A stretch of DNA of 63,162 bases, counting the filler. It is 6 parts of 6 records of this genome, joined end to end, with 100 filler letters (N's around TTAATTAATTAA, not from the genome) between each part and the next. Parts side by side here need not be neighbours in the genome. Positions count along the whole stretch, not along the records: positions 22,072 to 45,704 come from SRR31156797_18687; 5 more parts are not named here. One strand, 5' to 3'. The translations under genes were made by a program, and so were the position numbers. The notes beneath the pieces were generated by a model. The model ran no database searches. It was not told the origin of the DNA and saw only the letters and a list, made by a program, of their open reading frames with translations. Shown here piece by piece: positions 1-63,162 of the stretch (positions are counted from its first letter, which is position 1; every line of letters begins with the position of its first letter).

Positions 1-231
1 CCCCCGCCAAAAAATTGCTAACGGAAATGCGTGAAAAAACCGACGCCAAAGCATCCGGGGCGCAACCGTAACCGCGGGGCCGCGCCTGCAAACAAATGAT
101 AGTCCAAGTATAATTGAAGCAATTGATTGAAATATCAGGAGTGAGCTTTTTTCTTCCATAACTGAAAATACGCCCAAAATCATGGTTCCGGCATGAGGGG
201 GCCCCTTGTCGGCGCCTGTTTTATACTTTAA

Positions 232-1977
232 ATGAATACATTGAAAAGTAATTTAAAAGGGACAGCAGAAATGATTGAAGGATTATTAAAAGCCTCACGA
301 GGTCTTGAACCCGCGGACCTGGTCTTGAAAAGCGGAAGTGTTGTCAATGTTTTTACCGGAGAGATTGAAGTCGCCGACCTGGCTGTTAAAGACGGACTGA
401 TTGTCGGATTAGGCGCCTATGAAGGCCATGAGGTTGTGGATGTCAAGGGCTTGTTCCTTATGCCGGGCCTCATAGACGCCCATATTCATGTGGAAAGCAC
501 CATGCTCCAGCCGTCTGAACTGGCCCGGATTCTACTCCCCAGGGGCACGACCGCGTTAGTGGCCGATCCGCATGAAATCGCGAATGTTCTGGGTTTGAAA
601 GGAATCGACTACCTGCTTCGTGCCAGCGAAAACCTGCCCCTGGATTTCTACTTCATGGCCCCTTCCTGCGTTCCGGCGACTCACCTGGAAACATCGGGCG
701 CCGAATTAACCGCCAATGACCTGGCCCCTCTCGCAAGCGAGCCCCGTGTTTTAGGATTGGCCGAAGTCATGAATTTTCCAGGGGTGATTAATGGTTACCC
801 CGATGTGATGGATAAAATCCGCCTGTTCGAATCCAAGGTCAAGGACGGCCACGCCCCGCTATTAAGCGGCCCCGATCTCTGTGCTTACGCCCTGGCCGGC
901 GTCTCCACCGACCACGAGTGCATGAATATTGATGAAGCAAATGAAAAAATATCCAGAGGCATGCATGTTCTGATTCGCGAAGGCAGCGGGGCCAGAAACC
1001 TGAAAGACCTTGTCGGCGCCGTAACCGGTTTTAATTTCAGACGAATGGCCTTTTGCACCGACGATCGCCATCCGGAAGACATACTTGTCCGCGGGCACAT
1101 GGACAACATTTTGCGTCAATCAGTGGAACTTGGTTTGGACCCGTCCAGGGCGATTGCCATGTGTACGTTGAATCCATCGGAAATTTACGGCCTTAACAGG
1201 AAAGGCGCCCTTGCTCCGGGATATGAGGCCGACATAATAGCGGTTGATAATCTATCTTCGTTCAACCCGATGCAGGTATACAAAAAAGGGGTGCTGACAG
1301 CCCGGGAAGGCGAGTTTGTCGGCGCCATGGCGCCGCAGCCGACGCCGGATTGGGTTTTTTCAATGAATGTGGGCCCGCTTGATGAGGAGCGCCTTAAAAT
1401 CGAAAATCCGGGGCCTAAAGTCCGTGTTATCGGAGTCATGGAAGGCCAATTGACAACCAAGAGCCTGGTTGTTGATACTCCGGTCAAGGACGGCTGCCTG
1501 ACCGCCGATCCGGACAGAGATTTTGCCCGTCTGGTCGTAGTGGAACGCCACAAAGGTTCGGGTAATATCGGGCAGGGCCTGATCCATGGATTTGGATTGA
1601 AAAAAGGCGCCATGGCCTCATCGGTCGCCCATGATTCCCACAATATTATTGCCGTGGGAATGAGCGAGGCCGAAATTCTTCTTGCCCTGGAAACCATCAA
1701 ATCCATGGGGGGCGGCATGGTCGTTGTATACGAAAACAACGTCCTGGCCAGGCTGCCTCTCCCCCTGGCCGGCCTGATGTCTTTTGAACCGGCTGAAAAA
1801 GTTGCCGAAGACCATAAAAAACTGGAAGCGGCCGCTCAGGAACTTGGGGGGCGATTGAAATCTCCTTTTATGACGCTGGCCTTCATGGCTCTTCCTGTCA
1901 TTCCAAGCCTAAAACTGACCGACATGGGATTGTTCGACGTGGATAAATTTGAATTTACTCCTCTTTTCCTGGATTGA
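232..1977 (+). CDS. ade: Adenine deaminase (amidohydrolase superfamily); start may be ATG at 271
   Basis: PGLIDAHIHVES metal-binding motif, DPHEIANV, EVMNFPG, AHDSHN and C-terminal LAFMALPVIP-LKLTD typical of AdeC. Confidence 0.93.
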   Translation: MNTLKSNLKGTAEMIEGLLKASRGLEPADLVLKSGSVVNVFTGEIEVADLAVKDGLIVGLGAYEGHEVVDVKGLFLMPGLIDAHIHVESTMLQPSELARILLPRGTTALVADPHEIANVLGLKGIDYLLRASENLPLDFYFMAPSCVPATHLETSGAELTANDLAPLASEPRVLGLAEVMNFPGVINGYPDVMDKIRLFESKVKDGHAPLLSGPDLCAYALAGVSTDHECMNIDEANEKISRGMHVLIREGSGARNLKDLVGAVTGFNFRRMAFCTDDRHPEDILVRGHMDNILRQSVELGLDPSRAIAMCTLNPSEIYGLNRKGALAPGYEADIIAVDNLSSFNPMQVYKKGVLTAREGEFVGAMAPQPTPDWVFSMNVGPLDEERLKIENPGPKVRVIGVMEGQLTTKSLVVDTPVKDGCLTADPDRDFARLVVVERHKGSGNIGQGLIHGFGLKKGAMASSVAHDSHNIIAVGMSEAEILLALETIKSMGGGMVVVYENNVLARLPLPLAGLMSFEPAEKVAEDHKKLEAAAQELGGRLKSPFMTLAFMALPVIPSLKLTDMGLFDVDKFEFTPLFLD

Positions 1978-2044
1978 AGATAAAAATCGATTAGTAATCA
2001 GATTGTCGCAGTCCATCCAATGTCATGACTTTGACAATCGTAAA

Positions 2045-2085
2045 TTCCCCGGCCGCCGGATCAGGCAAACTTAGCGGCCGGGGAA
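2045..2085. terminator. GC-rich hairpin after ade
   Basis: 12-bp inverted repeat TTCCCCGGCCGC / GCGGCCGGGGAA; no clear + strand U-tract. Confidence 0.5.
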
Positions 2086-2144
2086 AAGGAGATTTATTCG
2101 GGTTTAATGTAATATCAGTATATTGCCTAGCTGATTTGCAGCGA

Positions 2145-2173
2145 TTGACACCTTGATGCCTTTGGGATATTGT
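2145..2173 (+). promoter_or_regulatory. sigma70-type promoter for rpoH, probably leaderless
   Basis: TTGACA(2145)-17 nt-TATTGT(2168), ATG at 2180 six nt later, no SD. Confidence 0.5.
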
Positions 2174-2179
2174 GAACTC

Positions 2180-3166
2180 ATGAATAAGGAAGCAACACAG
2201 GATTCCAAGCCCGAAGTGGTTGATGTGGAGGTTCTCGACAGTTCCCCGGATGTCCCTTTAATAGGTCCGGCCGAGAACGAAAGCGAAGTCCCCGCCCATT
2301 TTGATCCACTCAAGCGGTACTTGTATGAAATAGGAAAATATGAGCTTCTCACCAGAGAAGACGAAGAGGCCCTGGCTGTCAAATATAAGGAAACCGGAGA
2401 CGAAGAAGCCGCATACATGCTTATAACAGCCAATTTAAGGCTGGTAGTAAAAATTGCCATGGAATTCCAGAATTACTGGATGAAAAATTTGCTGGACCTC
2501 ATCCAGGAAGGCAATGTAGGACTTATGCACGCTCTTAATAAATTCGATCCGTACAGGGGCGTGAAATTTTCATACTACGCCTCTTTCTGGATCAAGGCGT
2601 ATATACTTAAATCCATTATGGATAACTGGCACCTGGTTCGTCTCGGAACAACCCAGGCCCAGCGGAAGCTTTTCTATAACCTTAAAAAGGAAAAAGAACG
2701 CATCATGGCCGAGGGGCTCGAACCCGGTCCAAAACTGTTGGCTGAACGGCTGCATGTCTCGGAAAAGGATGTTGTTGAAATGGACCAGCGACTCGGAGGG
2801 CGTGAAGTGTCGCTGGACGCCCCATTGAAGGAAGACGCTGACGAACCGCATATGAATTTTCTGGCTTCCTCGGAGGAAGCCGTGGATAACGTTCTGGCGG
2901 ACAACCAGATACGGGATCTTTTACACGACCGTTTGATGAAATTTCGCGGTACGCTCAATGAACGGGATCTCAAAATACTGGACAGGCGCATCCTGGCCGA
3001 AGAACCTGAAACACTTCAGGAAATGGGTCAGGAGTTTGGCATTTCCCGTGAAAGGGTCCGCCAGTTGGAAGAAAGAATAAAAAAAGATATTCGACGCTAC
3101 CTGCTCGATGAAATTCCCGAGTTGGGCGCGGAAGATTATCTATCATTGCTTGGAATGGAAGAATAG
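2180..3166 (+). CDS. rpoH: RNA polymerase sigma-32 (RpoH) family factor
   Basis: Region 2 LDLIQEGNVGLM...KFDP-RGVKFSYYASFW, RpoH-box-like TTQAQRKLFYNL, region 4 ISRERVRQLE. Confidence 0.85.
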   Translation: MNKEATQDSKPEVVDVEVLDSSPDVPLIGPAENESEVPAHFDPLKRYLYEIGKYELLTREDEEALAVKYKETGDEEAAYMLITANLRLVVKIAMEFQNYWMKNLLDLIQEGNVGLMHALNKFDPYRGVKFSYYASFWIKAYILKSIMDNWHLVRLGTTQAQRKLFYNLKKEKERIMAEGLEPGPKLLAERLHVSEKDVVEMDQRLGGREVSLDAPLKEDADEPHMNFLASSEEAVDNVLADNQIRDLLHDRLMKFRGTLNERDLKILDRRILAEEPETLQEMGQEFGISRERVRQLEERIKKDIRRYLLDEIPELGAEDYLSLLGMEE

Positions 3167-3171
3167 TCATT

Positions 3172-4041
3172 TTGCGATACCAGGGAACAGTCTACAGGCC
3201 GCCAAGCGAGGCCGGCAGCCTTCTTATTCAGGCCACTATAGGCTGCCCGCACAACCGTTGTCGCTTTTGCGGCATGTACAAAAACAAACGTTTTAAAATC
3301 AGGTCTTTGGCGGATATTATAGAGGATCTGGACAAGGCGAAAGAATACTACGGTTCCAATGTCAGGTCTTTATTTCTGCCTGACGGAAACACTATAATTA
3401 TGAAAACTCCCAGCCTGCTCAAAATACTTGAGCGGGCCCGGCAGAATTTTCCGGGACTCGAAAGAATTACAATGTACGGTTCAGCCCGATTTCTCAAGCT
3501 CAAGTCCCTGGAAGAACTATTCGAACTCAGGCAGGCCGGGCTGAGCAGGCTTCATATGGGGCTGGAATCGGGAGATGATGAAACCCTGGCCTTCATGGAT
3601 AAAGGAGCGGATTACGCTGACAGCGTCGCCGCCGGCCAAAAAGTTCGACAGGCCGGCATTGAGCTCTCGGTCTATTATCTGGTCGGTATAGGCGGGACAA
3701 AACGATTGAAGGAACACGCCGAAGCCAGCGCCCGGGCGTTGAATGCCATGACTCCGGAATTTATTCGTCTGAGGACGTATTACCCTGTTGAAGCGGCGCC
3801 GTTGTATGAAGATATACAGCATGGCCGTTTTGAATTGCCTTCGGCCGCCCAGGCCCTTGAAGAGTTGGAAATGTTGGTTTCAAGCCTTGAAGGCCCTTCA
3901 ATGCTGTTGAGCGATCATGTTTCCAATTATGTTAATTTGTCCGGAAAGCTGCCGGATGATAAATCCGAAATGCTGGCGGGCATCTCGGATGCGAAAAAGA
4001 TGAGCGACCGTTTGAATAAAAGAAGACTTGCTCATCTCTGA
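3172..4041 (+). CDS. Radical SAM protein
   Basis: YRPPSEA-SL N-terminus and CPHNRCRFC (CxxxCxxC). Confidence 0.88.
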   Translation: MRYQGTVYRPPSEAGSLLIQATIGCPHNRCRFCGMYKNKRFKIRSLADIIEDLDKAKEYYGSNVRSLFLPDGNTIIMKTPSLLKILERARQNFPGLERITMYGSARFLKLKSLEELFELRQAGLSRLHMGLESGDDETLAFMDKGADYADSVAAGQKVRQAGIELSVYYLVGIGGTKRLKEHAEASARALNAMTPEFIRLRTYYPVEAAPLYEDIQHGRFELPSAAQALEELEMLVSSLEGPSMLLSDHVSNYVNLSGKLPDDKSEMLAGISDAKKMSDRLNKRRLAHL

Positions 4042-5664
4042 TATTCTCTCGACTACTTGCGGCCGGGCCGCTTGGCGCTCCGGTTTTTATAACAGCCGGA
4101 TTAATTGTCATCGAAAGGGAAGGTTAATATTGTCAACCTGTAAAAAAATAATAGCAACCGCCTGTTTGCTTGCGGTCATACTTTTGGGGGCCTGCGCCCA
4201 GATAACAAGCTCGGCCGGGTTTTCCACCCAAAGCTACGATTCCAAACGGGCGCGCATGAGGCCTGATGCATATTACCATTTCATGCTTTCGCAGATTCAT
4301 CTGAACAACAGGGAAACCGCGGAAGGACTGGAACATCTTAAGGAAGCCGTCAAGGCCGACCCTGACTCGTCGTTCCTGGAAGTGGAATTGGCCCGCATGC
4401 TCCTCAGGGATAACAATATGCCGGAGGCGCTGGTCCACGCCCGCCTGGCCGTGGCCAAAAATCCCGAAGCCCCCCAGGCCCGTCTTTTTGTCGCCAGCCT
4501 CCTGACGGCCATGAAAAGGAACAAGGAAGCCATAATCGAATACGAAGAGCTTTTAAAAAAACAGCCCGACAATGAAGAAGCCCTACTTTTTCTGGGAACC
4601 ATGTACGCGGAACTGGGAAAACTGGATGAGGCGGAAAAAGTCTTTAAACGTCTTATCGATGTGCGGCCCAACTCGCATTTGGCTTACTATTATCTCGGCC
4701 GGGCGTCCATGGAAAAAAAAGAAATCAATAACGCCGAAATCTATTTGAAGCGGGCTATTGAAATCAATCCCGAATTTGCGGCCGCACTCAGCGATTTGGC
4801 TATTCTGTATGAGAGAAACAAGAAATTTGACGAAGCGGAAAAATTATACGAAGAACTTATCCGTCTGCGCCCCGGTGGAAGCATACCCAAGGCCCGGCTC
4901 GGCAGGTTATACCTTCAGACCGAAAGGCCCGAAGAAGCCAAAAAACTTTTTACCGAAATCCTGGGACGTTCGCCCGATCCGGTCAGGGCCAGGGTGCAGA
5001 TCGGCCTGATATACCTGGAACAGGAAAAATACGATGAAGCCATTGACGAGTTTCTCCTGACGCTGGCTGAAGATCCTGACAACCATCGGGCCCGCTATTA
5101 CCTGGCTTCGGCATTTGAAGAAAAGGAAGACCTGGAAAAAGCCGCGGAAGAATTCCTGCTTATTCCCCGTGAATCAGATCTTTTCGTGGATGCGCGGCTC
5201 CACCTGGCTTATCTGCTCAGCCAACTGGAAAGATTCGAACAGGGCATAGAAGTGATCAACGAAGCCCTGGACGTTGCCCCCAATATGGTGAACTTATACC
5301 TTTCCCTCGGTTCGCTATATGAACAGACCGAACAATACGAGGCCGCCAGGGGCGCCTTGGAAGAAGGTCTGGCCATTGATCCCGACGACAAGGAAATGGT
5401 TTTTCGACTGGGCGTGGTCCTGGATAAACTGGGAGATAAGGAAGGGACCATCCAACAGATGAAAAAGGCCATTGAACTGGACCCCCAAAATGCCGTGGCC
5501 ATGAACTACCTGGCCTACACTTGGGCCGAACTCGAACGCAACCTGAAACAGGCCCTGGATTTGGCCATGAAAGCCCTGGATCTTAAGCCGGACAGCGGTT
5601 ACATCACCGATACGGTCGCCTGGATATACTTCAAGATGGGCGATTTTGACAAGGCGGTCGAATA
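4028..5664 (+). CDS. TPR-repeat lipoprotein, 3'-truncated; true start probably near 4130
   Basis: Lipobox-like LLGAC, many TPR repeats, NYLAYTWAE...D-VAW-YFK C-terminal motif; runs into spacer. Confidence 0.85.
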
Positions 5665-5764
5665 NNNNNNNNNNNNNNNNNNNNNNNNNNNNNNNNNNNN
5701 NNNNNNNNTTAATTAATTAANNNNNNNNNNNNNNNNNNNNNNNNNNNNNNNNNNNNNNNNNNNN
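5665..5764. other. Artificial contig spacer
   Basis: N-run with TTAATTAATTAA core (stops in all six frames). Confidence 0.98.
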
Positions 5765-5807
5765 AAGAGATTGGGAAAAATAACCATTTATGGCGTCAGG
5801 ATAAAAA

Positions 5808-7190
5808 CTAACCGACCATAACCTCCTCACTCCCGTAATGATACGTCCTGCCCGGCCTGTCTCTATTTGTCAAAGCCAGGGCCAACGTTAACGGCCCGAC
5901 CCTTCCCAAAAACATGGTCAGGATAATAATGACCTTTCCCCAGGCGGTCAAATCTCCGGTCATGCCCATGGAAAGGCCGACGGTTCCGAAAGCGGAAACA
6001 GCTTCAAAAAACAGCCTTAAGAACATGTCCCTGGTGGTAGTGTGGTCCAGGTGGGCTGTTTCCGTGGAAAGCAGACATACCAGGCAAATCGTGACCACTG
6101 AAATAGCGGCCAGAATAATGGTCAGACTTCGGGCCACGTTCTCATCAGGCACGCTGCGCTTGAACATGTTGACCCGGGAGAAGCCCCTGAAACGGTTTAC
6201 AGCCAAACCCAAGAGAATCGTCAGGTTGACTGTCTTGACGCCGCCCGCGGTTGAACCCGGAGAGCCGCCGATAAACATGAAAAAAATGGTCATCAGCAAG
6301 GTGGTGTTGGTCAGGTGATTGTAATCGATGCTGTTAAAGCCCGCGGTTCGCGGCGTTATGGCCTGAAAAAAAGAAATAACGAATTTGTCCGCCAGCGGCA
6401 AGCCTGCCAGCACGTTATCCCATTCCATAAACAGGAAAACAAACGCGCCGCCCGCGCCCAGCACCAGGGTCGTCCAGATAACCACCTTTGAATGAAGGGT
6501 CAACCGGTGGGGTTTTCTAAAGGCCAGGGCCTGAAGGTCTTTAATCACAATAAAACCGATGCCGCCGATCACAATGAGAAAAATCATGACGATATTTACG
6601 GCCGCATTGGTTTTGTAACCGATCAGGCTGTCCGGAAATAATGAAAAGCCGGCATTGCAAAAAGCAGAAACCGAGTGAAATATGGCCAGGTACGCCGCCT
6701 TTGCCGTTGGATAATCGCCCGCCCAAATGAAAAACAGCAGCACGGCGCCGATCAACTCCACTGAAAAGGTTATTACCAGAATTGACCGGACCAGTTCCTT
6801 AACGCTTTGCCCGTGCAAATGAGAAAACGTTCCCCGCACGGCAAGTTCATCCCTTAGCGATGACCTTTTGCCTATCAAAATGATGATAAAAAGTGAAAAG
6901 GTCATCATGCCCAGGCCGCCTAGCTGTATCAGGCACAATATTATAATTTGTCCGGGAACCGTAAAAGCCGTTCCCGTATCCACGACCACAAGCCCGGTCA
7001 CGCAAACCGCTGACGTGGCCGTGAAAAGGGCGTCAACCGGGCCAAGTTTTTCCGGGCCGGATACGCCCGGCATCATAAGCAGCAATCCGCCCGTAATTAT
7101 CAGGACAATAAAACTGAGGATAAATATACGGGCGGGCGTCAGGCGCCTTTGCAGGGTTTGCTTGGATAGTTTGCGCTTGTGGTGAACCAC
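5808..7190 (-). CDS. trkH: TrkH/KtrB potassium uptake membrane subunit
   Basis: FTATSAVCVTGL, SAFCNAGF, PRTAGFN, SAFGTVGLS pore-loop motifs. Confidence 0.92.
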   Translation of the reverse strand: MVHHKRKLSKQTLQRRLTPARIFILSFIVLIITGGLLLMMPGVSGPEKLGPVDALFTATSAVCVTGLVVVDTGTAFTVPGQIIILCLIQLGGLGMMTFSLFIIILIGKRSSLRDELAVRGTFSHLHGQSVKELVRSILVITFSVELIGAVLLFFIWAGDYPTAKAAYLAIFHSVSAFCNAGFSLFPDSLIGYKTNAAVNIVMIFLIVIGGIGFIVIKDLQALAFRKPHRLTLHSKVVIWTTLVLGAGGAFVFLFMEWDNVLAGLPLADKFVISFFQAITPRTAGFNSIDYNHLTNTTLLMTIFFMFIGGSPGSTAGGVKTVNLTILLGLAVNRFRGFSRVNMFKRSVPDENVARSLTIILAAISVVTICLVCLLSTETAHLDHTTTRDMFLRLFFEAVSAFGTVGLSMGMTGDLTAWGKVIIILTMFLGRVGPLTLALALTNRDRPGRTYHYGSEEVMVG

Positions 7191-8359
7191 TATTTTACCG
7201 TAGCTTTAGGCCGCGCTATTTCCGACTTGAACGTCTGCAACTGCTTCAACACGTAATCTCTTATTTCCACGGGCTTGGGCGAACCTTTCTTATGATCTTT
7301 CAACAGCGTCGCCCAATCGCCGCCGCAATTACATTTAATAGGCTTTACGCCCCTTGGCGCAACTGTGTCCTGGTTGCATTTGTTACAGCGATAAATGTCC
7401 TTGGAACCGGACATGACGCCTCGCTTGGAAATCGCCTTGCCGTTAATTTCAACTATATCCATGGAAAAATCAACAATCGGGGCGCTGCTGATGGCCCCGC
7501 CGACTCCGAACGTATCCACCATAGGCGCCAGTTCCGCAAGAGTATCCTCGTTGAGACCGCCGCTGGCCACGATCTTGACGTCCTGAAAACCGGCCAAATC
7601 AAGCTCCCACCTGACCTCTTTTATGATGGATGCAAAATCGCCTCTTCTGGAACCGGGCGTGTCGAGGCGCACTCCGTCAAGCTTGTCGCCCAGAGCTTTG
7701 GCCACTCTGACCGCTTCAAATTTTTCGTCGTTAAAGGTGTCTATCAAACTTATCCGGGGAATTTTTTCATCAATGATTTCCGCAAAGGCCAGTGTGGCCT
7801 CTACAGTGTCGCCCACCAGGAGAATCAAAACATGAGGAATAGTGCCTGAAGGCTCTATGCCGACAAGATCGGCGCCCTTGCCGACAGCCACGCCGTCGCA
7901 TCCGCCGATCCAGGCGTTTCTTTCCAACATGGGTGCAATAGCCGGATGCATGCGGCGCGCTCCAAAGCTCAATATTCTCTTTTCTCCGGCTGCCGCCCGG
8001 CAACGGGCCGCTGTAGTGGCCACGCCGGTCGCCTGGCAGATAAGCCCTAAAATAGCTGTTTCCAGGTGGCCGAATTCAAGGTACCGTCCTTCTATTTCCA
8101 TGACCGGCTCAAAAGGCCTGAAAAACGAACCTTCCGGCATGACCCTTACATTTATGTCCAGGTCGTCAAGCAGGCTGAATACTTCTTCCAGTCCGGCCAA
8201 TACAGCCCAGGGCCAGTTATTGGGCAGTAGCTTGGTCATAAATTGCGCTCGAACCCGAACATCAATGCCTTTGGCTTCAAGTATTTCTCGGGTTCGAAGA
8301 AAATAAACATCAGCGATGTCGCCCCGTTTAATCTCTTCAAACCCCGCTATATGCAGCAT
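7190..8359 (-). CDS. pncB: Nicotinate phosphoribosyltransferase
   Basis: DVYF-RT, SFGARRMHP, GTIPH, DGVRLDTPGSRRG, SGGL motifs; SD GGAGGA before ATG at 8359. Confidence 0.9.
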   Translation of the reverse strand: MLHIAGFEEIKRGDIADVYFLRTREILEAKGIDVRVRAQFMTKLLPNNWPWAVLAGLEEVFSLLDDLDINVRVMPEGSFFRPFEPVMEIEGRYLEFGHLETAILGLICQATGVATTAARCRAAAGEKRILSFGARRMHPAIAPMLERNAWIGGCDGVAVGKGADLVGIEPSGTIPHVLILLVGDTVEATLAFAEIIDEKIPRISLIDTFNDEKFEAVRVAKALGDKLDGVRLDTPGSRRGDFASIIKEVRWELDLAGFQDVKIVASGGLNEDTLAELAPMVDTFGVGGAISSAPIVDFSMDIVEINGKAISKRGVMSGSKDIYRCNKCNQDTVAPRGVKPIKCNCGGDWATLLKDHKKGSPKPVEIRDYVLKQLQTFKSEIARPKATVK

Positions 8360-8745
8360 AAGTATCCTCCGGATAAGCAAAACTGCCGTCATTATAACAC
8401 CCTGGACGCTGATTGGCTATTATCTGGTCCGGTGTTTTCATCTGCGTTTATACAACGGAGGAACTTAATAAAGATAATGAATGTTGCCTGGCGCCGTTAA
8501 TAAGTCATGCGTCAAAAAATGAGTTCACAAAAGAAGATAATTGAGGAGTGAATTGCCCTGAACTTGATAAATATCATATCAATAATTGTGTCAAGTGTCA
8601 ATAGTGTAAGCAGTTGATAATATTAATTAAATAACTTGACAGGAGTGTCTCCGTCATTGTAAATTCCTGCTGTGCTCTCATCAATTGTTCCATTCAAACT
8701 AAAGAGATGTTTCATTCAAACCGTGCATAAACGTCAGGAGACAGT

Positions 8746-9654
8746 ATGAACCGGGCTAATTCAAAAACAAGGCATTCACATACGGCCTATATCACAGCTT
8801 TGTACAGAGCCGTCGCCAACAAGGAATTTGATAAATCGGACATTGGACCCGACTATTTGGCGGAATGGTTTTTGCCCATGCATGTGAGGCTTTTAATCAG
8901 ATATGAAAAAATGAGGGCAAAGGGAAAAGCAAAAGAAAAAGCAAAAACGCCTGGAGTATACGAATATATGCTGGCCAGGACGGTGATATTTGATTATGTA
9001 TTTATCAATGCGCTTAACGAATCAATACCTCAAATTGTGCTTCTTGGCGCGGGATATGATACGCGAGCCTATCGTTTCGCGGATCAGAATATTTCCACCC
9101 GAATTTTTGAACTCGATCTTGCGGCCACTCAAACCAGAAAGTTAAAATGCCTGAAAAAGGCAAATATCGATATCCCTGAACTAATGACCCACATTCCCAT
9201 TGATTTTAACACGGAATCATTAAAGGATGTTCTCGAGCATGCCGGCTATGAACCTGACAAAAAGACGCTTTTTCTCTGGGAAGGCGTCTGCATGTATCTT
9301 GAACCGGAGTCGGTCGATGCCACACTGGAATTTATTGCACGATCTTCGCATAGCCAGAGCCTGATTATATTTGATTACCCCATCACGATAACCAATGAGA
9401 ACAAGCATAAATACTATGGTGTGGAAGCATTAATAAAGGCGCTCAAGAAGAATCCTTCAAAGGAATCGCTTAATTTTACAATTGATGAAGATGAAATAGA
9501 ATCTTTCCTGGATCGAAACGGATTAGAGGTTGTCAGGCATTTTAATCATAAACAACTTGAAGAGTCGATATCATCAAGCGAACCAGGTAGGCCCATTGGT
9601 CAATTAAACGGATTGTTTCGAATAGTAATTGCTTCTCCAAAACACGATTTATAG
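8746..9654 (+). CDS. SAM-dependent methyltransferase (LCM/TIGR00027-like)
   Basis: QIVLLGAGYDTRAYRF and FLWEGVCMYL motifs. Confidence 0.87.
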   Translation: MNRANSKTRHSHTAYITALYRAVANKEFDKSDIGPDYLAEWFLPMHVRLLIRYEKMRAKGKAKEKAKTPGVYEYMLARTVIFDYVFINALNESIPQIVLLGAGYDTRAYRFADQNISTRIFELDLAATQTRKLKCLKKANIDIPELMTHIPIDFNTESLKDVLEHAGYEPDKKTLFLWEGVCMYLEPESVDATLEFIARSSHSQSLIIFDYPITITNENKHKYYGVEALIKALKKNPSKESLNFTIDEDEIESFLDRNGLEVVRHFNHKQLEESISSSEPGRPIGQLNGLFRIVIASPKHDL

Positions 9655-9760
9655 AGGTTATCTTCGATTTGTCGGCGTAAAAAAGGTGGATGTCTGATTT
9701 TGACTATTCCGGCCTGGCTTGTTGGCTCAATTGCGTTAGATTCATTACTTCCCTTAGCAA

Positions 9761-11563
9761 TCAGCAACGACCATCCTTAAGGCCGGCCATGTTCCTAGCA
9801 GCCACACGGTTGCGACCCAGTTTTTTCGCCTGATAGAGAAGTTCGTCGCAGGCTTCGACAATCTGCTGAGGCAGGTCGGCTTTATCGCAGTAAACAGTTA
9901 AAACTCCGACGCTCACAGTCACATGATCCGCAACTGCGGATTCCTTGTGGCGGATGTTGAGCTTTTCTATCGCAGTTCTTATTTCCTCGGCCAACTTCAA
10001 GGCTCCCTGGTGATCAGTTTCCGGAAGTATACAGGCGAACTCTTCGCCTCCATAACGGGCGGCTACATCCGACGGTCGCTTGACTGTTTCGCGTATTACC
10101 TGTGCAAGGCCTCGCAAACAATCATCACCGGAAACGTGTCCGTACGAGTCGTTGTACTTTTTAAAATAATCCACATCCAACATGATCAGGGAGAGAACAT
10201 TCCCGGATCGGCTGAGACGTTTCATCTCCTTTTGCATCATCTCGTCAAAACGGCGCCTATTGGCTAGTCCTGTCAGCGAATCCTTACGCGCCAGGCTTGC
10301 GAGTTCCTGGTTCATGGATTCAATCTCTTTGGCGGACGTTTCCACTAACCGGTGTAATACCTGCAAGGTCCTGAATTGCCTGGACTCCTCATCCGTATGG
10401 TTAAAATCTTCTTTCTCTCTAATCTTTGCCGCAGCGCTTCCATCTGTTTCCGCAAGTGAAAGAATAGTCATGGTTTGGCTGAACAAATAAGCCTTTCCCG
10501 TATCGCGGTAAAAATATTCGCCATAAGAAAAGAAACCGGCAGAAGAGGCGAGATCGACTGTTGATGACAGTTCAACGGCGATATCGGCGCCCAGAACCCA
10601 TTTCCTCGAAACGCAGGAATAAATATAAAAAACCTGGGCGTTGTGAGTATATAGCTCCTCATAAGTCATCCTGGCCCCAAGAGCCAGAAGACCTGCATGA
10701 CAAAAACCGAATCGAACCTGTTCGCCGGCATGGAAATTATGGATATAATTGAATGAGCCGTCTTCATTAACGTCAATGGCATGTATGGCCATTGGAACGC
10801 CTTCTCGCTCTATAATCAGGGGAAAATCAACCGCCGAAAGCGGGAGGTGCTCGGCGGCTTCCTGCCCGAGATAGTGACTGTAAATTTCATAGGGTGTTTG
10901 ATTATCGATACTGTACACCCGCGGCCCAACAGCCCTGGTAATGGTCAGCTTCTTACCAATAGGAATCCAACTCAAATTGTATGTGTTATTTACCGTTAAC
11001 TTATTTCCGGCAAGAGAAGCAGCGGCGACGCCGTTTTCCGTTATCCCTTTTTCCGTAAAAACAAAAGTGCATTTTCCCATACCGTTATCCCCGGCCTGGC
11101 CGCCGGCGATAATAACGCCTTCAAGCTCCGACTGTATGGCTGCAAGCAATGGTTCGCTGTTTATAAATCTGCCCGCCTTGATACCGCATCCGAAAGCAAT
11201 AACCGCTTTGACGTCCACATCGTTCAGGGCCAGGCTTATCTCATGACCGGCCTTGGCAAGGTCGTCATTCTGGTCCACCAGCGCGGATTTGACTCGTGTA
11301 TGTTGGAATAATGAAACGTTCACTACAATGCTCTGCTCAAGCGACTCCGAATCCATAATCTCGCCGGCCGTACTGGTTCCGATAACAGGGGCCTGCGGGA
11401 AAACTTCCCCGATATCCATCAGCAGACGTCGGATCACATCCTGATCCAGAACCCCGGTGAACACCTGGATAAGAATATTTTCAGGGGGATAGGATGAGGC
11501 TTCTTCCTTTATGGCCGTTAGATCATCTTTATTTCTATAGCGGATATTTAGACTTTTTATCAT
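9761..11563 (-). CDS. FIST_N/FIST_C-domain diguanylate cyclase
   Basis: IGTSTAGEI, GGQAGD, YSCVSR, GFFSYGE FIST motifs; DSLTGLANRR, RPSD I-site, GGEEF active site. Confidence 0.9.
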   Translation of the reverse strand: MIKSLNIRYRNKDDLTAIKEEASSYPPENILIQVFTGVLDQDVIRRLLMDIGEVFPQAPVIGTSTAGEIMDSESLEQSIVVNVSLFQHTRVKSALVDQNDDLAKAGHEISLALNDVDVKAVIAFGCGIKAGRFINSEPLLAAIQSELEGVIIAGGQAGDNGMGKCTFVFTEKGITENGVAAASLAGNKLTVNNTYNLSWIPIGKKLTITRAVGPRVYSIDNQTPYEIYSHYLGQEAAEHLPLSAVDFPLIIEREGVPMAIHAIDVNEDGSFNYIHNFHAGEQVRFGFCHAGLLALGARMTYEELYTHNAQVFYIYSCVSRKWVLGADIAVELSSTVDLASSAGFFSYGEYFYRDTGKAYLFSQTMTILSLAETDGSAAAKIREKEDFNHTDEESRQFRTLQVLHRLVETSAKEIESMNQELASLARKDSLTGLANRRRFDEMMQKEMKRLSRSGNVLSLIMLDVDYFKKYNDSYGHVSGDDCLRGLAQVIRETVKRPSDVAARYGGEEFACILPETDHQGALKLAEEIRTAIEKLNIRHKESAVADHVTVSVGVLTVYCDKADLPQQIVEACDELLYQAKKLGRNRVAARNMAGLKDGRC

Positions 11564-11921
11564 GCTTCGGTCCCTGTCTTTTTTATTATGTCTGGAAATA
11601 TTAGGATTGAGATGCGATTTCCCTGCCTTAATCTTTTAGGCTCCGTATTTCGCTGATAGAACGGGCTTTTGCTTAAAGCAGGAACTTGGGTTGCTCGCTC
11701 AAGCAGCGATTGCTCAAAGCTGCATTCGGAATCATAACTTTGAACAGCCTTCTTAAAATAATAGTCCACGAATATACTCTCGACAACCCGCACCAGTTCG
11801 ATGCGATGAGAGCAAATGAAATGACCGGTTTATGCAACACTTGAACCGACAGTTATAAAATATAAAAAGATCCATTTTTTATTTTATATCCTATTTAACT
11901 GGGCGGCTGAATCATAACGAT

Positions 11922-11966
11922 TTATCGTATACGATAATAAGTAATTCTTGACACATCGTATACGTT
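11922..11966 (+). promoter_or_regulatory. Two GTATAC-centred palindromic operators flanking a TTGACA -35
   Basis: Perfect 16-bp palindrome TTATCGTATACGATAA (11922-11937), TTGACA (11948), second copy ATCGTATACGTT (11955-11966). Confidence 0.6.
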
Positions 11967-12013
11967 TATATATTTGTATTCTTATCGCAAAATATTTCAC
12001 GAAAGGAGAAGGC

Positions 12014-12820
12014 ATGCCATACTTCAAGGTAGACGACACGACACAATTGTACTATGAAGAAAAGGGAAGCGGCCAACCTGTTCTGTTTATACACGGAGTT
12101 TGGATGAGCAGTCGGTTCTTTCAAAAACAGATGCCGTTTTTTGGTGAACGGAGCCGGGCGATATCAATCGATCTTCGAGGACACGGCCGCTCCACACATG
12201 TTCATTCCGGACATACTGTGGCAAATTATGCCCGTGACATCCGCGCCTTTATTAAAGGTCTGGGGCTTAAGGACGTGATTCTGGTCGGTTGGTCGATGGG
12301 ATCTTTTGTCATCTGGGATTATTTTAAACAGTTCGGTGACGAAAATGTGAAGGCCACGGTTATTATATCCCAGTCGCCTTCAGATTATATTTGGCCGGAC
12401 TGGCCTCATGGGTTTGCCGATTTGCCGGGTTTGATCGGAATGATGAGCGCTGTTCAGACAGATCGGGCCGAATTTATCAAAGGGTTTATCCCTCAAATGT
12501 TCAAGGAAACCCCGTCTGAAGAAGATGCACAATGGATGTTTGAAGAGATCACAATGCTGCCTGAGTCTATTGCCTGTTCCATTCTATTTGATCAGACTTG
12601 TCAGGACTACCGGCCGGTCATCCCGGAGGTGAACGTTAAAACTCTGCTTTGCTTTGGTCGCCATGGCAATCTGATACCGCTCGCCGGTGGAGAATATCTT
12701 GAAAAACACCTTCCGGATTCCCGGCTGGTCATATTTGATCATAGCGACCACTGTCCCTTTCTTGAAGAGACGGATCTCTTGAACAAGGAACTGGACGGGT
12801 TCATTACGTCTCTCGACTGA
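12014..12820 (+). CDS. Alpha/beta hydrolase (non-haem haloperoxidase/arylesterase-like)
   Basis: HG oxyanion motif, DLRGHGRS, nucleophile GWSMG, C-terminal His; SD AAAGGAG before ATG 12014. Confidence 0.9.
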   Translation: MPYFKVDDTTQLYYEEKGSGQPVLFIHGVWMSSRFFQKQMPFFGERSRAISIDLRGHGRSTHVHSGHTVANYARDIRAFIKGLGLKDVILVGWSMGSFVIWDYFKQFGDENVKATVIISQSPSDYIWPDWPHGFADLPGLIGMMSAVQTDRAEFIKGFIPQMFKETPSEEDAQWMFEEITMLPESIACSILFDQTCQDYRPVIPEVNVKTLLCFGRHGNLIPLAGGEYLEKHLPDSRLVIFDHSDHCPFLEETDLLNKELDGFITSLD

Positions 12821-13175
12821 TTTCATGATCGGATTCTTGAATCGATCGGGTTGGGAAAGCCCGACCTTTTTAGGGATCCGGGCTGCCCCTGGAAAAGAAC
12901 TCGGGTGTTTTTAACCTTAAACGCCTGCCGCCCAAAGCAGCCTCTCAGTTGAGTGTTCTTTTTGATGGGGCATTCCTTGATTGTAACGAAATCGTTCTGG
13001 CTTTCGACTATCCAGGCAGCGCCTGTTTACTCATAAAATGGATACCAACCCTATACCGTCGCCTCGTCATAATGTTACCTTTTTATGATAACATCATGAT
13101 GAGGCGACAGGAAAAAGTGATAATTGACGTTAATCTCGCTTCCAACTGGAATTCCTACCGACGTATGGCCCTGAC

Positions 13176-13275
13176 NNNNNNNNNNNNNNNNNNNNNNNNN
13201 NNNNNNNNNNNNNNNNNNNTTAATTAATTAANNNNNNNNNNNNNNNNNNNNNNNNNNNNNNNNNNNNNNNNNNNN
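13176..13275. other. Artificial contig spacer
   Basis: N-run with TTAATTAATTAA core. Confidence 0.98.
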
Positions 13276-14441
13276 TCCGGAATGCCCTGTATCCCAACAT
13301 CAAGGAATCCCCTCACAATCATACCTACCGCATCCTCTTCAGTAAGACCTCTTGCCATCAGATATTCGATCTGTTCCCGTGCAATTCTTCCCACAGCAGC
13401 CTCATGTGACAGTTCAATATCCTCAACATTTGCCTCAAGTATTGGAATGGCCCTCTGCATTCCACCACCCAGCACAAGTCCGTGGCACTCAAGATGACCT
13501 TTTGAATTGTTAGCATTACCGATCATCTCACCGCGGGCAATTGCATCGCCACCTGTGGTAATCGTCCTTGAGATCAGCTCTGCTTTGGTGTCTTCTGCAT
13601 TGAATACTACTTTACTTCCAAGATCAAGCTCAGATCCCGGATGTGCCACAGCTATGGTGTTCAATCTTGCAAATGCACCCTTGCCTTCAAGAATTACAGT
13701 TGGGTATGATTGAACTGACTTCACAGGTTTCAGGGTGACATAGTTACTGATATATGATCCACCTTCTTCTACATGAACAACAGTTCTTGGCCTGACACCT
13801 ATTTCTTCACCCCAGTTGTGGATCATAGTGAAATTAAGCGTAGCGCCCTTTTTCACATACATTTCTGAGATACCAAGATGAAGACCCTTGTCAACACCGT
13901 GCTTTGTAGAGCATCCGGTAATTACGTCAAGTTCAGCTCCCTCTTCAACAATAACGATATTGTGAACGGTCTGGGATACCTCTTTGGAACCAATAAGAAG
14001 ACATGTCTGTACAGGCATCTTTGACTTCTTGCCTGCTGGTGCCCTGATGAAGTATCCGTTTGCATCCTGAAGATAGCTCATTGCAGTGTATTTATCCTTA
14101 TCTGGCTCTACAAGCTTCCATGAATAGTCTTTTACCCATTCATGGACCTTCATAGCATCCCTTAAGGACATCAGTTCCACAACATCATCATCACGCAGGG
14201 ATGAGTGTGTCACAGCATTGTTAAGCATCAGGAAACTGCCTGACCTGTTATCTTCTGAAGGTGTAAATCCAACATTTAAGAGTGTCCTCTGGTCCTCTTC
14301 GCTGAGTTCTTCGAGATCATCAGCCTGTTCTTCTTTCTCTGATGCAAGGCCGTAGTCATTAAGATCAAAGTCCTCACCGTAGGATGCATTCTTCTTGAGA
14401 GCCGCTTCTGCTTTCTTTCTCATATCTTCATCAGCTTGCAT
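13276..14441 (-). CDS. sufB: SufB/SufD-family Fe-S scaffold (SmsB-type), 3'-truncated
   Basis: C-terminal GHLECHGL, LSHEAAVG-IA-EQIEYLMARGL-E-DA--MIVRGF; SD GAGGAG before ATG 14441. Confidence 0.88.
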
Positions 14442-15166
14442 TTGATACACTCCTCATATCCCTGTTCCTTTATCTCTGTGAGCATTTCACGTGGGTTTCC
14501 TGAGCACATAACAGTACCGTTGCACAGGATATAACCCCTGTCAGCCTCTATATAATCGAGAACCTGGCCTGTATGTGTAATGACCAGAGAGGATTTACCG
14601 TGTTTGCACCTGTCACCTGCACATTTACAGTCCTTCTGAAGCAGCTGGTTTATAGTACGACCCAACTGTTCAATGCTTACCAGGTCAACACCTGATTCAG
14701 GTTCATCAAGAAGTAAGAAATCAGGGTTCTGTGCAGAAAGCTGGAGAAGTTCCGATCTCTTAATTTCCCCGCCTGAGAAACCTACATTGACATCCCTTTC
14801 AAAGAACCTGACCATGTCGATAGTCTCCGCAAGCTCCTCTGTGTCTTTTATATCCTTTGAGATGACATTTAGCAGATCATAGAGTTTGACACCACTCATG
14901 TTTGGTGGTCTCTGGGTCATAATACCCATGCCCATCTGCGCTCTTTCATAGACCGACATGTTGGTTATATTTTCTCCTTTGAAGATTATCTCTCCACCTA
15001 CGACATCATAACCACTAAAACCCATCAGGGTCATCAAAAGTGCGGATTTGCCCGCCCCGTTCGGTCCGAAAAGAACATTAGTATAACCAGCTTCGACATC
15101 CAGGTCGACGCCTTTTAGTATCCTTCGGCCGCCGATTTCAACTGTCAGATTATTGATCTCCAGCAT
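14420..15166 (-). CDS. sufC: SufC-family ABC ATPase (SmsC-type)
   Basis: GPNGAGKS Walker A, RDVNVGFSGGEIKRSE, LLDEPESGVD, C-terminal CxxC; adjacent to sufB. Confidence 0.9.
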   Translation of the reverse strand: MLEINNLTVEIGGRRILKGVDLDVEAGYTNVLFGPNGAGKSALLMTLMGFSGYDVVGGEIIFKGENITNMSVYERAQMGMGIMTQRPPNMSGVKLYDLLNVISKDIKDTEELAETIDMVRFFERDVNVGFSGGEIKRSELLQLSAQNPDFLLLDEPESGVDLVSIEQLGRTINQLLQKDCKCAGDRCKHGKSSLVITHTGQVLDYIEADRGYILCNGTVMCSGNPREMLTEIKEQGYEECIKCKLMKI

Positions 15167-15358
15167 AATATGGCCTCCTTACCTAGTATAAATATATAAT
15201 AATCAACACCATGAAACACAAAGTCCATGGAAATTCTGCTTTACTATAAGGGTTATCGCTTAAAAACCTATTGAAATTTCCAAAATTCCATTTAGTTCAA
15301 TGTCATGTGCGAGAGATAAAACAAAATACGAAATGATTTGCCATACTATAATATAAAC

Positions 15359-15583
15359 TTACAAACCTAGCTCACCGGCAATTACCTGGAACTCTTTTCC
15401 TTTTTCTGTTGTAACATACAGATTGCCTTTTTGTTCAATAAGTCCTTTTTCTTTTAGCAGATTAAGATATCTGTTAGCAACTTCAAAGTTTAGATTCGCA
15501 CGGTAAACTATATGCGTCTTTTTAGCCCCCTCTGAAGCAACCCTTAATATTTCCACACTTATTGCTGTTCTGCTTCGTCTCAT
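15359..15583 (-). CDS. Archaeal winged-helix transcription regulator
   Basis: RRSR--I--EIL...KTHIVYRANLNF...YL--L...Y-TT-KG pattern typical of small euryarchaeal wHTH proteins. Confidence 0.82.
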   Translation of the reverse strand: MRRSRTAISVEILRVASEGAKKTHIVYRANLNFEVANRYLNLLKEKGLIEQKGNLYVTTEKGKEFQVIAGELGL

Positions 15584-16335
15584 AGAAACTCATCCTAAAA
15601 ACTAATCAGTCACTATGTATTATGAGTACAAGTTCCAGCAAATAATTTTTCGACATAATTAGTATAAACTTTAAGGAAAATTAAACACTACAATTAATCA
15701 ATATCAAAATAAATCTGCCTTCTGATGCATAACAACCCATGATGAATGAAATTACACATAAACCCAGTTTCTATTTTAGTCTTGAATCTTATATAAAGAT
15801 AAGAACATGAAATTCAGATTAATTTTCTGAAACAAAGGTAAGTACCAATGTTTCTTATTAGAGATCATTTAGAAAAAGACAGATATCATGATAAACTAGC
15901 ATGCTGTTAACTAAATAAACAATATCATCCGCATAACAATATGAGAAATAGATAAGAAACAGGAAAAATATCAAAACCTGCCCCTTATCGCCTCTTCTCT
16001 TTGCTTGTTGTTTGGTGGTATCTAATAGTGGTACGTAGTAATAAATGCCCCTTTAAAAGTTGGGGATAACGGAGACTAACTTCGCCCACATTCCCATATA
16101 AGGATTTCAAATCAGATAAACATTAAAGAAACAGTGTTACTTAATATTGTTCAGTACAGTATAATATTGTAAAATATACAAAAATGATTCCCTACAGATC
16201 CTTGTATCAATAATAAATATAACCTAACAGGCAGGCCTGGGCCGTACTTGTTGTTCAAAAAAGGGATTCTACAAAGCTAAGATATAAAAAATAAAACGAA
16301 ACCCCCTTATGAGACTAGGAATATTATATCAAACC

Positions 16336-16515
16336 TTATGCAAGTATTGCTTTAACAGGCACATCAGGCCTGGCAGGAAAAGAGAACTGTTGCTCTGAAG
16401 AAACCAATGTTGTCATGACGCGAAACTGGCCACAATATGAGCCTCCTCCATCTTCCATACAGGTCTTAGCTGAGGATCTGGCTTGCGCACAACTGTCGTA
16501 GTATTTACATTTCAT
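16336..16515 (-). CDS. Small Cys-rich hypothetical protein (59 aa)
   Basis: AGGAGA SD before ATG 16515; MKCKYYDSC...C...YC. Confidence 0.55.
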   Translation of the reverse strand: MKCKYYDSCAQARSSAKTCMEDGGGSYCGQFRVMTTLVSSEQQFSFPARPDVPVKAILA

Positions 16516-16695
16516 GTTTTGTCTCCTACATAAATGCTCAATATACACTTGCATATTGACGTTTTTATTTTTATATAATATTATAGTATATTTTGTGATA
16601 TTATTATTGTTGAACTATATCACATATATAGTTTATCGATGAAAACTCATCATCATATAATCCGAATAAGGAACAGGATTTCCGCCAATTGTTGC

Positions 16696-17280
16696 TTATT
16701 CCAGTGGTTCATACCTAAACCCGAAACCCAGATCCTTCAAGGCAAGTAAAGCCATAAACATTACAACGAAAATAAAGAACACCGAAACAAAACAGGCGAA
16801 ATTATAGTAGAAGAAATCCACGCCTGCAAGTTTAACGTTCATGAAAGCAAATACGCTCATTGATTCATTGTAAACCGGATATAAATAGCTGAGGCCACCC
16901 TCTGCAATGTCATCCAGAAGTAAATGCGAAAGGAATGCTGCCTCTGCAAATATGCCCAGGGACATTGCCTTTGAGCTCTCCCTGTACATTAAATACCCCA
17001 GCATCATTGCAAGTATGAAAGCCACAATGCTAAACAGCAGGGAATGGGTGGGCATTGTTCCTATTCTTGTATGCTGTGTTGTACCATGAAGTATGTAATT
17101 CCATACTACAGGAACATCAGGAAATACCGAACCTACACTACCAACAAAAAGTAGTAAACTTAGATGTTTTACATCCTTAAGACCGATCTTTCTGTAAAAG
17201 CCACCGCTTGCAATAGCAAAAAAGCCTACAAGGGAAACGCAGAATATAAAGAATGCAAGATGAAATGCTGGATAGGGCAT
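16696..17280 (-). CDS. Membrane metal-dependent hydrolase (YdjM-like)
   Basis: FH...FPD...THS...SHLLLD motifs, hydrophobic helices. Confidence 0.78.
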   Translation of the reverse strand: MPYPAFHLAFFIFCVSLVGFFAIASGGFYRKIGLKDVKHLSLLLFVGSVGSVFPDVPVVWNYILHGTTQHTRIGTMPTHSLLFSIVAFILAMMLGYLMYRESSKAMSLGIFAEAAFLSHLLLDDIAEGGLSYLYPVYNESMSVFAFMNVKLAGVDFFYYNFACFVSVFFIFVVMFMALLALKDLGFGFRYEPLE

Positions 17281-17376
17281 ATTACGGACATAATTTGAAC
17301 CATTATATAAATTTAATGTACATACCTTGATCATGTACAAAAGCAATAAGTAAACAAAAACAGTAATATGACCTGC

Positions 17377-17904
17377 ATGTTCATCTTCGGACACATCGGT
17401 ATAACACTGGGCATCTTCCTACTCTTAAAAAAACACCCTTTATTTTCAAAGCTTCAGGTCAGCCTGCCTTTCATAGCTTTTGGAGTCATGCTTCCAGACC
17501 TGATAGACAAACCTATCGGTGAAGGGATCCTTGCCGATGCGTTCTCCAACGGAAGGATTTACGCCCATACATTGTTTTTTTGCCTTCTTCTGTCCATGAT
17601 GGCACTATATTACTACAGGAAAAGAAAAGATGATCGAGTACTTACTATCTCTGCAGCCACATTCCTACACCTCATGGAAGACCGGATGTGGCAGACACCT
17701 CAAACATTGTTTTGGCCACTCATGGGCTTGGACTTTCCGCAAGGTAACCAATCCTCTAGCCTGCTTGACTATTTTCTGAGGGTTTTAACTAGTGCATATA
17801 CTAAAGATATTAGTTACGCTTTCATCTCAGAAATAACAGGAATACTAATATTGAGTATAGTAGGAATTCGATACCTACAAAGCAGATCAAACCTAAACCA
17901 ATAA
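17377..17904 (+). CDS. Membrane metal-dependent hydrolase (YdjM-like)
   Basis: FGH...LPDLIDKP...AHTL...HLMED...LFWP motifs. Confidence 0.8.
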   Translation: MFIFGHIGITLGIFLLLKKHPLFSKLQVSLPFIAFGVMLPDLIDKPIGEGILADAFSNGRIYAHTLFFCLLLSMMALYYYRKRKDDRVLTISAATFLHLMEDRMWQTPQTLFWPLMGLDFPQGNQSSSLLDYFLRVLTSAYTKDISYAFISEITGILILSIVGIRYLQSRSNLNQ

Positions 17905-18248
17905 AACAATAATCCAGACTACTTTTAGAAATGATATATCAAACGATTTCAGTTATGAATCAAATAAAACCTTGCAATAGGAGCTATATATAAAAGGCAC
18001 ATATAGTTATGTATAGTTCATGGCTGATTCGTCGCAATAAATATATATCCACACGTAACACCATTATAAATGACACTAATATACTAATATCATGTAAAGA
18101 ATATCTGCTATGATAGCGATAAATGAACCTGGAAACCATACATAAAGTCAAATAAATCATATGAATTAAAAGAATCAACTGTTGTGATAACTTTATTCAA
18201 TATTTATTGTGCAAAATAACTTAATAATGAAAACGGAGGAGAAAAAAA

Positions 18249-19307
18249 TTGAGATTATTAGTCGACATTGGTCACCCTGCGCATGTCCATTTCTTCAAGA
18301 ATACGATCAGGGAACTCCAGGAAAGAGGACATGAAGTTCTCGTCACCTCCAGAGACAAAGATGTAGCGGTTTCTTTACTGGATGGTTATGGCATCAAACA
18401 CGTGACTTTAACCTCAATGAAAAAAGGCAAAGGAAATCTTATAAAAGAGTGGATCATCAGGGACTATAAACTCCTGAAAATAGCCCGAAAATTCAAACCT
18501 GATATTTTAACAGGTATTTCAAATCCATCTGTTGCCCATATATCCTGGTTGTTAAACAAAAAATCCGTTATTTTTAATGACACTGAACATGCAACCTTCT
18601 CTTTAAAGATCACGTGCCCTTTTTCGGATGTAATCTATACTCCTACATGCTATTGGAATGATCTTGGAAAAAAGCAAGTGACATATAATGGATACCATGA
18701 ACTTGCATACTTACATCCGAATTACTTTACTCCTAACCCTGCTATACTGGAAGAAATTGGACTAGCAGAAAATGAAAAGTTTGTTGTTTTGAGGTTTGTT
18801 TCCTGGGGAGCAAGCCATGATGTTGGACAAAAAGGTTTGACATTGGAAACAAAAAGGCAAGTAGTTCAAAGCTTGAGTAAATATGCCCGGGTGCTCATAA
18901 CTTCAGAGAAGACTTTAGATGCTGAATTCGAACAATACAGAATTTCAGTAGCTCCTGAAAAGATGCATGATCTTCTGTACTATGCAACTCTTCTTTATGG
19001 GGAAAGTGCAACAATGGCCTCGGAATGTGCTGTCCTGGGAACCCATGCAATATTTTGTGATTTTGCCGGTCGTGGCTATACAGATGAAGAAGAAGAAATG
19101 TATGACCTGGTGTATAATTTTAAACTCGATGGAGATAGCCAGATTAAATCAATCGAAAAAGCTGTGGAATTAATGCAGAATCCCAATCTTGTTGAAGAAG
19201 GAATACAAAAAAGGAAAAAACTACTTGATGATAAGATAGATGTCACCAAGTTCATGGTCAGTTTATTAGAGAATATGTTGGAAAATCAACAAAAACAACA
19301 CCTGTAG
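18249..19307 (+). CDS. DUF354 family putative glycosyltransferase
   Basis: DIGHPAHVHFFKN, YHELAYLHP, GESATMASECAVLGT. Confidence 0.85.
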   Translation: MRLLVDIGHPAHVHFFKNTIRELQERGHEVLVTSRDKDVAVSLLDGYGIKHVTLTSMKKGKGNLIKEWIIRDYKLLKIARKFKPDILTGISNPSVAHISWLLNKKSVIFNDTEHATFSLKITCPFSDVIYTPTCYWNDLGKKQVTYNGYHELAYLHPNYFTPNPAILEEIGLAENEKFVVLRFVSWGASHDVGQKGLTLETKRQVVQSLSKYARVLITSEKTLDAEFEQYRISVAPEKMHDLLYYATLLYGESATMASECAVLGTHAIFCDFAGRGYTDEEEEMYDLVYNFKLDGDSQIKSIEKAVELMQNPNLVEEGIQKRKKLLDDKIDVTKFMVSLLENMLENQQKQHL

Positions 19308-19393
19308 TCTAAATATAAAAGTATATATTTTAAAACTCTATAAGAGTAGATAAAATCAAAGTTTCAGCCATAGTTAAATATTTGGAGAATGAT

Positions 19394-20266
19394 ATGAAAG
19401 GAATTATTTTAGCGGGTGGCAGTGGGACAAGACTATACCCCGTCACACTTCCAATATGCAAGCAGCTTTTGCCAATATACGACAAACCAATGATTTACTA
19501 TCCTTTATCTGTTTTAATGCTAGCAGGCATCAGAGAGATACTAATTATTTCAACGCCAGATGATCTGCCATCCTTCCAGAAGCTTTTTGGTGATGGTTCT
19601 GAATGGGGACTCAGTATATCGTACAAGGTACAACCATCTCCCGATGGCCTGGCTCAGGCATTTATTCTGGGAGAGGAATTTATTGGCGAAGATAGCGTTT
19701 GCTTAGTACTTGGTGACAATATATTCTATGGACCCGGATTTTCACCTATTTTGAAAGCGGCAGCACAGACACAGGATGGAGCGGTTGTTTTTGGATATCA
19801 GGTCAAAGATCCTGAAAGATTTGGTGTCGTGCAATTTGAAAGAGACACCAGAAAAGCAATTTCAATAGAGGAAAAACCCAGTAATCCCAAATCACACTTT
19901 GCAGTTACTGGGCTATATTTCTATGACAATGATGTTATAGAAATTGCAAAAAGTATCAAACCATCGGACAGAGGCGAACTTGAGATTACTTCTGTGAATG
20001 AGGAATATCTCAAAAGAGATAAGCTAAAAGTTGAGGTCCTTGGACGTGGATTTGCCTGGCTTGACACAGGAACACATGACAGTCTGCTCGCTGCCGGCCA
20101 GTTTGTTCAAACCATAGAACATAGGCAGGGATACAAGATTGCCTGTCTTGAAGAGATAGCTTACAATAACGGATGGATTGACTCTGAGCAGGTATCAAAA
20201 ATGGCAGAACGGCTCAAGAAAAATGATTATGGAACATATCTGGAAGGTTTGTTGCATGAATTCTAA
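19394..20266 (+). CDS. rfbA: Glucose-1-phosphate thymidylyltransferase
   Basis: [44 protein letters not shown]. Confidence 0.96.
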
Positions 20267-21293
20267 TATATTAGTTACAGGCTGCGCAGGTTTTATAGGC
20301 AGCAATTTTGTACCGTACTTTCTGGAAAAATATCCGGAATATAACCTTGTAAATCTTGATCTGGTAACTTACGCTGCAGATCAGGAAAATCTGAAAGAGG
20401 TAGATGAGAATCCACGATACAAATTCATCAGGGGAGATATATGCAATCGGGATCTGGTGGAATTTATATTCAAAGAATATGACATAAAAGGTGTCATCCA
20501 CTTTGCAGCGGAGTCTCATGTTGATAATTCGATAAAATATCCTGATATCTTCATCAAAACTAATATCAATGGAACACATACACTTATTGACGTTGCTTAC
20601 AAGTACTGGATGGAAAAACCATTCGTTTACAAAAAACAATTTTCATATCTTATCCCCCGTTTTCATCATATCTCGACTGATGAAGTATATGGTACATTGG
20701 GTGAAACCGGGCTCTTTACCGAAAAGACACCATATGCTCCTAATTCACCATATAGTGCCAGTAAGGCAGGCAGCGATATGATAGTAAGGAGTTATCATCA
20801 CACCTACGGGATGAATACCGTAATAACTAATTGTTCCAACAACTACGGCCCAAAACAGCATGATGAAAAACTCATTCCCACCATTATACGCAATGCTCTT
20901 CAGGGAGAAAATATCCCGATTTACGGTGATGGAAAAAATGTACGGGACTGGCTGTATGTGCTTGATCATTGTAAAGCAATAGATCTTGTATACCACAAAG
21001 GGAAAGTCGCAGAGACATATAATATCGGCGGAAAGAACGAAAGAGAAAATATCTACATAGCTAACAAGATATGCCAGATACTGGATGAAATAGTACCCAG
21101 ATCACAAGGTAGCTATAAGGACCAGATAGCCTATGTGACAGACAGAGCCGGCCATGATCGAAGATATGCAATCGATGCAAACAAGATCGAAACAGAGCTT
21201 GGCTGGATAGCAGATGAGAATTTTGAAAGTGGTATTATGAAAACTGTGAGTTGGTATGTGAAAAAATATGAGACTTCGGTTAAAGGCCAATAA
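20256..21293 (+). CDS. rfbB: dTDP-glucose 4,6-dehydratase
   Basis: [39 protein letters not shown]. Confidence 0.96.
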
Positions 21294-21789
21294 ACGATGT
21301 ATCGTACTGTCTATTTGAGAATTATTGCCAGTCCAGAACCCGCAAGAACCAGGTGTACTGACTAATCATAAAGCATGTTTTCTTAAAAAATAGTTTTTAG
21401 AGAGATAAATTTGAATGACAGGAATAACCTTTACATGATTGTCAAGGTTATGAACTCAGGTTTTGAATTATATCCTGTTACTTTATGTTACTACTTGTAG
21501 AACTAAAGACAAATGTTTTCCTCTCTATTTATAAGATAATAAAGATAATAACATATTTAAATAATGTCGCTAATATATAATAAATACGAAGAATATAGCT
21601 TAAAGGAACAACTCGCAGCTTGTGAGAGCATAGTTCACCAGGATTTATTCAGCAGATACTGCATTCGAATAAATAGAAGCATTTGTCGAGATCAGAATAC
21701 TTTCGAAGAAAATTATATCAATTTGTGAGTACTTTCTAATACATAAATTAGTTTTACTATATATCGACCGTCATGTAGTTGGTAAACAA

Positions 21790-21971
21790 ATGATAAACAT
21801 AACTAAGCCTTATTTGCCTGACAGAGAGAAACTGGACAGTTACATTGATGGGATATACGAAAGAGCCTGGCTTACTAATAATGGCCCTCTTGTCCAGGAG
21901 CTCACACATCGACTTGAAGAATATCTGGGCGTTGAAAATCTCCTGTTAGTCTCTAATGGAACATTGGCCTT
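21790..21971 (+). CDS. DegT/DnrJ/EryC1/StrS sugar aminotransferase (VioA-like), N-terminal fragment
   Basis: MINITKPYLP...WLTNNGPLV-EL...SNGTLA; truncated by spacer. Confidence 0.8.
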
Positions 21972-22071
21972 NNNNNNNNNNNNNNNNNNNNNNNNNNNNN
22001 NNNNNNNNNNNNNNNTTAATTAATTAANNNNNNNNNNNNNNNNNNNNNNNNNNNNNNNNNNNNNNNNNNNN
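21972..22071. other. Artificial contig spacer
   Basis: N-run with TTAATTAATTAA core. Confidence 0.98.
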
Positions 22072-22241
22072 GTATCCCAGAAAGACTACGATGCGCTGGT
22101 AGGCGTGATCTATGATGCAGAGCAGTATAACAAGAGCCTGCCCTACGACACCTCAAAGCCGGAAGCGGATATTGCACAGGTGAAACGGCTCATGGAAAAG
22201 ATGCTGAAGCAGTTATCAGCTCAGGACAGGAGAAAGAAATA

Positions 22242-22559
22242 GTGGACACCAAGAATGAAGAAGAATTGCCTGTGGCTTTTGTCTGGCATGAGATGATGGG
22301 CGTTGTTTACATTACGGATATGAACCGGAACGGAGAGGGTGTAACCTCTGTGAAGGCGGCTATCGATTTTGTGCTGGAGCAAGTCCTCCATGACATCGGA
22401 CATTTTCCGGGGAACCGAGCGCTCTACCGAGACGGGGAGAGACTGTACGATGGAATTCTCCTAAATGAGGATGGCACCTTTAAAGAGTTCATCCCCCTCA
22501 GGGAGGACTGTTTACAGGAGGCCATTATCAAGCTGAATACAAAATTGCAGTTCTACTGA
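22242..22559 (+). CDS. Phage hypothetical protein
   Basis: GTG start with AGGAG SD, coupled to neighbours. Confidence 0.65.
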   Translation: MDTKNEEELPVAFVWHEMMGVVYITDMNRNGEGVTSVKAAIDFVLEQVLHDIGHFPGNRALYRDGERLYDGILLNEDGTFKEFIPLREDCLQEAIIKLNTKLQFY

Positions 22560-22831
22560 TGGACACGAACGATCAGAAATACGAACAGCTCATGGAGCGC
22601 CTGAGGGCCCATGATATAGCGTTCCTATCGGGATACCGGAAGGTCTGTCTGGAGGGGAAAGAACTGACTACATACACCATGGTATTTGACAAGGGAGTGG
22701 ACCTGTTACTGGATAAGGAAGGCATGTTTTTCTGTCGCTCTGGTTTACGGAGTGAGAGCGGGCGGATCGTGATGATCTCTGAGCCGAGTGTAGATGCCGC
22801 TGTAGACTGCCTGCTGAAACTGGGGGTATAA
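22559..22831 (+). CDS. Phage hypothetical protein
   Basis: TGATG coupling with upstream ORF. Confidence 0.65.
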   Translation: MDTNDQKYEQLMERLRAHDIAFLSGYRKVCLEGKELTTYTMVFDKGVDLLLDKEGMFFCRSGLRSESGRIVMISEPSVDAAVDCLLKLGV

Positions 22832-22832
22832 A

Positions 22833-23018
22833 ATGAAAACGCATAATCTTGTGCATGAGAGTTCGGTGCACGTTTCCGCACAGGGGCTGGGTAATTACTT
22901 TTGGTGGGATCTCATCAATGAGTATGGAGAATGGGAAGTCTACTCTATCTTTGGGGAGTGGCACAAAACCTGCACCAGCTATGGTGAAGCATTGACCTAT
23001 ATAGGTTATAGCCAATAG
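22833..23018 (+). CDS. Phage hypothetical protein
   Basis: Starts 1 nt after previous stop. Confidence 0.55.
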   Translation: MKTHNLVHESSVHVSAQGLGNYFWWDLINEYGEWEVYSIFGEWHKTCTSYGEALTYIGYSQ

Positions 23019-23023
23019 CCACC

Positions 23024-23416
23024 CTATGCCACGGGCTGGTCTGACGGGCGCCCCGTCAGGTATTCATATGCACCGGTGAACCGGCATCCGTACCTTGCCT
23101 GCTCGAAGACATTCAGGTACTGCTCTTTTGAAATCTTGAGGAGCTTGGTCAGCATTCGAAGATCCATTAGCAGGATTCCCTCCGGGATCTCCAGAGTGGA
23201 TAGAACAGACTCACTGTCCCAGTGGCCGAGGTCTAAGCTTCGCATCTCCTGTAGAAAGGATAACCATTGCTCAAACCCAAAGCGTTGGGCCAGCAGGTTC
23301 AGTACGGTGGGGTATAGGATTTTGCCGTCCCAGCGCCCCGTGGTGGCCTGTGACAGCTCTTTGGCAATATGCCGTAAGAACTCCTCCACCTGGGTGGTTC
23401 TCAGATACTCAGACAT
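23024..23416 (-). CDS. Phage hypothetical protein, probably leaderless
   Basis: Minus-strand TTGTTA-17-TAGGCT lies 6 nt before the ATG. Confidence 0.6.
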   Translation of the reverse strand: MSEYLRTTQVEEFLRHIAKELSQATTGRWDGKILYPTVLNLLAQRFGFEQWLSFLQEMRSLDLGHWDSESVLSTLEIPEGILLMDLRMLTKLLKISKEQYLNVFEQARYGCRFTGAYEYLTGRPSDQPVA

Positions 23417-23499
23417 GGCCCAAGCCTACCATAAAGTGCACCGCTTAACAATCTGCCCGGATATCTCAAAAAACGTGTGTATGCATATACTCACGAATA

Positions 23500-23554
23500 A
23501 TAAAAAGCTACTCTCGCGTATAGTACAAAAAGGTACGACTTTACGCGAGAGTAG
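23500..23554 (-). terminator. Rho-independent terminator for the ParB-like gene
   Basis: 13-bp stem CTACTCTCGCGTA / TACGCGAGAGTAG with a T-run downstream on the minus strand. Confidence 0.65.
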
Positions 23555-23566
23555 TATTATGACTGA

Positions 23567-24478
23567 CTACTTTGACCAGAAACTATTCTGGCTTTCGTTT
23601 TTGAGGGTGATATTACTGGGGATTGGGTAAATTCCTTGAAGGAGGTGTCCACACTCTTCAAAGAATGCTTTTCTTGCTTCCTCGCAGTGCTTCTCAATTG
23701 AATATGGCCTCTTAAACGCTTTATTGAGGTCCCGTGAAGGATCAGTAATGGACCAGAACATTGCCAGTTGGTAGTCCCTATCTAATGACTTCTTAGCCAT
23801 CATTTCGCCAGAGATCCTACCATAAAAATCATTCCAGCCCTTTGAAAGACCGTAAGTATCGTTGTGGCATAATTTGCCAAACTCTGCGACATGATCATAT
23901 CCTTGAATCAGTCTGAGTAGGATGACTGCTCTGTTTAAAGCAACCCCAAAGTGTTTCCCTTTGTTTTTCACATGCTCAAATAAATAATCTAGATCATCTC
24001 TGTATACGTCTAAAAACCGCGCAACGACTGTCGCGTCATTACCTGTTGACCGCGTGGTTGAACATAAATTATTAAGTAGAGCAGTAATTGTTTCGACCTT
24101 TTTAGGCTTCTCCCCTAGTACAGTTGCGAGAGACCGCTTTCTACCGAGGTCTACAGGAATACCCATTGCAGTGAGCTCACCTCTATCATCCTTGGCTTCA
24201 AGGACATGAATAGGGAACTTTACAGGGATACCTGCTTTTACTACTGCGGACAGACGTGTCTGACCGTCTAGAAGGTTATTTGTATCGGATATGAGGATTG
24301 CATTTGAGCCTCCTCCTTTCCATTCCCCTCTTTTCATAATACTAGCGTACTGCGAAACTGTCTTGCGGCTTATGCTCCTATTCCCAATGTTTCGGGACAG
24401 TAAAGCCTTAGCTTCCTCAGGAGTGATTTCCTTAAACATCATATCAATGGGTTCTGCGTCTCTGTAAGTATTGGTCAT
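23567..24478 (-). CDS. ParB/Srx-like N-terminal domain protein
   Basis: ITPEEA--LL--N-GNR...YA--M--GEW...LLDGQTRL-AVV pattern; SD GGAGG. Confidence 0.7.
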   Translation of the reverse strand: MTNTYRDAEPIDMMFKEITPEEAKALLSRNIGNRSISRKTVSQYASIMKRGEWKGGGSNAILISDTNNLLDGQTRLSAVVKAGIPVKFPIHVLEAKDDRGELTAMGIPVDLGRKRSLATVLGEKPKKVETITALLNNLCSTTRSTGNDATVVARFLDVYRDDLDYLFEHVKNKGKHFGVALNRAVILLRLIQGYDHVAEFGKLCHNDTYGLSKGWNDFYGRISGEMMAKKSLDRDYQLAMFWSITDPSRDLNKAFKRPYSIEKHCEEARKAFFEECGHLLQGIYPIPSNITLKNESQNSFWSK

Positions 24479-24509
24479 AATTATGCCTCCAAATTGCGTA
24501 TACCCCTAT

Positions 24510-24539
24510 AAGTACGAATGGGGCATAATTATTAGAGAA
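24510..24539 (-). promoter_or_regulatory. Class II motif TTCTCTAA-N17-TACTT
   Basis: Minus strand TTCTCTAA taattatgccccattcg TACTT upstream of 24478. Confidence 0.7.
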
Positions 24540-24591
24540 AATAAATATAAAATATTATTATTTACCAAGAATGTATAAATAGTTTTCAGCC

Positions 24592-24631
24592 TTGACATAT
24601 AATGTATATATACGTTATATTACATTATATG
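24592..24631 (+). promoter_or_regulatory. sigma70-type promoter overlapped by an 11-bp inverted-repeat operator
   Basis: TTGACA 24592, TATATT 24616; CATATAATGTA (24596-24606) / TACATTATATG (24621-24631); ATG 24629 with no SD. Confidence 0.6.
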
Positions 24632-24844
24632 GGATACAAACAGAAACAGTTTTCACCGGGTAAAGAACTGGCTGGCAGAATTGCGAGAGCGTTCGAAGAT
24701 TCGGACTACGCTTCAGAGTCTGCCCTGATCAAACACTTGGTAGAGCTTGGGTTGGATAAATATGAGGCTCCGAACACAGATGAGTCGGATCTTGTTAAGC
24801 TGATTGATGAGCGTATTAAACTACATCAGGGAGGAGCATCATGA
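24629..24844 (+). CDS. Small ribbon-helix-helix/CopG-like DNA-binding protein
   Basis: KQKQFS strand then two helices with S-S-LI--LVELGL. Confidence 0.55.
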   Translation: MGYKQKQFSPGKELAGRIARAFEDSDYASESALIKHLVELGLDKYEAPNTDESDLVKLIDERIKLHQGGAS

Positions 24845-25092
24845 GTATTGGGAGTAGCCACAAAACGAGAGATGCAATTATTAAGAAACTCAATGTACAA
24901 GAGGCAGTTGAAGGAAAGACGGCTGACTTGGCAATGTTACGGAAATTCTTAGATGTCATTACTACATCCCGCCAGTGGGATGCCTTTACCAGAGTGAAAC
25001 ATCATCGCTATGGTAAGATGTCCTATGAAACTTTTATCTTCTACTACCCGAGCCCTGAGTTAATCCAACTGATGGAACCTGCACATGCCTGA
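24841..25092 (+). CDS. Phage hypothetical protein
   Basis: GGAGG SD, ATGA overlap with upstream ORF. Confidence 0.7.
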   Translation: MSIGSSHKTRDAIIKKLNVQEAVEGKTADLAMLRKFLDVITTSRQWDAFTRVKHHRYGKMSYETFIFYYPSPELIQLMEPAHA

Positions 25093-26071
25093 TGTAGCGA
25101 ACGACATAGGCATGATAATTCTGACTGAGAAACAGCGAGCTCTACTTCAGTACCTCTGGAAGACCTGCCCTGAAGCGGGAGTATATTATCCAATTACTCC
25201 TTCGCGGATAGGGGCTGAGTTATTCGGCTATGACTTGGCCCGGTTGAACGGCCACCAGATTGCTGGTCGGTGTATCAGTGGGATACTAAACAAACTGGAA
25301 TCCCAAGGATGGATAGTAATCCGCCGCGAGAAACAAGGCATGCGTATTCGTGTCCGGAAGTATTCTACTGGTAAAGAGACAGAACTCGATACCGAGGGAC
25401 TGGTGTGCAGTTCCCTTCGTAAGTTTGAAGACGAACAAAAAGAGACAGAGGAGAAGATACTCCCAGAAATCAAAGCCTGCCTTGAAAGCGCACTGGAAAC
25501 TGGAGAGCTGGATTTTGGGGAGCACACGAGTTTGTTCCGCCCCCGAGGCTTCTGGGAATGGGATGATGCATTTTCCCTGTTCATGCTCCGGGATGGAGTG
25601 ATCAATGATTATGGACATGCACTTTGGTGCACAGAAGCCACTGAGTGTGTAAGGTCCTATGATGTTCCTATCGTGGCGGTGGGTTCCGGCCCGGCCTATG
25701 TAGAAGCCCTACTTGATAAGAGTGGGGTAGACATCATTGCCACAGACAAGCAACCCCATCTATGGGAACGACACCACCTCCCAGTGCAGGAACTAGACTC
25801 TGTGCAAGCTGTGCAAGCTGTGCAAAAGTATCCTGATCGTGCTCTCTTTTTTAGCTGGCCTGACTACTCCGCGACATGGGCATACGATGCGGTCATTCAT
25901 CTTCCCATTGGTGGTTTAATCTTCTATATTGGGGAGCCCGGCTACGGATGTACGGGAGATGAACAGTTTGTGGATTTCCTTACTGAGAACTGTGAACTTT
26001 TGCATGATATTAAGATCCCTCAACACCGTGGACTGCATGATAGATTTTTTGTATTCAAGAGGACCGCATGA
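25085..26071 (+). CDS. N-terminal wHTH-like domain fused to a class I methyltransferase-like domain
   Basis: VAVGSG-AY (motif I-like), IIATD, LFFSWP, YIGE--GCTGD, IPQH-GLHD. Confidence 0.55.
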   Translation: MPDVANDIGMIILTEKQRALLQYLWKTCPEAGVYYPITPSRIGAELFGYDLARLNGHQIAGRCISGILNKLESQGWIVIRREKQGMRIRVRKYSTGKETELDTEGLVCSSLRKFEDEQKETEEKILPEIKACLESALETGELDFGEHTSLFRPRGFWEWDDAFSLFMLRDGVINDYGHALWCTEATECVRSYDVPIVAVGSGPAYVEALLDKSGVDIIATDKQPHLWERHHLPVQELDSVQAVQAVQKYPDRALFFSWPDYSATWAYDAVIHLPIGGLIFYIGEPGYGCTGDEQFVDFLTENCELLHDIKIPQHRGLHDRFFVFKRTA

Positions 26072-26244
26072 CTGAGAAAGATATGTTCGAAAAGTCCTTC
26101 GAGCGCCCCGCTAACTACTTTCAGCTCACACCCGACAAACAATGGGCTATTGACAAGCGACTAGGAATATTGGACTGGAATGGAGAAAATATGACTCCTA
26201 ACGATAAAGCACGATTTGATGCCCACTACAAACTGAAGAGCTAG
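26068..26244 (+). CDS. Small phage hypothetical protein (58 aa, absent from ORF track)
   Basis: GAGGA SD, ATGA overlap; MTEKDMFEKSFERPANYF...LGILDW. Confidence 0.65.
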   Translation: MTEKDMFEKSFERPANYFQLTPDKQWAIDKRLGILDWNGENMTPNDKARFDAHYKLKS

Positions 26245-26339
26245 GTATAAGTGAGATTGAAGAACTGTCGAAATAAAAGATGCCCCTCATTACCCTAATG
26301 GCAGAACTGAAAGACTGATAATAAAGATCTCACTATCTT

Positions 26340-26393
26340 TTATCGCGTTTCACGATAATTCTATTGACACTCAATATCGCAATATGCGATATT
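26340..26393 (+). promoter_or_regulatory. Promoter with two related palindromic operators ahead of higA
   Basis: TTATCGCG-TTT-CACGATAA (26340-26358), TTGACA (26364), AATATCGCA-ATA-TGCGATATT (26373-26393). Confidence 0.7.
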
Positions 26394-26399
26394 TCGAGC

Positions 26400-26798
26400 A
26401 TGAACATTACGGATACCCAAGTCGGGGTCTTTCTGAAGACTCTGGAGATTAACACAGAGGCCGATTATAAAGCCCGGTTGGCTTACATCGAAGATTTAAT
26501 GGGCCGGTTCAACTCCGGGGAGCGGGATCTCGCTTCAGTACTGGACTACGTAGCAAAAGTGGTGCAGGCCTATGAGGAGCTCCACTATCCCATGGAGAAA
26601 TCTGCCCCTGAAGTCATACTGAGGAATCTTATGGAGTCCCATGGTCACACTCAAAGAGATCTAAGAGAGATTGCGACTCAGTCAGTTATCAGTGATCTAC
26701 TTACTGGAAAACGGACCATGAACCTGAGGCATATCAAGAAGCTGTCCAAGTTCTATGGTGTATCACCTGAATTTTTTATTTCGGAGGACAAGGAATGA
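26400..26798 (+). CDS. higA: HigA-family antitoxin/HTH regulator with no adjacent toxin
   Basis: E-DY---L--IE-LM...AYE--HYP...LM--HG-TQ-DL-EI--QSVIS-LL-GKR-MN--HI-KL--FY-VSPE-F. Confidence 0.78.
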   Translation: MNITDTQVGVFLKTLEINTEADYKARLAYIEDLMGRFNSGERDLASVLDYVAKVVQAYEELHYPMEKSAPEVILRNLMESHGHTQRDLREIATQSVISDLLTGKRTMNLRHIKKLSKFYGVSPEFFISEDKE

Positions 26799-26983
26799 GC
26801 TCAGAAGACTGGATCGATGTTGAAATGGCACTTGATAAGCTGTTTGACCGCAGGGTGAAACTGCTTGACGGCTGGCACAGGGTAAGGGCGATGCTGAACG
26901 CGAAGATGGAGCTGACAAAAGAATCTTTTGAAATTGTTGAAGAAGGAGAGGTAACGACTATCTCCCTGAAGAGTACCCTGTAA
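26795..26983 (+). CDS. Phage hypothetical protein
   Basis: GGAGG SD, ATGA overlap. Confidence 0.6.
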   Translation: MSSEDWIDVEMALDKLFDRRVKLLDGWHRVRAMLNAKMELTKESFEIVEEGEVTTISLKSTL

Positions 26984-26984
26984 G

Positions 26985-27524
26985 ATGCACTGCATAAAGT
27001 GCAAAAATCCTATCAACGATATGGTCATTAAGGGCATGTGCTTGAGCTGTGTCCGCGAAATGTTGGATAGATATTCTGACATGGAAACCACGCTTGTGAA
27101 GGCACAAGAAGAACTGTCACAGGTAAGAGCACACCAAGAAGTACTCATGGGTGATCTGCGACGGCTCTCCCGTAAGCTACAAGAGGCTCACCCTACCATG
27201 GTTGCGACAGAGCCATACCGGATGACCCCCGAGAAGTATGCGGCGGTTGTGGCCCGGCTAGGGCAGGATACAGACGCCAGTATCGCTGATGAGTTTTCCA
27301 TCCGTTATAACACAGTACGCGATATGCGGCAAAGGTACAATATTCCTGCATACGACCCCTTTCGCGACCTATGGCCGGAAGTAGATAAGTTCATTTTCAA
27401 CTTGTCCCTGCGGGCTTTGGAGTCCAAGTATGGGATTGGTCGAGGAAGGTTGGCAGGTCGGCGTAAGAAGCTACTTGAGATGAAGGAGAAATTAAAAATC
27501 GATGCTACTGCAAATAACGAATAA
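26985..27524 (+). CDS. Hypothetical protein: N-terminal CxxC...CxxC, coiled coil, possible HTH
   Basis: HCIKC...MCLSC; D-SIA--F-I-Y-TV--MR. Confidence 0.65.
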   Translation: MHCIKCKNPINDMVIKGMCLSCVREMLDRYSDMETTLVKAQEELSQVRAHQEVLMGDLRRLSRKLQEAHPTMVATEPYRMTPEKYAAVVARLGQDTDASIADEFSIRYNTVRDMRQRYNIPAYDPFRDLWPEVDKFIFNLSLRALESKYGIGRGRLAGRRKKLLEMKEKLKIDATANNE

Positions 27525-28251
27525 ATGCACCATGGAGTGTTCCCACTGTATGGTGGAGTGTACGGCCAAGGGAGACAAGATGATGAGCATGGAGACACTG
27601 GACCTCATTCTGGATAGTGGGACCTTCTCCACCTCCATAGGGATCTTGGTCTCTGGAGGGGAACCTACTGAACATCCGGAGTTCTTTTCGATTGTCCAAC
27701 GGATCTTGGATCGGCGCTCAGGTCTCCAGATGGTCTACATCCTTTCGAATGGGCTGTGGGCTCATAGTGAACACATGACACAGCAAATGCTTCAGATAGT
27801 AGATCAGAACGAGTTTGTAACCATACAGATCACACATGACCCCCGTTTTTACCCACTCCCTATAAGACGGCTTGAGCACTCGAAGATTACCTATATAGAC
27901 GAACTTAGATTGCTGGTGCCCCTCGGGCGGGCATATGGAGAGAATCCTGAGGACTACGGCCTGCGAGCGCGTATTGCTCCGCAGTGCTATAACCAGCGAA
28001 GCTTCATGCACACAAAGAAGGATTCATCTGTAATCGACTTGAATAGCTTCATGGAAGTGGAAAGGCTCAAGCATTGTACTCTCGGATTTGACTGGGATGG
28101 AAATATGCTCCTGAGTGAGTGCTGTCGGCTTAAAGCGGGAAATATTCGTGATGAGAACCTGATAGAAAAAGCCGCAGAACTTCTGCGTACAAAACCCTGT
28201 AACCACTGTGGGTTATATGCTAAAATGCCCGAAGAGTTGAGGATTTTTTAG
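27502..28251 (+). CDS. Radical SAM protein
   Basis: CTMECSHC, SGGEPTEHP, SNG; extra C-terminal Cys (SPASM/twitch-like). Confidence 0.85.
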   Translation: MLLQITNKCTMECSHCMVECTAKGDKMMSMETLDLILDSGTFSTSIGILVSGGEPTEHPEFFSIVQRILDRRSGLQMVYILSNGLWAHSEHMTQQMLQIVDQNEFVTIQITHDPRFYPLPIRRLEHSKITYIDELRLLVPLGRAYGENPEDYGLRARIAPQCYNQRSFMHTKKDSSVIDLNSFMEVERLKHCTLGFDWDGNMLLSECCRLKAGNIRDENLIEKAAELLRTKPCNHCGLYAKMPEELRIF

Positions 28252-28253
28252 TT

Positions 28254-28730
28254 ATGGCAACATTTAAAGAACACGGTAATGGACAGTATACGGTAGCTTG
28301 GTTTGATGATATGGATTTCCCTCAGTCGAAAACTTTTGAGGGGGAGAGGGCACGCACATTTGCGCATCGTCTTCACAAGGAGATGTGCGACAAGTACCCA
28401 CATTCACAGGACGAGAAACTACCTATAATCCACCCAAAAAAAGTGACCCCGAATCAGGTTATAAAACCTATTCCAAAGAGGAATATGCCAGCGATGAATC
28501 CCAAGGATTCATCGAAGTTCACAGTAGAAGTTCATTATGATGAGAATGGGAAGAAAATGAAAAAGCCGAAAGTACTTTCCTTCTCGGCCAAGGTCTACGG
28601 AAAAAGAGATGCAGAGATTATGGCAAACATGATAAAAACCATGTATGATGAGCTTCTCGAAACAGAAGATATGTGGGAATTCTGGGAGGAGTACTCCAAC
28701 CTCTGTAAAAGAATCGGAAAGGAGATGTAA
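28254..28730 (+). CDS. AP2-like DNA-binding protein (paralogue A)
   Basis: FS-KVYG---A---A AP2-like motif; aligns by eye with 39092-39553. Confidence 0.55.
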   Translation: MATFKEHGNGQYTVAWFDDMDFPQSKTFEGERARTFAHRLHKEMCDKYPHSQDEKLPIIHPKKVTPNQVIKPIPKRNMPAMNPKDSSKFTVEVHYDENGKKMKKPKVLSFSAKVYGKRDAEIMANMIKTMYDELLETEDMWEFWEEYSNLCKRIGKEM

Positions 28731-28733
28731 GGA

Positions 28734-29075
28734 TTGGACGATTACTGTAAGTCTATTTCAAAGGCGGCACGGGGCTTCAGATGTTTGAGCTGGATTAATA
28801 TCACGCTAATTGTATATATCTGTATTTATGGAGTATTAAACTTTATCGAAAATGGAGAAATAACACCTATAACCCTCTCCTCGTTTACGAACATTATACT
28901 CAATGCTGTATGCTTTTTGTTTGCACGTCAATCCGCCATAAAAGCCTTATCAGACGGGGAATACCATAAGGTGAGAATGGAAACCCATCAGCGTCTGGAT
29001 TCCTACTACGAGTCTATGGTCTGTGAGAGAGAGCCAACAGTCGCTGTTCCTGTAGAGGGAACCGTTGTCGATTAA
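28734..29075 (+). CDS. Phage membrane protein
   Basis: Two hydrophobic segments; TTG start. Confidence 0.55.
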   Translation: MDDYCKSISKAARGFRCLSWINITLIVYICIYGVLNFIENGEITPITLSSFTNIILNAVCFLFARQSAIKALSDGEYHKVRMETHQRLDSYYESMVCEREPTVAVPVEGTVVD

Positions 29076-29316
29076 CAAACCGGTCCGGCAGTTCCGCCAG
29101 CATCGCGGTGGTCTGCGGGAGTCCATGGAGACTGTATGTACCGTCACTTCTTTGGATGATATCTACAAGCTCATGGAGCTGGAGAAGTGGGGAATTGAAA
29201 ACTGGCTCCAGATAAAACACTACACTTATGATGCCCGGACCAACTGGGACACATGGATGGTGACTTGCGAGGGCTACGGAGTCCTTGGGTTCACCGATGG
29301 CCCCCTTGACTTATGA
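29065..29316 (+). CDS. Phage hypothetical protein
   Basis: FRQHRGGLRESMETV...YDARTNWDT...GFTDGP. Confidence 0.6.
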   Translation: MSINKPVRQFRQHRGGLRESMETVCTVTSLDDIYKLMELEKWGIENWLQIKHYTYDARTNWDTWMVTCEGYGVLGFTDGPLDL

Positions 29317-29353
29317 AATGCACCAGTGCAGTTACTGGTGCATTTTTTTTTGC

Positions 29354-29836
29354 TCATCTGATTTTGATGATATTCGTTCTGTTGTAGTCCGGATTCATTC
29401 CGGTACTCCTTCCATTCACCAAGATATGATTGTAATCGATTCCGTTCCTCTCTCGGGAATACTCCCGCAAAGCCCGCGCCAAGATTGATACATTGTGTAT
29501 ACCCAGATCGAGGGCCTTCATGTGGTGTGACTTTTTACACCTTCCGCCTTTCTTGTACTCCCGGTAATCTTCGGCTACCCTGTGCTTTCTGTACGGAAGC
29601 TTATGCTTGGTGATGAGCCGCTCATTGCAGTTAATGTGCACCTCAATCCCAAACTTCCCACACCACCTGAACTCAAAAGGCGTGAAGTAAGCCTCCAGTA
29701 TCCGGTCTCCCTTGTATTCCAGTACAGCCAGATGCTCTTCAAAAGAGTCCCCATCGGCATACTCCCCCTGTCTGGCTACTCCTACAATATGGAAGTTCAG
29801 AATCATATCTTTCACACTTATTGTTTTTGGTATCAT
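29354..29836 (-). CDS. Phage hypothetical protein, leaderless class III start
   Basis: GACTAT-GAGAGC-ATG directly upstream. Confidence 0.65.
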   Translation of the reverse strand: MIPKTISVKDMILNFHIVGVARQGEYADGDSFEEHLAVLEYKGDRILEAYFTPFEFRWCGKFGIEVHINCNERLITKHKLPYRKHRVAEDYREYKKGGRCKKSHHMKALDLGIHNVSILARALREYSRERNGIDYNHILVNGRSTGMNPDYNRTNIIKIR

Positions 29837-29884
29837 GCTCTCATAGTCTGCGGGTCAGCCGGGAGGGATTTCTGATGACTAATC

Positions 29885-29913
29885 ATGACATCGTTTCGAG
29901 GCTATGTTAAGTT
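29885..29913 (+). promoter_or_regulatory. Class I promoter/operator
   Basis: ATGACA tcgtttcgaggctatgt TAAGTT. Confidence 0.75.
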
Positions 29914-29936
29914 ATTATCATATTTGGGAGGATTAT

Positions 29937-30254
29937 ATGAAAGTACTTGAAAGAGTCCTTGTGAAGATCAAGGAGTTCAATGAAATCCAAAAAAAGTATG
30001 CGGAGTTTGGAGGCAGAGATACTGAGCCCGATGCAGAGTTTCAGTTGGCCCTCTCCAAGGCCCTGAAAGGTAAGAAGGAAGTACCGCGTTCCGCAGATGA
30101 CTGGGCCCTTTACGGACATGCTGAAGGAGAGATGGTTGCCTATGAAATGACCACTAAAACAAATGAGATTGTTAAGCTGATCACACATGCTACAATATCA
30201 GAGCATGAGCGTCTTAAAGACGGTTTGGCTCCACACCTCTGGAGGATTCGGTAA
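29937..30254 (+). CDS. Phage hypothetical protein
   Basis: GGGAGG SD, ATG 29937, follows class I promoter. Confidence 0.7.
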   Translation: MKVLERVLVKIKEFNEIQKKYAEFGGRDTEPDAEFQLALSKALKGKKEVPRSADDWALYGHAEGEMVAYEMTTKTNEIVKLITHATISEHERLKDGLAPHLWRIR

Positions 30255-30494
30255 ATGGATATGGAGAAACTGAAGGAAGATCCGATTTACGGGAAGCATA
30301 ATTCAGTCAGCACCATTGAGCAGGTCTATGTGACCCCTCTGAAAAAAGAGATTATTGCTTGGGAAGGCATAAAAAAGACTGCGGAGGAGATCAATTACTC
30401 CGATCTGATCCAGCAGGCTACAAAGACTCTGGAAGAAATGGATGACTGCTTGCAGTATTATGAGTCCCACAAGCACCTCCTTGCAGGAGGCTGA
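30255..30494 (+). CDS. Phage hypothetical protein
   Basis: GGAGG SD, abuts previous stop. Confidence 0.65.
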   Translation: MDMEKLKEDPIYGKHNSVSTIEQVYVTPLKKEIIAWEGIKKTAEEINYSDLIQQATKTLEEMDDCLQYYESHKHLLAGG

Positions 30495-30516
30495 GAGCGG
30501 TTGGGTTAACCCACGA

Positions 30517-30545
30517 TTAACCTCGTTACGAAATCGTGTTAAGTT
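30517..30545 (+). promoter_or_regulatory. Class I promoter/operator (degenerate)
   Basis: TTAACC tcgttacgaaatcgtgt TAAGTT, then CAAGGAGTAGTTAGATG. Confidence 0.6.
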
Positions 30546-30577
30546 TTTATCAAATAGTTCAGTCAAGGAGTAGTTAG

Positions 30578-30961
30578 ATGACCGATGAAATGATTTACAA
30601 CCTTTACAGCCAGTACGGAAGCTTCATGGCGCCACTCGGCCTGAGTGACCGTCAGTTAAAGATGATTCAGAATTACCTCAGGGGGATTTCCGTTCCCGAT
30701 CTGGTCCAAGGTATGGCACAGATCCTTTCGATGCTTCAGAAAGGCGTCAGAGGCGCAGAAAGCCGCCCCATGGAGGATCTCTCTCAGATGGTTTGTGAAA
30801 CTGAAGACACCGCCATGGAAGGGTATATCTCTGACGCCACAGAGGACGTGATTCCGGTGGCAGAACGTACGGCTTTGAAGTACAATCAGACTACGCTCCA
30901 CAGTGGGTGTTTATCTTGGTTCGGATTGAGCCTTTTGTGGGGAGAAGAATATGATGATTAA
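30578..30961 (+). CDS. Phage hypothetical protein
   Basis: AAGGAG SD. Confidence 0.7.
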   Translation: MTDEMIYNLYSQYGSFMAPLGLSDRQLKMIQNYLRGISVPDLVQGMAQILSMLQKGVRGAESRPMEDLSQMVCETEDTAMEGYISDATEDVIPVAERTALKYNQTTLHSGCLSWFGLSLLWGEEYDD

Positions 30962-31184
30962 CGGCAGATCGCAGGCGAAACAGCATGATGAAATGCCTGC
31001 TTCCCATTTAGGGATGGCTCGGGTTTTGATGGTGACGGAGCGGAAGATTCTACTCCATGCAGGTAAGCGGATCATCGTCGGTGTTCATCACTGGATCGAT
31101 GAAAACGGTTCCATTCAGTGGGGAAACGGTCACTATCACAATGATGACCTGGTATCAGCAGTAGCAGATATGCAAAGAGATTAA
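30951..31184 (+). CDS. Phage hypothetical protein
   Basis: Overlaps previous stop; WGNGHY motif. Confidence 0.65.
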   Translation: MMINGRSQAKQHDEMPASHLGMARVLMVTERKILLHAGKRIIVGVHHWIDENGSIQWGNGHYHNDDLVSAVADMQRD

Positions 31185-31204
31185 AACAAAACGTTTTTTA
31201 TAGC

Positions 31205-31234
31205 AGAGCCTCCGGACAATCCGGGGGCTTTTTT
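31205..31234 (+). terminator. Rho-independent terminator
   Basis: AGAGCCTCCGGA-CAA-TCCGGGGGCTTT followed by T-run. Confidence 0.8.
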
Positions 31235-31247
31235 ATATACTGCGGGT

Positions 31248-31490
31248 ATGGATAATCCCGGTCTATTTGTAGATGAAATGATCAATATGATCTGTCTTCA
31301 AGTACTCACTCAGCGTAAAAGCTTCCGTCGCCCTATGGATCTCCGCGATAATCTAGACTTGTACACCGTTCAGAGGATCTCTGAAGAATACATGGGTGTG
31401 TATGGATTCAACATAGAGCTTCTCGATGAAGTAGTGGACCGTGTGATGTGGGATTGCATGGAGCAGATCATCGAGCACGAAAAGGGCTGA
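31248..31490 (+). CDS. Phage hypothetical protein, probably leaderless
   Basis: TATACT 6 nt before ATG, no SD. Confidence 0.6.
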   Translation: MDNPGLFVDEMINMICLQVLTQRKSFRRPMDLRDNLDLYTVQRISEEYMGVYGFNIELLDEVVDRVMWDCMEQIIEHEKG

Positions 31491-31793
31491 CTACATGCCT
31501 ACCAGATTCCTGTCGGAGTCTCTCTTGGTCAGGGCGAAGTGCTGGTACGTCGTCCCATCCAATACCACATTCTCCAAGAAGTACTCGACGCTGATCATCG
31601 CCTGTACATTTGAGCCGGGGATCTCAAGACAGACCTGCTCTTGCCCGGTTGCATATTCAACAATGATTCCCAGCACATGCACAAGTTCACCACAACAGTG
31701 CACGTAAAGCCCCGGTTCAATCTTTGCCTTTGGCTTATAGTATCTTATGTCTTCGAATGCCTTAAGCATTTTCTTCTTTGTTGAAACTGCCAT
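31491..31793 (-). CDS. DUF1653-like protein, leaderless class III start
   Basis: PGLY-H--G----VLG...T-QE-V...F-E-V--DG pattern; AACTAT-AAAGGC-ATG. Confidence 0.55.
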   Translation of the reverse strand: MAVSTKKKMLKAFEDIRYYKPKAKIEPGLYVHCCGELVHVLGIIVEYATGQEQVCLEIPGSNVQAMISVEYFLENVVLDGTTYQHFALTKRDSDRNLVGM

Positions 31794-31803
31794 GCCTTTA
31801 TAG

Positions 31804-31831
31804 TTGACAATATTGTAGCGTACGCTACAAT
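31804..31831 (+). promoter_or_regulatory. sigma70 promoter containing a perfect 20-bp palindrome
   Basis: TTGACA 31804, ATTGTAGCGTACGCTACAAT 31812-31831 whose last 6 nt are the -10 (TACAAT); ATG 31839. Confidence 0.72.
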
Positions 31832-31838
31832 TGAACTT

Positions 31839-32675
31839 ATGAAAGCATTAAACCAATACCAGAAGTTCGAGATGGCCTATGAGTTTTTCAACCGGGCATT
31901 GTTTCACAACCAGCTCCCGGAGGCCTTCATTACCCTCCAGTCGAAGGGTGGTTCCTACGGCTACTATTCGGAGGGCCGCTTTCGGAGAGGGACTGGAGGG
32001 GATGAAAAGCTTGATGAGATCGCACTGAATCCCGACTATTTCTTTTATGGTGAACTGGAGGTACTCCAGACACTTGCACATGAAATGGTGCATCTCTGGC
32101 AACATCACTACGGGACCAAGAGTCGTTCCGGATATCACAATCAGGAATGGGCAAACAAAATGGAAGCCATAGGGCTAATGCCTTCCGACACGGGTAAGCC
32201 GGGAGGGAAGAAGACCGGGCAGAAAGTGGCCGACTATGCTATTGAGGGAGGTCCTTTCATGGAGGCCGTGACCGCGCTCAATGAAGCTGAAGGAGCTATA
32301 GTAGATTGGGGATACTTCTCATGGGAGTCTCACCGGCTGGAGCAGATCCACCTGATTAGAGAGAATATGATGTACATGGAGTCCGTAGAGGGGGTCCGTC
32401 AGGGCTCGTATATCACAGTTGGACCTTCCACAGTAATGGTGGATGATGTAGATGAAAATGAGAACTCAGTCAATTTTCACACAGTGGCCGGTCCGGAGCT
32501 TCCCCCTAATGAAATCAATGAAATCCTCGACGGATTCATAAAAACCCCCCAGATAGTCAGGGACAGGGGTAAGAACAAATATTCCTGCCCAAGCTGTGGT
32601 CTGAGCATCTGGGGGAAAGCAGGGATCCGCGTGTTGTGCATGGAGTGCGATGTGCAACTCCAAAAAAGCAATTAG
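31839..32675 (+). CDS. SprT-like zinc metalloprotease with C-terminal zinc ribbon
   Basis: FN--LF---LP, AHEMVH, GYHN-EWA-KM--IGL-P, KYSCPSC...CMEC. Confidence 0.85.
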   Translation: MKALNQYQKFEMAYEFFNRALFHNQLPEAFITLQSKGGSYGYYSEGRFRRGTGGDEKLDEIALNPDYFFYGELEVLQTLAHEMVHLWQHHYGTKSRSGYHNQEWANKMEAIGLMPSDTGKPGGKKTGQKVADYAIEGGPFMEAVTALNEAEGAIVDWGYFSWESHRLEQIHLIRENMMYMESVEGVRQGSYITVGPSTVMVDDVDENENSVNFHTVAGPELPPNEINEILDGFIKTPQIVRDRGKNKYSCPSCGLSIWGKAGIRVLCMECDVQLQKSN

Positions 32676-33652
32676 GCGGCGTTATCGATCAGACAACCTC
32701 GGAGATCCTGAAAGATCCTTCCACCAGCAAACTTTGAAAACAAGTTAGTATCTGCCTTGCTCAAGGTAGCAAGAAGTTCAGGGTTCTCCTTGGTGAAATC
32801 AGACATAGCATCCTCCATGTAATACGTTGCATACTCCTGAATCTTCGGGAACTCCTCCAGAGGACCATACTTCGAAAAAAGAGAATCAAGCCTCTCCTCA
32901 TTTACATACGCCGAGAACTCGTTCAATGCGGCTTGAAGCTCGGGTGAAAAATCCTTGGGGGCCTTCACCCTTGGCTTGGACTTCTCAAGAAACTTCTTAT
33001 TCTTCACCTTGAACGCCACTAGATGTTCACCAGCGTATCTAGTGACGTAGTAAGGAGTATACACCAGCCCTTCCCTTACGTTGTCTCCTGAGTGATCCTC
33101 AGGCGTCAGGGCGGACATCCTGTGAGGCTCGAAGGAATTCAGTATCTCCCATAGCCCTCCAGCTTCACAATGCTTGATTAAACCTATCACCGGCACCTTC
33201 AGATCCAGAAAGCTCATCAGTAGTCGGCTGGCCTCAAATGGTGTCAGATACTCCCCATCGATTCTCACTGCATACCAGCGAAACAGTTTCGCTGCTCCAT
33301 AGTTCACACCCTTCTGAACAGATCCCCCAAAGAGCTCCCCGTAAACCTGCACAACTTCTCCAGAGAGTGCACAATATCCAGACAGGTGACCTACCAACTC
33401 CATGAATCGATCATTATTAAGTAGCTTATGATATCCGTAGAACTTGTCTCCTTCTTTCAGGACCTTTGTCCGGGAGCAGAACTTGATAGGCTTATCAGGT
33501 TCACATAGGAGCGAGAAGTTTGCTCCATGGATTTTTTCTGTCACCTCGTAGGTGAGACTTCTCAGTTCAGGGTACCGCTCGTCCCAAATACCCAGCGTGG
33601 CCCTGTGGTTACTCAATGTGAGTTCCGAATACTTCTTAAACATTTCGCTCAT
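32672..33652 (-). CDS. RNA ligase 2 (T4 Rnl2 family)
   Basis: FKKYSEL, motif I EKIHGANFS, QVYGELFG--VQKGV-YG, REGLV, FKVKN-KF-E. Confidence 0.88.
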   Translation of the reverse strand: MSEMFKKYSELTLSNHRATLGIWDERYPELRSLTYEVTEKIHGANFSLLCEPDKPIKFCSRTKVLKEGDKFYGYHKLLNNDRFMELVGHLSGYCALSGEVVQVYGELFGGSVQKGVNYGAAKLFRWYAVRIDGEYLTPFEASRLLMSFLDLKVPVIGLIKHCEAGGLWEILNSFEPHRMSALTPEDHSGDNVREGLVYTPYYVTRYAGEHLVAFKVKNKKFLEKSKPRVKAPKDFSPELQAALNEFSAYVNEERLDSLFSKYGPLEEFPKIQEYATYYMEDAMSDFTKENPELLATLSKADTNLFSKFAGGRIFQDLRGCLIDNAA

Positions 33653-33692
33653 ATCCTTCTCCTTGATTCCATCAACAGCTTCATATTGAAGT

Positions 33693-33722
33693 AAGTACGC
33701 GGCGTAGCTCCGGATTAGAGAA
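33693..33722 (-). promoter_or_regulatory. Class II motif TTCTCTAA-N17-TACTT
   Basis: Minus strand TTCTCTAA tccggagctacgccgcg TACTT upstream of Rnl2. Confidence 0.7.
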
Positions 33723-33742
33723 ATATATTAAAAAAAACTTGC

Positions 33743-33771
33743 TTGACCTCGTTTCAGGGTCATGTTAAGAT
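33743..33771 (+). promoter_or_regulatory. Class I promoter/operator
   Basis: TTGACC tcgtttcagggtcatgt TAAGAT, then CCAAGGAGTTGTTAGATG. Confidence 0.78.
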
Positions 33772-33801
33772 CTTTACATCTTATATCCAAGGAGTTGTTA
33801 G

Positions 33802-33912
33802 ATGGATCGTGAGTTTATCTGTAATGCAATGATTTTCCTGCTCATGTGCGGCGTTCCCGGTGCGATGGTTTTCTGGTTTGTGATTCTTGGTAAGCCTTGC
33901 AAATGGAAATGA
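33802..33912 (+). CDS. 36-aa single-TM peptide (absent from ORF track)
   Basis: MDREFICNAMIFLLMCGVPGAMVFWFVILGKPCKWK; own promoter and strong SD. Confidence 0.7.
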   Translation: MDREFICNAMIFLLMCGVPGAMVFWFVILGKPCKWK

Positions 33913-33914
33913 AA

Positions 33915-33943
33915 ACTATATAGTAGAGGGTAACCTCAGGAGG
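33915..33943 (+). promoter_or_regulatory. Class III motif followed by 5' hairpin and SD
   Basis: ACTAT-ATAGTA-GAGG GTAA CCTC-AGGAGG. Confidence 0.62.
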
Positions 33944-33948
33944 GAATC

Positions 33949-34173
33949 ATGTTCCGCAGAAAGTTACATCACATAGTAACGCAATCAGAGCTCTGGGAAT
34001 ACTTCGAAAAGTATGCCCGCTATCATGAGCAATCCGGGCAGTACTGCTTGTGGGATATTTTCGATCAGACCCTTGAGGGTTTGATGCAGAAAGTAGAGAA
34101 GGTCTGGAAGTATGAGCGATTTCACCCGGACCATACACTGACCACAGAACAAGTGCTGGCACTCCCAGCATAA
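33949..34173 (+). CDS. Phage hypothetical protein
   Basis: AGGAGG SD, followed by terminator. Confidence 0.68.
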   Translation: MFRRKLHHIVTQSELWEYFEKYARYHEQSGQYCLWDIFDQTLEGLMQKVEKVWKYERFHPDHTLTTEQVLALPA

Positions 34174-34180
34174 TGAGACG

Positions 34181-34207
34181 AGCCTCCCAATCGGAGGCTT
34201 TTTTTTT
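34181..34207 (+). terminator. Rho-independent terminator
   Basis: AGCCTCC-CAATC-GGAGGCT followed by T-run. Confidence 0.82.
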
Positions 34208-34212
34208 GATAA

Positions 34213-34242
34213 TTCTCTAAAGAATGTCAATTTCCCGTACTT
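34213..34242 (+). promoter_or_regulatory. Class II motif TTCTCTAA-N17-TACTT
   Basis: TTCTCTAA agaatgtcaatttcccg TACTT, ATG 7 nt later. Confidence 0.7.
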
Positions 34243-34249
34243 CTCAGGT

Positions 34250-34801
34250 ATGGAAAAAATTACCGCATATAACTTGAAAACCGCTATACTTTCATATTTC
34301 CGATTCAAGCGTCAAATGCTCTGTGCAACAGAAGTGCATGTAGGATTAGGATACATGGGTGATGTGGTTGCTATCAACAAAAAAGATGAAGTATTAGAGA
34401 TCGAAGTGAAGATCAGTCTATCGGATCTGAAGAACGAACAGAGGCACAAGAAAGAGAAGCATTCTGCACTTGTGCAAGAGTCCCGAGCAAAAGTTAATTA
34501 TTACTATATAGCTATTACTTCTGAGCTCTATGAGAAGGCCAAACCAGAGATAGAAGCGCTCAGTCCTAAGTATGGAATCATCACTTGGCATCGATGCTCA
34601 AACCCTAAAATGCAGAACTCAGAGTTTGAAGTGAATATCATGAAAAGACCCACAAAGCTCACTAGCAAAATTTTCCCAGAATACCGGAAGAATATAGCCA
34701 AGCGAGCTTCAAGTGAGCTGATCAACTTACATCGAAAAATGCTAAAAGTTAATGGTTGGAATATTCTGAGGGATCAAACCAAATCTGTCCTCCGTTCTTA
34801 A
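34250..34801 (+). CDS. MmcB-like PD-(D/E)xK nuclease
   Basis: ATEV...DVVA...EIEVKIS-SDL, NYYY, YGII. Confidence 0.7.
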   Translation: MEKITAYNLKTAILSYFRFKRQMLCATEVHVGLGYMGDVVAINKKDEVLEIEVKISLSDLKNEQRHKKEKHSALVQESRAKVNYYYIAITSELYEKAKPEIEALSPKYGIITWHRCSNPKMQNSEFEVNIMKRPTKLTSKIFPEYRKNIAKRASSELINLHRKMLKVNGWNILRDQTKSVLRS

Positions 34802-35078
34802 TCGTGACATCATAAATTGAGTTCTCAGCATCAAATACTGTCTGAATAAATGTTTTCAATTCAATGTCTTTTTGCATAGCTTGTTTGTACACAGCCGTGA
34901 GGATCTTCATGGCATCAATATCTCGTTGAGCGATCTTACAGAACTCACCATAGGTATAAATGGTGTTCCGGAAGTGTACAAAGAGCTTCTCATCACGTGA
35001 GAAAAACTCAACTCCTGTGAATTCTTGTAGTTGAATTTTTTCCAATAATCTACCATATTCGGTAAAGGGCTTACTCAT
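34749..35078 (-). CDS. Phage hypothetical protein, leaderless class III start
   Basis: GACTAT-AAATTT-ATG. Confidence 0.62.
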   Translation of the reverse strand: MSKPFTEYGRLLEKIQLQEFTGVEFFSRDEKLFVHFRNTIYTYGEFCKIAQRDIDAMKILTAVYKQAMQKDIELKTFIQTVFDAENSIYDVTIKNGGQIWFDPSEYSNH

Positions 35079-35122
35079 AAATTTATAGTCCTATTTTTTA
35101 TGAGGTTTCTACTCTAGAATTG

Positions 35123-35151
35123 TTGACATCGAATCGAGGCCATGATAAGGT
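35123..35151 (+). promoter_or_regulatory. Class I promoter/operator
   Basis: TTGACA tcgaatcgaggccatga TAAGGT, then CCAAGGAGTTGTTAGATG. Confidence 0.78.
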
Positions 35152-35181
35152 GTTATCAACAAAGAGCCAAGGAGTTGTTAG

Positions 35182-35469
35182 ATGGCTAATTTTTCTGTAA
35201 AGATTTCTAAGAAGGCGCTGAAGAACTACAAAGATTTACCCAGTTCAGTACAGAGGAAGCTACAGCTTCTAATTGATTCCCTTGAGGAACATGGCCCTGT
35301 ACAGACGGCGTTTCGGAACTACTCCAAAATGGGGTCGTACTGTAACCTTGGAAATAATGCACACCACTGCCACTTGGCACCCAGATACGTTGCTGTCTGG
35401 CGGTGTGATGAAGCAGGAAGAGAAGTAGAGGTGGTGTATGCTGGTACACGTGAAAAAGCCCCGTATTGA
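35182..35469 (+). CDS. RelE/HigB-like toxin
   Basis: V-ISKKA-K-Y--LP--VQ...GPV...NYSK...HHCHL---YVAVW...EV-Y-GT-EKAPY; 95 aa, precedes HTH gene. Confidence 0.75.
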   Translation: MANFSVKISKKALKNYKDLPSSVQRKLQLLIDSLEEHGPVQTAFRNYSKMGSYCNLGNNAHHCHLAPRYVAVWRCDEAGREVEVVYAGTREKAPY

Positions 35470-35800
35470 AATGGAGGGGGACATCCCCCTTGATTTCATC
35501 GAGGACATGAGATGTAGATTTGGTTCTGAGAATGTTGAAGTCATCGACGACTCTCAGTCTCTTCTTGTCCGGGAGCTCACTGAGTTTAAAAAGCCCCTGA
35601 CCCCCGGAGAGAGACTGAAGACACTACGTGAGATGAAGGGCATGACTCAGAAGGAGCTTGCAAAGTTGGTGCACTCAAGAGACACCAACATTTCATTACT
35701 AGAGTCTGGAAAGAGGGTAATATCCGAAGAGAAGGCAGAAGCTTTTGCTCAGGTATTTGAAGGCGTAAGCCCTCGCTTCTTCCTGACGAAGAAGGATTGA
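35438..35800 (+). CDS. XRE-family HTH antitoxin (HigA-like)
   Basis: PGERLK-LRE-KGMTQ-ELA...IS-LE-GKR-IS; overlaps toxin. Confidence 0.78.
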   Translation: MLVHVKKPRIEMEGDIPLDFIEDMRCRFGSENVEVIDDSQSLLVRELTEFKKPLTPGERLKTLREMKGMTQKELAKLVHSRDTNISLLESGKRVISEEKAEAFAQVFEGVSPRFFLTKKD

Positions 35801-36891
35801 GAATGATACACGATAAGTATTTCTCATATGCTCTCCCTATGGTCCATGAGATGCGTAATATGTCAGAAGCAGAGTTTGTTCGCTTGCTCTTGTCCCGGCA
35901 GGCGCAGGGGGATAATGAGTTTACGCTAGATCTGTACAATCTTGCGAACGGTAAAGATTATAATCTGGAAGCCCTTCAGACGAACTTTACTCTTGCACAC
36001 TCCTTCATGGCTCAAAGCTTTGACGAAGAACGGAATGTTTACGTGATGGAGGAAGAGTTGACCAATGCGCTCAGCTCTTCCTCCATCAAAATCCCAGTAT
36101 CTGAGATTGTTCCTCCAGTCAATTCCTTTATGCTGTATCATGGGTTGTCCTACGAAAATCTTGGATATGAGGCCTTCAAACATCACCTGATTGAATGCTC
36201 CCATGTACACATCGTTCGCCTGAAGGATTGCACCCACATCATGATCGCTGATCTAATCAAGAACTTGAAAGATGCACATTCAAATGATCCTCAGCGCCGT
36301 CAGCTTTGTTATGAAAATACAGGATACTCAAGCTTGATGTTGCCCCATGAGGAAACGTACGAGAAGTCTATTGTTCTGGATTCCCGACGAACTGAGATGA
36401 ATGACAAAGGTTATGTTGGGCAGGACCCGACACTCAATAATATCGAGTTCAAAAAAGCTTTCCTTGATGTCCGGGACCGCATTACTCATGTAGTCATAGC
36501 CCTGTGTTCTTATCTGGAGATGGAGCAGGATATTGAGATCGTAAAACCTGAATGGACACGAGAGATGGTGGACAAGATCTCCAACCCCAAAAAGCGCCGC
36601 AGAGCAGAGAAGAAACTTGCACAAGAGGCGTCATATGCAGTGCATTATGTCGGGAAGAAATACCAGAGAGAGGTACAGAACAAACTGGCCTCTGCTGGTC
36701 TTCCCCGCAGTTACAAATATCAGATAAAAGTCCCCGGCCACTTCAACTACTACTGGTATGGGAAGAGAAAGGACAAGAACGGAAACCGTGTCAGAGGTGA
36801 AGTCCGGAAACCCAAATGGCTGGAGCCCCTGATTCGTTTGCCAGAGCTCCCTGAGGCCCCTGAGAAAGGGCACCTGTACAAAGTGAGATGA
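35797..36891 (+). CDS. Phage hypothetical protein
   Basis: 364-aa ORF; C-terminal V-GHF--YWYG...KW--P motif. Confidence 0.75.
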   Translation: MRMIHDKYFSYALPMVHEMRNMSEAEFVRLLLSRQAQGDNEFTLDLYNLANGKDYNLEALQTNFTLAHSFMAQSFDEERNVYVMEEELTNALSSSSIKIPVSEIVPPVNSFMLYHGLSYENLGYEAFKHHLIECSHVHIVRLKDCTHIMIADLIKNLKDAHSNDPQRRQLCYENTGYSSLMLPHEETYEKSIVLDSRRTEMNDKGYVGQDPTLNNIEFKKAFLDVRDRITHVVIALCSYLEMEQDIEIVKPEWTREMVDKISNPKKRRRAEKKLAQEASYAVHYVGKKYQREVQNKLASAGLPRSYKYQIKVPGHFNYYWYGKRKDKNGNRVRGEVRKPKWLEPLIRLPELPEAPEKGHLYKVR

Positions 36892-36895
36892 GATC

Positions 36896-38908
36896 ATGAA
36901 TAAAGACCTGACAAGCAATACACGTGCAGACTACAACGACGACCGTACCCCTATTGAGGTAGGGCAGTGGTACTGGGTGCCAGGATATGAAAATGAAAAA
37001 TATAACCTGTCGTATTTTGGCTTAGTGGTGGGAGGACCTGAGGGTGCCCTTCTGATGTGTGTAACGCATGTTGGATCTAACTATGTTGAACTGGCCTCTC
37101 TGAGTAGCCAGCGTCATGGAAAGGCATCAAGGCGCATTCACCTTGAAAACTTCGATGAGAAAACTATATATGTCCCGAATGCTGAAGACCTGTTTCAAAA
37201 GTCTCTAGGACACCATCGAGGTGAGCTGAAGAAGTTGATGAATGAGGTTCGTAAAGTCACTGCGCTCCTTGGGGTCTCCGATAAAGAGATGATTGGAGAG
37301 CAGTCTGTAGAAGCAAACAGCACAGCGCTAGCCTTACAAAACTCAAATATCTCAGCTAGTGAATATAAGAAAGATCTGATTAGAGCAAAAGATCAAACTC
37401 TCCCAGATCTCTTCGAAAAGGTAAAGTCAAAAAATCAAGAGATTGCTACTCTTATGTCCCATGAAGTAGTTGCGCTTAGTGCAGTTATCGATGGTATGGA
37501 AGAGGTCAAAGGCGCAATTGAAAAGAGGATTTTCAATGTCTCCCTATATGCTGGACTGATTGAAGAAGTTACTTGCATACATGAAGGAGAACCGGGTGCC
37601 TTCCATGAACAAGTCCACCTTTTCCAGAAATGCCTTTATATGGATGAAGAGTGTTTGGTCAATTATGAAGCTGGCGGAATGGAGTTCCGTGACATCCAAG
37701 AGTTTGATGAATGGCTCTGTAGGCCTGAGTACATGCACAGGTATTTGCCTTATGAGAAGTGCATTGTCGCATTTCAGGTGAGACGGAATGTCAAAGACCG
37801 AGGACCTATTGAATCCATAGCTGATGCTTTCATTCGCTTCTATTTGGAGCAGAAGGATAAACTGACCTTCCTGTATATGAGGAACGGTGAGCAGGTATAC
37901 AGGCTCTCTACGGATCTGGAGTTCAGGGATCTTATTTTCCCAAGCTTGAAAGACTTTGATCCTTCATCCCCCATGACAGTCAAGCTGGATTCATGGGGCC
38001 GGGCTGAACGGTTTATGAACACTACCTCCTTCGAAAAGCTCAAAGCTGACGAAGATAAGGAAAATGAAGAGAGAAGACGAAACAGAGAGCAGTGGTTTAA
38101 GGATAATCCCGAAGACGAATGGAAGAAGCACGGGCAGAACAGGAACTTCAGTTACAAATATGCTAATCCCTTTGCAGAATGGGATAGTACTGAATATCAA
38201 AGTTCAAGTTGGGTACCTTTCAATAAATCTTCCGTGTACTACGATGACATCTCAAAATCACTGAGTGATAAGATTGAACACTACAACCGGATTGCTTTGA
38301 TCATGCAGGGACTTCTAGACAGATCTGAAATCTTTCACCCCCATCCTCCAATCAAGACATGGAAAGGAGACAGCTTCCAGCAGATGGTTAAGCTCATCTA
38401 CGATGGGGAGATGAACATCTATAATGGGGAGAAGCCTGACTTCGACGCCTACAAAGAGAAGTGTAATGCACAGATCAATCGTGACTCGGTGTTCTATGGT
38501 CAAGATGCGCTCTGGAAAAAGCATGTTCAGCGAGTAGAAAATGACAGAAGAGCTGGATCTTACAAGTACTACGGGGAGAATTGGCAGGTGAACGATAGGT
38601 GGACTCCTGAAGGAAACGACGGTCCCCAACGGATATCAAAGCCTGTCCGTATGAGTCGAGACCTCTCAAAAGCTACTTTCGAGTGGATGAGGAGAATTGA
38701 GAACTGGAGATCTGAAAACTACGGGACAGATAAAGTTGCACGTTTTACTGCACCAACTTCTGAACTGTTCAATGTCAGTGCATATCAGCCGGGTGATTTC
38801 AAGCAGTTCTTTGAGGACCCCAGAACTCGTGAAGAATACCTGAAATGGGCTCCCTTGCTTCTGGCTTGTGAGGACTATTATGCGCAGTCGGGGCGAGGAG
38901 GGAAATAA
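36896..38908 (+). CDS. Large phage hypothetical protein with coiled coil
   Basis: 670-aa ORF; LYAGL-E, YMDEECL, CIVAFQVRR. Confidence 0.8.
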   Translation: MNKDLTSNTRADYNDDRTPIEVGQWYWVPGYENEKYNLSYFGLVVGGPEGALLMCVTHVGSNYVELASLSSQRHGKASRRIHLENFDEKTIYVPNAEDLFQKSLGHHRGELKKLMNEVRKVTALLGVSDKEMIGEQSVEANSTALALQNSNISASEYKKDLIRAKDQTLPDLFEKVKSKNQEIATLMSHEVVALSAVIDGMEEVKGAIEKRIFNVSLYAGLIEEVTCIHEGEPGAFHEQVHLFQKCLYMDEECLVNYEAGGMEFRDIQEFDEWLCRPEYMHRYLPYEKCIVAFQVRRNVKDRGPIESIADAFIRFYLEQKDKLTFLYMRNGEQVYRLSTDLEFRDLIFPSLKDFDPSSPMTVKLDSWGRAERFMNTTSFEKLKADEDKENEERRRNREQWFKDNPEDEWKKHGQNRNFSYKYANPFAEWDSTEYQSSSWVPFNKSSVYYDDISKSLSDKIEHYNRIALIMQGLLDRSEIFHPHPPIKTWKGDSFQQMVKLIYDGEMNIYNGEKPDFDAYKEKCNAQINRDSVFYGQDALWKKHVQRVENDRRAGSYKYYGENWQVNDRWTPEGNDGPQRISKPVRMSRDLSKATFEWMRRIENWRSENYGTDKVARFTAPTSELFNVSAYQPGDFKQFFEDPRTREEYLKWAPLLLACEDYYAQSGRGGK

Positions 38909-38909
38909 C

Positions 38910-39092
38910 ATGGGAGAAATTTCGGATTTGATCATCGAGGGAATCCTCTGTGAAATCTGTGGCGTTGTCGTGAATACTGAGCCCGTAGGATACCCGGTTA
39001 GATGTGACAACTGCCTTCAGGAAAGGCTTGAAATGCCCAAGGGGAGTCATTCCCTGCTGAATGTTGATGCAGTAAAGAAGGGAGACTGTTAG
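38910..39092 (+). CDS. Small zinc-finger protein
   Basis: AGGAGG SD; MGEISDLIIEG-LCE-CG...GYP-RC-NC. Confidence 0.65.
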   Translation: MGEISDLIIEGILCEICGVVVNTEPVGYPVRCDNCLQERLEMPKGSHSLLNVDAVKKGDC

Positions 39093-39553
39093 TGGCTAGT
39101 GTCTTAAAGCATCCGGGTGGTGGCTATAGGGTATCTTGGTTTGACCCGGAGCACCAGTTGCATCAAGAGTACTACTACGGAGAGAGAGCCTTCTCCCTTG
39201 CACATCGACGAAAGAACGAGATTGAGAATCTCATTCCTGACGGTCGGTTAATCCCAAAGATTCAAAAGAAAAAAGGACGTGCAAGTAAGACAGGTAGGAT
39301 TGGTGTCTTTTACCAGAAGGGTTACAAAAAGACATCTGGAAAAGACGTTTACCCATATTACTATGTCAGTATTCATTATGACAGGAATGGTAATCAACGA
39401 AGAAGAACTGCGACCTTCTCTGTGATCAAGTATGGAGAAGAGAATGCTTTTAAGCTGGCCTGTGAACTTCGACAAATGTATGAAGAGTGTATTGATCCTT
39501 TTGATATGGAGAGGTTCTGGGATTTTAAAGATGCACAAAGAGAAGGTTGGTGA
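39092..39553 (+). CDS. AP2-like DNA-binding protein (paralogue B)
   Basis: S-TG--GV, TFSV-KYGEE-AF-LA---R AP2 motif. Confidence 0.65.
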   Translation: MASVLKHPGGGYRVSWFDPEHQLHQEYYYGERAFSLAHRRKNEIENLIPDGRLIPKIQKKKGRASKTGRIGVFYQKGYKKTSGKDVYPYYYVSIHYDRNGNQRRRTATFSVIKYGEENAFKLACELRQMYEECIDPFDMERFWDFKDAQREGW

Positions 39554-39554
39554 G

Positions 39555-39854
39555 ATGGAAGTCAAATCACTTAACGATCTTGCATGGGAACTTGCAGAGT
39601 ATCATTCGATTACCCTGTATGAATACCCCAACTTTGCAATCTGGGAAGAGGCTAAAAGTGGTGGGATTTTCAAGACATCGGAAGAGTGGGATGGTTGGAA
39701 TCGTCGACAACTGTGGTCCCTATTTAAGTCCATCATGGAGTTTCGAGCAGTAGAAGGTGATACAGAGTCAACTTATGGTAAGCATATTGATATGGCCGAC
39801 AAGACTCTGTTGGCGTTTAGAAAGATATTAGGAGTTCTTCAAGATGGGAGATAA
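39555..39854 (+). CDS. Phage hypothetical protein
   Basis: ATG 1 nt after previous stop. Confidence 0.6.
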   Translation: MEVKSLNDLAWELAEYHSITLYEYPNFAIWEEAKSGGIFKTSEEWDGWNRRQLWSLFKSIMEFRAVEGDTESTYGKHIDMADKTLLAFRKILGVLQDGR

Positions 39855-40053
39855 TTGGCTAGATGTATACAACGGATTGATACAAGGCTACCAATCCCGA
39901 ACAAATGAGAAATTTGAAGAGAATGTTCCTTTTCAGCCCCCAAAGAATGTTCAAGAGGCAAAAGAAAACATTTCATATCTGAGGAGCTGTTTTTACGATC
40001 TTCACACTGATGTAGATTGTTTTTTATCTCGGGGAATGGGAGAACTTGAATGA
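39844..40053 (+). CDS. Phage hypothetical protein
   Basis: AGGAG SD, coupled to neighbours. Confidence 0.55.
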   Translation: MGDNWLDVYNGLIQGYQSRTNEKFEENVPFQPPKNVQEAKENISYLRSCFYDLHTDVDCFLSRGMGELE

Positions 40054-40235
40054 ATGTACGGGAACTGAAAAATGCCATGATTCGTCTGGAGCGACATGGC
40101 TATAAAGAGGTGGAAGTGCATATGTTTGCACATGACCATGACTACGAAGCAGTGGATCAGGGTGTTGGAGAAGTCGTTTATGTGGACTTTGTAGAGCGTG
40201 AAGATGGTAGCGAAATTGTGGCCCTTCACCGATAG
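40050..40235 (+). CDS. Phage hypothetical protein
   Basis: ATGA overlap. Confidence 0.6.
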   Translation: MNVRELKNAMIRLERHGYKEVEVHMFAHDHDYEAVDQGVGEVVYVDFVEREDGSEIVALHR

Positions 40236-40259
40236 TCTGTAGAACAGGAGGTAGCTGAC

Positions 40260-40565
40260 GTGGAAGAGTATTTTAAAGCGGAGATTTATCAGGCGGGTGA
40301 CAGTAGTGTAGGGATCTGGGATTTTCATCATGTTCTTGATCTGGGCTACAACCGGGAGGATATTCTGGACCCGGATGAGCCCGAAGAGCGTGAAGCGCTT
40401 CGAAAGAAAGTTCTTGAGCTCTATAAAATGATCTGTGACCCGGGTAATCCGATTCAGGTGACCTTCTCGGATGAGTGCGCCTGTTGTGGTGCAAGAAACG
40501 GCGCAGAACATGCGTCATGGTGTGATGTTGATCTGGAAACACTGCCAGCCAGCGAGATAGCGTAA
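40260..40565 (+). CDS. Phage hypothetical protein with C-terminal Cys/His cluster
   Basis: AGGAGG SD, GTG start; GD-SVGI motif; CACC...H---C. Confidence 0.65.
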   Translation: MEEYFKAEIYQAGDSSVGIWDFHHVLDLGYNREDILDPDEPEEREALRKKVLELYKMICDPGNPIQVTFSDECACCGARNGAEHASWCDVDLETLPASEIA

Positions 40566-40570
40566 GCATC

Positions 40571-40750
40571 ATGGCTGTAATGTACGGAAAAAAAGAAATC
40601 GAAACATTGCGGGTTCTTCAAGGACAGTTTGATCCTGATTTGCCGTACGGAGGTAGCGAAGTTCTGGAAGTAATCGAAAATATGATTGAGCTTCTGAAGG
40701 ACGGTTTTTCTTTGGAAGAAATCAAAGAACAAGGCTGTGGAATTGGATGA
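40571..40750 (+). CDS. Small hypothetical protein (59 aa, absent from ORF track)
   Basis: MAVMYGKKEIETLRVL...; fills the gap in a + strand gene string. Confidence 0.5.
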   Translation: MAVMYGKKEIETLRVLQGQFDPDLPYGGSEVLEVIENMIELLKDGFSLEEIKEQGCGIG

Positions 40751-40816
40751 ACTTAACTTCTGATAATAGATCTTCCGTCTACATCTTGATTTACATATAT
40801 AGACAAAGGAGTATTT

Positions 40817-41125
40817 ATGCAAAATGATTATAAAAATTTGTCTTTGGGGGAACTTTATGTGATGCAACGCAAAATAAATAGTGCAATAAAATTGAAGGAG
40901 AGGCAAGAAAAGCGATTAGCTCAAAGAAAAAACATTAAAGCTGTGCGGGACAACCTTAAGATCCATCAATGGGTAGTTTGTTCATTTGGTCACGGTGGAC
41001 GTAAACAGGAGACCGGTCAGGTCATCTCTATTGGTATGGAAACGTTCAAGGCTATTCTACCTGATGGCTCCACACCAAATATCCCATATCATCGAATTTT
41101 GGAAGTGAAAAATGGAAATACTTGA
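40817..41125 (+). CDS. Phage hypothetical protein
   Basis: AAGGAG SD; N-terminal helix plus SH3-like strands. Confidence 0.65.
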   Translation: MQNDYKNLSLGELYVMQRKINSAIKLKERQEKRLAQRKNIKAVRDNLKIHQWVVCSFGHGGRKQETGQVISIGMETFKAILPDGSTPNIPYHRILEVKNGNT

Positions 41126-41849
41126 AACAACTGATTATTCAAAGTTCTCTTACATACATGGAAATAGGAATGTGGATGAATCACATGTAAACCAGCTAGT
41201 TGGGGCGATCAAAGAAACAAACCTATACAAGCCCCTCTATGTCACCCCCTCCTTACAAATCCTTGAGGGTCAGCATACACTGTCAGCGTTGGAAATCCTC
41301 AAGCTACCTGTGTATTATATTGTGGTTCCTGAAAGAACCCGCGCAACGTCTCTTAGGGACATTGGACTTTTGAACACAAAGACGAAACCGTGGACAGCTA
41401 AGGATTTTCTGAATAACTATGTGTCCCAGAATCTCCCCGCTTATGTTATATTTAAGCGGTTCATGAGTGACTTTGGCTACTCCCTTGCTGTGACACAGGT
41501 CATCTTCTTTCATCAGACTATTTATGGTGAAAAAGTTAATCGGAGCGTAGTCTTCCGGGATGGCCTGATGAGTATCAGCGAAAAACAAAAAGAGCAAATC
41601 TGGAATGTTGGTAAGATGATCCAACAAATGAAAGATACTACTTTAGGCTGTGATGGGATTATCGGAACAAAGAAAAGCATTGCCGCTCTTTTAGATATTT
41701 TCCATAGAAGTAAGTTCAGCATTACCCATTTCCTACAGAAGCTGGAGGAACGGCCTAACACTCTGCACTACGAGGAAAGCCTAGAAGCATATCTCTTTCA
41801 ATATTTGAGCATTTACAATTACAAAACACCAAGAATTGAAAGAATTTAG
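41112..41849 (+). CDS. ParB/Srx-like N-terminal domain protein
   Basis: TTDYSKF----GNR-V---HV--L...P--V...I-EGQH-L-A...PVYYIV. Confidence 0.72.
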   Translation: MEILETTDYSKFSYIHGNRNVDESHVNQLVGAIKETNLYKPLYVTPSLQILEGQHTLSALEILKLPVYYIVVPERTRATSLRDIGLLNTKTKPWTAKDFLNNYVSQNLPAYVIFKRFMSDFGYSLAVTQVIFFHQTIYGEKVNRSVVFRDGLMSISEKQKEQIWNVGKMIQQMKDTTLGCDGIIGTKKSIAALLDIFHRSKFSITHFLQKLEERPNTLHYEESLEAYLFQYLSIYNYKTPRIERI

Positions 41850-41865
41850 CTGAAATCTGATCGAT

Positions 41866-42186
41866 ATGCCCTGCCAACTATCATGGCATGGAGCATACTG
41901 GCGCACGAAGTGCAAACACATCAATCAGGTAGCCTCCGGGTTGAAGTTTCTAGTGGAAAAGAAGCTAGTTCAACCCGGAGGCTATAATCTTGACTGGGGA
42001 GGCGGTAAGTATGACAGCGGCACCCAGTATCTAAAATCGCACAACATTGAAAATGTAGTATATGACCCCTACAATCGGTCCCCAGTGCATAACCATAAGG
42101 AGATCCTTGACAACCTTCCGATCTCTGAATCACAGGTATTCCGCGATGGGAAGCTCCTTTTGATAAAGAAGTATTTGGACACTTGA
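41866..42186 (+). pseudogene. Short or internally deleted methyltransferase-like gene
   Basis: LDWGGGKYD and VYDPYNR present but only 106 aa. Confidence 0.45.
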
Positions 42187-42211
42187 CACCGTTTCGAGGT
42201 CATGTTAAGTT
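42183..42211 (+). promoter_or_regulatory. Class I promoter/operator
   Basis: TTGACA ccgtttcgaggtcatgt TAAGTT. Confidence 0.8.
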
Positions 42212-42234
42212 CTTATCACAGAGAGGAGAAAAAC

Positions 42235-43089
42235 ATGGCTAACGAGTTCATAAAAGTACTGGACAGAGAGACCAAACAGGATATCCGCCATTGGGCCAGA
42301 AGGTACAAGGGGTATGAAAGCCCCGTACGAACCTTCCTGAAGTGGTGTGAGGACTCGAACCGCTTTGAACTGACCATGGAGGTGTTGGCGGACTACCGGG
42401 ACTATATTGCTCCGAAGTACCAACCCTCCACTGTCAGGAACAAGCTCTCCTCTCTTAAAAGCCTATACAAATATTTGAGCTTTGCGGACGATAACCGAAT
42501 CTATGTAGACCATGACCTTTCTCAGATCCGCTCTGGAGTGCAAGTGCGGCACAACGGTGCACTTTCACATAGGATCTTCACTCATGAGGAACTGGACAAC
42601 TTCTATGTTAGTGCACGACGTGAATATCAGTGGGTGGTCCGTGCACTCTTCCACTCGGGTGTCCGTATTAGCGAGCTTCACCAAATGAATCTGAACCGGA
42701 TGGAGTACCGCCCTCATTTAGGAGAGTATGTTCAGACGGTAAAGACCAAGACGGGAGAAAGGGAGCTCCGCTTGTCTACACAGATCTTCGAAGCACTGGT
42801 TGCATTCTGGCAGGACTCTCGGGATGAAGAAGGGAACCTGTTTGGAATGAAGCTGAATACCTTCAACAAGGCGGTTAGCCGGGAGATCAAGCGCCATGGA
42901 GGTCATACTCTCTCCGCTCACTCTACACGTCATACCCTCGGCACCTATATGGTTGAAGCCGGAATTGACTACTCCGAAATTCAGCAGAGACTGGGACATT
43001 CTGACATATCCATCACCCTGCGGTTCTACGTAAAATCTCGCTACACTGAGGCTGGACAGAGGGTCATTGAAGGCCTGATCGGAGCATAA
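42235..43089 (+). CDS. Tyrosine recombinase (XerC/D-like)
   Basis: SGVRISEL, TK, HSTRHT, LGHS-I--T--Y catalytic set; SAM-like N-domain. Confidence 0.88.
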   Translation: MANEFIKVLDRETKQDIRHWARRYKGYESPVRTFLKWCEDSNRFELTMEVLADYRDYIAPKYQPSTVRNKLSSLKSLYKYLSFADDNRIYVDHDLSQIRSGVQVRHNGALSHRIFTHEELDNFYVSARREYQWVVRALFHSGVRISELHQMNLNRMEYRPHLGEYVQTVKTKTGERELRLSTQIFEALVAFWQDSRDEEGNLFGMKLNTFNKAVSREIKRHGGHTLSAHSTRHTLGTYMVEAGIDYSEIQQRLGHSDISITLRFYVKSRYTEAGQRVIEGLIGA

Positions 43090-43102
43090 GCACTATGAGA
43101 GT

Positions 43103-43612
43103 ATGGAATATGTAGATTTTGATTGGAATAAGTGGGCCGTAGAAGGTCAGAAGAAAATGGATGCTGAAGAACAGGGCCTTCGTCTGAAAGAAAAGGAACA
43201 GATAGAGACTTTAGCTCAGCTCGAAGCAAAATTAAATTCTGCACTTGAGGAGTTGGATTGGGACACCATCTGGGCTACTGAAAAGCAGATCAATGAGATC
43301 AAAATTTCCAACCACCAGATAGAAACAGACCGCACTCGGATCATGACTGAAGAGCAGAAGATCAGGTACAGTTGGTTGACGGGTGCAGATCGGAAGAAAC
43401 TCAAAGAGCTACAAGGATTTATTGGGATACTGGATCATGCACGGTACATCATGAGTCAGCAACCCAATGACCCTCAGCAGATCGAGAATGCCGGAAGGTA
43501 TGTGATGTCCATGGCAAAGAAAAAAGGGTGCTCTCAGCACACCCTGATGCACTTCCAGCCCTGTATAAATGCCATGGTAAAAGCAGAGCTAAAGTCTCGC
43601 TCCCTCAAATAA
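43103..43612 (+). CDS. Phage hypothetical protein, leaderless class III start
   Basis: CACTAT-GAGAGT-ATG. Confidence 0.68.
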   Translation: MEYVDFDWNKWAVEGQKKMDAEEQGLRLKEKEQIETLAQLEAKLNSALEELDWDTIWATEKQINEIKISNHQIETDRTRIMTEEQKIRYSWLTGADRKKLKELQGFIGILDHARYIMSQQPNDPQQIENAGRYVMSMAKKKGCSQHTLMHFQPCINAMVKAELKSRSLK

Positions 43613-43614
43613 AA

Positions 43615-43673
43615 TTCTCTAAAAAATCGACTCATCCTCTACTTAGAACTATAAAACCGGGAGTGTAGCTCCC
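43615..43673 (+). promoter_or_regulatory. Tandem class II and class III promoters with 5' hairpin
   Basis: TTCTCTAA(43615)-17-TACTT(43640); ACTAT(43648)-AAAACC-GGGAG TGTAG CTCCC(43659-43673). Confidence 0.7.
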
Positions 43674-43705
43674 AAGAAAAGTTCTAAGCAAAAGAGGTTT
43701 ACTAA

Positions 43706-45178
43706 ATGAGTAATGCTGATGCATTCGCAAATGCCAGAAAGAGAAGAGCGGCTGAAAGACAAGTTGAGCAAGATCGCAAAAATGGAAATTATGGAGGGAA
43801 CTTCGAGGAGACCCCCTATACTCCTCTGATCACCAACGGTTGGAAGGCATTTCGCCTCCTTGGTCTGCCAGTAGGCACCGAGGGAAGGACCCCCACCGAT
43901 CCCAAGCTTATTGAGAGCTCTATGATTCTGGCGGACAACGAAAAGAAGTTCCGTGTGACATGGGATACCAATGAAAACTGGATTCTGAGAAGAATCTACA
44001 ATCTGGTACTGGCGGGTAAGTGGAACTCCACCACCAACTCCAAGGATTATGACTATGCCAATCGCTGTCCTACCATCTTCCAGAGAGTCTACAAGAACTC
44101 CAATCCTCAGAACCAGTATGAGAACGGCTGGAGGCCCACCAAGTTCGTTGTGCAGAATGTAATCGACTTGTCGATGCTGGATAGTCACAGCGAAACCGGG
44201 ATGGCAAAGATCCTTTCCAAGAAAGAACCCAAGCCCAAACCCGGACAGGAAAGACTGTTCTACGAGCGGGGTTACGCCCCTACCCTGTACAACATGATCT
44301 GGGATAACATCGTAGAGTTCATGGATGACTGGGAAGGCTACAATGTGGCCGTGAAGAAGCTGACGGACGATCCTTGGTACAAGGCCTACCCCGCAAACAG
44401 CTCTGACCTAAAGATGTTCCTGACTCAGGAAGATCCTACCCTGCTGGCTCTCCTCGAAGATCAACAGGTGAATGACCGAGTGAGCGAAATGGTAAAATCT
44501 CTGAAGAGAGTGGATATCGACAAGATCACTCAGGTCACCAGCTACACCAAAATCATGAACAAGCTTGGTGGATTCATTAAACAGGTTGATGAGTATTTCG
44601 GTAGAAATTTCTACGTGGAGCTGGAGAGTGAAGTGGCCCGTGAAAAGGCCCTGTGGGATTCTCAGAAGGCACAGCAGGCCGATGCCAATGGTACCGTTGC
44701 TGATCCTACGATGGCTGGACACCAGCATGTGACTCCTCCCCCTGCGGCTCCCGTTGCACAGGGAACTGTCGCTCAGCCTGCTCCAGCACCTGTACAGACC
44801 TATAGTGCACCTGCAACACCTCCTCCCGCACAACCTGTGGCCCCCCAAGGAGGTGCGCCTGCGGCACAAGCGGCTCCTGCGCCCACCACTCCGGTAGCGC
44901 AAACTCCCCCCATGGAGAGACCTGCTCCCGCCGCACCTGCACCTGTGCAAAGTGCGGAATACCCCGGCCTGAGTCCGGAGTATAAGGGAATGCATCTTCT
45001 GTCCCTCGAAGAGAAGGCCGTAATCCGGGGAGTAACCCCCACCGGTGATCTGGACTTTTTTGAGGCCGATGCCGCAGGGAACCCTGTGACTCTGATGCGC
45101 TGTTCATGCCAAGGCGTGAGCCCCGCATCCTATTCTGTATGCCCGAAGTGTGGAATCACCTTCCAGCAGGCGGCGTAA
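43706..45178 (+). CDS. Putative gp32-like single-stranded DNA-binding protein with Pro/Ala linker and C-terminal zinc ribbon
   Basis: Basic N-terminus, AFRLLG, W-P-KF-VQNVID, EGYNVAVKK....Y pattern resembling the gp32 core; PAPA-rich tract; CSC...CPKC. Confidence 0.55.
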   Translation: MSNADAFANARKRRAAERQVEQDRKNGNYGGNFEETPYTPLITNGWKAFRLLGLPVGTEGRTPTDPKLIESSMILADNEKKFRVTWDTNENWILRRIYNLVLAGKWNSTTNSKDYDYANRCPTIFQRVYKNSNPQNQYENGWRPTKFVVQNVIDLSMLDSHSETGMAKILSKKEPKPKPGQERLFYERGYAPTLYNMIWDNIVEFMDDWEGYNVAVKKLTDDPWYKAYPANSSDLKMFLTQEDPTLLALLEDQQVNDRVSEMVKSLKRVDIDKITQVTSYTKIMNKLGGFIKQVDEYFGRNFYVELESEVAREKALWDSQKAQQADANGTVADPTMAGHQHVTPPPAAPVAQGTVAQPAPAPVQTYSAPATPPPAQPVAPQGGAPAAQAAPAPTTPVAQTPPMERPAPAAPAPVQSAEYPGLSPEYKGMHLLSLEEKAVIRGVTPTGDLDFFEADAAGNPVTLMRCSCQGVSPASYSVCPKCGITFQQAA

Positions 45179-45181
45179 CCG

Positions 45182-45212
45182 AAAAAGCCTCCCTTCGGGG
45201 AGGTTTTTTTTT
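45182..45212 (+). terminator. Rho-independent terminator
   Basis: AAAAAGCCTCCC-TTCG-GGGAGGTTTTTTTTT. Confidence 0.88.
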
Positions 45213-45224
45213 GACTATTAAGGC

Positions 45225-45704
45225 ATGAGTGAATTTGAACTCCCAACAATTCAAGGAGCTCTTGCCTCGAAGCAGGATGCCCTCCGCCGTCACCTCTTTG
45301 ACCGCAACATCGTGTTGACCGGCCACAAGTACACCACCATTCAAATCTCTGAAGGAGACGTTGACATTTACGGTGATGTTCTTGATGGAGAGCTGGAGAT
45401 CGAACTGGAAAAGGTTGTCCCCATGACGATCAACTGGCCTGATGATATTCCCATCGATCAGTTCCGGATCTCTGGAGACAACTCTGAGGAGCGGTTGCAG
45501 ACCGAGAACACCAGTGTCTTTTTCTATCAAGTTCTCCCCCTGCTGGTATACATCCCCTTTACGCACAATGTGCATGTTGGAGACTACTTTATTCTTCCCA
45601 CGGAGGATGAGAACGGGAACCTTGCCTTCACCATCATCAAGATCTCTGAAATGGCCGGGAAGTTCTCAGGCGGTTCAATCACCTATCGCAAATACTTGGC
45701 TTCT
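45225..45704 (+). CDS. Phage hypothetical protein (possibly virion component), 3'-truncated, leaderless class III start
   Basis: GACTAT-TAAGGC-ATG; acidic, beta-rich sequence. Confidence 0.6.
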
Positions 45705-45804
45705 NNNNNNNNNNNNNNNNNNNNNNNNNNNNNNNNNNNNNNNNNNNNTTAATTAATTAANNNNNNNNNNNNNNNNNNNNNNNNNNNNNNNNNNNNNNNN
45801 NNNN
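45705..45804. other. Artificial contig spacer
   Basis: N-run with TTAATTAATTAA core. Confidence 0.98.
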
Positions 45805-46026
45805 ATACGACAATTATTTTTTGATTTATCAAGGTGAAAGATTTTATTATAGCCTTAGCTACGTTACAATTTTTCAACAACGAGAAGTCGAAAAAGAATA
45901 AGCTTATAAGGTGCATTTTGTGCATTTCTTGCTATAAGAAATGAGGGGGGAATATACACCTTCTCCTGACTCTGCTGTCTGAGTTAAAATATCTTCTGCT
46001 TCCGACTTCCAACTTCTTGCTTTTTT

Positions 46027-46034
46027 TATCTTTG
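46027..46034 (+). promoter_or_regulatory. Bacteroidota -7 promoter element
   Basis: TATCTTTG matches TAnnTTTG; another copy TATATTTG at 50338. Confidence 0.6.
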
Positions 46035-46054
46035 TAACCTAAATCAATTTTACA

Positions 46055-46321
46055 ATGCAATACTTGTTATTTATTAGTGGTGGAGAAATTGTTTTGGTGA
46101 TGCTTTTGGCTTTACTCTTTTTTGGCTCAAAAGCTATTCCGGATATTGCTAAAACTCTTGGGAAAGGGATGCGAGAGTTTAAAAAGGCTACTAACGAAAT
46201 AAAACGCGAAATAAACGAACACACATCGGATATAAAAAAAGATATTGACGACGTTTCAACTTCAGTAAGCAAAGAGACCAACGAAATAAAAAAAGGCATT
46301 AACGATCAGTTGAACGATTAA
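46055..46321 (+). CDS. tatA: Twin-arginine translocase TatA
   Basis: GEI-LV-L-ALLFFG-K-IP-IAK-LGKG-REFKKA. Confidence 0.9.
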   Translation: MQYLLFISGGEIVLVMLLALLFFGSKAIPDIAKTLGKGMREFKKATNEIKREINEHTSDIKKDIDDVSTSVSKETNEIKKGINDQLND

Positions 46322-46343
46322 CTTCATTCTTAATAAGAAATTA

Positions 46344-47399
46344 TTGATGATAGTACTATACATATTGGCATTGCTGGCCTGCTTTATTTTGCTGGCCCGT
46401 GTGGTTGATTTGTTTTTTATTTCTTCTCTGGATAAGATCTCCAAAGATTTACGTTTATCCAGCGACGCAGCCGGTGCAACACTAATGGCTGTTGGATCGA
46501 GCGCTCCCGAACTGTTTGTGGCTTTATTTGCGGTACTAAAACCAGGCAACCACCAGGTTATTGGAATTGGCAGCATAGTTGGAAGTGCAATCTTTAATTT
46601 GCTTGTAATTGTGGGAGCTTCAGCACTGGTGCGAAGAGCCGAACTTAATAAGATACCTGTAATACGTGATTTAATTTTCTATGCTGTTTCGGTGGCCTTA
46701 CTTGTTGCTTTTATTTGGGATGGCCGCCTGGAATTATGGGAGACCAGCGTTTTTCTTGGGGTATATTTGATTTACGTTTTTGCTGTTGTGAAATGGCGCA
46801 AGTGGTTTCCGTATAAAGACAACCAGGGAGAGGATGACGAAGAAGAACCGGAATGTAATCCGAAAGGATTTTTAGGATTGTTCGACAGAGTGTTATGTCT
46901 TATTTTTCCAAAACCAAAATATTACTATTGGATTTTTATGGTCTCAATTTTAATTATTGCAGCATTAAGTTGGGTTTTGGTAGAGCTTGCTGTGGTTATT
47001 TCTCACGAACTGCATATTCCGGAAGCTATAATTGCATTAACCGTATTGGCTATTGGTACTTCAGTACCCGATCTTTTTTCTTCACTTATTGTTGCTCGTC
47101 AGGGTAGGGGCGAAATGGCAGTGAGTAATGCAGTCGGATCAAATATTTTTGATATTCTGGTTGGTTTAGGACTTCCATTTATAATTGTAATGCTAATTTC
47201 TGGTGGTACAATATCGGCAGGAGGAAATTTATTTGGATCTACTTTAATCTTGTCGGCTTCAGTACTCTTGTTGATCGTCCTTTTACTCGTGCAACGATGG
47301 AAGGTGGGGAAATTTACCGGGGTAGTGCTTCTTCTGTCCTACGTCTTTTATGTAGCAAACGAAATACTAAAACTTTACGATATTAGTTTAATTTCTTAA
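46344..47399 (+). CDS. Calcium/sodium antiporter (CaCA family)
   Basis: GATLMAVGSSAPE and GTSVPD alpha repeats, GSNIFDI. Confidence 0.9.
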   Translation: MMIVLYILALLACFILLARVVDLFFISSLDKISKDLRLSSDAAGATLMAVGSSAPELFVALFAVLKPGNHQVIGIGSIVGSAIFNLLVIVGASALVRRAELNKIPVIRDLIFYAVSVALLVAFIWDGRLELWETSVFLGVYLIYVFAVVKWRKWFPYKDNQGEDDEEEPECNPKGFLGLFDRVLCLIFPKPKYYYWIFMVSILIIAALSWVLVELAVVISHELHIPEAIIALTVLAIGTSVPDLFSSLIVARQGRGEMAVSNAVGSNIFDILVGLGLPFIIVMLISGGTISAGGNLFGSTLILSASVLLLIVLLLVQRWKVGKFTGVVLLLSYVFYVANEILKLYDISLIS

Positions 47400-47408
47400 A
47401 CCAGAACA

Positions 47409-48059
47409 TTGATAAAAGCCGAGAACATAAAAAAGTCGTTTGGAAATCTTAAGGTTTTAAAAGGCATAAACCTGGAAATACCAAAGGGTAAACTTTATTC
47501 GATAGTAGGTGCCAGTGGTGCCGGAAAAACTACATTGTTGCAAATTCTTGGAACATTAAGTAAACCTGATTCGGGAGAGGTATTTTTTGAGGATACAAAC
47601 ATTTCGAAACTGAACGAAAAACAGTTGGCCGCTTTTCGTAATAAGAAAATTGGTTTTGTTTTTCAGTTTCATCACCTATTGCCCGAATTTACTGCTCTTG
47701 AAAACGTTTGTATTCCTGCATACATTGCAAAAACTCCAAAAGCAGAAACCGAAGCAAGAGCCAAAGAGTTGATTGATTACTTAGGATTGGCTGATAGAAT
47801 GTCACACAAACCCTCTGAGCTTTCAGGTGGCGAAAAGCAACGAATAGCGATGGCAAGGGCATTGGTAAATAATCCATCGGTAGTTATGGCCGACGAACCT
47901 TCAGGTAATCTCGACTCAGCTAACCGTGACGAACTTCATGAACTGCTTTTTAAACTTCGTGATGAGTTAGGGCAAACTTTTATTATTGTTACCCACGATG
48001 ATCATTTTGCTGATCGTTCAGATCAAATCATTCATATAAAAGATGGTGTTATCGAATAG
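47409..48059 (+). CDS. lolD: LolD-like ABC ATPase
   Basis: [45 protein letters not shown]. Confidence 0.8.
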
Positions 48060-48831
48060 TTCGGTTTTGGAAGAAGAGAACCTTAGAGATTTTCTGGAAG
48101 TAAAGGTAAAGGAATACAACCGCCCCGAATTTGTTGAAACAGATCCCATTCAAGTACCCAAACAGTTTGCAAAGAAAGAAAATATTGAAATAGCAGGTTT
48201 TTTGGCTGCCACCATTGCCTGGGGAAACCGGGCGGCCATAATAAATAATGCCATACGGTTAATGGTTCTGCTCGATAATCAACCTAGCGATTTTGTTCTA
48301 AATGCTTCAGAAGAAGAATTGCAACGTTTAAAAACATTTGTGCATCGTACTTTTAATGGCGACGATTGTATCTATTTTATTCGTTCACTTCGCAATATTT
48401 ATCAAAACCATGGAGGATTACAATTGGTTTTTGAGGAAGGTTACCGGAAAGACGATACAGTAAAATCTGCATTAAAACATTTTTATTCAACGTTTTTTGA
48501 ATTGGAAGGAGAACGAACCCGTAAGCATATATCAAATGTTGGAAAAGGAGCTTCTGCCAAACGGTTAAACATGTTTCTGAGGTGGATGTGCCGAAAAAAT
48601 GAGTGTGGAGTTGACTTTGGAATTTGGCATGGAATACCAGCATCAAAACTTATGCTTCCGCTTGATGTTCATACTGGCAGTGTTGGTCGTAAACTAGGAT
48701 TGCTTAAACGAAAATCGAACGATTGGAAGGCGGTTGAAGAAATAACGACTGCTTTGCGGGGATTCGATTCAAATGATCCTGTAAAGTACGATTTTGCACT
48801 TTTTGGACTGGGGGTATTTGAAAAATTTTAA
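48043..48831 (+). CDS. TIGR02757 family protein
   Basis: [31 protein letters not shown]. Confidence 0.85.
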
Positions 48832-48863
48832 TCTTCGTGTTGTCATATTCTGCATGAACCATT

Positions 48864-49574
48864 ATGGCAAAAAATAACTATTTTAAATTCAAACAGTTTA
48901 CAGTTTTCCAAAATAAAGCTGCCATGAAAGTTGGTACAGATGGAATACTGCTTGGTGCATGGACTGATGTATCGGGTGTAAAAACAATTTTGGATGTTGG
49001 AACTGGCACTGGCCTTATTGCACTCATGTTGGCACAGAGGTCGGTTGCAAAAATAACAGCTATCGAAATCGAAGAAGATGCGGCAAGAGAAGCAGAGTTT
49101 AACATTGCTCAATCTTCATGGAAAGACAGAATTATGGTTAGTCATGCCACCTTTCAGCAAATATTAAAAGGAACACATAAGTTTGATCTTGTGGTCTCTA
49201 ATCCTCCTTATTTTCAGCATTCAATAAAGTCTGTAAACAAAAAACGCTCATTAGCCCGGCATAACGATAGTTTACCTTTTTCAATACTTATAAAAGGATG
49301 TGCAGACTTACTGGAAGAAAGTGGCAGGTGCACTTTTATTGTACCTGTTGAAGGAGCTGCTGAAATGATGTTTTTGGCAGAAGCAAATGGAATTCAAATA
49401 CTAAGAAAAACTGATGTAAAACCAACAAAATTGAAAAGTGTAAATCGGGTTTTACTGGAGTTTGGTAAAAAAGAAGCAGTCGTGGTAAATGACTGCTTAA
49501 CTATTTATAATAATGATGCTTTATATACTAAAGAGTTCAAAAATCTAACAAAAGATTTTTACCTGAATTTTTAA
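48864..49574 (+). CDS. tRNA1(Val) A37 N6-methyltransferase (TrmN6/YfiC)
   Basis: FKFKQF, AMKVGTDG-LLGAW, LDVGTGTG, VSNPPYF, ARH. Confidence 0.88.
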   Translation: MAKNNYFKFKQFTVFQNKAAMKVGTDGILLGAWTDVSGVKTILDVGTGTGLIALMLAQRSVAKITAIEIEEDAAREAEFNIAQSSWKDRIMVSHATFQQILKGTHKFDLVVSNPPYFQHSIKSVNKKRSLARHNDSLPFSILIKGCADLLEESGRCTFIVPVEGAAEMMFLAEANGIQILRKTDVKPTKLKSVNRVLLEFGKKEAVVVNDCLTIYNNDALYTKEFKNLTKDFYLNF

Positions 49575-50074
49575 ACCAAAAATAGAAATGGATTAAAAAT
49601 CTTATTCATTCTTTTCGAAAAATTTTGAATGGCTTCATGATCTATCTTTGAAGTGCTGTGCTCAACTTTTGCAACCTTTTTAATTATCATTTTCTGAAAA
49701 AAATTCATTTTGGCAAAGTTGAATTCACCGCCAAAATAAGCAGTTGCTTTAGCCGACAAATGCAACTCTTTTGGAAAAGCATCTTGCAATTGAATTTCGG
49801 CCTTTTCGCCTTCTTCCATGCAACATACAAAAAGTCCCAATTCCTTATTTTTTAGTAAATCGAGATTATTAAAACAAAAGTCTTTCACGCGTTTTTGTAT
49901 TTGTCCGGCGTGAATAGATCCTCCAATAATAATCCGTTCAAAATCAGAAATTTCTGGCTTTGCTTGTTTTTTAAGGTTGACAAGTACAACCTGGCCGCCT
50001 AAAAAAGCTTTTAACTCATGTGCAGTTTTCTCGGTACATCCATGGGTTGTACAATAGGCAATTAGTGTTTTCAT
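49571..50074 (-). CDS. Flavodoxin-domain protein (HemG-like)
   Basis: IAY-T-HG-TEK-A, IIIGGSIHAG. Confidence 0.8.
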   Translation of the reverse strand: MKTLIAYCTTHGCTEKTAHELKAFLGGQVVLVNLKKQAKPEISDFERIIIGGSIHAGQIQKRVKDFCFNNLDLLKNKELGLFVCCMEEGEKAEIQLQDAFPKELHLSAKATAYFGGEFNFAKMNFFQKMIIKKVAKVEHSTSKIDHEAIQNFSKRMNKIFNPFLFLV

Positions 50075-50368
50075 TTTGTTTTCCTTTTGGCTTCAGATTT
50101 AGGTAGAAAGTTGAAACGAGCACCATCAAATTTTCTTAAGTAGATAGAGATCCTAATTCGTACGAGTTTCAAAAGTCACCTTTTTAATTTTATCATATAA
50201 ATGAACGAAATCTAACTTCGAAAATATCTATATAAAATTAGAGCATTCAATCAAACATTCGTGTTAAAAATCGGTTAATTCTCTAAAACCATCGGTGAAA
50301 ATAAAATACCAATAAGTATTTTAATAAAAGAGTAATTTATATTTGCACAGAAAATAAAAAGATACACT

Positions 50369-51049
50369 ATGACATTTGACATGAAACCAGAAGTTCAACT
50401 TGATACCAATTATTATACGGTGCAAGGTATTAGAAATTTAACAGAGCATACATTTGTATTGTCTTTACCAAAAAGTCGGTTTAAATTTGCGGCCGGACAG
50501 CATGTTTCGCTTTCAATTTCCGGAGATTACCAAAGTAGGGAATATTCAATTTATAGTGCTGAAGAGGGCGAAAATCTTGAAGTGTTGGTTAAAGAAGTTG
50601 AAGGTGGATATTTTTCTCCAAAGTTAAAACACTTAAAAGTTGGCGACATGGTTGAGGTGCATGGTCCCTTTGGAAAGTTTGGACTCGACGAGAAGAAAAA
50701 AGAAACGCACAAACATGTTTTTATTGCCAGCGGTACCGGAATTGCTCCATTTCATAGCATTATAAAAAGTGCACCAAAACTCGATTATCACCTGATACAT
50801 GGGGTTAGATCCCTGGAAGAAGGGTATGAGCAGGAAGCCTATGCCCCAGAAAAGTATACACTTTGTACTTCGCGCGATAAAAATGGTGATTTTAACGGGC
50901 GGGTAACAGATTACCTAAAAAAGGCAAAATTTGATAAGAACACTTGTTTTTACCTGTGTGGGAACAGTGATATGATATTTGATTCGATGGAAATATTAAG
51001 CGATAAAGGTTTTGGTCGCGAAAACATTACAGTAGAGGTTTACTTTTAG
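50369..51049 (+). CDS. FAD/NAD(P)-binding oxidoreductase (FNR-like)
   Basis: REYSI, GP-G-F, ASGTGIAPF, YLCG, C-terminal EVYF. Confidence 0.87.
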   Translation: MTFDMKPEVQLDTNYYTVQGIRNLTEHTFVLSLPKSRFKFAAGQHVSLSISGDYQSREYSIYSAEEGENLEVLVKEVEGGYFSPKLKHLKVGDMVEVHGPFGKFGLDEKKKETHKHVFIASGTGIAPFHSIIKSAPKLDYHLIHGVRSLEEGYEQEAYAPEKYTLCTSRDKNGDFNGRVTDYLKKAKFDKNTCFYLCGNSDMIFDSMEILSDKGFGRENITVEVYF

Positions 51050-51086
51050 ATATTTGTAAGTTGTAATTTTGTAATCAAGAGGGAAT

Positions 51087-51118
51087 AAGGGGCCATCCTG
51101 GATATGGGATGGCCTTTT
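51087..51118. terminator. Bidirectional terminator between convergent genes
   Basis: GGCCATCC...GGATGGCC stem followed by TTTT. Confidence 0.65.
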
Positions 51119-51126
51119 GCATTTAA

Positions 51127-51789
51127 TTATTTTGAATCAATTTTTTCTCCAAATGCCAGGTCTCCTGCATCACCCAGACCGGGAACAATATAAGATTTAG
51201 GTGTCATTTCCGGGTCAACAGCTCCCAGCCAAAGCGTAACATTGTTTGCTTTAACGTGTTTTTTTACATACTGTACTCCTTCTTCACTGGCAATAATGGC
51301 TACTAAATGAACATGGGCTGGGTTTCCTTTGCTGAACAGTGCTTTGTATCCTATCTCCATCGATTTGCCCGAAGCCAACATCGGGTCTGAAAGTATAACA
51401 ACTTTATTGTCGAGCGATGGAGAAGCCATGTACTCAAACTCGATCTCAAATTTCCCATCATCGGTATATTTTCTAAAAGCCGAAATGAAACAGTTTTCCG
51501 CACGATCGAAAATGCGCAACAGTCCATTGTGCATTGCAAGTCCGGCGCGAAGTATTGTCGCTAAAACCGGTTGTTTGCTAAGTTTTGGAACTTCGGCAAT
51601 ACCTAGCGGAGTTTGAACATCTTTTATCGCATACTGCATTTCTTTGCTGATTTCATAAGCAAAAAGTTCGCCTATGCGATTTAGGTTATCCCGAAATCGG
51701 AGTGGATCGGTTTGAATTGAAATGTCACGGATTTCTGCCAGATATTGATCTAAAATTGAGTGGTTGTTTCCTAATATTTTAACTTTCAT
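51127..51789 (-). CDS. upp: Uracil phosphoribosyltransferase
   Basis: ILRAGL, DPMLASG, YIVPGLGDAGD. Confidence 0.93.
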   Translation of the reverse strand: MKVKILGNNHSILDQYLAEIRDISIQTDPLRFRDNLNRIGELFAYEISKEMQYAIKDVQTPLGIAEVPKLSKQPVLATILRAGLAMHNGLLRIFDRAENCFISAFRKYTDDGKFEIEFEYMASPSLDNKVVILSDPMLASGKSMEIGYKALFSKGNPAHVHLVAIIASEEGVQYVKKHVKANNVTLWLGAVDPEMTPKSYIVPGLGDAGDLAFGEKIDSK

Positions 51790-51798
51790 ATTAATGGT

Positions 51799-52881
51799 TT
51801 ATGTAAAAATTATGTCACCCTCTCCATCCTGGAAGATTGGATTTTTATTTAAGGGCTCCAATAGGTTTTTGGTTACACCAATTGTCTTGCTAAATTTCTT
51901 TTTATAAATAAAAATATTATGCTTTTTAAAGATTGAGTTTATGTCGGTATTGAAGGTTAATATTGAATGGTGCTTATTAGATAATGTATACCAGGCAATA
52001 AAATATCCAAGTTCATTTTTAAAAGAATCTTCGTAATACAGAAACGGTAATCTCACTAAATTATCTCGTAACGAAATGGCAACAAAAGCTCTGATTTTTC
52101 CATTGTCTAATAATTTAAAATATTTCAATTCGTATTTTTTCACCTGATGTGAAAACGGGTATTCCACAGGTATTTCTACTGGCTTATCTGTAATCCATGG
52201 ATAATTCTTTATCCAATTAAAAAAGGAAGTGGATTTTGTAATGAACTCTTTTTTTGAGTGTTTATCAATAAAAGTTTTGGTTTCCTTGTCAATTATCGAT
52301 ATTTCCTCAAATTGGGATAGTCTCTTATCAAGTTTACGTTTTAGAAGAGGAGTCCGAAGAGATAAAATGGTATTTAATATTGTATCTAAAAAAAGAAAAA
52401 TGAATTTGGCTCGATGTAATGTTTTGTATTTTTTCAGAATTAAATCAGATAAATAAAAACGGAGTATGCCCCTGGTTCCATCTTGTTGTTTATAAAAGTG
52501 AAAATAACCTGTTTGATCCAGAATTCTCTTTGTATGTTCCGGACAGTCGGTTAAATACATTTTTGAGCTACATTTTTTTAAAGCCTGAAAAAATAAAGGA
52601 AGTGCTATACCCTTTCCGTATTTGGGGTGAACCCACCAGCATGAGTTCGAATAAATATGTAGTTTGGGATTATTTGTATTTCGTGGAAGCAGCCCGATAA
52701 AACCCAACAATTTATCCTGGTTATGCGCAATTATTAAAGCAATATCGTCGGGTAATGCTTCAGGATTATTATGTTGAGAAACGGCCCGTAAATAAGTTAT
52801 TGGTTTTGGATTAAGCTTTTTATATGTTTCGCTTTCTATAAATCCTGGCAGGTCCTTTATTTTTATCTCGGAGATAATCAT
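51799..52881 (-). CDS. GNAT-fold hypothetical protein
   Basis: WWVHP-YGKGIA acyl-CoA-binding-like motif, C-terminal DGEGD-IF. Confidence 0.6.
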   Translation of the reverse strand: MIISEIKIKDLPGFIESETYKKLNPKPITYLRAVSQHNNPEALPDDIALIIAHNQDKLLGFIGLLPRNTNNPKLHIYSNSCWWVHPKYGKGIALPLFFQALKKCSSKMYLTDCPEHTKRILDQTGYFHFYKQQDGTRGILRFYLSDLILKKYKTLHRAKFIFLFLDTILNTILSLRTPLLKRKLDKRLSQFEEISIIDKETKTFIDKHSKKEFITKSTSFFNWIKNYPWITDKPVEIPVEYPFSHQVKKYELKYFKLLDNGKIRAFVAISLRDNLVRLPFLYYEDSFKNELGYFIAWYTLSNKHHSILTFNTDINSIFKKHNIFIYKKKFSKTIGVTKNLLEPLNKNPIFQDGEGDIIFT

Positions 52882-53120
52882 TGGGAGATTTTTGATTGAA
52901 TGTAATTGATAATATCACCCACATTTTTTAACTCGATCATATCAAATAAGTCAAACTGTATTTTAAACTCGTCTTCAATTCTTTTTATTAATATAATGTG
53001 GTTTAACGAGTCCCAGGTTGCAATATCGTTGGCAGTAGTTGAGTCCGATATTTCGACGTTTTCTTTAAAAATATCTTTAAAAATTGAGTTTAATATTGTT
53101 TTGATCCGATCTTTCTGCAT
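52878..53120 (-). CDS. Acyl/aminoacyl carrier protein
   Basis: 80 aa, acidic, WDSL-H phosphopantetheine Ser motif. Confidence 0.88.
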   Translation of the reverse strand: MQKDRIKTILNSIFKDIFKENVEISDSTTANDIATWDSLNHIILIKRIEDEFKIQFDLFDMIELKNVGDIINYIQSKISQ

Positions 53121-53121
53121 G

Positions 53122-53871
53122 TTACTCGATGTTAAAAACGATGAAATTGTTGTGGTGAGAAAATCCTATTTTTTCGTAAAATTTACTTGCATTATTATTT
53201 GCATGTAAAACTACTTCTTTTATCCCAAATGAGAATAGCTTGGATATGACATGTTTTAGCAAGTTTGATGCATAACCCTTTTTTTGATATTCTTTTTTTG
53301 TAGCAATAAAATAAAGGCCGGCTGTTTTTTTATGAATAAATACCAAAGAGCATGAAACTAGTTGCGCGTTTTCTTTGAATCCAAATATTTTAAGCTGATT
53401 ATCTAGGTTTTCAGAAATAATAGAATGGGGATTAAGACCTAGATCTGAAGCCATCAGTTCTTTATTAACAAGTTCTGAAAATTCTTTTATCTGCTCTTTT
53501 GTTTTTAATTCAATAATCTTTGAAAGATGTTCAGTTTTTGAAGAATTAAATTGTTCTTCAATCAGGCTCATTCCTCTTAGTATTTTGATTGGTAGTATCT
53601 TGTTCGCTTGCAAAAGTTGTAACTGATCTCGTGAGATATAAGTGTCGGGTAAAACTAAAAAACGAGGATATTTTTTTTCCCTTATTAATGATCCCAGATA
53701 TGGTATTAATTTTTCGGGTTTAATTGTATAATCTATATTAAAAATAAATTGGGGCCAATAGCCATTGTTCTCCGTTAGAACATTAAAACCTTGTTCTTTA
53801 ATCTTTTTTATATTGGATTTCTTCCCAAGCGTCTTGTAAAAATTCTGAAGATTCTGGTCAATGCTGTCCAT
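53122..53871 (-). CDS. GNAT N-acyltransferase
   Basis: IAT--EYQKKGYAS, FYEKIGF. Confidence 0.85.
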   Translation of the reverse strand: MDSIDQNLQNFYKTLGKKSNIKKIKEQGFNVLTENNGYWPQFIFNIDYTIKPEKLIPYLGSLIREKKYPRFLVLPDTYISRDQLQLLQANKILPIKILRGMSLIEEQFNSSKTEHLSKIIELKTKEQIKEFSELVNKELMASDLGLNPHSIISENLDNQLKIFGFKENAQLVSCSLVFIHKKTAGLYFIATKKEYQKKGYASNLLKHVISKLFSFGIKEVVLHANNNASKFYEKIGFSHHNNFIVFNIE

Positions 53872-55360
53872 TAATTAGAAAGGTGTTTTTTATACTTACT
53901 TTATCAATTTTACTCCCGGATGTATAAGGAAATTTTCCCGTGGAGAATATTTTATCCGGTACCATATAACCAGGTAACTCCTGTTTAAGCTCAGACAATA
54001 ATTTATCTGAGTCACCATTAAATTCTTCAATAAACAGAAATAACCTCGTTATGCCTTTTATTTTGTCGTGTGGTACAATGCAGAAATTATAACCAGGGAT
54101 TAGTTTTGAAACTGATCTTTCAACTTCATTTAAGTTCGTTCGGTAACCATCAATTTTTATTTCGTCATCACAACGATAGTGAAAATAATAATAACCATCC
54201 GTATCTTTTGAGACTATGTCTCCGGTGATGTATAATTTTTTTTCTCCAGGATTATCTTTGCCGGAGATAAAAGACAAGTTGTCGGCCTGTTGCAAGTATC
54301 CTTTCATTGTTTGAGCTCCGCTAATACACAATATCCCTTTGTCAGGAAATTGTTTTGATTTGGAATGTTCATCTACCAAGGTACATTCTACTTCCGGGAA
54401 AGGTTTCCCAATAGATATTATACCTTCCCGGACTCGGGCATTTTTTACATTCTCAAATCGATAAGCAGTTGCACTAATTGTTGTTTCGGTGGGGCCATAA
54501 AGGTTTGAAAAATGGGCTGTTTTAAATACATCTTTCCATTTTAAAAGTAACTCATGTTGTAATGCTTCTCCCCCAAAAATTACCTGTTTGATATGATCCA
54601 GGTTTAAACTCGAAATGTAAGGAGTTAGATAGGTTAAAACTGATGGGGTTAATTTTACCCAGGTAATATTTACATCAGTCATTAGTTTCGCTATCGATAA
54701 AAATTTTAATGAATCGCTGGGGATGGTATATACTGTTGATCCAATTAGAAGTGGTAGTAAAAAACCGGTTAACGAAGCATCCGAGCTTAAATCATATGTT
54801 TGAAGAAAGTTATCTTCAGGTTTTAAATCGGGAAAAATTTGACTAAAACCGTTACAATAAGCTAAAACATTGTTAAAACTTATCGGTACAAATTTTGGTT
54901 CACCTGTGCTACCCGAGGTAGATAAAATATACATCGTTTCATTTGGTGTAACAGGTGTCATATTGCAAGGTGAGTCATCAAAAATAGTATTGTTGTTTAA
55001 TACAATAATATTTGATGTATCAATAATATTGTCTGTAATGTCAGCTGAAGAAATTACCACTTTTATCCCGGTTTTTTCTATTATCAGGTTATTTCTGGAT
55101 TTTGGTAATTTGGGATTTATTGGTACAAAATGGTTCCCTGTGTACCAGGTTGCAAAGATAGCGGCATAAGTCTCAATGCAGTCATTGCAAATAATACCTA
55201 TGGGATTACCGGTACTTTTAAGCTTTTCCTGAATAAGTTTTTGTGAACCGGAAATATACTCTAATAGTTGTTTGTAGCTAAAATGTTTGTTTTTAATACA
55301 GAAAGCTGTTTTCTCTGAGTTTAATTTGAATGAATTATAAAAACGGGTTACGATATCCAT
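53858..55360 (-). CDS. Stand-alone adenylation-domain enzyme (DltA-like)
   Basis: TSGSTGEPK (A3), NLYGPTE (A5), Y-TGD (A7), R-DD-IK--GYR (A8), LPGYMVP (A9), KID (A10). Confidence 0.87.
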   Translation of the reverse strand: MDIVTRFYNSFKLNSEKTAFCIKNKHFSYKQLLEYISGSQKLIQEKLKSTGNPIGIICNDCIETYAAIFATWYTGNHFVPINPKLPKSRNNLIIEKTGIKVVISSADITDNIIDTSNIIVLNNNTIFDDSPCNMTPVTPNETMYILSTSGSTGEPKFVPISFNNVLAYCNGFSQIFPDLKPEDNFLQTYDLSSDASLTGFLLPLLIGSTVYTIPSDSLKFLSIAKLMTDVNITWVKLTPSVLTYLTPYISSLNLDHIKQVIFGGEALQHELLLKWKDVFKTAHFSNLYGPTETTISATAYRFENVKNARVREGIISIGKPFPEVECTLVDEHSKSKQFPDKGILCISGAQTMKGYLQQADNLSFISGKDNPGEKKLYITGDIVSKDTDGYYYFHYRCDDEIKIDGYRTNLNEVERSVSKLIPGYNFCIVPHDKIKGITRLFLFIEEFNGDSDKLLSELKQELPGYMVPDKIFSTGKFPYTSGSKIDKVSIKNTFLINGQH

Positions 55361-55387
55361 ATTTATTACTTGTTATCAAAAAAACAT

Positions 55388-56383
55388 CTAATGCTTTACT
55401 TCTGCATTTCCCAGTAGTTTACGAACCTTATAATAAACAATCTCTGCTTTCAGGTTAACTTTAAAATCTCCGTTTTGTTCAGCAGGATAACGCTGAAAAT
55501 GTGAACCAATTTCATCGTATTTTAAACCTGCTGTACCAAAGGTAATATCACAAATGTTATCTTCTTTTAATTTCCTGATAAAATCACCTGAAACACCATC
55601 ATCGGTAAATGGAAAAGCAAAAGCCTTAATACCTGGTCGAATTGTTTCGGTTAACCAAAGCATGCTTTTTTTTATATGCTTCAATTGTTTTTTTTCCGAT
55701 ATCTTCCAGAACTCGGGATGTTTATGGGCATGAGCTCCAATTGAAAATCCCTGCCTGTAAAGCGTTTTTATTTGATCCGTTGAAAGATATGGTTTCTCCT
55801 TTTCAAGAAAAGAAGAGAAATCCAGTTCCAGCAATTCTGCTGCATGATCTAATATTCTTCTTTTTGAGAATGATGTTTGAAGGATGTTAAACTTGGTAAT
55901 TCCATGCTCTTTTAAATACACTTCAGTTTCCGCATCCGGGATAGATCGCATTTCATTTAATACCAGACTGGCTTTATATCGATGAAAAAGTGCTATATTA
56001 TCGACAAATCCACTATTGATAAAAAAAGTGGCCGGAACTCCTTTTCGAAGTAAGATTGGAGCAATAATCTCGGCACATTGTTTTAACCCATCATCAAAGC
56101 TGAGATGAAAGATATTCCTTTTGCTAAAAGGATCATTATAAAATTCTTCCAACGAGACCGGATTAAAAAATCTGAGGTAAAAGTCAAGTTCATTTTCAAA
56201 TTGTTTTTCGCTAATTATGGGGTAATTTAATATATGTGGCAAGGGATTGTTACTTACTACATGATAAAAGGGTAGAAATACCGGACCTTTCGACCTTAAC
56301 AATTTCTTAGATGAAAATGCAGGACTTACAACTTTACAAAATTTACGAGGGATATCGCGCATTACCACTATCTTTTTAGCCAC
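55388..56383 (-). CDS. Polysaccharide deacetylase (CE4-like)
   Basis: FYH, SFDDG, GAH---HP, FAFPF. Confidence 0.82.
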   Translation of the reverse strand: MAKKIVVMRDIPRKFCKVVSPAFSSKKLLRSKGPVFLPFYHVVSNNPLPHILNYPIISEKQFENELDFYLRFFNPVSLEEFYNDPFSKRNIFHLSFDDGLKQCAEIIAPILLRKGVPATFFINSGFVDNIALFHRYKASLVLNEMRSIPDAETEVYLKEHGITKFNILQTSFSKRRILDHAAELLELDFSSFLEKEKPYLSTDQIKTLYRQGFSIGAHAHKHPEFWKISEKKQLKHIKKSMLWLTETIRPGIKAFAFPFTDDGVSGDFIRKLKEDNICDITFGTAGLKYDEIGSHFQRYPAEQNGDFKVNLKAEIVYYKVRKLLGNAEVKH

Positions 56384-57285
56384 CTTAATGGCAAAGATAA
56401 GTGATTAAATTTAAGATGGAAATAGGTTTCCAGTTGTGCACCAAATCCGCTGTAGAAACGTGCAACACCAGGTATCATAGAGCCTTCGAAATCAAGAATA
56501 AGCCCTTTGCCAGTATTCTTCTCAATAAAGCTATTTAAAAGAAAATGCATTGCCCTAAGTTCTTTGCCCTCGGTATTCGATACGGCATTAAAATAGATAA
56601 CACGCTCCTTCCAGCGGCAAAAATAAACTGCGGCACAGAGTTGATTTTGTGCAGAATACACTCCATATATTTGTCCGTGTCCCTTATTAATGCCAACTGA
56701 AATAAGACGTTTTAAGCTAGTTAAAATCTTTTTATTGGTATTTGGAGAGAGGTTTTCTGCTTTAAAAGAGAGGTAATCTTCAAGTCTGATTCCTTCAATT
56801 AGGGTTAATCCATTATTCTTACTTCTGGAAATGTTTCGTTTGGTGTTTTTTGAGAATGCCTTTGCCAATATTTGATAATCGTTATGCAAAGACAGTAAAT
56901 AATTTTTACGATCAGAAATATGAGATTTAAGTTCCGGAGATGGAATGTTTTCTGCATTTAAATGGATGTCGCAGTACCTAAATTGTTTTTTTATTGCCTG
57001 GACAAATGCTTCCAGTATTTTTTCAGAAGGAGTAGGAAAAATTCCCAGTTGTTGAGAATACAATGGTTGATAGATATAACGGATTCCGAGTTTTTTTCGG
57101 AACGGGAGGGGCATTACATACTCATAATTGCCCATTACCAGTGCATCCCAAATCTCTGCTGTTCGGTCGAGGTGCCAATCGAAGGCATAAATCCTGCAAT
57201 TGATGGCCATGTCAATACACCGATTCCATTTTTCAGAATCAATATCTTTATGCTTTATGTATCGGATTATTGTGTCTAAACTCAT
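56368..57285 (-). CDS. FemAB-like GNAT protein
   Basis: ID--KW, QP--SQQLG, DFEGSM-PGVA-FY--FG. Confidence 0.75.
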   Translation of the reverse strand: MSLDTIIRYIKHKDIDSEKWNRCIDMAINCRIYAFDWHLDRTAEIWDALVMGNYEYVMPLPFRKKLGIRYIYQPLYSQQLGIFPTPSEKILEAFVQAIKKQFRYCDIHLNAENIPSPELKSHISDRKNYLLSLHNDYQILAKAFSKNTKRNISRSKNNGLTLIEGIRLEDYLSFKAENLSPNTNKKILTSLKRLISVGINKGHGQIYGVYSAQNQLCAAVYFCRWKERVIYFNAVSNTEGKELRAMHFLLNSFIEKNTGKGLILDFEGSMIPGVARFYSGFGAQLETYFHLKFNHLSLPLRWLKR

Positions 57286-57306
57286 TCAGTTTGCGAAGAT
57301 AAACAA

Positions 57307-57835
57307 TTAGCCGTTGGTCCATCCGAAACCCAGTTTATTCATTTGTTCAAATACTTCCCTGAAACCTTCCCAATAGCCGAGGTCGTTAACGGTTTCATTA
57401 TGCCAAACACTTACAAATGTACCTCCAACATTTTTAACTTCCTGCATTTGTCGTTCAATTTCTTCAAACGCTTTTTGGGGATTAAGTTGCATGTAATGCC
57501 TTAATGTGCCATCCATTACCTGAAATGGAACAATTTTAAGGTTTGTGGTTGTTTCGTGTTTTAAATCGTAAAAGTAGTATGGAGTACAGATTCCTGCCCT
57601 GAAACCGGGTTGTGCGGAATAACCCAAAGTATAATCTTCTGAAATTCCGGCTTTGATCAGGCGGATATATGATTTTGGAAATCGTAACATCAGAAAATGT
57701 TGCCGACTCTTATTAATTTCTTTTCCAATAATTTCTTCCAGTCGTTGTTTTTCTTGCCTTACCTTTTTTTTGCCTCCTTTTTTACTACTGGCAAATGATG
57801 GATGTATTCCTACATCGTATTTTTTTGCTGTTTCC
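57307..57835 (-). CDS. Polysaccharide-deacetylase-like protein, 5'-truncated
   Basis: RQHFL-L-FP, DYTLGY----GFRAG-C-P, GG-FV--WHN. Confidence 0.72.
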
Positions 57836-57935
57836 NNNNNNNNNNNNNNNNNNNNNNNNNNNNNNNNNNNNNNNNNNNNTTAATTAATTAANNNNNNNNN
57901 NNNNNNNNNNNNNNNNNNNNNNNNNNNNNNNNNNN
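57836..57935. other. Artificial contig spacer
   Basis: N-run with TTAATTAATTAA core. Confidence 0.98.
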
Positions 57936-58253
57936 CTGGAAGGTGAAATAGAGGCTTCTTTTCAGCGAAGAGGCATCGACCACATTGACAATGACATCGG
58001 GCTTCTCCGTTATGAGAAAATCACGAGTTACACGTTCCTCAAGTGAAAAAGAAGTAAGACTGTAGGTTCCCGGTAGGTCAACTGTTTCGACCTTGATGCC
58101 TTCATAAGTGTAAAATCCGGCTTTTTTATCAACGGTAACGCCGGGATAATTAGCTATGTGTTGATTGGCTCCAGTCAGCATATTAAATGTGGTCGATTTA
58201 CCGGCATTTTGCTGACCCGCCAGGCCTATCAGGAGTTTTTTGTTCTTTTCCAT
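57936..58253 (-). CDS. feoB: Ferrous iron transporter B, N-terminal GTPase fragment
   Basis: GQQNAGKST, NYPGVTVD, DLPGTYSL. Confidence 0.93.
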
Positions 58254-58289
58254 TAGTGTCTTGCCAGTGGGGAATAAATCTGTGAAAAA

Positions 58290-58544
58290 TTAAATTGTCT
58301 CTTCAACTTCGATTAGCGATGCTTCTGATTGGCGAAGGGTGACATTATAATTCGCAACTTTACATTGGATAGGGTCACCCAGTGGTGCTTTTCTTACGAC
58401 ATCAATCTCTGATTCTGGAATAAATCCAAGGTCAAGCAACCTTTGGCGAATGGCTCCCTTGGCGTGATGACAACGTATTTTCGCTTTTTTCCCCGGTTTT
58501 ATATCCCCTAGCATACAACATTTTTTGTGCCTTCTGTGTTTCAT
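58290..58544 (-). CDS. feoA: FeoA
   Basis: RQRLLDLG, R-APLGDP, LR-SEA. Confidence 0.92.
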   Translation of the reverse strand: MKHRRHKKCCMLGDIKPGKKAKIRCHHAKGAIRQRLLDLGFIPESEIDVVRKAPLGDPIQCKVANYNVTLRQSEASLIEVEETI

Positions 58545-58656
58545 AGGTACCCCTAAATTAGTTATGTATGAGAATGTCTTATCTACGGTAGTTTTTAAGC
58601 TTGGTCAACTAAATTTTGGCGCAATGATTTTATTTAGTCATGCCGTAAATTATTTA

Positions 58657-58685
58657 TTGACACGTAAATTAGGTTGAGCTAAGTT
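58657..58685 (+). promoter_or_regulatory. sigma70 promoter overlapped by a TTAG-N6-CTAA palindrome
   Basis: TTGACA(58657)-17-TAAGTT(58680); AAATTAG GTTGAG CTAAGTT (58666-58685). Confidence 0.55.
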
Positions 58686-58732
58686 CACGCAATCTGAGCT
58701 TACTAACGTAAATACATCCAAGAGGTATCACT

Positions 58733-59047
58733 ATGACTTACAAAATTTTAATCGCTCTGTTGTTCAGCGTTTGCATGGCAACAATCGCTGCAGCGCATAC
58801 ACCACTTTGTTCGTGCTTTGACAACGGCGACGAAACTATCACCTGTGAAGGTGGTTTTTCTGATGGCTCTTCAGCATCAGGGGTGGAGATGCGTATTGAA
58901 TCACCTAAGGGGGAAGTACTGCTGCAGGGGAAGATGAATGAAGACTCTGAGTTCATCTTTGATAAACCGAATGGGGACTATGTGGTCATGTTCGATGCAG
59001 GTGAAGGACATAAGATTAAAGTCCCAGGTAAAGAGATTGTTGAGTAA
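58733..59047 (+). CDS. Small exported protein, putative metal-binding
   Basis: Signal peptide ending A-A-H, C-GGFSDGS, FDAG-GH. Confidence 0.75.
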   Translation: MTYKILIALLFSVCMATIAAAHTPLCSCFDNGDETITCEGGFSDGSSASGVEMRIESPKGEVLLQGKMNEDSEFIFDKPNGDYVVMFDAGEGHKIKVPGKEIVE

Positions 59048-59124
59048 GAGGTTGCCGGGGCTTATTGTGACCGATTTTTAATAGTATGTTTGACCATATT
59101 TTATGAACACAAAAAGGAGAGAAA

Positions 59125-59940
59125 ATGAATAAGAAATTATCCGCATTTTTCGCAGGTGCAGCCATTATCGGATCTGCAACAGTCGCATCAGCCCATTTTC
59201 AAATGGTTTATACACCAGAGATGGCGATGACAAAAGGTGGCAAAATTCCAGTAAAACTGGTTTTTACCCATCCGTTTGAAGCCGGGCACACCATGAACAT
59301 GGGTAAGCCGGAGCAGTTTTATGTGGTTCGCTCACGCGGGGAGAATGCGCCAAAGAAAACAGACCTGCTGGAGACGTTAAAGCCTGTTACGTGGACGAGT
59401 CTGACTAACAGTGGTGACGCCTGGGAAACTACCTATCAGGCCAGGGGCGGAGATCATATCTTCTGTTTGATCCCGGAACCATATTGGGAAGATGGAGACG
59501 GGTTCTATATTAAACAAAACACTAAAGTTATCGTTAATGCGGGCGGGGAGCCCGGCGCATGGATGGAGCCGGTTGGGTTACCCACTGAGATCGTTCCGCT
59601 TGCCAAACCGTATGACCGCTGGACAGGTAATGTTTTCCAGGGACAAGTTCTTGTTAACGGCAAGCCTGTTCCCGGAGCAGAAGTTGAAATTGAATTTATG
59701 AATCACAAACCATTGCTCGATAAAAATGCCTTTGCTAAAGAGGCTGAGGTGGAGGCCCCACAGGATGCCTTTGTTCTGCAGACAATTTTTGCCGATGAAA
59801 ACGGTGTGTTCACCTTTGGTATTCCTCGTGCAGGTTGGTGGGGATTCGCTGCTCTGGATCTTGACCCTGAGTATACCTACAAAGATAAAAAATGTTCCAG
59901 AGATGCTGTGATCTGGATCCAGGCGAAAGATATGAAATAA
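59125..59940 (+). CDS. DUF4198 periplasmic protein (metal-uptake associated)
   Basis: Signal peptide, AHFQM, FTHPF, EIVPL--PY, GWWGFAAL. Confidence 0.85.
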   Translation: MNKKLSAFFAGAAIIGSATVASAHFQMVYTPEMAMTKGGKIPVKLVFTHPFEAGHTMNMGKPEQFYVVRSRGENAPKKTDLLETLKPVTWTSLTNSGDAWETTYQARGGDHIFCLIPEPYWEDGDGFYIKQNTKVIVNAGGEPGAWMEPVGLPTEIVPLAKPYDRWTGNVFQGQVLVNGKPVPGAEVEIEFMNHKPLLDKNAFAKEAEVEAPQDAFVLQTIFADENGVFTFGIPRAGWWGFAALDLDPEYTYKDKKCSRDAVIWIQAKDMK

Positions 59941-60051
59941 TACACTCGCGTAACTTCAATCTTCCATACGTGGTAAAAACACGGATCGCCCCATGAGCGC
60001 ATAGGGTCGATTCGTGGTTTTGTTTTTCCGGGTCTTACCGAGGATGAGCTA

Positions 60052-60204
60052 ATGGAAATTATAGATATACTTCTGACAGGTGTTGTTGTGGCTGTGGCCA
60101 TTTGGTATCTCTACCGAAAAATTGTCATCAACAAGGGGTGCTGTTGCGGCTCCTCCTCTTGTAGTAAAGGGAAAACGGATTCCAAGTCACCAGATAAAAA
60201 TTAA
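60052..60204 (+). CDS. FeoB-associated Cys-rich membrane protein (50 aa, absent from ORF track)
   Basis: MEIIDILLTGVVVAVAIWYLYRK...KGCCCGSSSC; GAGGA SD. Confidence 0.75.
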   Translation: MEIIDILLTGVVVAVAIWYLYRKIVINKGCCCGSSSCSKGKTDSKSPDKN

Positions 60205-60218
60205 ATAATCACGATCAA

Positions 60219-61097
60219 ATGAACGTCATAGAAGTGCATAACCTCTGTCATCGATACAATGGCAGAACCATTTATGAAGACCTCAGTTTCAATGTTCCAG
60301 AAGGGAGCATCTGTGGTCTGCTTGGTAAAAATGGGCAGGGAAAAACAACACTTGTCAACATTCTCATGGGATTTCTCAAGCCAACAGGGGGGAAGTGCCT
60401 TGTGCTCGGAGAAGATTCCCACGACTTACCGCCTGCTGTACGAAACAGAGTTGGACTTCTTCACGAAGGTCACCTTGCCTATGAATTTATGACCATTGGT
60501 CAGACTGAACGTTTTTTCCGCGGCTGTTATCCGGACTGGAAACCTGATATCTTTTACGACCTGGTCAATAAAATGGGGCTCCCGACTAACCATAAAGTGG
60601 GCAATATGTCCTGCGGGCAGCGCTCGCAGGTTGTATTGGGTGTAATCATGGCCCAAAATCCAGACCTGTTGATTTTGGACGATTATTCCATGGGGCTTGA
60701 TGCTGGTTACCGGCGGCTTTTTTTAGACGTCCTCCACGATTTTGCAGGACTGGGCGGCAAAACCATATTTGTAACCAGCCATATTGTGCAGGACCTTGAG
60801 CAACTGGTAGATACCATGATATTTATCGATCAGGGACAAATCATGCAGACTGGATTAAATGATTTTATGTCGTCTTTTCATAAGTTTTCTTTCCGTAATG
60901 GAAAGGTTGTGGGTTTTGAAAAAGATGCTGTCCTTAACGGCTGGGAACAGCGTGGAGATAAGATAACGGTCTACTCCTTTGCATCACAACGTGAGGTGGC
61001 CGGCCATCTCGAATCTCTTGGAATCAAATGCAAAGATTTCCAGCAGGAGGCGATGTCCCTGGAAGACGGATTCATTGGCCTCATGGGTAAATATTGA
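60219..61097 (+). CDS. ABC transporter ATP-binding protein
   Basis: GKNGQGKT, MSCGQ signature, LILDD. Confidence 0.88.
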   Translation: MNVIEVHNLCHRYNGRTIYEDLSFNVPEGSICGLLGKNGQGKTTLVNILMGFLKPTGGKCLVLGEDSHDLPPAVRNRVGLLHEGHLAYEFMTIGQTERFFRGCYPDWKPDIFYDLVNKMGLPTNHKVGNMSCGQRSQVVLGVIMAQNPDLLILDDYSMGLDAGYRRLFLDVLHDFAGLGGKTIFVTSHIVQDLEQLVDTMIFIDQGQIMQTGLNDFMSSFHKFSFRNGKVVGFEKDAVLNGWEQRGDKITVYSFASQREVAGHLESLGIKCKDFQQEAMSLEDGFIGLMGKY

Positions 61098-61136
61098 TGG
61101 AAAAAAAACAAGAATACTAGCTTTCGGAATATTGTA

Positions 61137-61808
61137 ATGCTCTTCTCCCTGCTTCTTAAAGAGTGGTTGAAACTGCGCCTGTTTTTTGGCGCACTTCTGC
61201 TGCTGAATTTTGGTATCTGCGTCAAGATTTTTTTTGACATACGGCAGCAGATGCACAGCGAACATGCTGAAATGGTTTGGTACCAGGTCATACACATTCA
61301 CACAGTTCCCTACACTGCAATTATGTACCTGCCGTTTGTTACAGGACTCATATTTGCTGCCGCTCAATTTATTCCGGAAATGCTCGGCAGGCGCATGCGC
61401 ATATCGCTGCACCTTCCCACCGGACGTAATCGCATGCTGATTGCCTCTTTATTTACCGGCTTCCTGTTGTATACGGTTGTTTGCTTAATGGATTGCGGGC
61501 TCATCTTTTTGATGCTTCGCACCTATTTCCCCGTTGAAGTTGCCTTGTCGTCGATTCCCACTCTTATACCCTGGGTAATTGCAGGGCTGTTGAGTTATTA
61601 TGGCACTGTAACTGTTCTGCTGGAGATTAACTGGCCCCGCCGCATATTCTTATTTTTAGTATTTAGCACACTCAGTGTTATGCTTTTTGGAGGCGTGGGG
61701 TATGGGTGGTTTACACCAGCACTTTGGTGTTTGAGCTGTCTTGTTCCTTTGGCAATATTCAGTGTTTTTGAATCCGGACGCAGATTTCAGCAGCGGGGGG
61801 CAAAATGA
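61137..61808 (+). CDS. ABC-2-type membrane protein
   Basis: KEW-K N-terminus, QF-PE---R-R--LHLP, about 6 TM segments. Confidence 0.75.
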   Translation: MLFSLLLKEWLKLRLFFGALLLLNFGICVKIFFDIRQQMHSEHAEMVWYQVIHIHTVPYTAIMYLPFVTGLIFAAAQFIPEMLGRRMRISLHLPTGRNRMLIASLFTGFLLYTVVCLMDCGLIFLMLRTYFPVEVALSSIPTLIPWVIAGLLSYYGTVTVLLEINWPRRIFLFLVFSTLSVMLFGGVGYGWFTPALWCLSCLVPLAIFSVFESGRRFQQRGAK

Positions 61809-63052
61809 ATCAGGTACTACCCACTCTTTCCCGGTACAGTGCAGTTATTCTCGCTGTATTGGCACTCAGTTATGCGCTTCCAGCCGGGTTTGACAAAGTG
61901 TTTGGCCAAAAGGCGGGCAATCCTTTACTTTTCTTTAGTCCTTTGCTTGAAAAATTCATCTATCGTGAATCGTTAGGCGGCCATCGTTTCAATTACCTGG
62001 ATGAGGATGGCAATCGATACGACCGGGCCGGGTTTGAAGCAGAGCTGCCTTTTCTCTATTACAAAAATCTTGAAAAGAAAAAGCTATTGCCGGTGGAGAT
62101 AAAAGGACAGCGTTTCGACAAACAGGGCATTAAGGCGGATAAGCAGGGGCTTGAGATTAAAAGCCGCCACCTTAATGGGCATCATCAGCAGGTTGAACTG
62201 TATCCGTTATTTAATAATGATCCTGAAGTCGCGATTATGCCTTTTCCTGAGGATGTGTTCCGTTTTACCGAAAAGGGAATGGAATTTATCAATGCTGATT
62301 ATAATCGTATAGACAACCAGCTGAGCTCCTCCTTTACCAAGGCCTTAAAAGAAAAGGGATTTATTTTCCCTGCCACTGTCATAGGCGGCAAAACCACCAA
62401 CCTGAAACCGTTTGATGAAGGCTTTTTTATCCGCGATAAAATCGGGCAGGTTTTCCATCTTAAAAGAATACTCAATCAGCCTGCAGTGACGAAAACATCC
62501 ATAGATCCTTCCCTTGATATTCAAGATATTATTATTTCAGAAAACAGGCGTAAGGAGTTTTACGGGACTGTCATTACCAGGCAGGGGGAGCTATTTTTGA
62601 TATCTTACGATAACTACCGGTTGATACCTCTGGAAGTTGAAACGTATGATCCTGCCCGGATGGATTTCAAGTTACTGATAAATCCTTTGTATGCTAATCC
62701 CATTATTGGTACATCTACTATGGTGCACGGGACTGCAATGGATGCATCGTATAATGTCCTGCGCCATTATGACTTACAGCGGCTTGAGCCAACTCCCTTA
62801 ATCATTCGCGATGCCAGAGATTTTTTGTTTCCTTTTCAGCTATCTTTTCAAAATCCTTATCGGGGGCAGGCTGATCCTCACTTAGTCCTGGGCGGCGTTT
62901 GGTCACTGGCTGGACTTATTTTTGCTGTTTGCTGCTATGTGTTTTTGGGTAAACGAAAAAAACAGGCAATTGATAAGGGAGAGCTGGCAGTGATACTGCT
63001 TACCGGGTTGTACGGCCTGCTGACTGTATTACTGATTAAAAAGGAAGAGTAG
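61805..63052 (+). CDS. DUF4857-like membrane-anchored protein
   Basis: N- and C-terminal TM segments, LPFLYY, K-FDEG-F; follows ABC pair. Confidence 0.65.
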   Translation: MNQVLPTLSRYSAVILAVLALSYALPAGFDKVFGQKAGNPLLFFSPLLEKFIYRESLGGHRFNYLDEDGNRYDRAGFEAELPFLYYKNLEKKKLLPVEIKGQRFDKQGIKADKQGLEIKSRHLNGHHQQVELYPLFNNDPEVAIMPFPEDVFRFTEKGMEFINADYNRIDNQLSSSFTKALKEKGFIFPATVIGGKTTNLKPFDEGFFIRDKIGQVFHLKRILNQPAVTKTSIDPSLDIQDIIISENRRKEFYGTVITRQGELFLISYDNYRLIPLEVETYDPARMDFKLLINPLYANPIIGTSTMVHGTAMDASYNVLRHYDLQRLEPTPLIIRDARDFLFPFQLSFQNPYRGQADPHLVLGGVWSLAGLIFAVCCYVFLGKRKKQAIDKGELAVILLTGLYGLLTVLLIKKEE

Positions 63053-63162
63053 CAGGAGGGGAAAGCAATAAGGAGTACCTGTCTCTCCTTTTGGGACGGG
63101 TAACTCCTCTGCGTAGTACCAGAAGGCTGTCCGAGAATGTTATTTTCGCCCGACTCGGCGTC

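Follow-up and report, generated by a model that had tools for sequence, protein, structure and literature searches.

A short ACTAT element six nucleotides before candidate leaderless gene starts in a contig that is probably part of a large uncultured phage

The window analyzed here (the whole stretch of 63,162 nucleotides) consists of joined contigs, one of which carries the sites described below.

22072..45704, no strand assigned, contig holding every site, bounded by linkers N...TTAATTAATTAA...N at 21972-22071 and 45705-45804

This 23.6-kb contig is contained entirely in a 152,783-nt contig from the source run, which is probably a large uncultured phage; the part seen covers about 15% of that contig, with about 129 kb outside. 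No virion genes were found in the 23.6 kb. An integrated element was considered and rejected, the supposed "104-nt direct repeat" being the linker of N runs between contigs. A 670-aa protein had more than 900 homologs, with 20 loci in genomes and 57 in viral contigs, and its family had no match in the PDB; no second gene at these loci was common to the contig (E <= 1e-5) save for two weak matches to one ORF. The sole close relative is a contig of 127,749 nt known through three proteins, and scans for close relatives confirmed no relative and returned no match. A search of viral and metagenome contigs for a 27-nt promoter/operator pattern found none, and no Rfam match reached the gathering score.

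Five genes in the contig begin with ACTAT, six nucleotides, and ATG (ACTAT-N6-ATG), all at the positions given in a preliminary description of this DNA.

29834..29847, minus strand, ACTAT (29843-29847), GAGAGC, ATG (29834-29836), start of the 160-aa ORF 29354-29836
31791..31804, minus strand, ACTAT, AAAGGC, ATG, start of the 100-aa ORF 31491-31793
35076..35089, minus strand, ACTAT, AAATTT, ATG, start of the 109-aa ORF 34749-35078
43092..43105, plus strand, ACTAT, GAGAGT, ATG, start of the 169-aa ORF 43103-43612
45214..45227, plus strand, ACTAT, TAAGGC, ATG, start of the ORF 45225-45704, truncated at the contig end

In all five ORFs the ATG is the earliest start available, with no in-frame start upstream of it. 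The pattern occurred 7 times in the whole window against 1.86 expected, a number reached by none of 100 shuffles, and its 5 copies on the first start of a real-looking ORF were all within this one contig. Copies at 41877 (plus strand), where the ATG opens a 14-codon ORF, and at 58977 (plus strand), internal to an ORF in another contig, were rejected as gene starts. The offset-specific enrichment called for by the preliminary description was present in the 23.6-kb contig, with 6 ACTAT-ATG copies at spacer 6 and 0 to 3 at each of the 20 other spacers between 0 and 20; the other two contigs of the window had 0 and 1 copies at spacer 6. Across 78 loci from distant relatives the pattern showed no enrichment (24 copies at spacer 6 versus 7 to 22 elsewhere).

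Position-specific words were counted at 45 gene starts, which are longest-ORF calls by the analyst and of which at least four (24602, 26364, 29904, and 42202) are probably too far upstream. ACTAT at spacer 6 was the top pair of 5-mer and offset (5/45; single-test binomial probability, 8e-10), followed by AGGAG at 9 (4/45). When 45 ATGs were drawn at random 2000 times, 26 draws had a best pair with a count of 4 and none had one with 5. No one-mismatch variant of ACTAT was found at spacer 6 of first starts, and the looser pattern ANNNT peaked at the same spacer (9/45, with 0 to 6 at other spacers). The contig has 44 copies of ACTAT itself, close to what chance would give, of which 31 were intragenic; the 13 noncoding copies fall in 7.7% of the contig, where 3.4 were expected (P = 6e-5).

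None of the five genes has a Shine-Dalgarno (SD) site. Their predicted duplexes with the anti-SD sequence ranged from -2.7 (the 29836 gene) to -3.9 kcal/mol, versus a median of -6.55 kcal/mol for the remaining 40 starts, 23 of which were at or below -6 kcal/mol. No SD-led alternative start was found downstream of the five ATGs, and the sole other candidate within 50 codons in the 109-aa ORF is a TTG at codon 12, which also lacks an SD site. The annotated frame had the best coding score of six for all five ORFs (0.14 to 0.21), and five overlapping decoy ORFs scored at or below 0. Homologs of the 160-aa protein are 146 to 159 aa long and align from the N terminus, and the sole homolog of the 45225 gene, P0121, begins at the same methionine (MSGIELPSIQG versus MSEFELPTIQG).

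The placement of these genes calls for a promoter at the ACTAT sites. Three of the sites head lone minus-strand genes within a plus-strand contig, and the 45214 box begins 10 nt past an intrinsic terminator (stem, 45188-45203, with a T9 run). The 31793 gene (minus strand) is divergent from the 31839 gene (plus strand), with 45 bp between them that include the palindrome GTAGCGTACGCTAC. No wider RNA structure around the leaderless ATGs was significant, except for the DNA palindrome at 31760-31850. Searches of Pfam, PADLOC, and NCBIfam with the seven served genes (these five and the two behind the hairpins described below) returned no family, and five of the seven are without a known family. The 169-aa protein had no Atlas match, and AlphaFold modeled the 490-aa protein at a pLDDT of 35, too low for use. 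That one served gene may encode a gp32-like single-stranded DNA-binding protein, and hence be a replication gene, is a language-model lead only. The preliminary description's view of the promoter as probably late found no support in the 23.6 kb, with virion genes absent there, five of the seven served genes lacking a family, and the one lead pointing to replication.

Promoters of conventional form are present in the same contig and served as comparators.

26364..26402, plus strand, TTGACA-18-GATATT-N6-ATG (26400), conventional promoter placed for a leaderless start, HTH regulator gene
31205..31250, plus strand, terminator (31205-31231), then TATACT (31236-31241)-N6-ATG (31248)
31804..31841, plus strand, TTGACA-16-TACAAT-N7-ATG (31839), 11 of 12 consensus matches, no SD site

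These three genes have sigma70-type -10 hexamers six or seven nucleotides from the ATG, with a TTGACA -35 element in two. Because the ACTAT genes share this geometry and lack SD sites, the offset would mark +1, an argument that is indirect. The hexamer NACTAT, whose second base is A and whose last is T, was found at all seven sites (the five gene starts and the two hairpin sites). At the five leaderless candidates the base at -1 is a pyrimidine throughout (C, C, T, T, and C) and +1 is A. By sequence, ACTAT-N6-A most likely fits a sigma70-type -10 element, with A at -11, T at -7, and +1 on the A of ATG.

The element is otherwise unusual. T at -12 was absent from all seven sites (bases G, A, G, C, G, A, and A), as was TG at -15/-14. 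The preliminary description saw no shared -35 element, and this was borne out, the best TTGACA matches being 1, 2, 2, 4, 2, 2, and 1 of 6 positions against a background mode of 2 to 3. Its proposal of a single-element promoter stands as to the missing -35 element, but not as to sufficiency, since the 44 copies in the contig, 31 of them in genes, occur at a random rate and the word alone therefore cannot define a promoter. With neither a -35 element nor TG, host holoenzyme alone should read the box poorly. Alignments to other promoter classes were rejected. A sigma-S-type alignment (C at -13) leaves no T at -7 and would start RNA after the ATG, and a T7-type promoter is at odds with an upstream region that is not conserved. 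The T4-type late box TATAAATA was not found, TATAAA being present at just three of the seven sites, and with TATAAA aligned in the T4 geometry, the start would fall after the ATG.

Two intergenic copies of ACTAT have, as previously described, a stem-loop beginning exactly six nucleotides on, followed by SD-led genes (anti-SD duplexes: 33949, -10.8 kcal/mol; 43706, -6.5 kcal/mol).

33915..33937, plus strand, ACTAT, ATAGTA, hairpin GAGG-GTAA-CCTC (33926-33937), then SD site AGGAGGG and ATG 33949
43648..43673, plus strand, ACTAT, AAAACC, hairpin GGGAG(T)-GTA-(G)CTCCC (43659-43673), upstream of the SD-led 490-aa gene 43706-45178
43630..43711, plus strand, predicted larger RNA structure (-27.2 kcal/mol, z = -4.42; matched by 0 of 200 shuffles)

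The coincidence of a hairpin with ACTAT at spacer 6 was only marginal (3 of 44 copies versus 0.70 expected, P = 0.034), and the two hairpin sites are weaker evidence for the +1 offset than the gene starts. At 33915, a conventional promoter overlaps the box (TTGCAA at 33897, a 16-nt spacer, and TATAGT at 33919-33924), which would put the RNA 5' end about 5 nt farther on, in the hairpin loop. The chances are evenly balanced that this site is an ordinary sigma70 promoter and that its ACTAT offset is a coincidence of the palindrome ACTATATAGT. The 9 of 12 consensus matches and the spacer length, the small excess of hairpins at spacer 6, and the nonsignificant RNA structure around the site (z = -0.50) favor that explanation, although 9-of-12 matches are about equally common in shuffled sequence (22 found versus 15.4 +/- 9.8 expected).

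The hairpin at 43659 fits the proposed +1 but lies inside the larger predicted structure. In this fold, 43630-43640 pairs with the SD sequence AGAGG (43693-97) and with AUGAGU (43706-11), and 43642-43650 pairs with 43680-43688, placing the ACTAT at 43648-43652 within or beside the 5' arm 43642-43650. In silico, the SD site and AUG are thus sequestered with the putative promoter in the 5' strand, and an RNA starting at 43659 would omit the whole 5' arm. The claim that the shared offset marks +1 is supported indirectly at the gene starts, through the geometry of the three conventional promoters, the missing SD sites, and the pyrimidine at -1, and is ambiguous at the hairpins, where 43648 agrees and, at 33915, a conventional promoter 5 nt off is the better match.

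Three other explanations apply to the element as a whole. It is unlikely that ACUAU-N6-AUG is an RNA signal on longer transcripts with starts farther upstream, where it would either bind a translational regulator or recruit ribosomes. The motif is tied to the start codon, where translational operators also sit, and its spacers are purine-rich (GAGAG, AAAGG, and TAAGG). Weak conventional promoter-like matches (9 of 12, a level about as frequent in shuffled sequence) upstream of two minus-strand genes (29910-29882 and 35170-35142) could yield leadered mRNAs, and the first base of the 43092 box lies 3 nt past the stop codon of an integrase-like gene, making cotranscription plausible. However, such a signal would leave unexplained why -10 hexamers, two of them with -35 elements, stand at the same distance from three ATGs; the terminator before 45214 would leave little read-through RNA; ACUAU is not complementary to the anti-SD sequence, the duplexes being no stronger than -3.9 kcal/mol; and at both hairpin sites the box is distant from any start codon.

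Somewhat less probable still, recombination or duplication may have spread a short gene-start cassette to these sites, in which case the shared word would go back to common descent and not to selection acting on every copy. Among the five sites are two pairs of nearly identical 14-mers (ACTATGAGAG[C/T]ATG twice and ACTAT[A/T]AAGGCATG twice, 13/14 identical in each pair), so they may not be five independent events, and two modules of terminator plus box (34181 and 45186) have 74% similarity over 34 nt. Against this, the five ACTAT-led proteins have no mutual relatedness and the similarity ends at the 14-mer on both sides. A cassette of promoter and start would also still be functional, and mainly lowers the number of independent events. 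Last, processing of longer transcripts into short-leader mRNAs by an endoribonuclease that cuts at ACUAU is very improbable: the contig has a weak RelE/HigB-like gene and the 43648 box lies within a long duplex of the kind cut by RNase III, but a cut in ACUAU would give a 6- to 10-nt leader without an SD site and with no obvious benefit, nothing would account for the match to -10 geometry, and we know of no nuclease with this specificity.

ACTAT is more probably the -10-like core (-11 to -7) of a large-phage promoter that gives leaderless, SD-independent mRNAs at the five genes. RNA polymerase would open the DNA at ACTAT and start 7 nt past its last T, so that in the five genes the start base would be the A of ATG and the mRNAs would be translated without an SD site. 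At 43648, the same box would give a short mRNA that escapes the structure hiding the next gene's ribosome site in read-through RNA. A 5-bp word being insufficient alone, a helper is implied, and the absence of a -35 element, a TG extension, and T at -12, together with the invariant C-T-A core, suggests that a phage-made or phage-modified factor would be needed, such as an activator, a protein that appropriates sigma, or a phage sigma. That core is not a requirement of host sigma70. A wider proposal, tentative and clearly less probable, is that ACTAT serves as the word recognized by a specificity factor encoded by the phage (a divergent sigma or a protein that appropriates sigma) in an unstudied phage lineage of about 153 kb, which reads a -10 element without T at -12, -35, or TG and defines a genome-wide temporal class, with leaderless mRNAs and T4-style release of the ribosome site at the gp32-like gene. 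Scans of the contig ORFs (47 and 37 proteins; 23.6 kb of the 152,783 nt) found no sigma or gp55 homolog and no gp33, and the 23.6-kb contig contained no RNA polymerase genes, split beta/beta' genes included.

Leaderless starts on a -10-type box have precedents. According to the accessible part of a preprint on the Thermus phages Lalka27a and YS40 (bioRxiv 10.64898/2026.04.20.719267), a -10-type box precedes the start by six bases and the RNA 5' end is the A or G of the start codon; one class has the -10 variant TAGGGT and no ordinary -35 element, for which its authors infer a phage factor altering host RNA polymerase specificity, and TTGACA/TANNNT promoters occur in the same genome. The present contig resembles those phages, as described there, in the six-base distance, the missing -35 element, and the conventional promoters alongside. 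It differs in that the box is NACTAT without T at -12 and that about 8 of 45 genes look leaderless, most keeping a strong SD site. The strategy is thus known from Thermus phages, and the ACTAT box appears to be new. In Deinococcus-Thermus, the available text of Zhong et al. (2025, PMC12340547) describes a "-10 region adjacent to ORF" class, a TANNNT-like hexamer 6 to 7 bp before leaderless ORFs with no ribosome-binding site, in which positions 1 (T), 2 (A), and 6 (T) are nearly invariant. Relative to that description, the second-position A and the sixth-position T are shared by all seven sites, and spacer 6 and the lack of an SD site by all five gene starts; the first T is absent from all seven, and the middle three bases are invariant instead.

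Very short single elements that reach from -11 or overlap +1 without a -35 element are also known from jumbo phages. In the portion of a review that was available (PMC7598289), the nvRNAP late promoter of AR9 is A(-11)ACA-N6-U-A/G(+1), that of phiKZ is T(-3)ATG(+1), starting on the G of TATG and giving mRNAs that are not leaderless, and motifs so short are stated to be insufficient alone. The sequences differ from ACTAT, and conventional sigma70 promoters are present here, unlike in those phages as reviewed; a jumbo-phage promoter was rejected, with neither AACA-N6-TA/G nor TATG matched at the ACTAT sites. The closest parallel to 43630-43711 is in T4, where, as far as the accessible text of PMC3014915 goes, late promoters with the box TATAAATA, read by gp55, lie within hairpins that sequester the ribosome-binding site of genes e, soc, 49, and I-TevI. 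As in gene e, the SD site and AUG at 43630-43711 are predicted to pair with an upstream strand whose DNA includes a putative promoter, so that in silico a short transcript would be translatable and a long one silent.

If the box is a promoter, it would provide a simple rule for transcription units and true start codons in a lineage with one known relative, and, beyond Deinococcus-Thermus, one more phage in which SD-led genes are mixed with leaderless ones. The lack of T at -12 and the invariant CTA core would then point to a polymerase-specificity factor. The 43630-43711 structure would be a testable case of translation switched on by the choice of promoter, a mechanism described, in the text available, for T4-type phages. 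One further intergenic copy of the element is a candidate member with a leader.

24572..24583, minus strand, intergenic ACTAT-N6-A, 105 nt upstream of the SD-led 303-aa gene 23567-24478

The pentamer ACTAT followed after six bases by ATG (ACTAT-N6-ATG) occurred seven times in the window, compared to 1.86 expected, and none of 100 shuffles reached seven. Five copies, the ones listed in the preliminary description, had as their ATG the earliest start available to an ORF (29836-, 31793-, 35078-, 43103+, and 45225+, named by the first base of the ATG and its strand). A sixth (41877+) opened an ORF of only 14 codons, and the seventh was internal to an ORF on another contig. The five gene-start sites and the two hairpin sites described below all lay within the middle contig (22072 to 45704; 23,633 nt), on which the suggested comparison of offsets was run: ACTAT was found six times at spacer 6 before ATG and zero to three times at each other spacer from 0 to 20. 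Across 45 gene starts (set by the longest ORF, which probably reached too far upstream in four or more cases), the top position-specific 5-mer was ACTAT at spacer 6 (n = 5), with the Shine-Dalgarno (SD) word AGGAG at spacer 9 found four times; in 2,000 random sets of 45 ATGs, the best word-offset pair numbered at most 4 (26 sets) and never 5. No one-mismatch variant of ACTAT stood at spacer 6 of first ORF starts in the contig, so the word is sharply defined. Overall, ACTAT was not over-represented there (44 copies, about the random rate). Noncoding sequence, 7.7% of the contig, held 13 of the 44 copies (3.4 expected; P = 6e-5), and by our own reading of the copy list, 10 of these faced a gene start no more than about 110 nt away.

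Codon-usage scores, for which 14 long ORFs of the middle contig served as the training set, were 0.14 to 0.21 for the five box ORFs, the best of six frames in every case, and were at or below 0 for five overlapping decoy ORFs, four of which lost to the opposite strand. Homologs supported the start position for two of the five genes: the 45225 product had a single homolog (59% identity), which shared its initial methionine, and homologs of the 160-aa product of 29836 (146 to 159 aa) aligned from the N terminus. One of the remaining three products had no match by tblastn or in the Atlas. SD sites were absent from all five genes (anti-SD duplexes of -2.7 to -3.9 kcal/mol, versus a median of -6.55 kcal/mol for the other 40 starts, with 23 of the 40 at or below -6), and none of the downstream in-frame starts of these ORFs had an SD site.

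In standard sigma70 promoters, A lies at -11 and T at -7, with six bases between this T and +1. With ACTAT-N6-A aligned accordingly, the box runs from A(-11) to T(-7), and the A of ATG falls at +1. The same or similar spacing was present at conventional promoters of the contig:
ATG at 26400 (HTH regulator): TTGACA-18-GATATT-N6-ATG
ATG at 31248: a terminator, then TATACT-N6-ATG
ATG at 31839: TTGACA-16-TACAAT-N7-ATG, matching 11 of 12 consensus bases
The pattern ANNNT preceded 9 of the 45 gene starts at spacer 6 (two of the nine being accidental SD readings), compared to zero to six at other spacers. Base -1 was a pyrimidine at all five box sites, and +1 was a purine. Three boxes headed solitary minus-strand genes, the rest of the contig being plus strand, and the box at 45214 started 10 nt past an intrinsic terminator stem; promoters are therefore needed at these positions. 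Judged from sequence, ACTAT is probably a -10 element. Transcription starting on the A of ATG, as the preliminary description had inferred, is the best reading, favored by the geometry, the shared spacing, and the missing SD sites, and we consider it fairly likely. A promoter box with leaderless starts is a well-supported prediction.

Other features fit poorly with an ordinary host promoter. At the seven ACTAT sites (the five boxes and the two hairpin sites described below), -35 matches reached at best 1, 2, 2, 4, 2, 2, and 1 of 6, compared to a background mode of 2 to 3, which bears out the earlier remark that no -35 is shared. None of the seven had a TG extension or T at -12, and the middle bases C-T-A were invariant. 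Good TTGACA boxes occurred in other promoters of the contig, including a palindromic promoter/operator with five copies:
29884-29916, 30516-30548, 33742-33774, 35122-35154, and 42182-42214 (plus strand): 33-nt motif TTGACaTCGTTTCGAGGyCATGTTAAG
Since 31 copies of ACTAT lay inside genes, the 5-bp word alone is insufficient; "single element" thus holds as a description (no -35, no TG) and is incomplete as a mechanism. From this insufficiency, the weak -35 matches, and the missing TG and T(-12), we infer a helper, which might be an activator, a sigma-appropriating factor, or a phage sigma; no candidate for any of these was found in the 23.6-kb contig.

Hairpins beginning exactly at spacer 6 were present after the ACTAT copies at 33915 and 43648, each ahead of an SD-led gene, and had been taken to mark the same +1. 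Hairpins at this spacer followed 3 of the 44 ACTAT copies versus 0.70 expected (P = 0.034), which is weak evidence for a shared +1. The argument is weak at 33915, where the palindrome ACTATATAGT also contains TTGCAA-16-TATAGT (9 of 12 consensus matches); a promoter of this composition, with RNA starting about 5 nt later, inside the hairpin loop, is about as probable as the ACTAT reading. The site at 43648 is of more interest and precedes the following gene:
43706-45178 (plus strand): 490-aa protein with an N-terminal domain, a Pro/Ala-rich linker, and a C-terminal CSC...CPKC zinc-ribbon-like end
RNA from 43630 to 43711 (82 nt) had a predicted fold of -27.2 kcal/mol (z = -4.42; 0 of 200 shuffles as stable), in which 43630 to 43640 paired with the SD of the 490-aa gene (AGAGG) and with its AUGAGU, and 43642 to 43650 paired with 43680 to 43688. 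ACTAT lay within the 5' strand of this fold, so RNA beginning at 43659 would lack that strand and have its ribosome site exposed. Cleavage of the duplex by RNase III is a possible alternative to an internal start. An internal start would follow the logic of T4 genes e, soc, 49, and I-TevI, where a promoter start frees a ribosome site hidden in a longer RNA (PMC3014915). For the 490-aa protein, a protein-atlas language model gave a lead from the N-terminal domain to the gp32 family (score, 0.91 to 0.92), with no support from Pfam for that family; the C-terminal end was the only well-predicted part in a fold model.

The Thermus phages Lalka27a and YS40 provide the closest known case: their mostly leaderless transcripts start six bases past TANNNT, and a separate -10 variant, TAGGGT, marks the late class, which the authors attribute to a phage factor altering host polymerase (bioRxiv 10.64898/2026.04.20.719267). 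In Deinococcus-Thermus bacteria, TANNNT lies 6 to 7 bp ahead of about a third of ORFs (PMC12340547); the present box resembles that class in spacing, A(-11)/T(-7), and missing SD sites but lacks its T(-12). ACTAT is unlike the T4 late box and unlike the AR9 and phiKZ late boxes (PMC7598289). This kind of promoter is already known; the ACTAT box is new.

Two N...TTAATTAATTAA...N stretches (21972 to 22071 and 45705 to 45804) were contig linkers, joining three contigs rather than one molecule. The flanking contigs carried ordinary cellular genes and need not be host. Most genes of the third contig, in contrast to the phage contig, were without SD sites, so the three may differ in organism. Over its final 20 kb, the middle contig matched without a break inside a 152,783-nt contig of the one public run with this DNA, and several ORFs of the middle contig matched PHROG families. 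Its genes included those for an Rnl2-type RNA ligase, a SprT-like protein, a tyrosine recombinase, a ParB-like nuclease, a radical-SAM protein, and HTH regulators; no virion genes were seen among the genes of these 23.6 kb. Because of the parent contig, the PHROG matches, the gene content, and the phage homologs of one protein, the middle contig was taken to be, probably, about 15% of a large phage genome. The protein concerned is encoded as follows:
36896-38908 (plus strand): 670-aa protein
Two isolated phages, of 131 kb and 150 kb, had homologs, and a 168-kb phage matched in part; homologs also occurred at 57 viral-contig loci, mostly on contigs of 90 to 530 kb. In all, 978 homologs scored at E ≤ 0.001, and about 60 residues were invariant in a 41-sequence alignment. 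The protein was widespread in large phages and megaplasmids, had no match in Pfam, PHROG, or PDB, and had no conserved gene neighborhood among homolog loci.

The 33-nt motif reads as a -35 and an extended -10 separated by 17 nt, and it also forms an inverted repeat (TTGACAT...ATGTTAA). One more exact copy, 43 nt long, was present elsewhere in the 153-kb contig, and searches of viral and metagenome contigs gave no match. Two other regions bore on regulation:
31794-31838: 45-bp divergent control region that separates two apparently leaderless genes and contains the perfect palindrome GTAGCGTACGCTAC
35182-35800 (plus strand): small ORF with a weak resemblance to RelE/StbE (E = 4e-4) that overlaps an HTH_3 ORF
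A 21-nt copy from the former recurred elsewhere in the 153-kb contig; the latter resembles a HigB/HigA-type toxin-antitoxin pair and lies behind one of the 33-nt promoters. Paralogous proteins (30% identity over 148 aa) were encoded at 28254 to 28730 and 39092 to 39553 (plus strand), one with a sub-threshold AP2-domain match, which might point to homing-endonuclease-like DNA-binding proteins. Terminator modules at 34180 to 34211 and 45186 to 45219 (plus strand) were 74% alike over 34 nt; because TTTGATAAT followed one and TTTGACTAT the other, GATAAT and GACTAT occupy an equivalent place. At 23520 to 23556 (minus strand), an 11-bp hairpin with a T-rich tract after it, likely the terminator of a 303-aa gene, carried an ACTAT copy in its 25-nt loop.

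Follow-up and report, generated by a model that had tools for sequence, protein, structure and literature searches.

A large phage, represented by a contig that spans at least 153 kb, carries at least five copies of a 36-bp promoter block that we call class I. The blocks are predicted to be active sigma-70-type promoters with an extended -10 element, and this is very probable. We see an even chance that what has been copied is a promoter together with the autoregulatory operator of an HTH protein, giving a burst of expression and then its shut-off.

The window, the whole 63,162-base stretch of DNA analysed, comprises three contigs with N linkers between them. The middle contig lies between N runs at 21973-22072 and 45705-45805, and bases 25705-45704 are matched with no differences within a single 152,783-bp Logan contig from the probable source run. 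The visible part is 23.6 kb of a phage contig that measures 152.8 kb or more. None of the RNA runs checked for the sequence holds it.

All five blocks are on the plus strand, exactly where a sequence-only reading had placed sigma70-like promoters, and they have the anatomy it described: a TTGACA-like -35, a 17-nt spacer, TG and a TAAGnT -10. This is followed by TTATCA, and the conserved unit, TTGACM TCG-WWW-CGAGGYCA TG-W-TAAGnT nTTATCA, at 36 bp exceeds the earlier description. Every site has the 17-nt spacer, a TG at -15/-14 and a -10 of the form TAnnnT. Each block lies on the coding strand at the head of a co-oriented operon, with an ATG 52-61 nt downstream that is preceded by a Shine-Dalgarno motif. 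The -10 hexamers are poor matches to consensus, and a generic promoter scan flags one site of the five. A 27-nt IUPAC consensus, allowed at most three mismatches, recovers four of them (expected 0, from 100 shuffles). A PWM built from the five sites gives them 47-57 bits over both strands of the 63,162 bases, and finds no sixth class I site in the window; the runner-up, at 9.4 bits, comes from two of the five read in reverse. Five copies is a lower bound for the phage, with at least one more in the 152,783-bp contig: the 43 nt at 35116-35158 (site 4) recur exactly elsewhere in it. A 16-nt ribosome-binding block is identical at sites 3 and 4 and has one mismatch at site 2, showing that duplication of the whole cassette played a part.

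Table 1. Coordinates of the features discussed, counted along the whole window.
Feature	Position	Strand	Details
Middle contig, phage-like fragment	22073..45704		basis: linkers and gene content
Paralogous HTH_3 gene	26341..26798	+	probable start ATG 26400
Class I site 1	29885..29920	+	dyad 29886-29904; -10 TAAGTT 29908-29913
Class I site 2	30517..30552	+	dyad 30518-30536; -35 TTAACC
Other promoter type, TTGACA-16-TACAAT	31804..31831	+	precedes SprT-like gene
Class I site 3	33743..33778	+	dyad 33744-33762
Class I site 4	35123..35158	+	dyad 35124-35142
RelE/YafQ-like protein, 95 aa	35182..35469	+	first gene behind site 4
HTH_3 (XRE/HigA-like) protein P0122, 120 aa	35438..35800	+	HTH_3 E 6.3e-11
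670-aa protein, function unknown	36896..38908	+	site 4 operon; marker to 130-190-kb phages
AP2-domain candidate	39092-39553		27.0 bits vs cut-off 33.3
MerR-like candidate, 59 aa	40571-40750		marginal match, 22 residues
Class I site 5	42183..42218	+	dyad 42184-42202

The operons behind the blocks are short or long, with mostly small unknown genes. Site 1 stands between divergent genes and drives two ORFs (29937-30254 and 30255-30494). A mirrored promoter-like match is present on the minus strand at the same site (29910-29882). Site 2 drives 30578-30961 and 30951-31184, after which comes a terminator-like site (31205-31231). Behind site 3 are a 36-aa hydrophobic peptide (33802-33912), a 74-aa ORF (33949-34173) and another terminator-like site (34180-34200). 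Site 4 heads a co-oriented run of ORFs reaching 42186, with a RelE-like/HTH pair first, while site 5 drives a tyrosine recombinase (42235-43089) and then 43103-43612 and 43706-45178, with a stem-loop and T run downstream (45186-45219). The targets named earlier, a toxin-antitoxin pair (here by family matches), a tyrosine recombinase and a membrane peptide, are all found.

Mean pairwise identity between the copies is 0.77 in the -35, 0.71 in the spacer, 0.88 in the -10 and 0.76 in columns 30-36. The flanks are random, at 0.27 over 20 nt upstream and 0.33 over 12 nt downstream. The spacer is conserved to about the same degree as the hexamers. The divergence of the flanks indicates that neutral similarity between the copies has had time to vanish, yet the spacer has been kept, and these alignments support a constraint on the spacer that goes beyond promoter needs.

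A 19-bp dyad, TGACCTCG-N3-CGAGGTCA, had been proposed for this region. It holds as a consensus, with a 7-N3-7 core (GACCTCG-TTT-CGAGGTC) within the -35 and spacer, but it is degenerate in each copy; 27 of 40 pairs are complementary, that is 5, 4, 6, 6 and 6 of 8 at sites 1-5, making site 2 the most degenerate. Permuting the columns of the block reaches 27 pairs in 349 of 5000 trials when any gap of 0-7 is allowed, and in 59 of 5000 with a 3-nt centre only. The dyad symmetry by itself is marginally beyond chance and only suggestive. Scanning the window with up to four mismatches of 16 gives matches at the five promoters only, and because no dyad is found without its promoter the two are inseparable by occurrence. 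A second dyad, absent from the sequence-only reading, lies over the -10 and start region (TGTTAAG-NN-CTTATCA, columns 21-36, 28 of 35 pairs). An operator for the HTH protein in the spacer leaves this one unaccounted for.

The first protein encoded behind site 4 matches YafQ_toxin (E 0.0046) and RelE_StbE (E 4.4e-4; 20.7 bits, cut-off 27.9); its RelE-like assignment, below curated cut-offs, is weak. The second gene overlaps it by 32 nt and encodes P0122, which belongs to a family of ~120-aa proteins. Profile matches of P0122 in the PDB are headed by DBP48 and include C.BclI, HipB, Xre and the 434, P22 and lambda repressors. The predicted model (pLDDT 86.7) has an extra N-terminal beta-alpha-beta domain, and its HTH part resembles P22 c2 and the DNA-bound HigA of P. 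vulgaris. In both sequence and fold the domain is similar to operator-binding proteins that act as dimers.

Five of the seven metagenome loci returned as relatives were examined, all but L063 and L066. As L061 and L062 are the same in upstream sequence, these give four distinct upstream regions. All four have an N3-centred palindrome just upstream of the toxin-like ORF: TAGTCAA-ATT-TTGACTA, TAGTCAT-ATT-TTGACTA, TACCCCA-TTA-TGGAGTA and TACCCCT-TTA-TGGGGTA. In L064 and L065 it lies, as read by eye, between -35-like and -10-like hexamers. In L064 the toxin homolog is full-length (E 1e-17, 38% identity over 93 aa) and its gene again overlaps the HTH gene by 32 nt; the class I dyad is ~6 bp further upstream than the L064 palindrome. 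The phage contig itself contains a paralog of P0122 (30% identity over 123 aa, E 2e-11), whose own promoter, TTGACA (26364)-18-GATATT, has two TATCGCR-N3-YGCGATA palindromes at 26341-26357 and 26375-26391, the latter occupying the spacer and part of the -10. Their geometry is 8-N3-8, as in the class I dyad. The family comparison is based on two lineages and this one paralog. The SprT-like gene has a promoter of another type, in which the spacer and -10 (31812-31831) form a perfect 20-bp palindrome; 21 nt of this promoter are copied exactly elsewhere in the 152.8-kb contig. A dimeric HTH protein is thus a good candidate binder, being encoded behind site 4 with relatives and a paralog that carry spacer palindromes of the same geometry, and the chances that P0122 is that protein are evenly balanced.

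The same regulon design could have another binder, an AP2, MerR-like or unseen phage protein or a host factor, with the HTH gene behind site 4 merely one of those regulated. We consider this unlikely. Several DNA-binding candidates are present in the contig, of which ~129 kb lie outside the window, and the regulator could be any DNA-binding protein from there. In other phages with the 670-aa marker, the spacer dyads are altogether different in sequence, and tblastn finds no P0122 homolog within 10 kb of that marker. Against this, the AP2 match is below cut-off and the MerR match is marginal, and it is the RelE-like/HTH relatives and the paralog that have palindromes in their own promoters. It is equally doubtful that the blocks are an extended promoter consensus and nothing else, a class of strong early or middle promoters such as other large phages have, spread by duplication of promoter and leader, with incidental symmetry and no dedicated protein. 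The 349 permutations of equal symmetry, the constant association of dyad and promoter, the shared ribosome-binding block and the exact copy of site 4 would all agree with this. So would the lytic phage vB_EliS-L02, where 12 matches to its own pattern all fall at 76-117 kb of 150 kb, which looks temporal. Yet none of the known contacts of sigma-70 polymerase requires a conserved G+C-rich spacer, and here such a spacer stands well above its flanks in identity. Repeated promoter families of other phages have a spacer dyad or direct repeat (6 of 57 IMG/VR loci and both cultured phages, by eye), for which strength alone is insufficient, and toxin-antitoxin-family promoters share the dyad geometry.

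The early promoters of the N4 virion RNA polymerase are hairpins, and the stem, 3-nt loop and stem of class I recall them. Sites 2 and 5 are also downstream of co-oriented genes, where read-through transcription is possible. Nevertheless, a dyad acting as nucleic-acid structure, whether a phage-polymerase hairpin promoter, a cruciform or a hairpin for processing or terminating RNA, is highly improbable. Single-strand folding energies are -1.0 to -3.0 kcal/mol, with no stable hairpin, and one site of five folds better than its own shuffles (z -2.4; the others -0.7 to +0.6). The variants among the five copies break pairing with no compensatory changes. No T run follows the dyad, the -35/TG/-10 geometry is good for the host polymerase, and no polymerase gene was found among the ORFs of the middle contig. 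Pair-breaking variants and weak folds together point to a degenerate protein site rather than a hairpin, and the dyad is probably a protein operator. An immunity repressor silencing the operons in a prophage or carrier state is very unlikely, if less so than a hairpin. A tyrosine recombinase is among the driven genes, and the contig has two Cro/CI-type HTH genes. However, the recombinase is far below every integrase and Xer family cut-off, and would share control with replication-type and small early-type genes. As the ends of the middle contig are assembly breaks, neither an attachment site nor a junction with host DNA can be seen. The nearest cultured phage with the marker, described as lytic in the accessible part of its report (PMC9127768), has a promoter family of the same kind, confined to one region of its genome. 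Nothing ties the regulon to lysogeny, one of the roles first suggested, and an early burst with shut-off is a better fit than control by an immunity repressor.

The suggestion of a dispersed regulon under one dimeric repressor has gained from the spacer constraint, the HTH candidate and the palindromes of its relatives, and is held back by the marginal symmetry. In the autoregulatory model the regulator would be absent when the phage enters, and all class I copies would fire. The HTH dimer, possibly with its RelE-like partner, would then accumulate and occupy positions -34 to -16, blocking RNA polymerase both at the operon that encodes it and at the remaining copies. Its effect would be repression rather than activation.

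This is a familiar kind of switch, run here, it appears, by a toxin-antitoxin-like gene pair. HigBA modules have a palindromic operator within their own promoter, and site 4 likewise has its putative operator in the promoter of the module. As in HigBA of Proteus vulgaris (PDB 6chv, 9chn, 9chl), the toxin gene is first and the HTH antitoxin second, in overlapping frames, and the predicted HTH fold of P0122 matches HigA (TM to target 0.64-0.66). Unlike HigA, the P0122 model has the additional N-terminal domain, and the RelE-like match, unlike HigB, is below family cut-offs. Moreover, the operator-bearing promoter is found at four or more further operons and not at the module alone. Controller (C) proteins are also small dimeric XRE-type HTH proteins with timed, self-limited expression, and their C-boxes are palindromes at their own promoter. 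C.BclI (E 5.4e-11 against the HTH domain), C.AhdI and C.Esp1396I are among the top PDB matches of P0122, and are the best HTH-domain sequence matches after DBP48. C proteins differ from the class I set in serving a single gene pair through one or two promoters, which they both activate and repress, and the class I set has no linked restriction or methylase genes.

A short protein site repeated at many points of a phage genome is shared with the operators of P1 C1, the stoperators of mycobacteriophage L5 and the Cluster O phages. The dispersed P1 and L5 sites are asymmetric, whereas class I is a dyad. The 17-bp Cluster O dyad, TGTTCGG-NNN-CCGAACA, has the same 7-N3-7 layout, mostly with a TTT/AAA centre, according to the accessible text of PMC4351075. 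That text places most Cluster O sites away from promoters, with function unknown, whereas all class I copies are fused to one.

Repressor binding has been demonstrated for the Regp576 regulon (EGeRS2) of the Bacillus conjugative plasmid p576, as given in the available part of PMC8708921. The setting there is a plasmid rather than a phage, and Reg is a ribbon-helix-helix protein where our candidate is an XRE-type HTH protein. Its site is a dual direct heptamer that immediately precedes the -35 and in some regions also lies beyond the start, unlike the class I palindrome inside the -35 and spacer (PMC8708921). The organisation is nonetheless alike in what that source describes: several copies of one strong promoter have a common operator, and one copy precedes the repressor's own gene, so that the repressor governs how strongly the entire set is expressed. 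The logic proposed for p576, a rapid and transient burst after entry, is the one that we suggest here (PMC8708921).

All five promoter sites that a sequence-only reading had placed in this DNA are found where it put them (see table), and on alignment they share a 36-bp block composed of a -35 element, a 17-nt spacer, TG, a -10 hexamer TAAGnT and then nTTATCA. The -35 hexamer is TTGACA at two sites, and TTGACC, ATGACA and TTAACC at one each. The spacer is 17 nt in length with TG at -15/-14 in all five, and the -10 hexamer is TAAGTT, TAAGAT or TAAGGT, so that positions 2 and 6 are A and T in every case. From these features the blocks would be placed in the sigma-70-type extended -10 class. A generic promoter scan lists only site 3, because the -10 hexamers agree with TATAAT at just three or four of six positions. 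Using the 27-nt consensus and allowing up to three mismatches, four of the five sites are recovered, compared with none in 100 shuffles. A position weight matrix constructed from the five scores them at 47-57 bits, and in the 63,162 bases, both strands, there is no further match above 9.4 bits, the two weak ones being sites 1 and 3 in reverse. Each block lies on the same strand as the ORFs that follow it, with a Shine-Dalgarno sequence before the ATG, and sites 1, 3 and 4 are located in divergent intergenic regions. The recombinase and the hydrophobic peptide named as targets in the sequence-only reading are both present, behind sites 5 and 3 respectively. The ORF run behind site 4 also includes 364-aa and 670-aa proteins, an AP2-like protein and a ParB-like protein.

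Positions of the promoter blocks (36 bp, plus strand) and other features of the window
Feature	Position	Block to ATG (nt)	Complementary dyad pairs (of 8)	Description or predicted targets	Followed by
Site 1	29885	52	5	two small ORFs	site 2, directly
Site 2	30517	61	4	two further small ORFs	terminator-like site, 31205-31231
Site 3	33743	59	6	36-aa hydrophobic peptide and 74-aa ORF	terminator-like site, 34180-34200
Site 4	35123	59	6	co-oriented ORF run to 42186, beginning with the 95-aa RelE-like and 120-aa HTH_3 genes	site 5
Site 5	42183	52	6	recombinase and two unknown proteins	stem-loop with T run, 45186-45219
Class I dyad of site 4	35124-35142
Second dyad (example)	42203-42218			over -10/start
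Ribosome-binding block AAGGAGTTGTTAGATG	30565-30580; 33789-33804; 35169-35184			16 nt, leaders of sites 2-4
Minus-strand promoter-like site	29882-29910			TTAACA-17-CATGAT with TG
Divergent ORF	29354-29836			160 aa
RelE-like gene	35182-35469			95 aa
HTH_3 gene	35438-35800			120 aa
Marker gene	36896-38908			670 aa
Paralog promoter palindromes	26341-26391			two copies of TATCGCR-N3-YGCGATA
Paralog, probable start	26400			ATG
SprT-like gene promoter	31804-31831			TTGACA-16-TACAAT, near-consensus
Perfect 20-bp palindrome	31812-31831			spacer and -10 of SprT-like gene promoter
N runs with TTAATTAATTAA core	21973-22072; 45705-45805			join three draft-assembly contigs
Middle contig	22073-45704			phage-like

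The leaders of sites 2-4 contain a 16-nt ribosome-binding block with at most one mismatch among them (three matches, compared with 0.5 expected), which could have arisen by cassette duplication or as a translational operator. At site 1 there is in addition a mirrored promoter-like sequence on the minus strand; its spacer is the class I dyad, and it is directed towards the divergent 160-aa ORF. A CtrA box at -10/+1 was considered and rejected; CtrA sites have the form TTAA-N7-TTAA, and here two A/T tetramers are 4 nt apart. Activation of the MerR type requires a spacer of 19-20 nt, and was rejected given the 17 nt found.

The mean pairwise identity of the five copies is 0.27 in the 20 nt upstream and 0.33 in the next 12 nt downstream. 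Within the block it is 0.77 for the -35 element, 0.71 for the spacer, 0.88 for the -10 element and 0.76 for columns 30-36. The flanks are therefore random while the spacer is kept, so that simple recent duplication fails to explain the conservation of the spacer. Columns 2-20 contain the class I dyad TGACCTCG-N3-CGAGGTCA. The shared palindromic operator proposed from sequence stands insofar as the dyad is present at all five sites, but its symmetry is modest, with just four to six of the eight pairs complementary. No class I dyad with up to four mismatches is found away from the promoters in the window. In the left arm A often replaces the C expected from symmetry, bringing the sequence closer to TTGACA, as if the same bases had to suit two readers.

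Directly behind site 4 are two genes that overlap by 32 nt, the RelE-like gene coming first, and by sequence the pair is similar to type II toxin-antitoxin modules in which the toxin precedes the antitoxin. The description of a toxin-antitoxin pair as one of the targets is in keeping with the gene order and with a clear HTH_3 domain in the 120-aa protein (42.6 bits, cut-off 23), whereas the matches of the 95-aa protein to RelE_StbE (E = 4.4e-4, 20.7 bits, cut-off 27.9) and YafQ (E = 0.0046) fall under the cut-offs. Against the TIGR02607 HigA model the 120-aa protein scores 19.2 bits (cut-off 47.7). The class I dyad of site 4 is the palindrome in the pair's own promoter, and so the pair would possess a putative operator in its own promoter, as expected for a module of the HigBA type.

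A word-indexed search with the HTH protein gave no match. An exhaustive search found 503 representative proteins at E <=0.001, among which is a set of full-length proteins of ~120 aa that are 30-40% identical, some carrying the JGI names XRE regulator or HigA antitoxin. Gene contexts were fetched around one member (P0187), giving seven loci, of which five were examined (L063 and L066 being excluded). These comprise two lineages, and as L061 and L062 have identical upstream sequence there are four distinct upstream regions. L064 has its HTH gene behind a full-length homolog of the 95-aa protein (38% identical over 93 aa, E = 1e-17) and retains the 32-nt overlap, and in L060-L062 and L065 only C-terminal remnants of that homolog are present. 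An N3-centred palindrome lies directly before the toxin-like ORF in all four distinct upstream regions. The sequences are TAGTCAA-ATT-TTGACTA, TAGTCAT-ATT-TTGACTA, TACCCCA-TTA-TGGAGTA and TACCCCT-TTA-TGGGGTA, and those of L064 and L065 lie between -35-like and -10-like hexamers placed by eye. The chance of each such placement is roughly 0.1, taking the density of 1-3 dyads per 700 bp in the same loci.

The middle contig also encodes a full-length paralog of the HTH protein (30% identity over 123 aa, E = 2e-11). Its promoter, TTGACA-18-GATATT, has two palindromes, one of which fills the spacer, and the class I dyad has in common with them a 7/8-N3-7/8 layout and an A/T centre. The ATG of the paralog is just 6 nt after the -10 element, and its mRNA is therefore probably leaderless. 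The N-terminal part of the paralog protein matches PADLOC PD-Lambda-2_B (E = 1.1e-17). A further palindrome occupies the promoter of the SprT-like gene, of which there is a 21-nt exact copy elsewhere in a 152,783-bp contig from one public run; here there would appear to be a second operator specificity.

As modelled (pLDDT 86.7), the 120-aa protein begins with a small beta-beta-alpha-beta unit, followed by a flexible linker and an HTH of five helices. This HTH can be superposed on P22 c2, CapH, C.BclI and the DNA-bound HigA of P. vulgaris, and the sequence profile of the protein picks out this same group of dimeric operator binders. The palindromes of the relatives and of the paralog, together with the HTH fold and profile, thus point to the 120-aa protein as the best candidate for binding the class I dyad.

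The five sites all lie in the middle contig. The outer contigs contain cellular genes, encoding adenine deaminase, a sigma-70 factor, TrkH, SufBD, FeoAB and ABC transporters; with N linkers between cellular outer contigs and a phage-like middle contig, physical linkage between them is not established. Most ORFs of the middle contig have no known function. Those that can be identified encode two HTH_3 proteins, an AP2-like protein, an Rnl2-type RNA ligase, a SprT-like protein, a radical-SAM protein, a ParB-like/nuclease PHROG and the tyrosine recombinase, and there is no match to a capsid or terminase among them. The 152,783-bp contig contains 25705-45704 with no differences. Its run is the only public one in which the sequence was found, with no RNA run among the matches, and is the probable source of the window and so not independent. 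The contig extends ~95 kb past the right end and ~34 kb past the left end of the 23.6 kb of phage sequence visible here. Approximately 24 kb to the left of 25705 it has an exact 43-nt copy of 35116-35158, the site 4 block, in the same orientation, and five sites is therefore a lower bound. This comparison was made at 95% likeness, at which copies diverged like sites 1-5 would escape. As an exact IUPAC pattern the motif is absent from the viral_contigs, genome_contigs and metagenome_contigs collections, nothing among the cultured phages matched 29000-43000 by megablast, and no close relative of the contig was found in these collections.

Of the 7,999 candidates scored for the 670-aa protein encoded behind site 4, 978 are relatives at E <=0.001. 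Every one of these is unnamed or hypothetical, with 44% identity for the best, ~40% as a typical value and many invariant residues. The 670-aa protein matches nothing in Pfam, PHROG or PADLOC or among PDB sequences, and PDB sequence searches with the 364-aa, 670-aa (as a profile) and 490-aa proteins gave no usable match. The 670-aa protein is a conserved marker whose function is not known. The carriers include IMG/VR contigs between ~7 kb and 529 kb in length, of which many exceed 100 kb, and two cultured phages, Mesorhizobium phage Cp1R7A-A1 (131 kb) and Erythrobacter phage vB_EliS-L02 (150 kb), the latter a lytic, CbK-like siphovirus according to the portion of its description available to us (PMC9127768). 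The most likely reading of the middle contig is thus as a piece of a phage genome ~150 kb or larger. A tblastn search with the contig ORFs, apart from those starting at 29937, 33802 and 42235, showed that the 57 IMG/VR marker loci have essentially nothing in common with the contig except the 670-aa protein.

We looked for promoter families in these phages by grouping 27-nt stretches anchored on TTGAC that agree at 16 or more of the 27 positions. Promoter-like families of at least three members are present in six of the 57 IMG/VR loci (L001, L007, L025, L026, L032 and L050) and in both cultured phages. Five further groups (L007, L016, L031, L040 and L048) were judged to be coding-sequence artefacts. 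The spacer sequence differs from family to family. Read by eye, the spacer is GTGCAC-N3-GTGCAC in L001, a direct repeat of CTCCnTAG in L007, GGAMAAATTGTCC in vB_EliS-L02 and L025, GTAGGA-N7-TCCTAC in L032, AGGGCCCT in L050 and TTGAnnTCAA in L026. In the 185-kb record containing L001 the pattern TTGAC-N3-GTGCAC-N3-GTGCAC occurs 19 times exactly, five times with one mismatch and nine times with two, and the reversed control is not found. The genome of vB_EliS-L02 (OL955261.1) has 12 matches to TTGACA-nn-cCGGAaAAATTGTCCTAt, one with a mismatch, compared with one for the control. All lie between 76 and 117 kb of the 150 kb, and ten of the 12 are on one strand. This confinement to a 41-kb region suggests that in large phages, one of them lytic, such families mark promoter classes that are regional and probably temporal. 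The portions of the literature on vB_EliS-L02, Cp1R7A-A1 and phiCbK available to us (by term search for vB_EliS-L02 and phiCbK) contain no description of such families. Cp1R7A-A1 (MT188704.1) has CTTGACA-N4-TGTCAAG, with TTGACA on both strands, at 9968-9985 and 17256-17273, and a separate five-member family on one strand.

An operator-like dyad is thus present at five promoters in the window and at least one elsewhere in the same contig, and gene position, paralogy and family comparison point to an element-encoded candidate repressor that would bind it. The blocks would then be host-polymerase promoters with a built-in operator, where polymerase would be kept out by a dimer bound at -34 to -16. 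Since the regulator's own operon is driven by one copy, all copies would be expected to fire upon entry and to be turned down jointly afterwards. We suggest tentatively that a large phage has recruited a pair of the toxin-antitoxin type as its master timer, with copies of the pair's self-repressed cassette placed before at least five other operons, such that the ratio of RelE-like to HTH protein, and not a classical Cro/CI repressor, would set the shut-off and re-firing of the class. The operons concerned would include the recombinase, the membrane peptide and many small early-type genes, and re-firing might occur, for example, when a labile partner is degraded under stress.

It is rather unlikely that the same design is operated by a different regulator. 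Against such a regulator are the N3-centred palindromes that relatives of the RelE-like/HTH pair, and likewise the paralog in the contig, have at their own promoters. An extended promoter consensus that requires no dedicated binder is equally doubtful. The statistical strength of the class I symmetry is modest, its 27 of 40 pairs being reached by 349 of 5000 column permutations when any gap of 0-7 is allowed, and by 59 of 5000 with the gap fixed at 3. There is also a second dyad, TGTTAAG-NN-CTTATCA, over the -10 element and start (columns 21-36), which went unremarked in the sequence-only reading. It makes 28 of 35 pairs, or 29 of 40 when taken as 8+8 (reached by 105 of 5000 permutations), so that its symmetry at least equals that of the class I dyad, and it is outside what the proposed operator model explains. 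Set against a bare consensus are the constraint on the spacer and the recurrence of N3-centred palindromes before the HTH relatives.

Two other explanations carry much less weight. A lysogeny immunity circuit would accommodate the recombinase and the two HTH_3 genes, yet we consider it improbable, since the recombinase is under all curated cut-offs, the candidate regulator is co-transcribed with its targets and not divergent as in lambda-type systems, and no attachment site or host junction is visible in the middle contig. A role for the dyad as nucleic-acid structure is very improbable indeed. At site 3 the single-stranded DNA fold is better than shuffles, but at the other four it is not, and the energies are only -1.0 to -3.0 kcal/mol. 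The variants among the five copies break pairs with no compensation, which together with the weak folds is evidence against a hairpin. With four to six pairs of eight, the dyads lack the stable 5-7-bp stem and 3-nt loop of the N4-type hairpin.

The putative co-regulated class provides a first functional grouping for the genes behind the blocks, which is useful because most of them have no known function. If the toxin-antitoxin-like pair does control the class, such modules would be timing devices in lytic or large phages, beyond addiction and defence. An individual promoter family with a symmetric spacer element recurs in marker-bearing phages of 130-190 kb with differing sequences, and these families can help to annotate transcription units in uncultured phage genomes.

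In its logic the nearest worked-out analogue is the Regp576 regulon of plasmid p576, in which, in the part of the account available to us, four strong promoters have Reg operators and reg itself follows one of them; Reg is an RHH protein, though, and it binds a direct repeat that lies outside the spacer (PMC8708921). Among dispersed phage sites, the Cluster O dyad TGTTCGG-NNN-CCGAACA is laid out like the class I dyad, but lies mostly away from promoters in the portion of that report available to us (PMC4351075). In its parts the nearest analogue is the HigBA-type module with its self-operator, and the new element appears to be that the cassette is the self-promoter of a toxin-antitoxin-like pair with a regulator from an uncharacterised HTH family.
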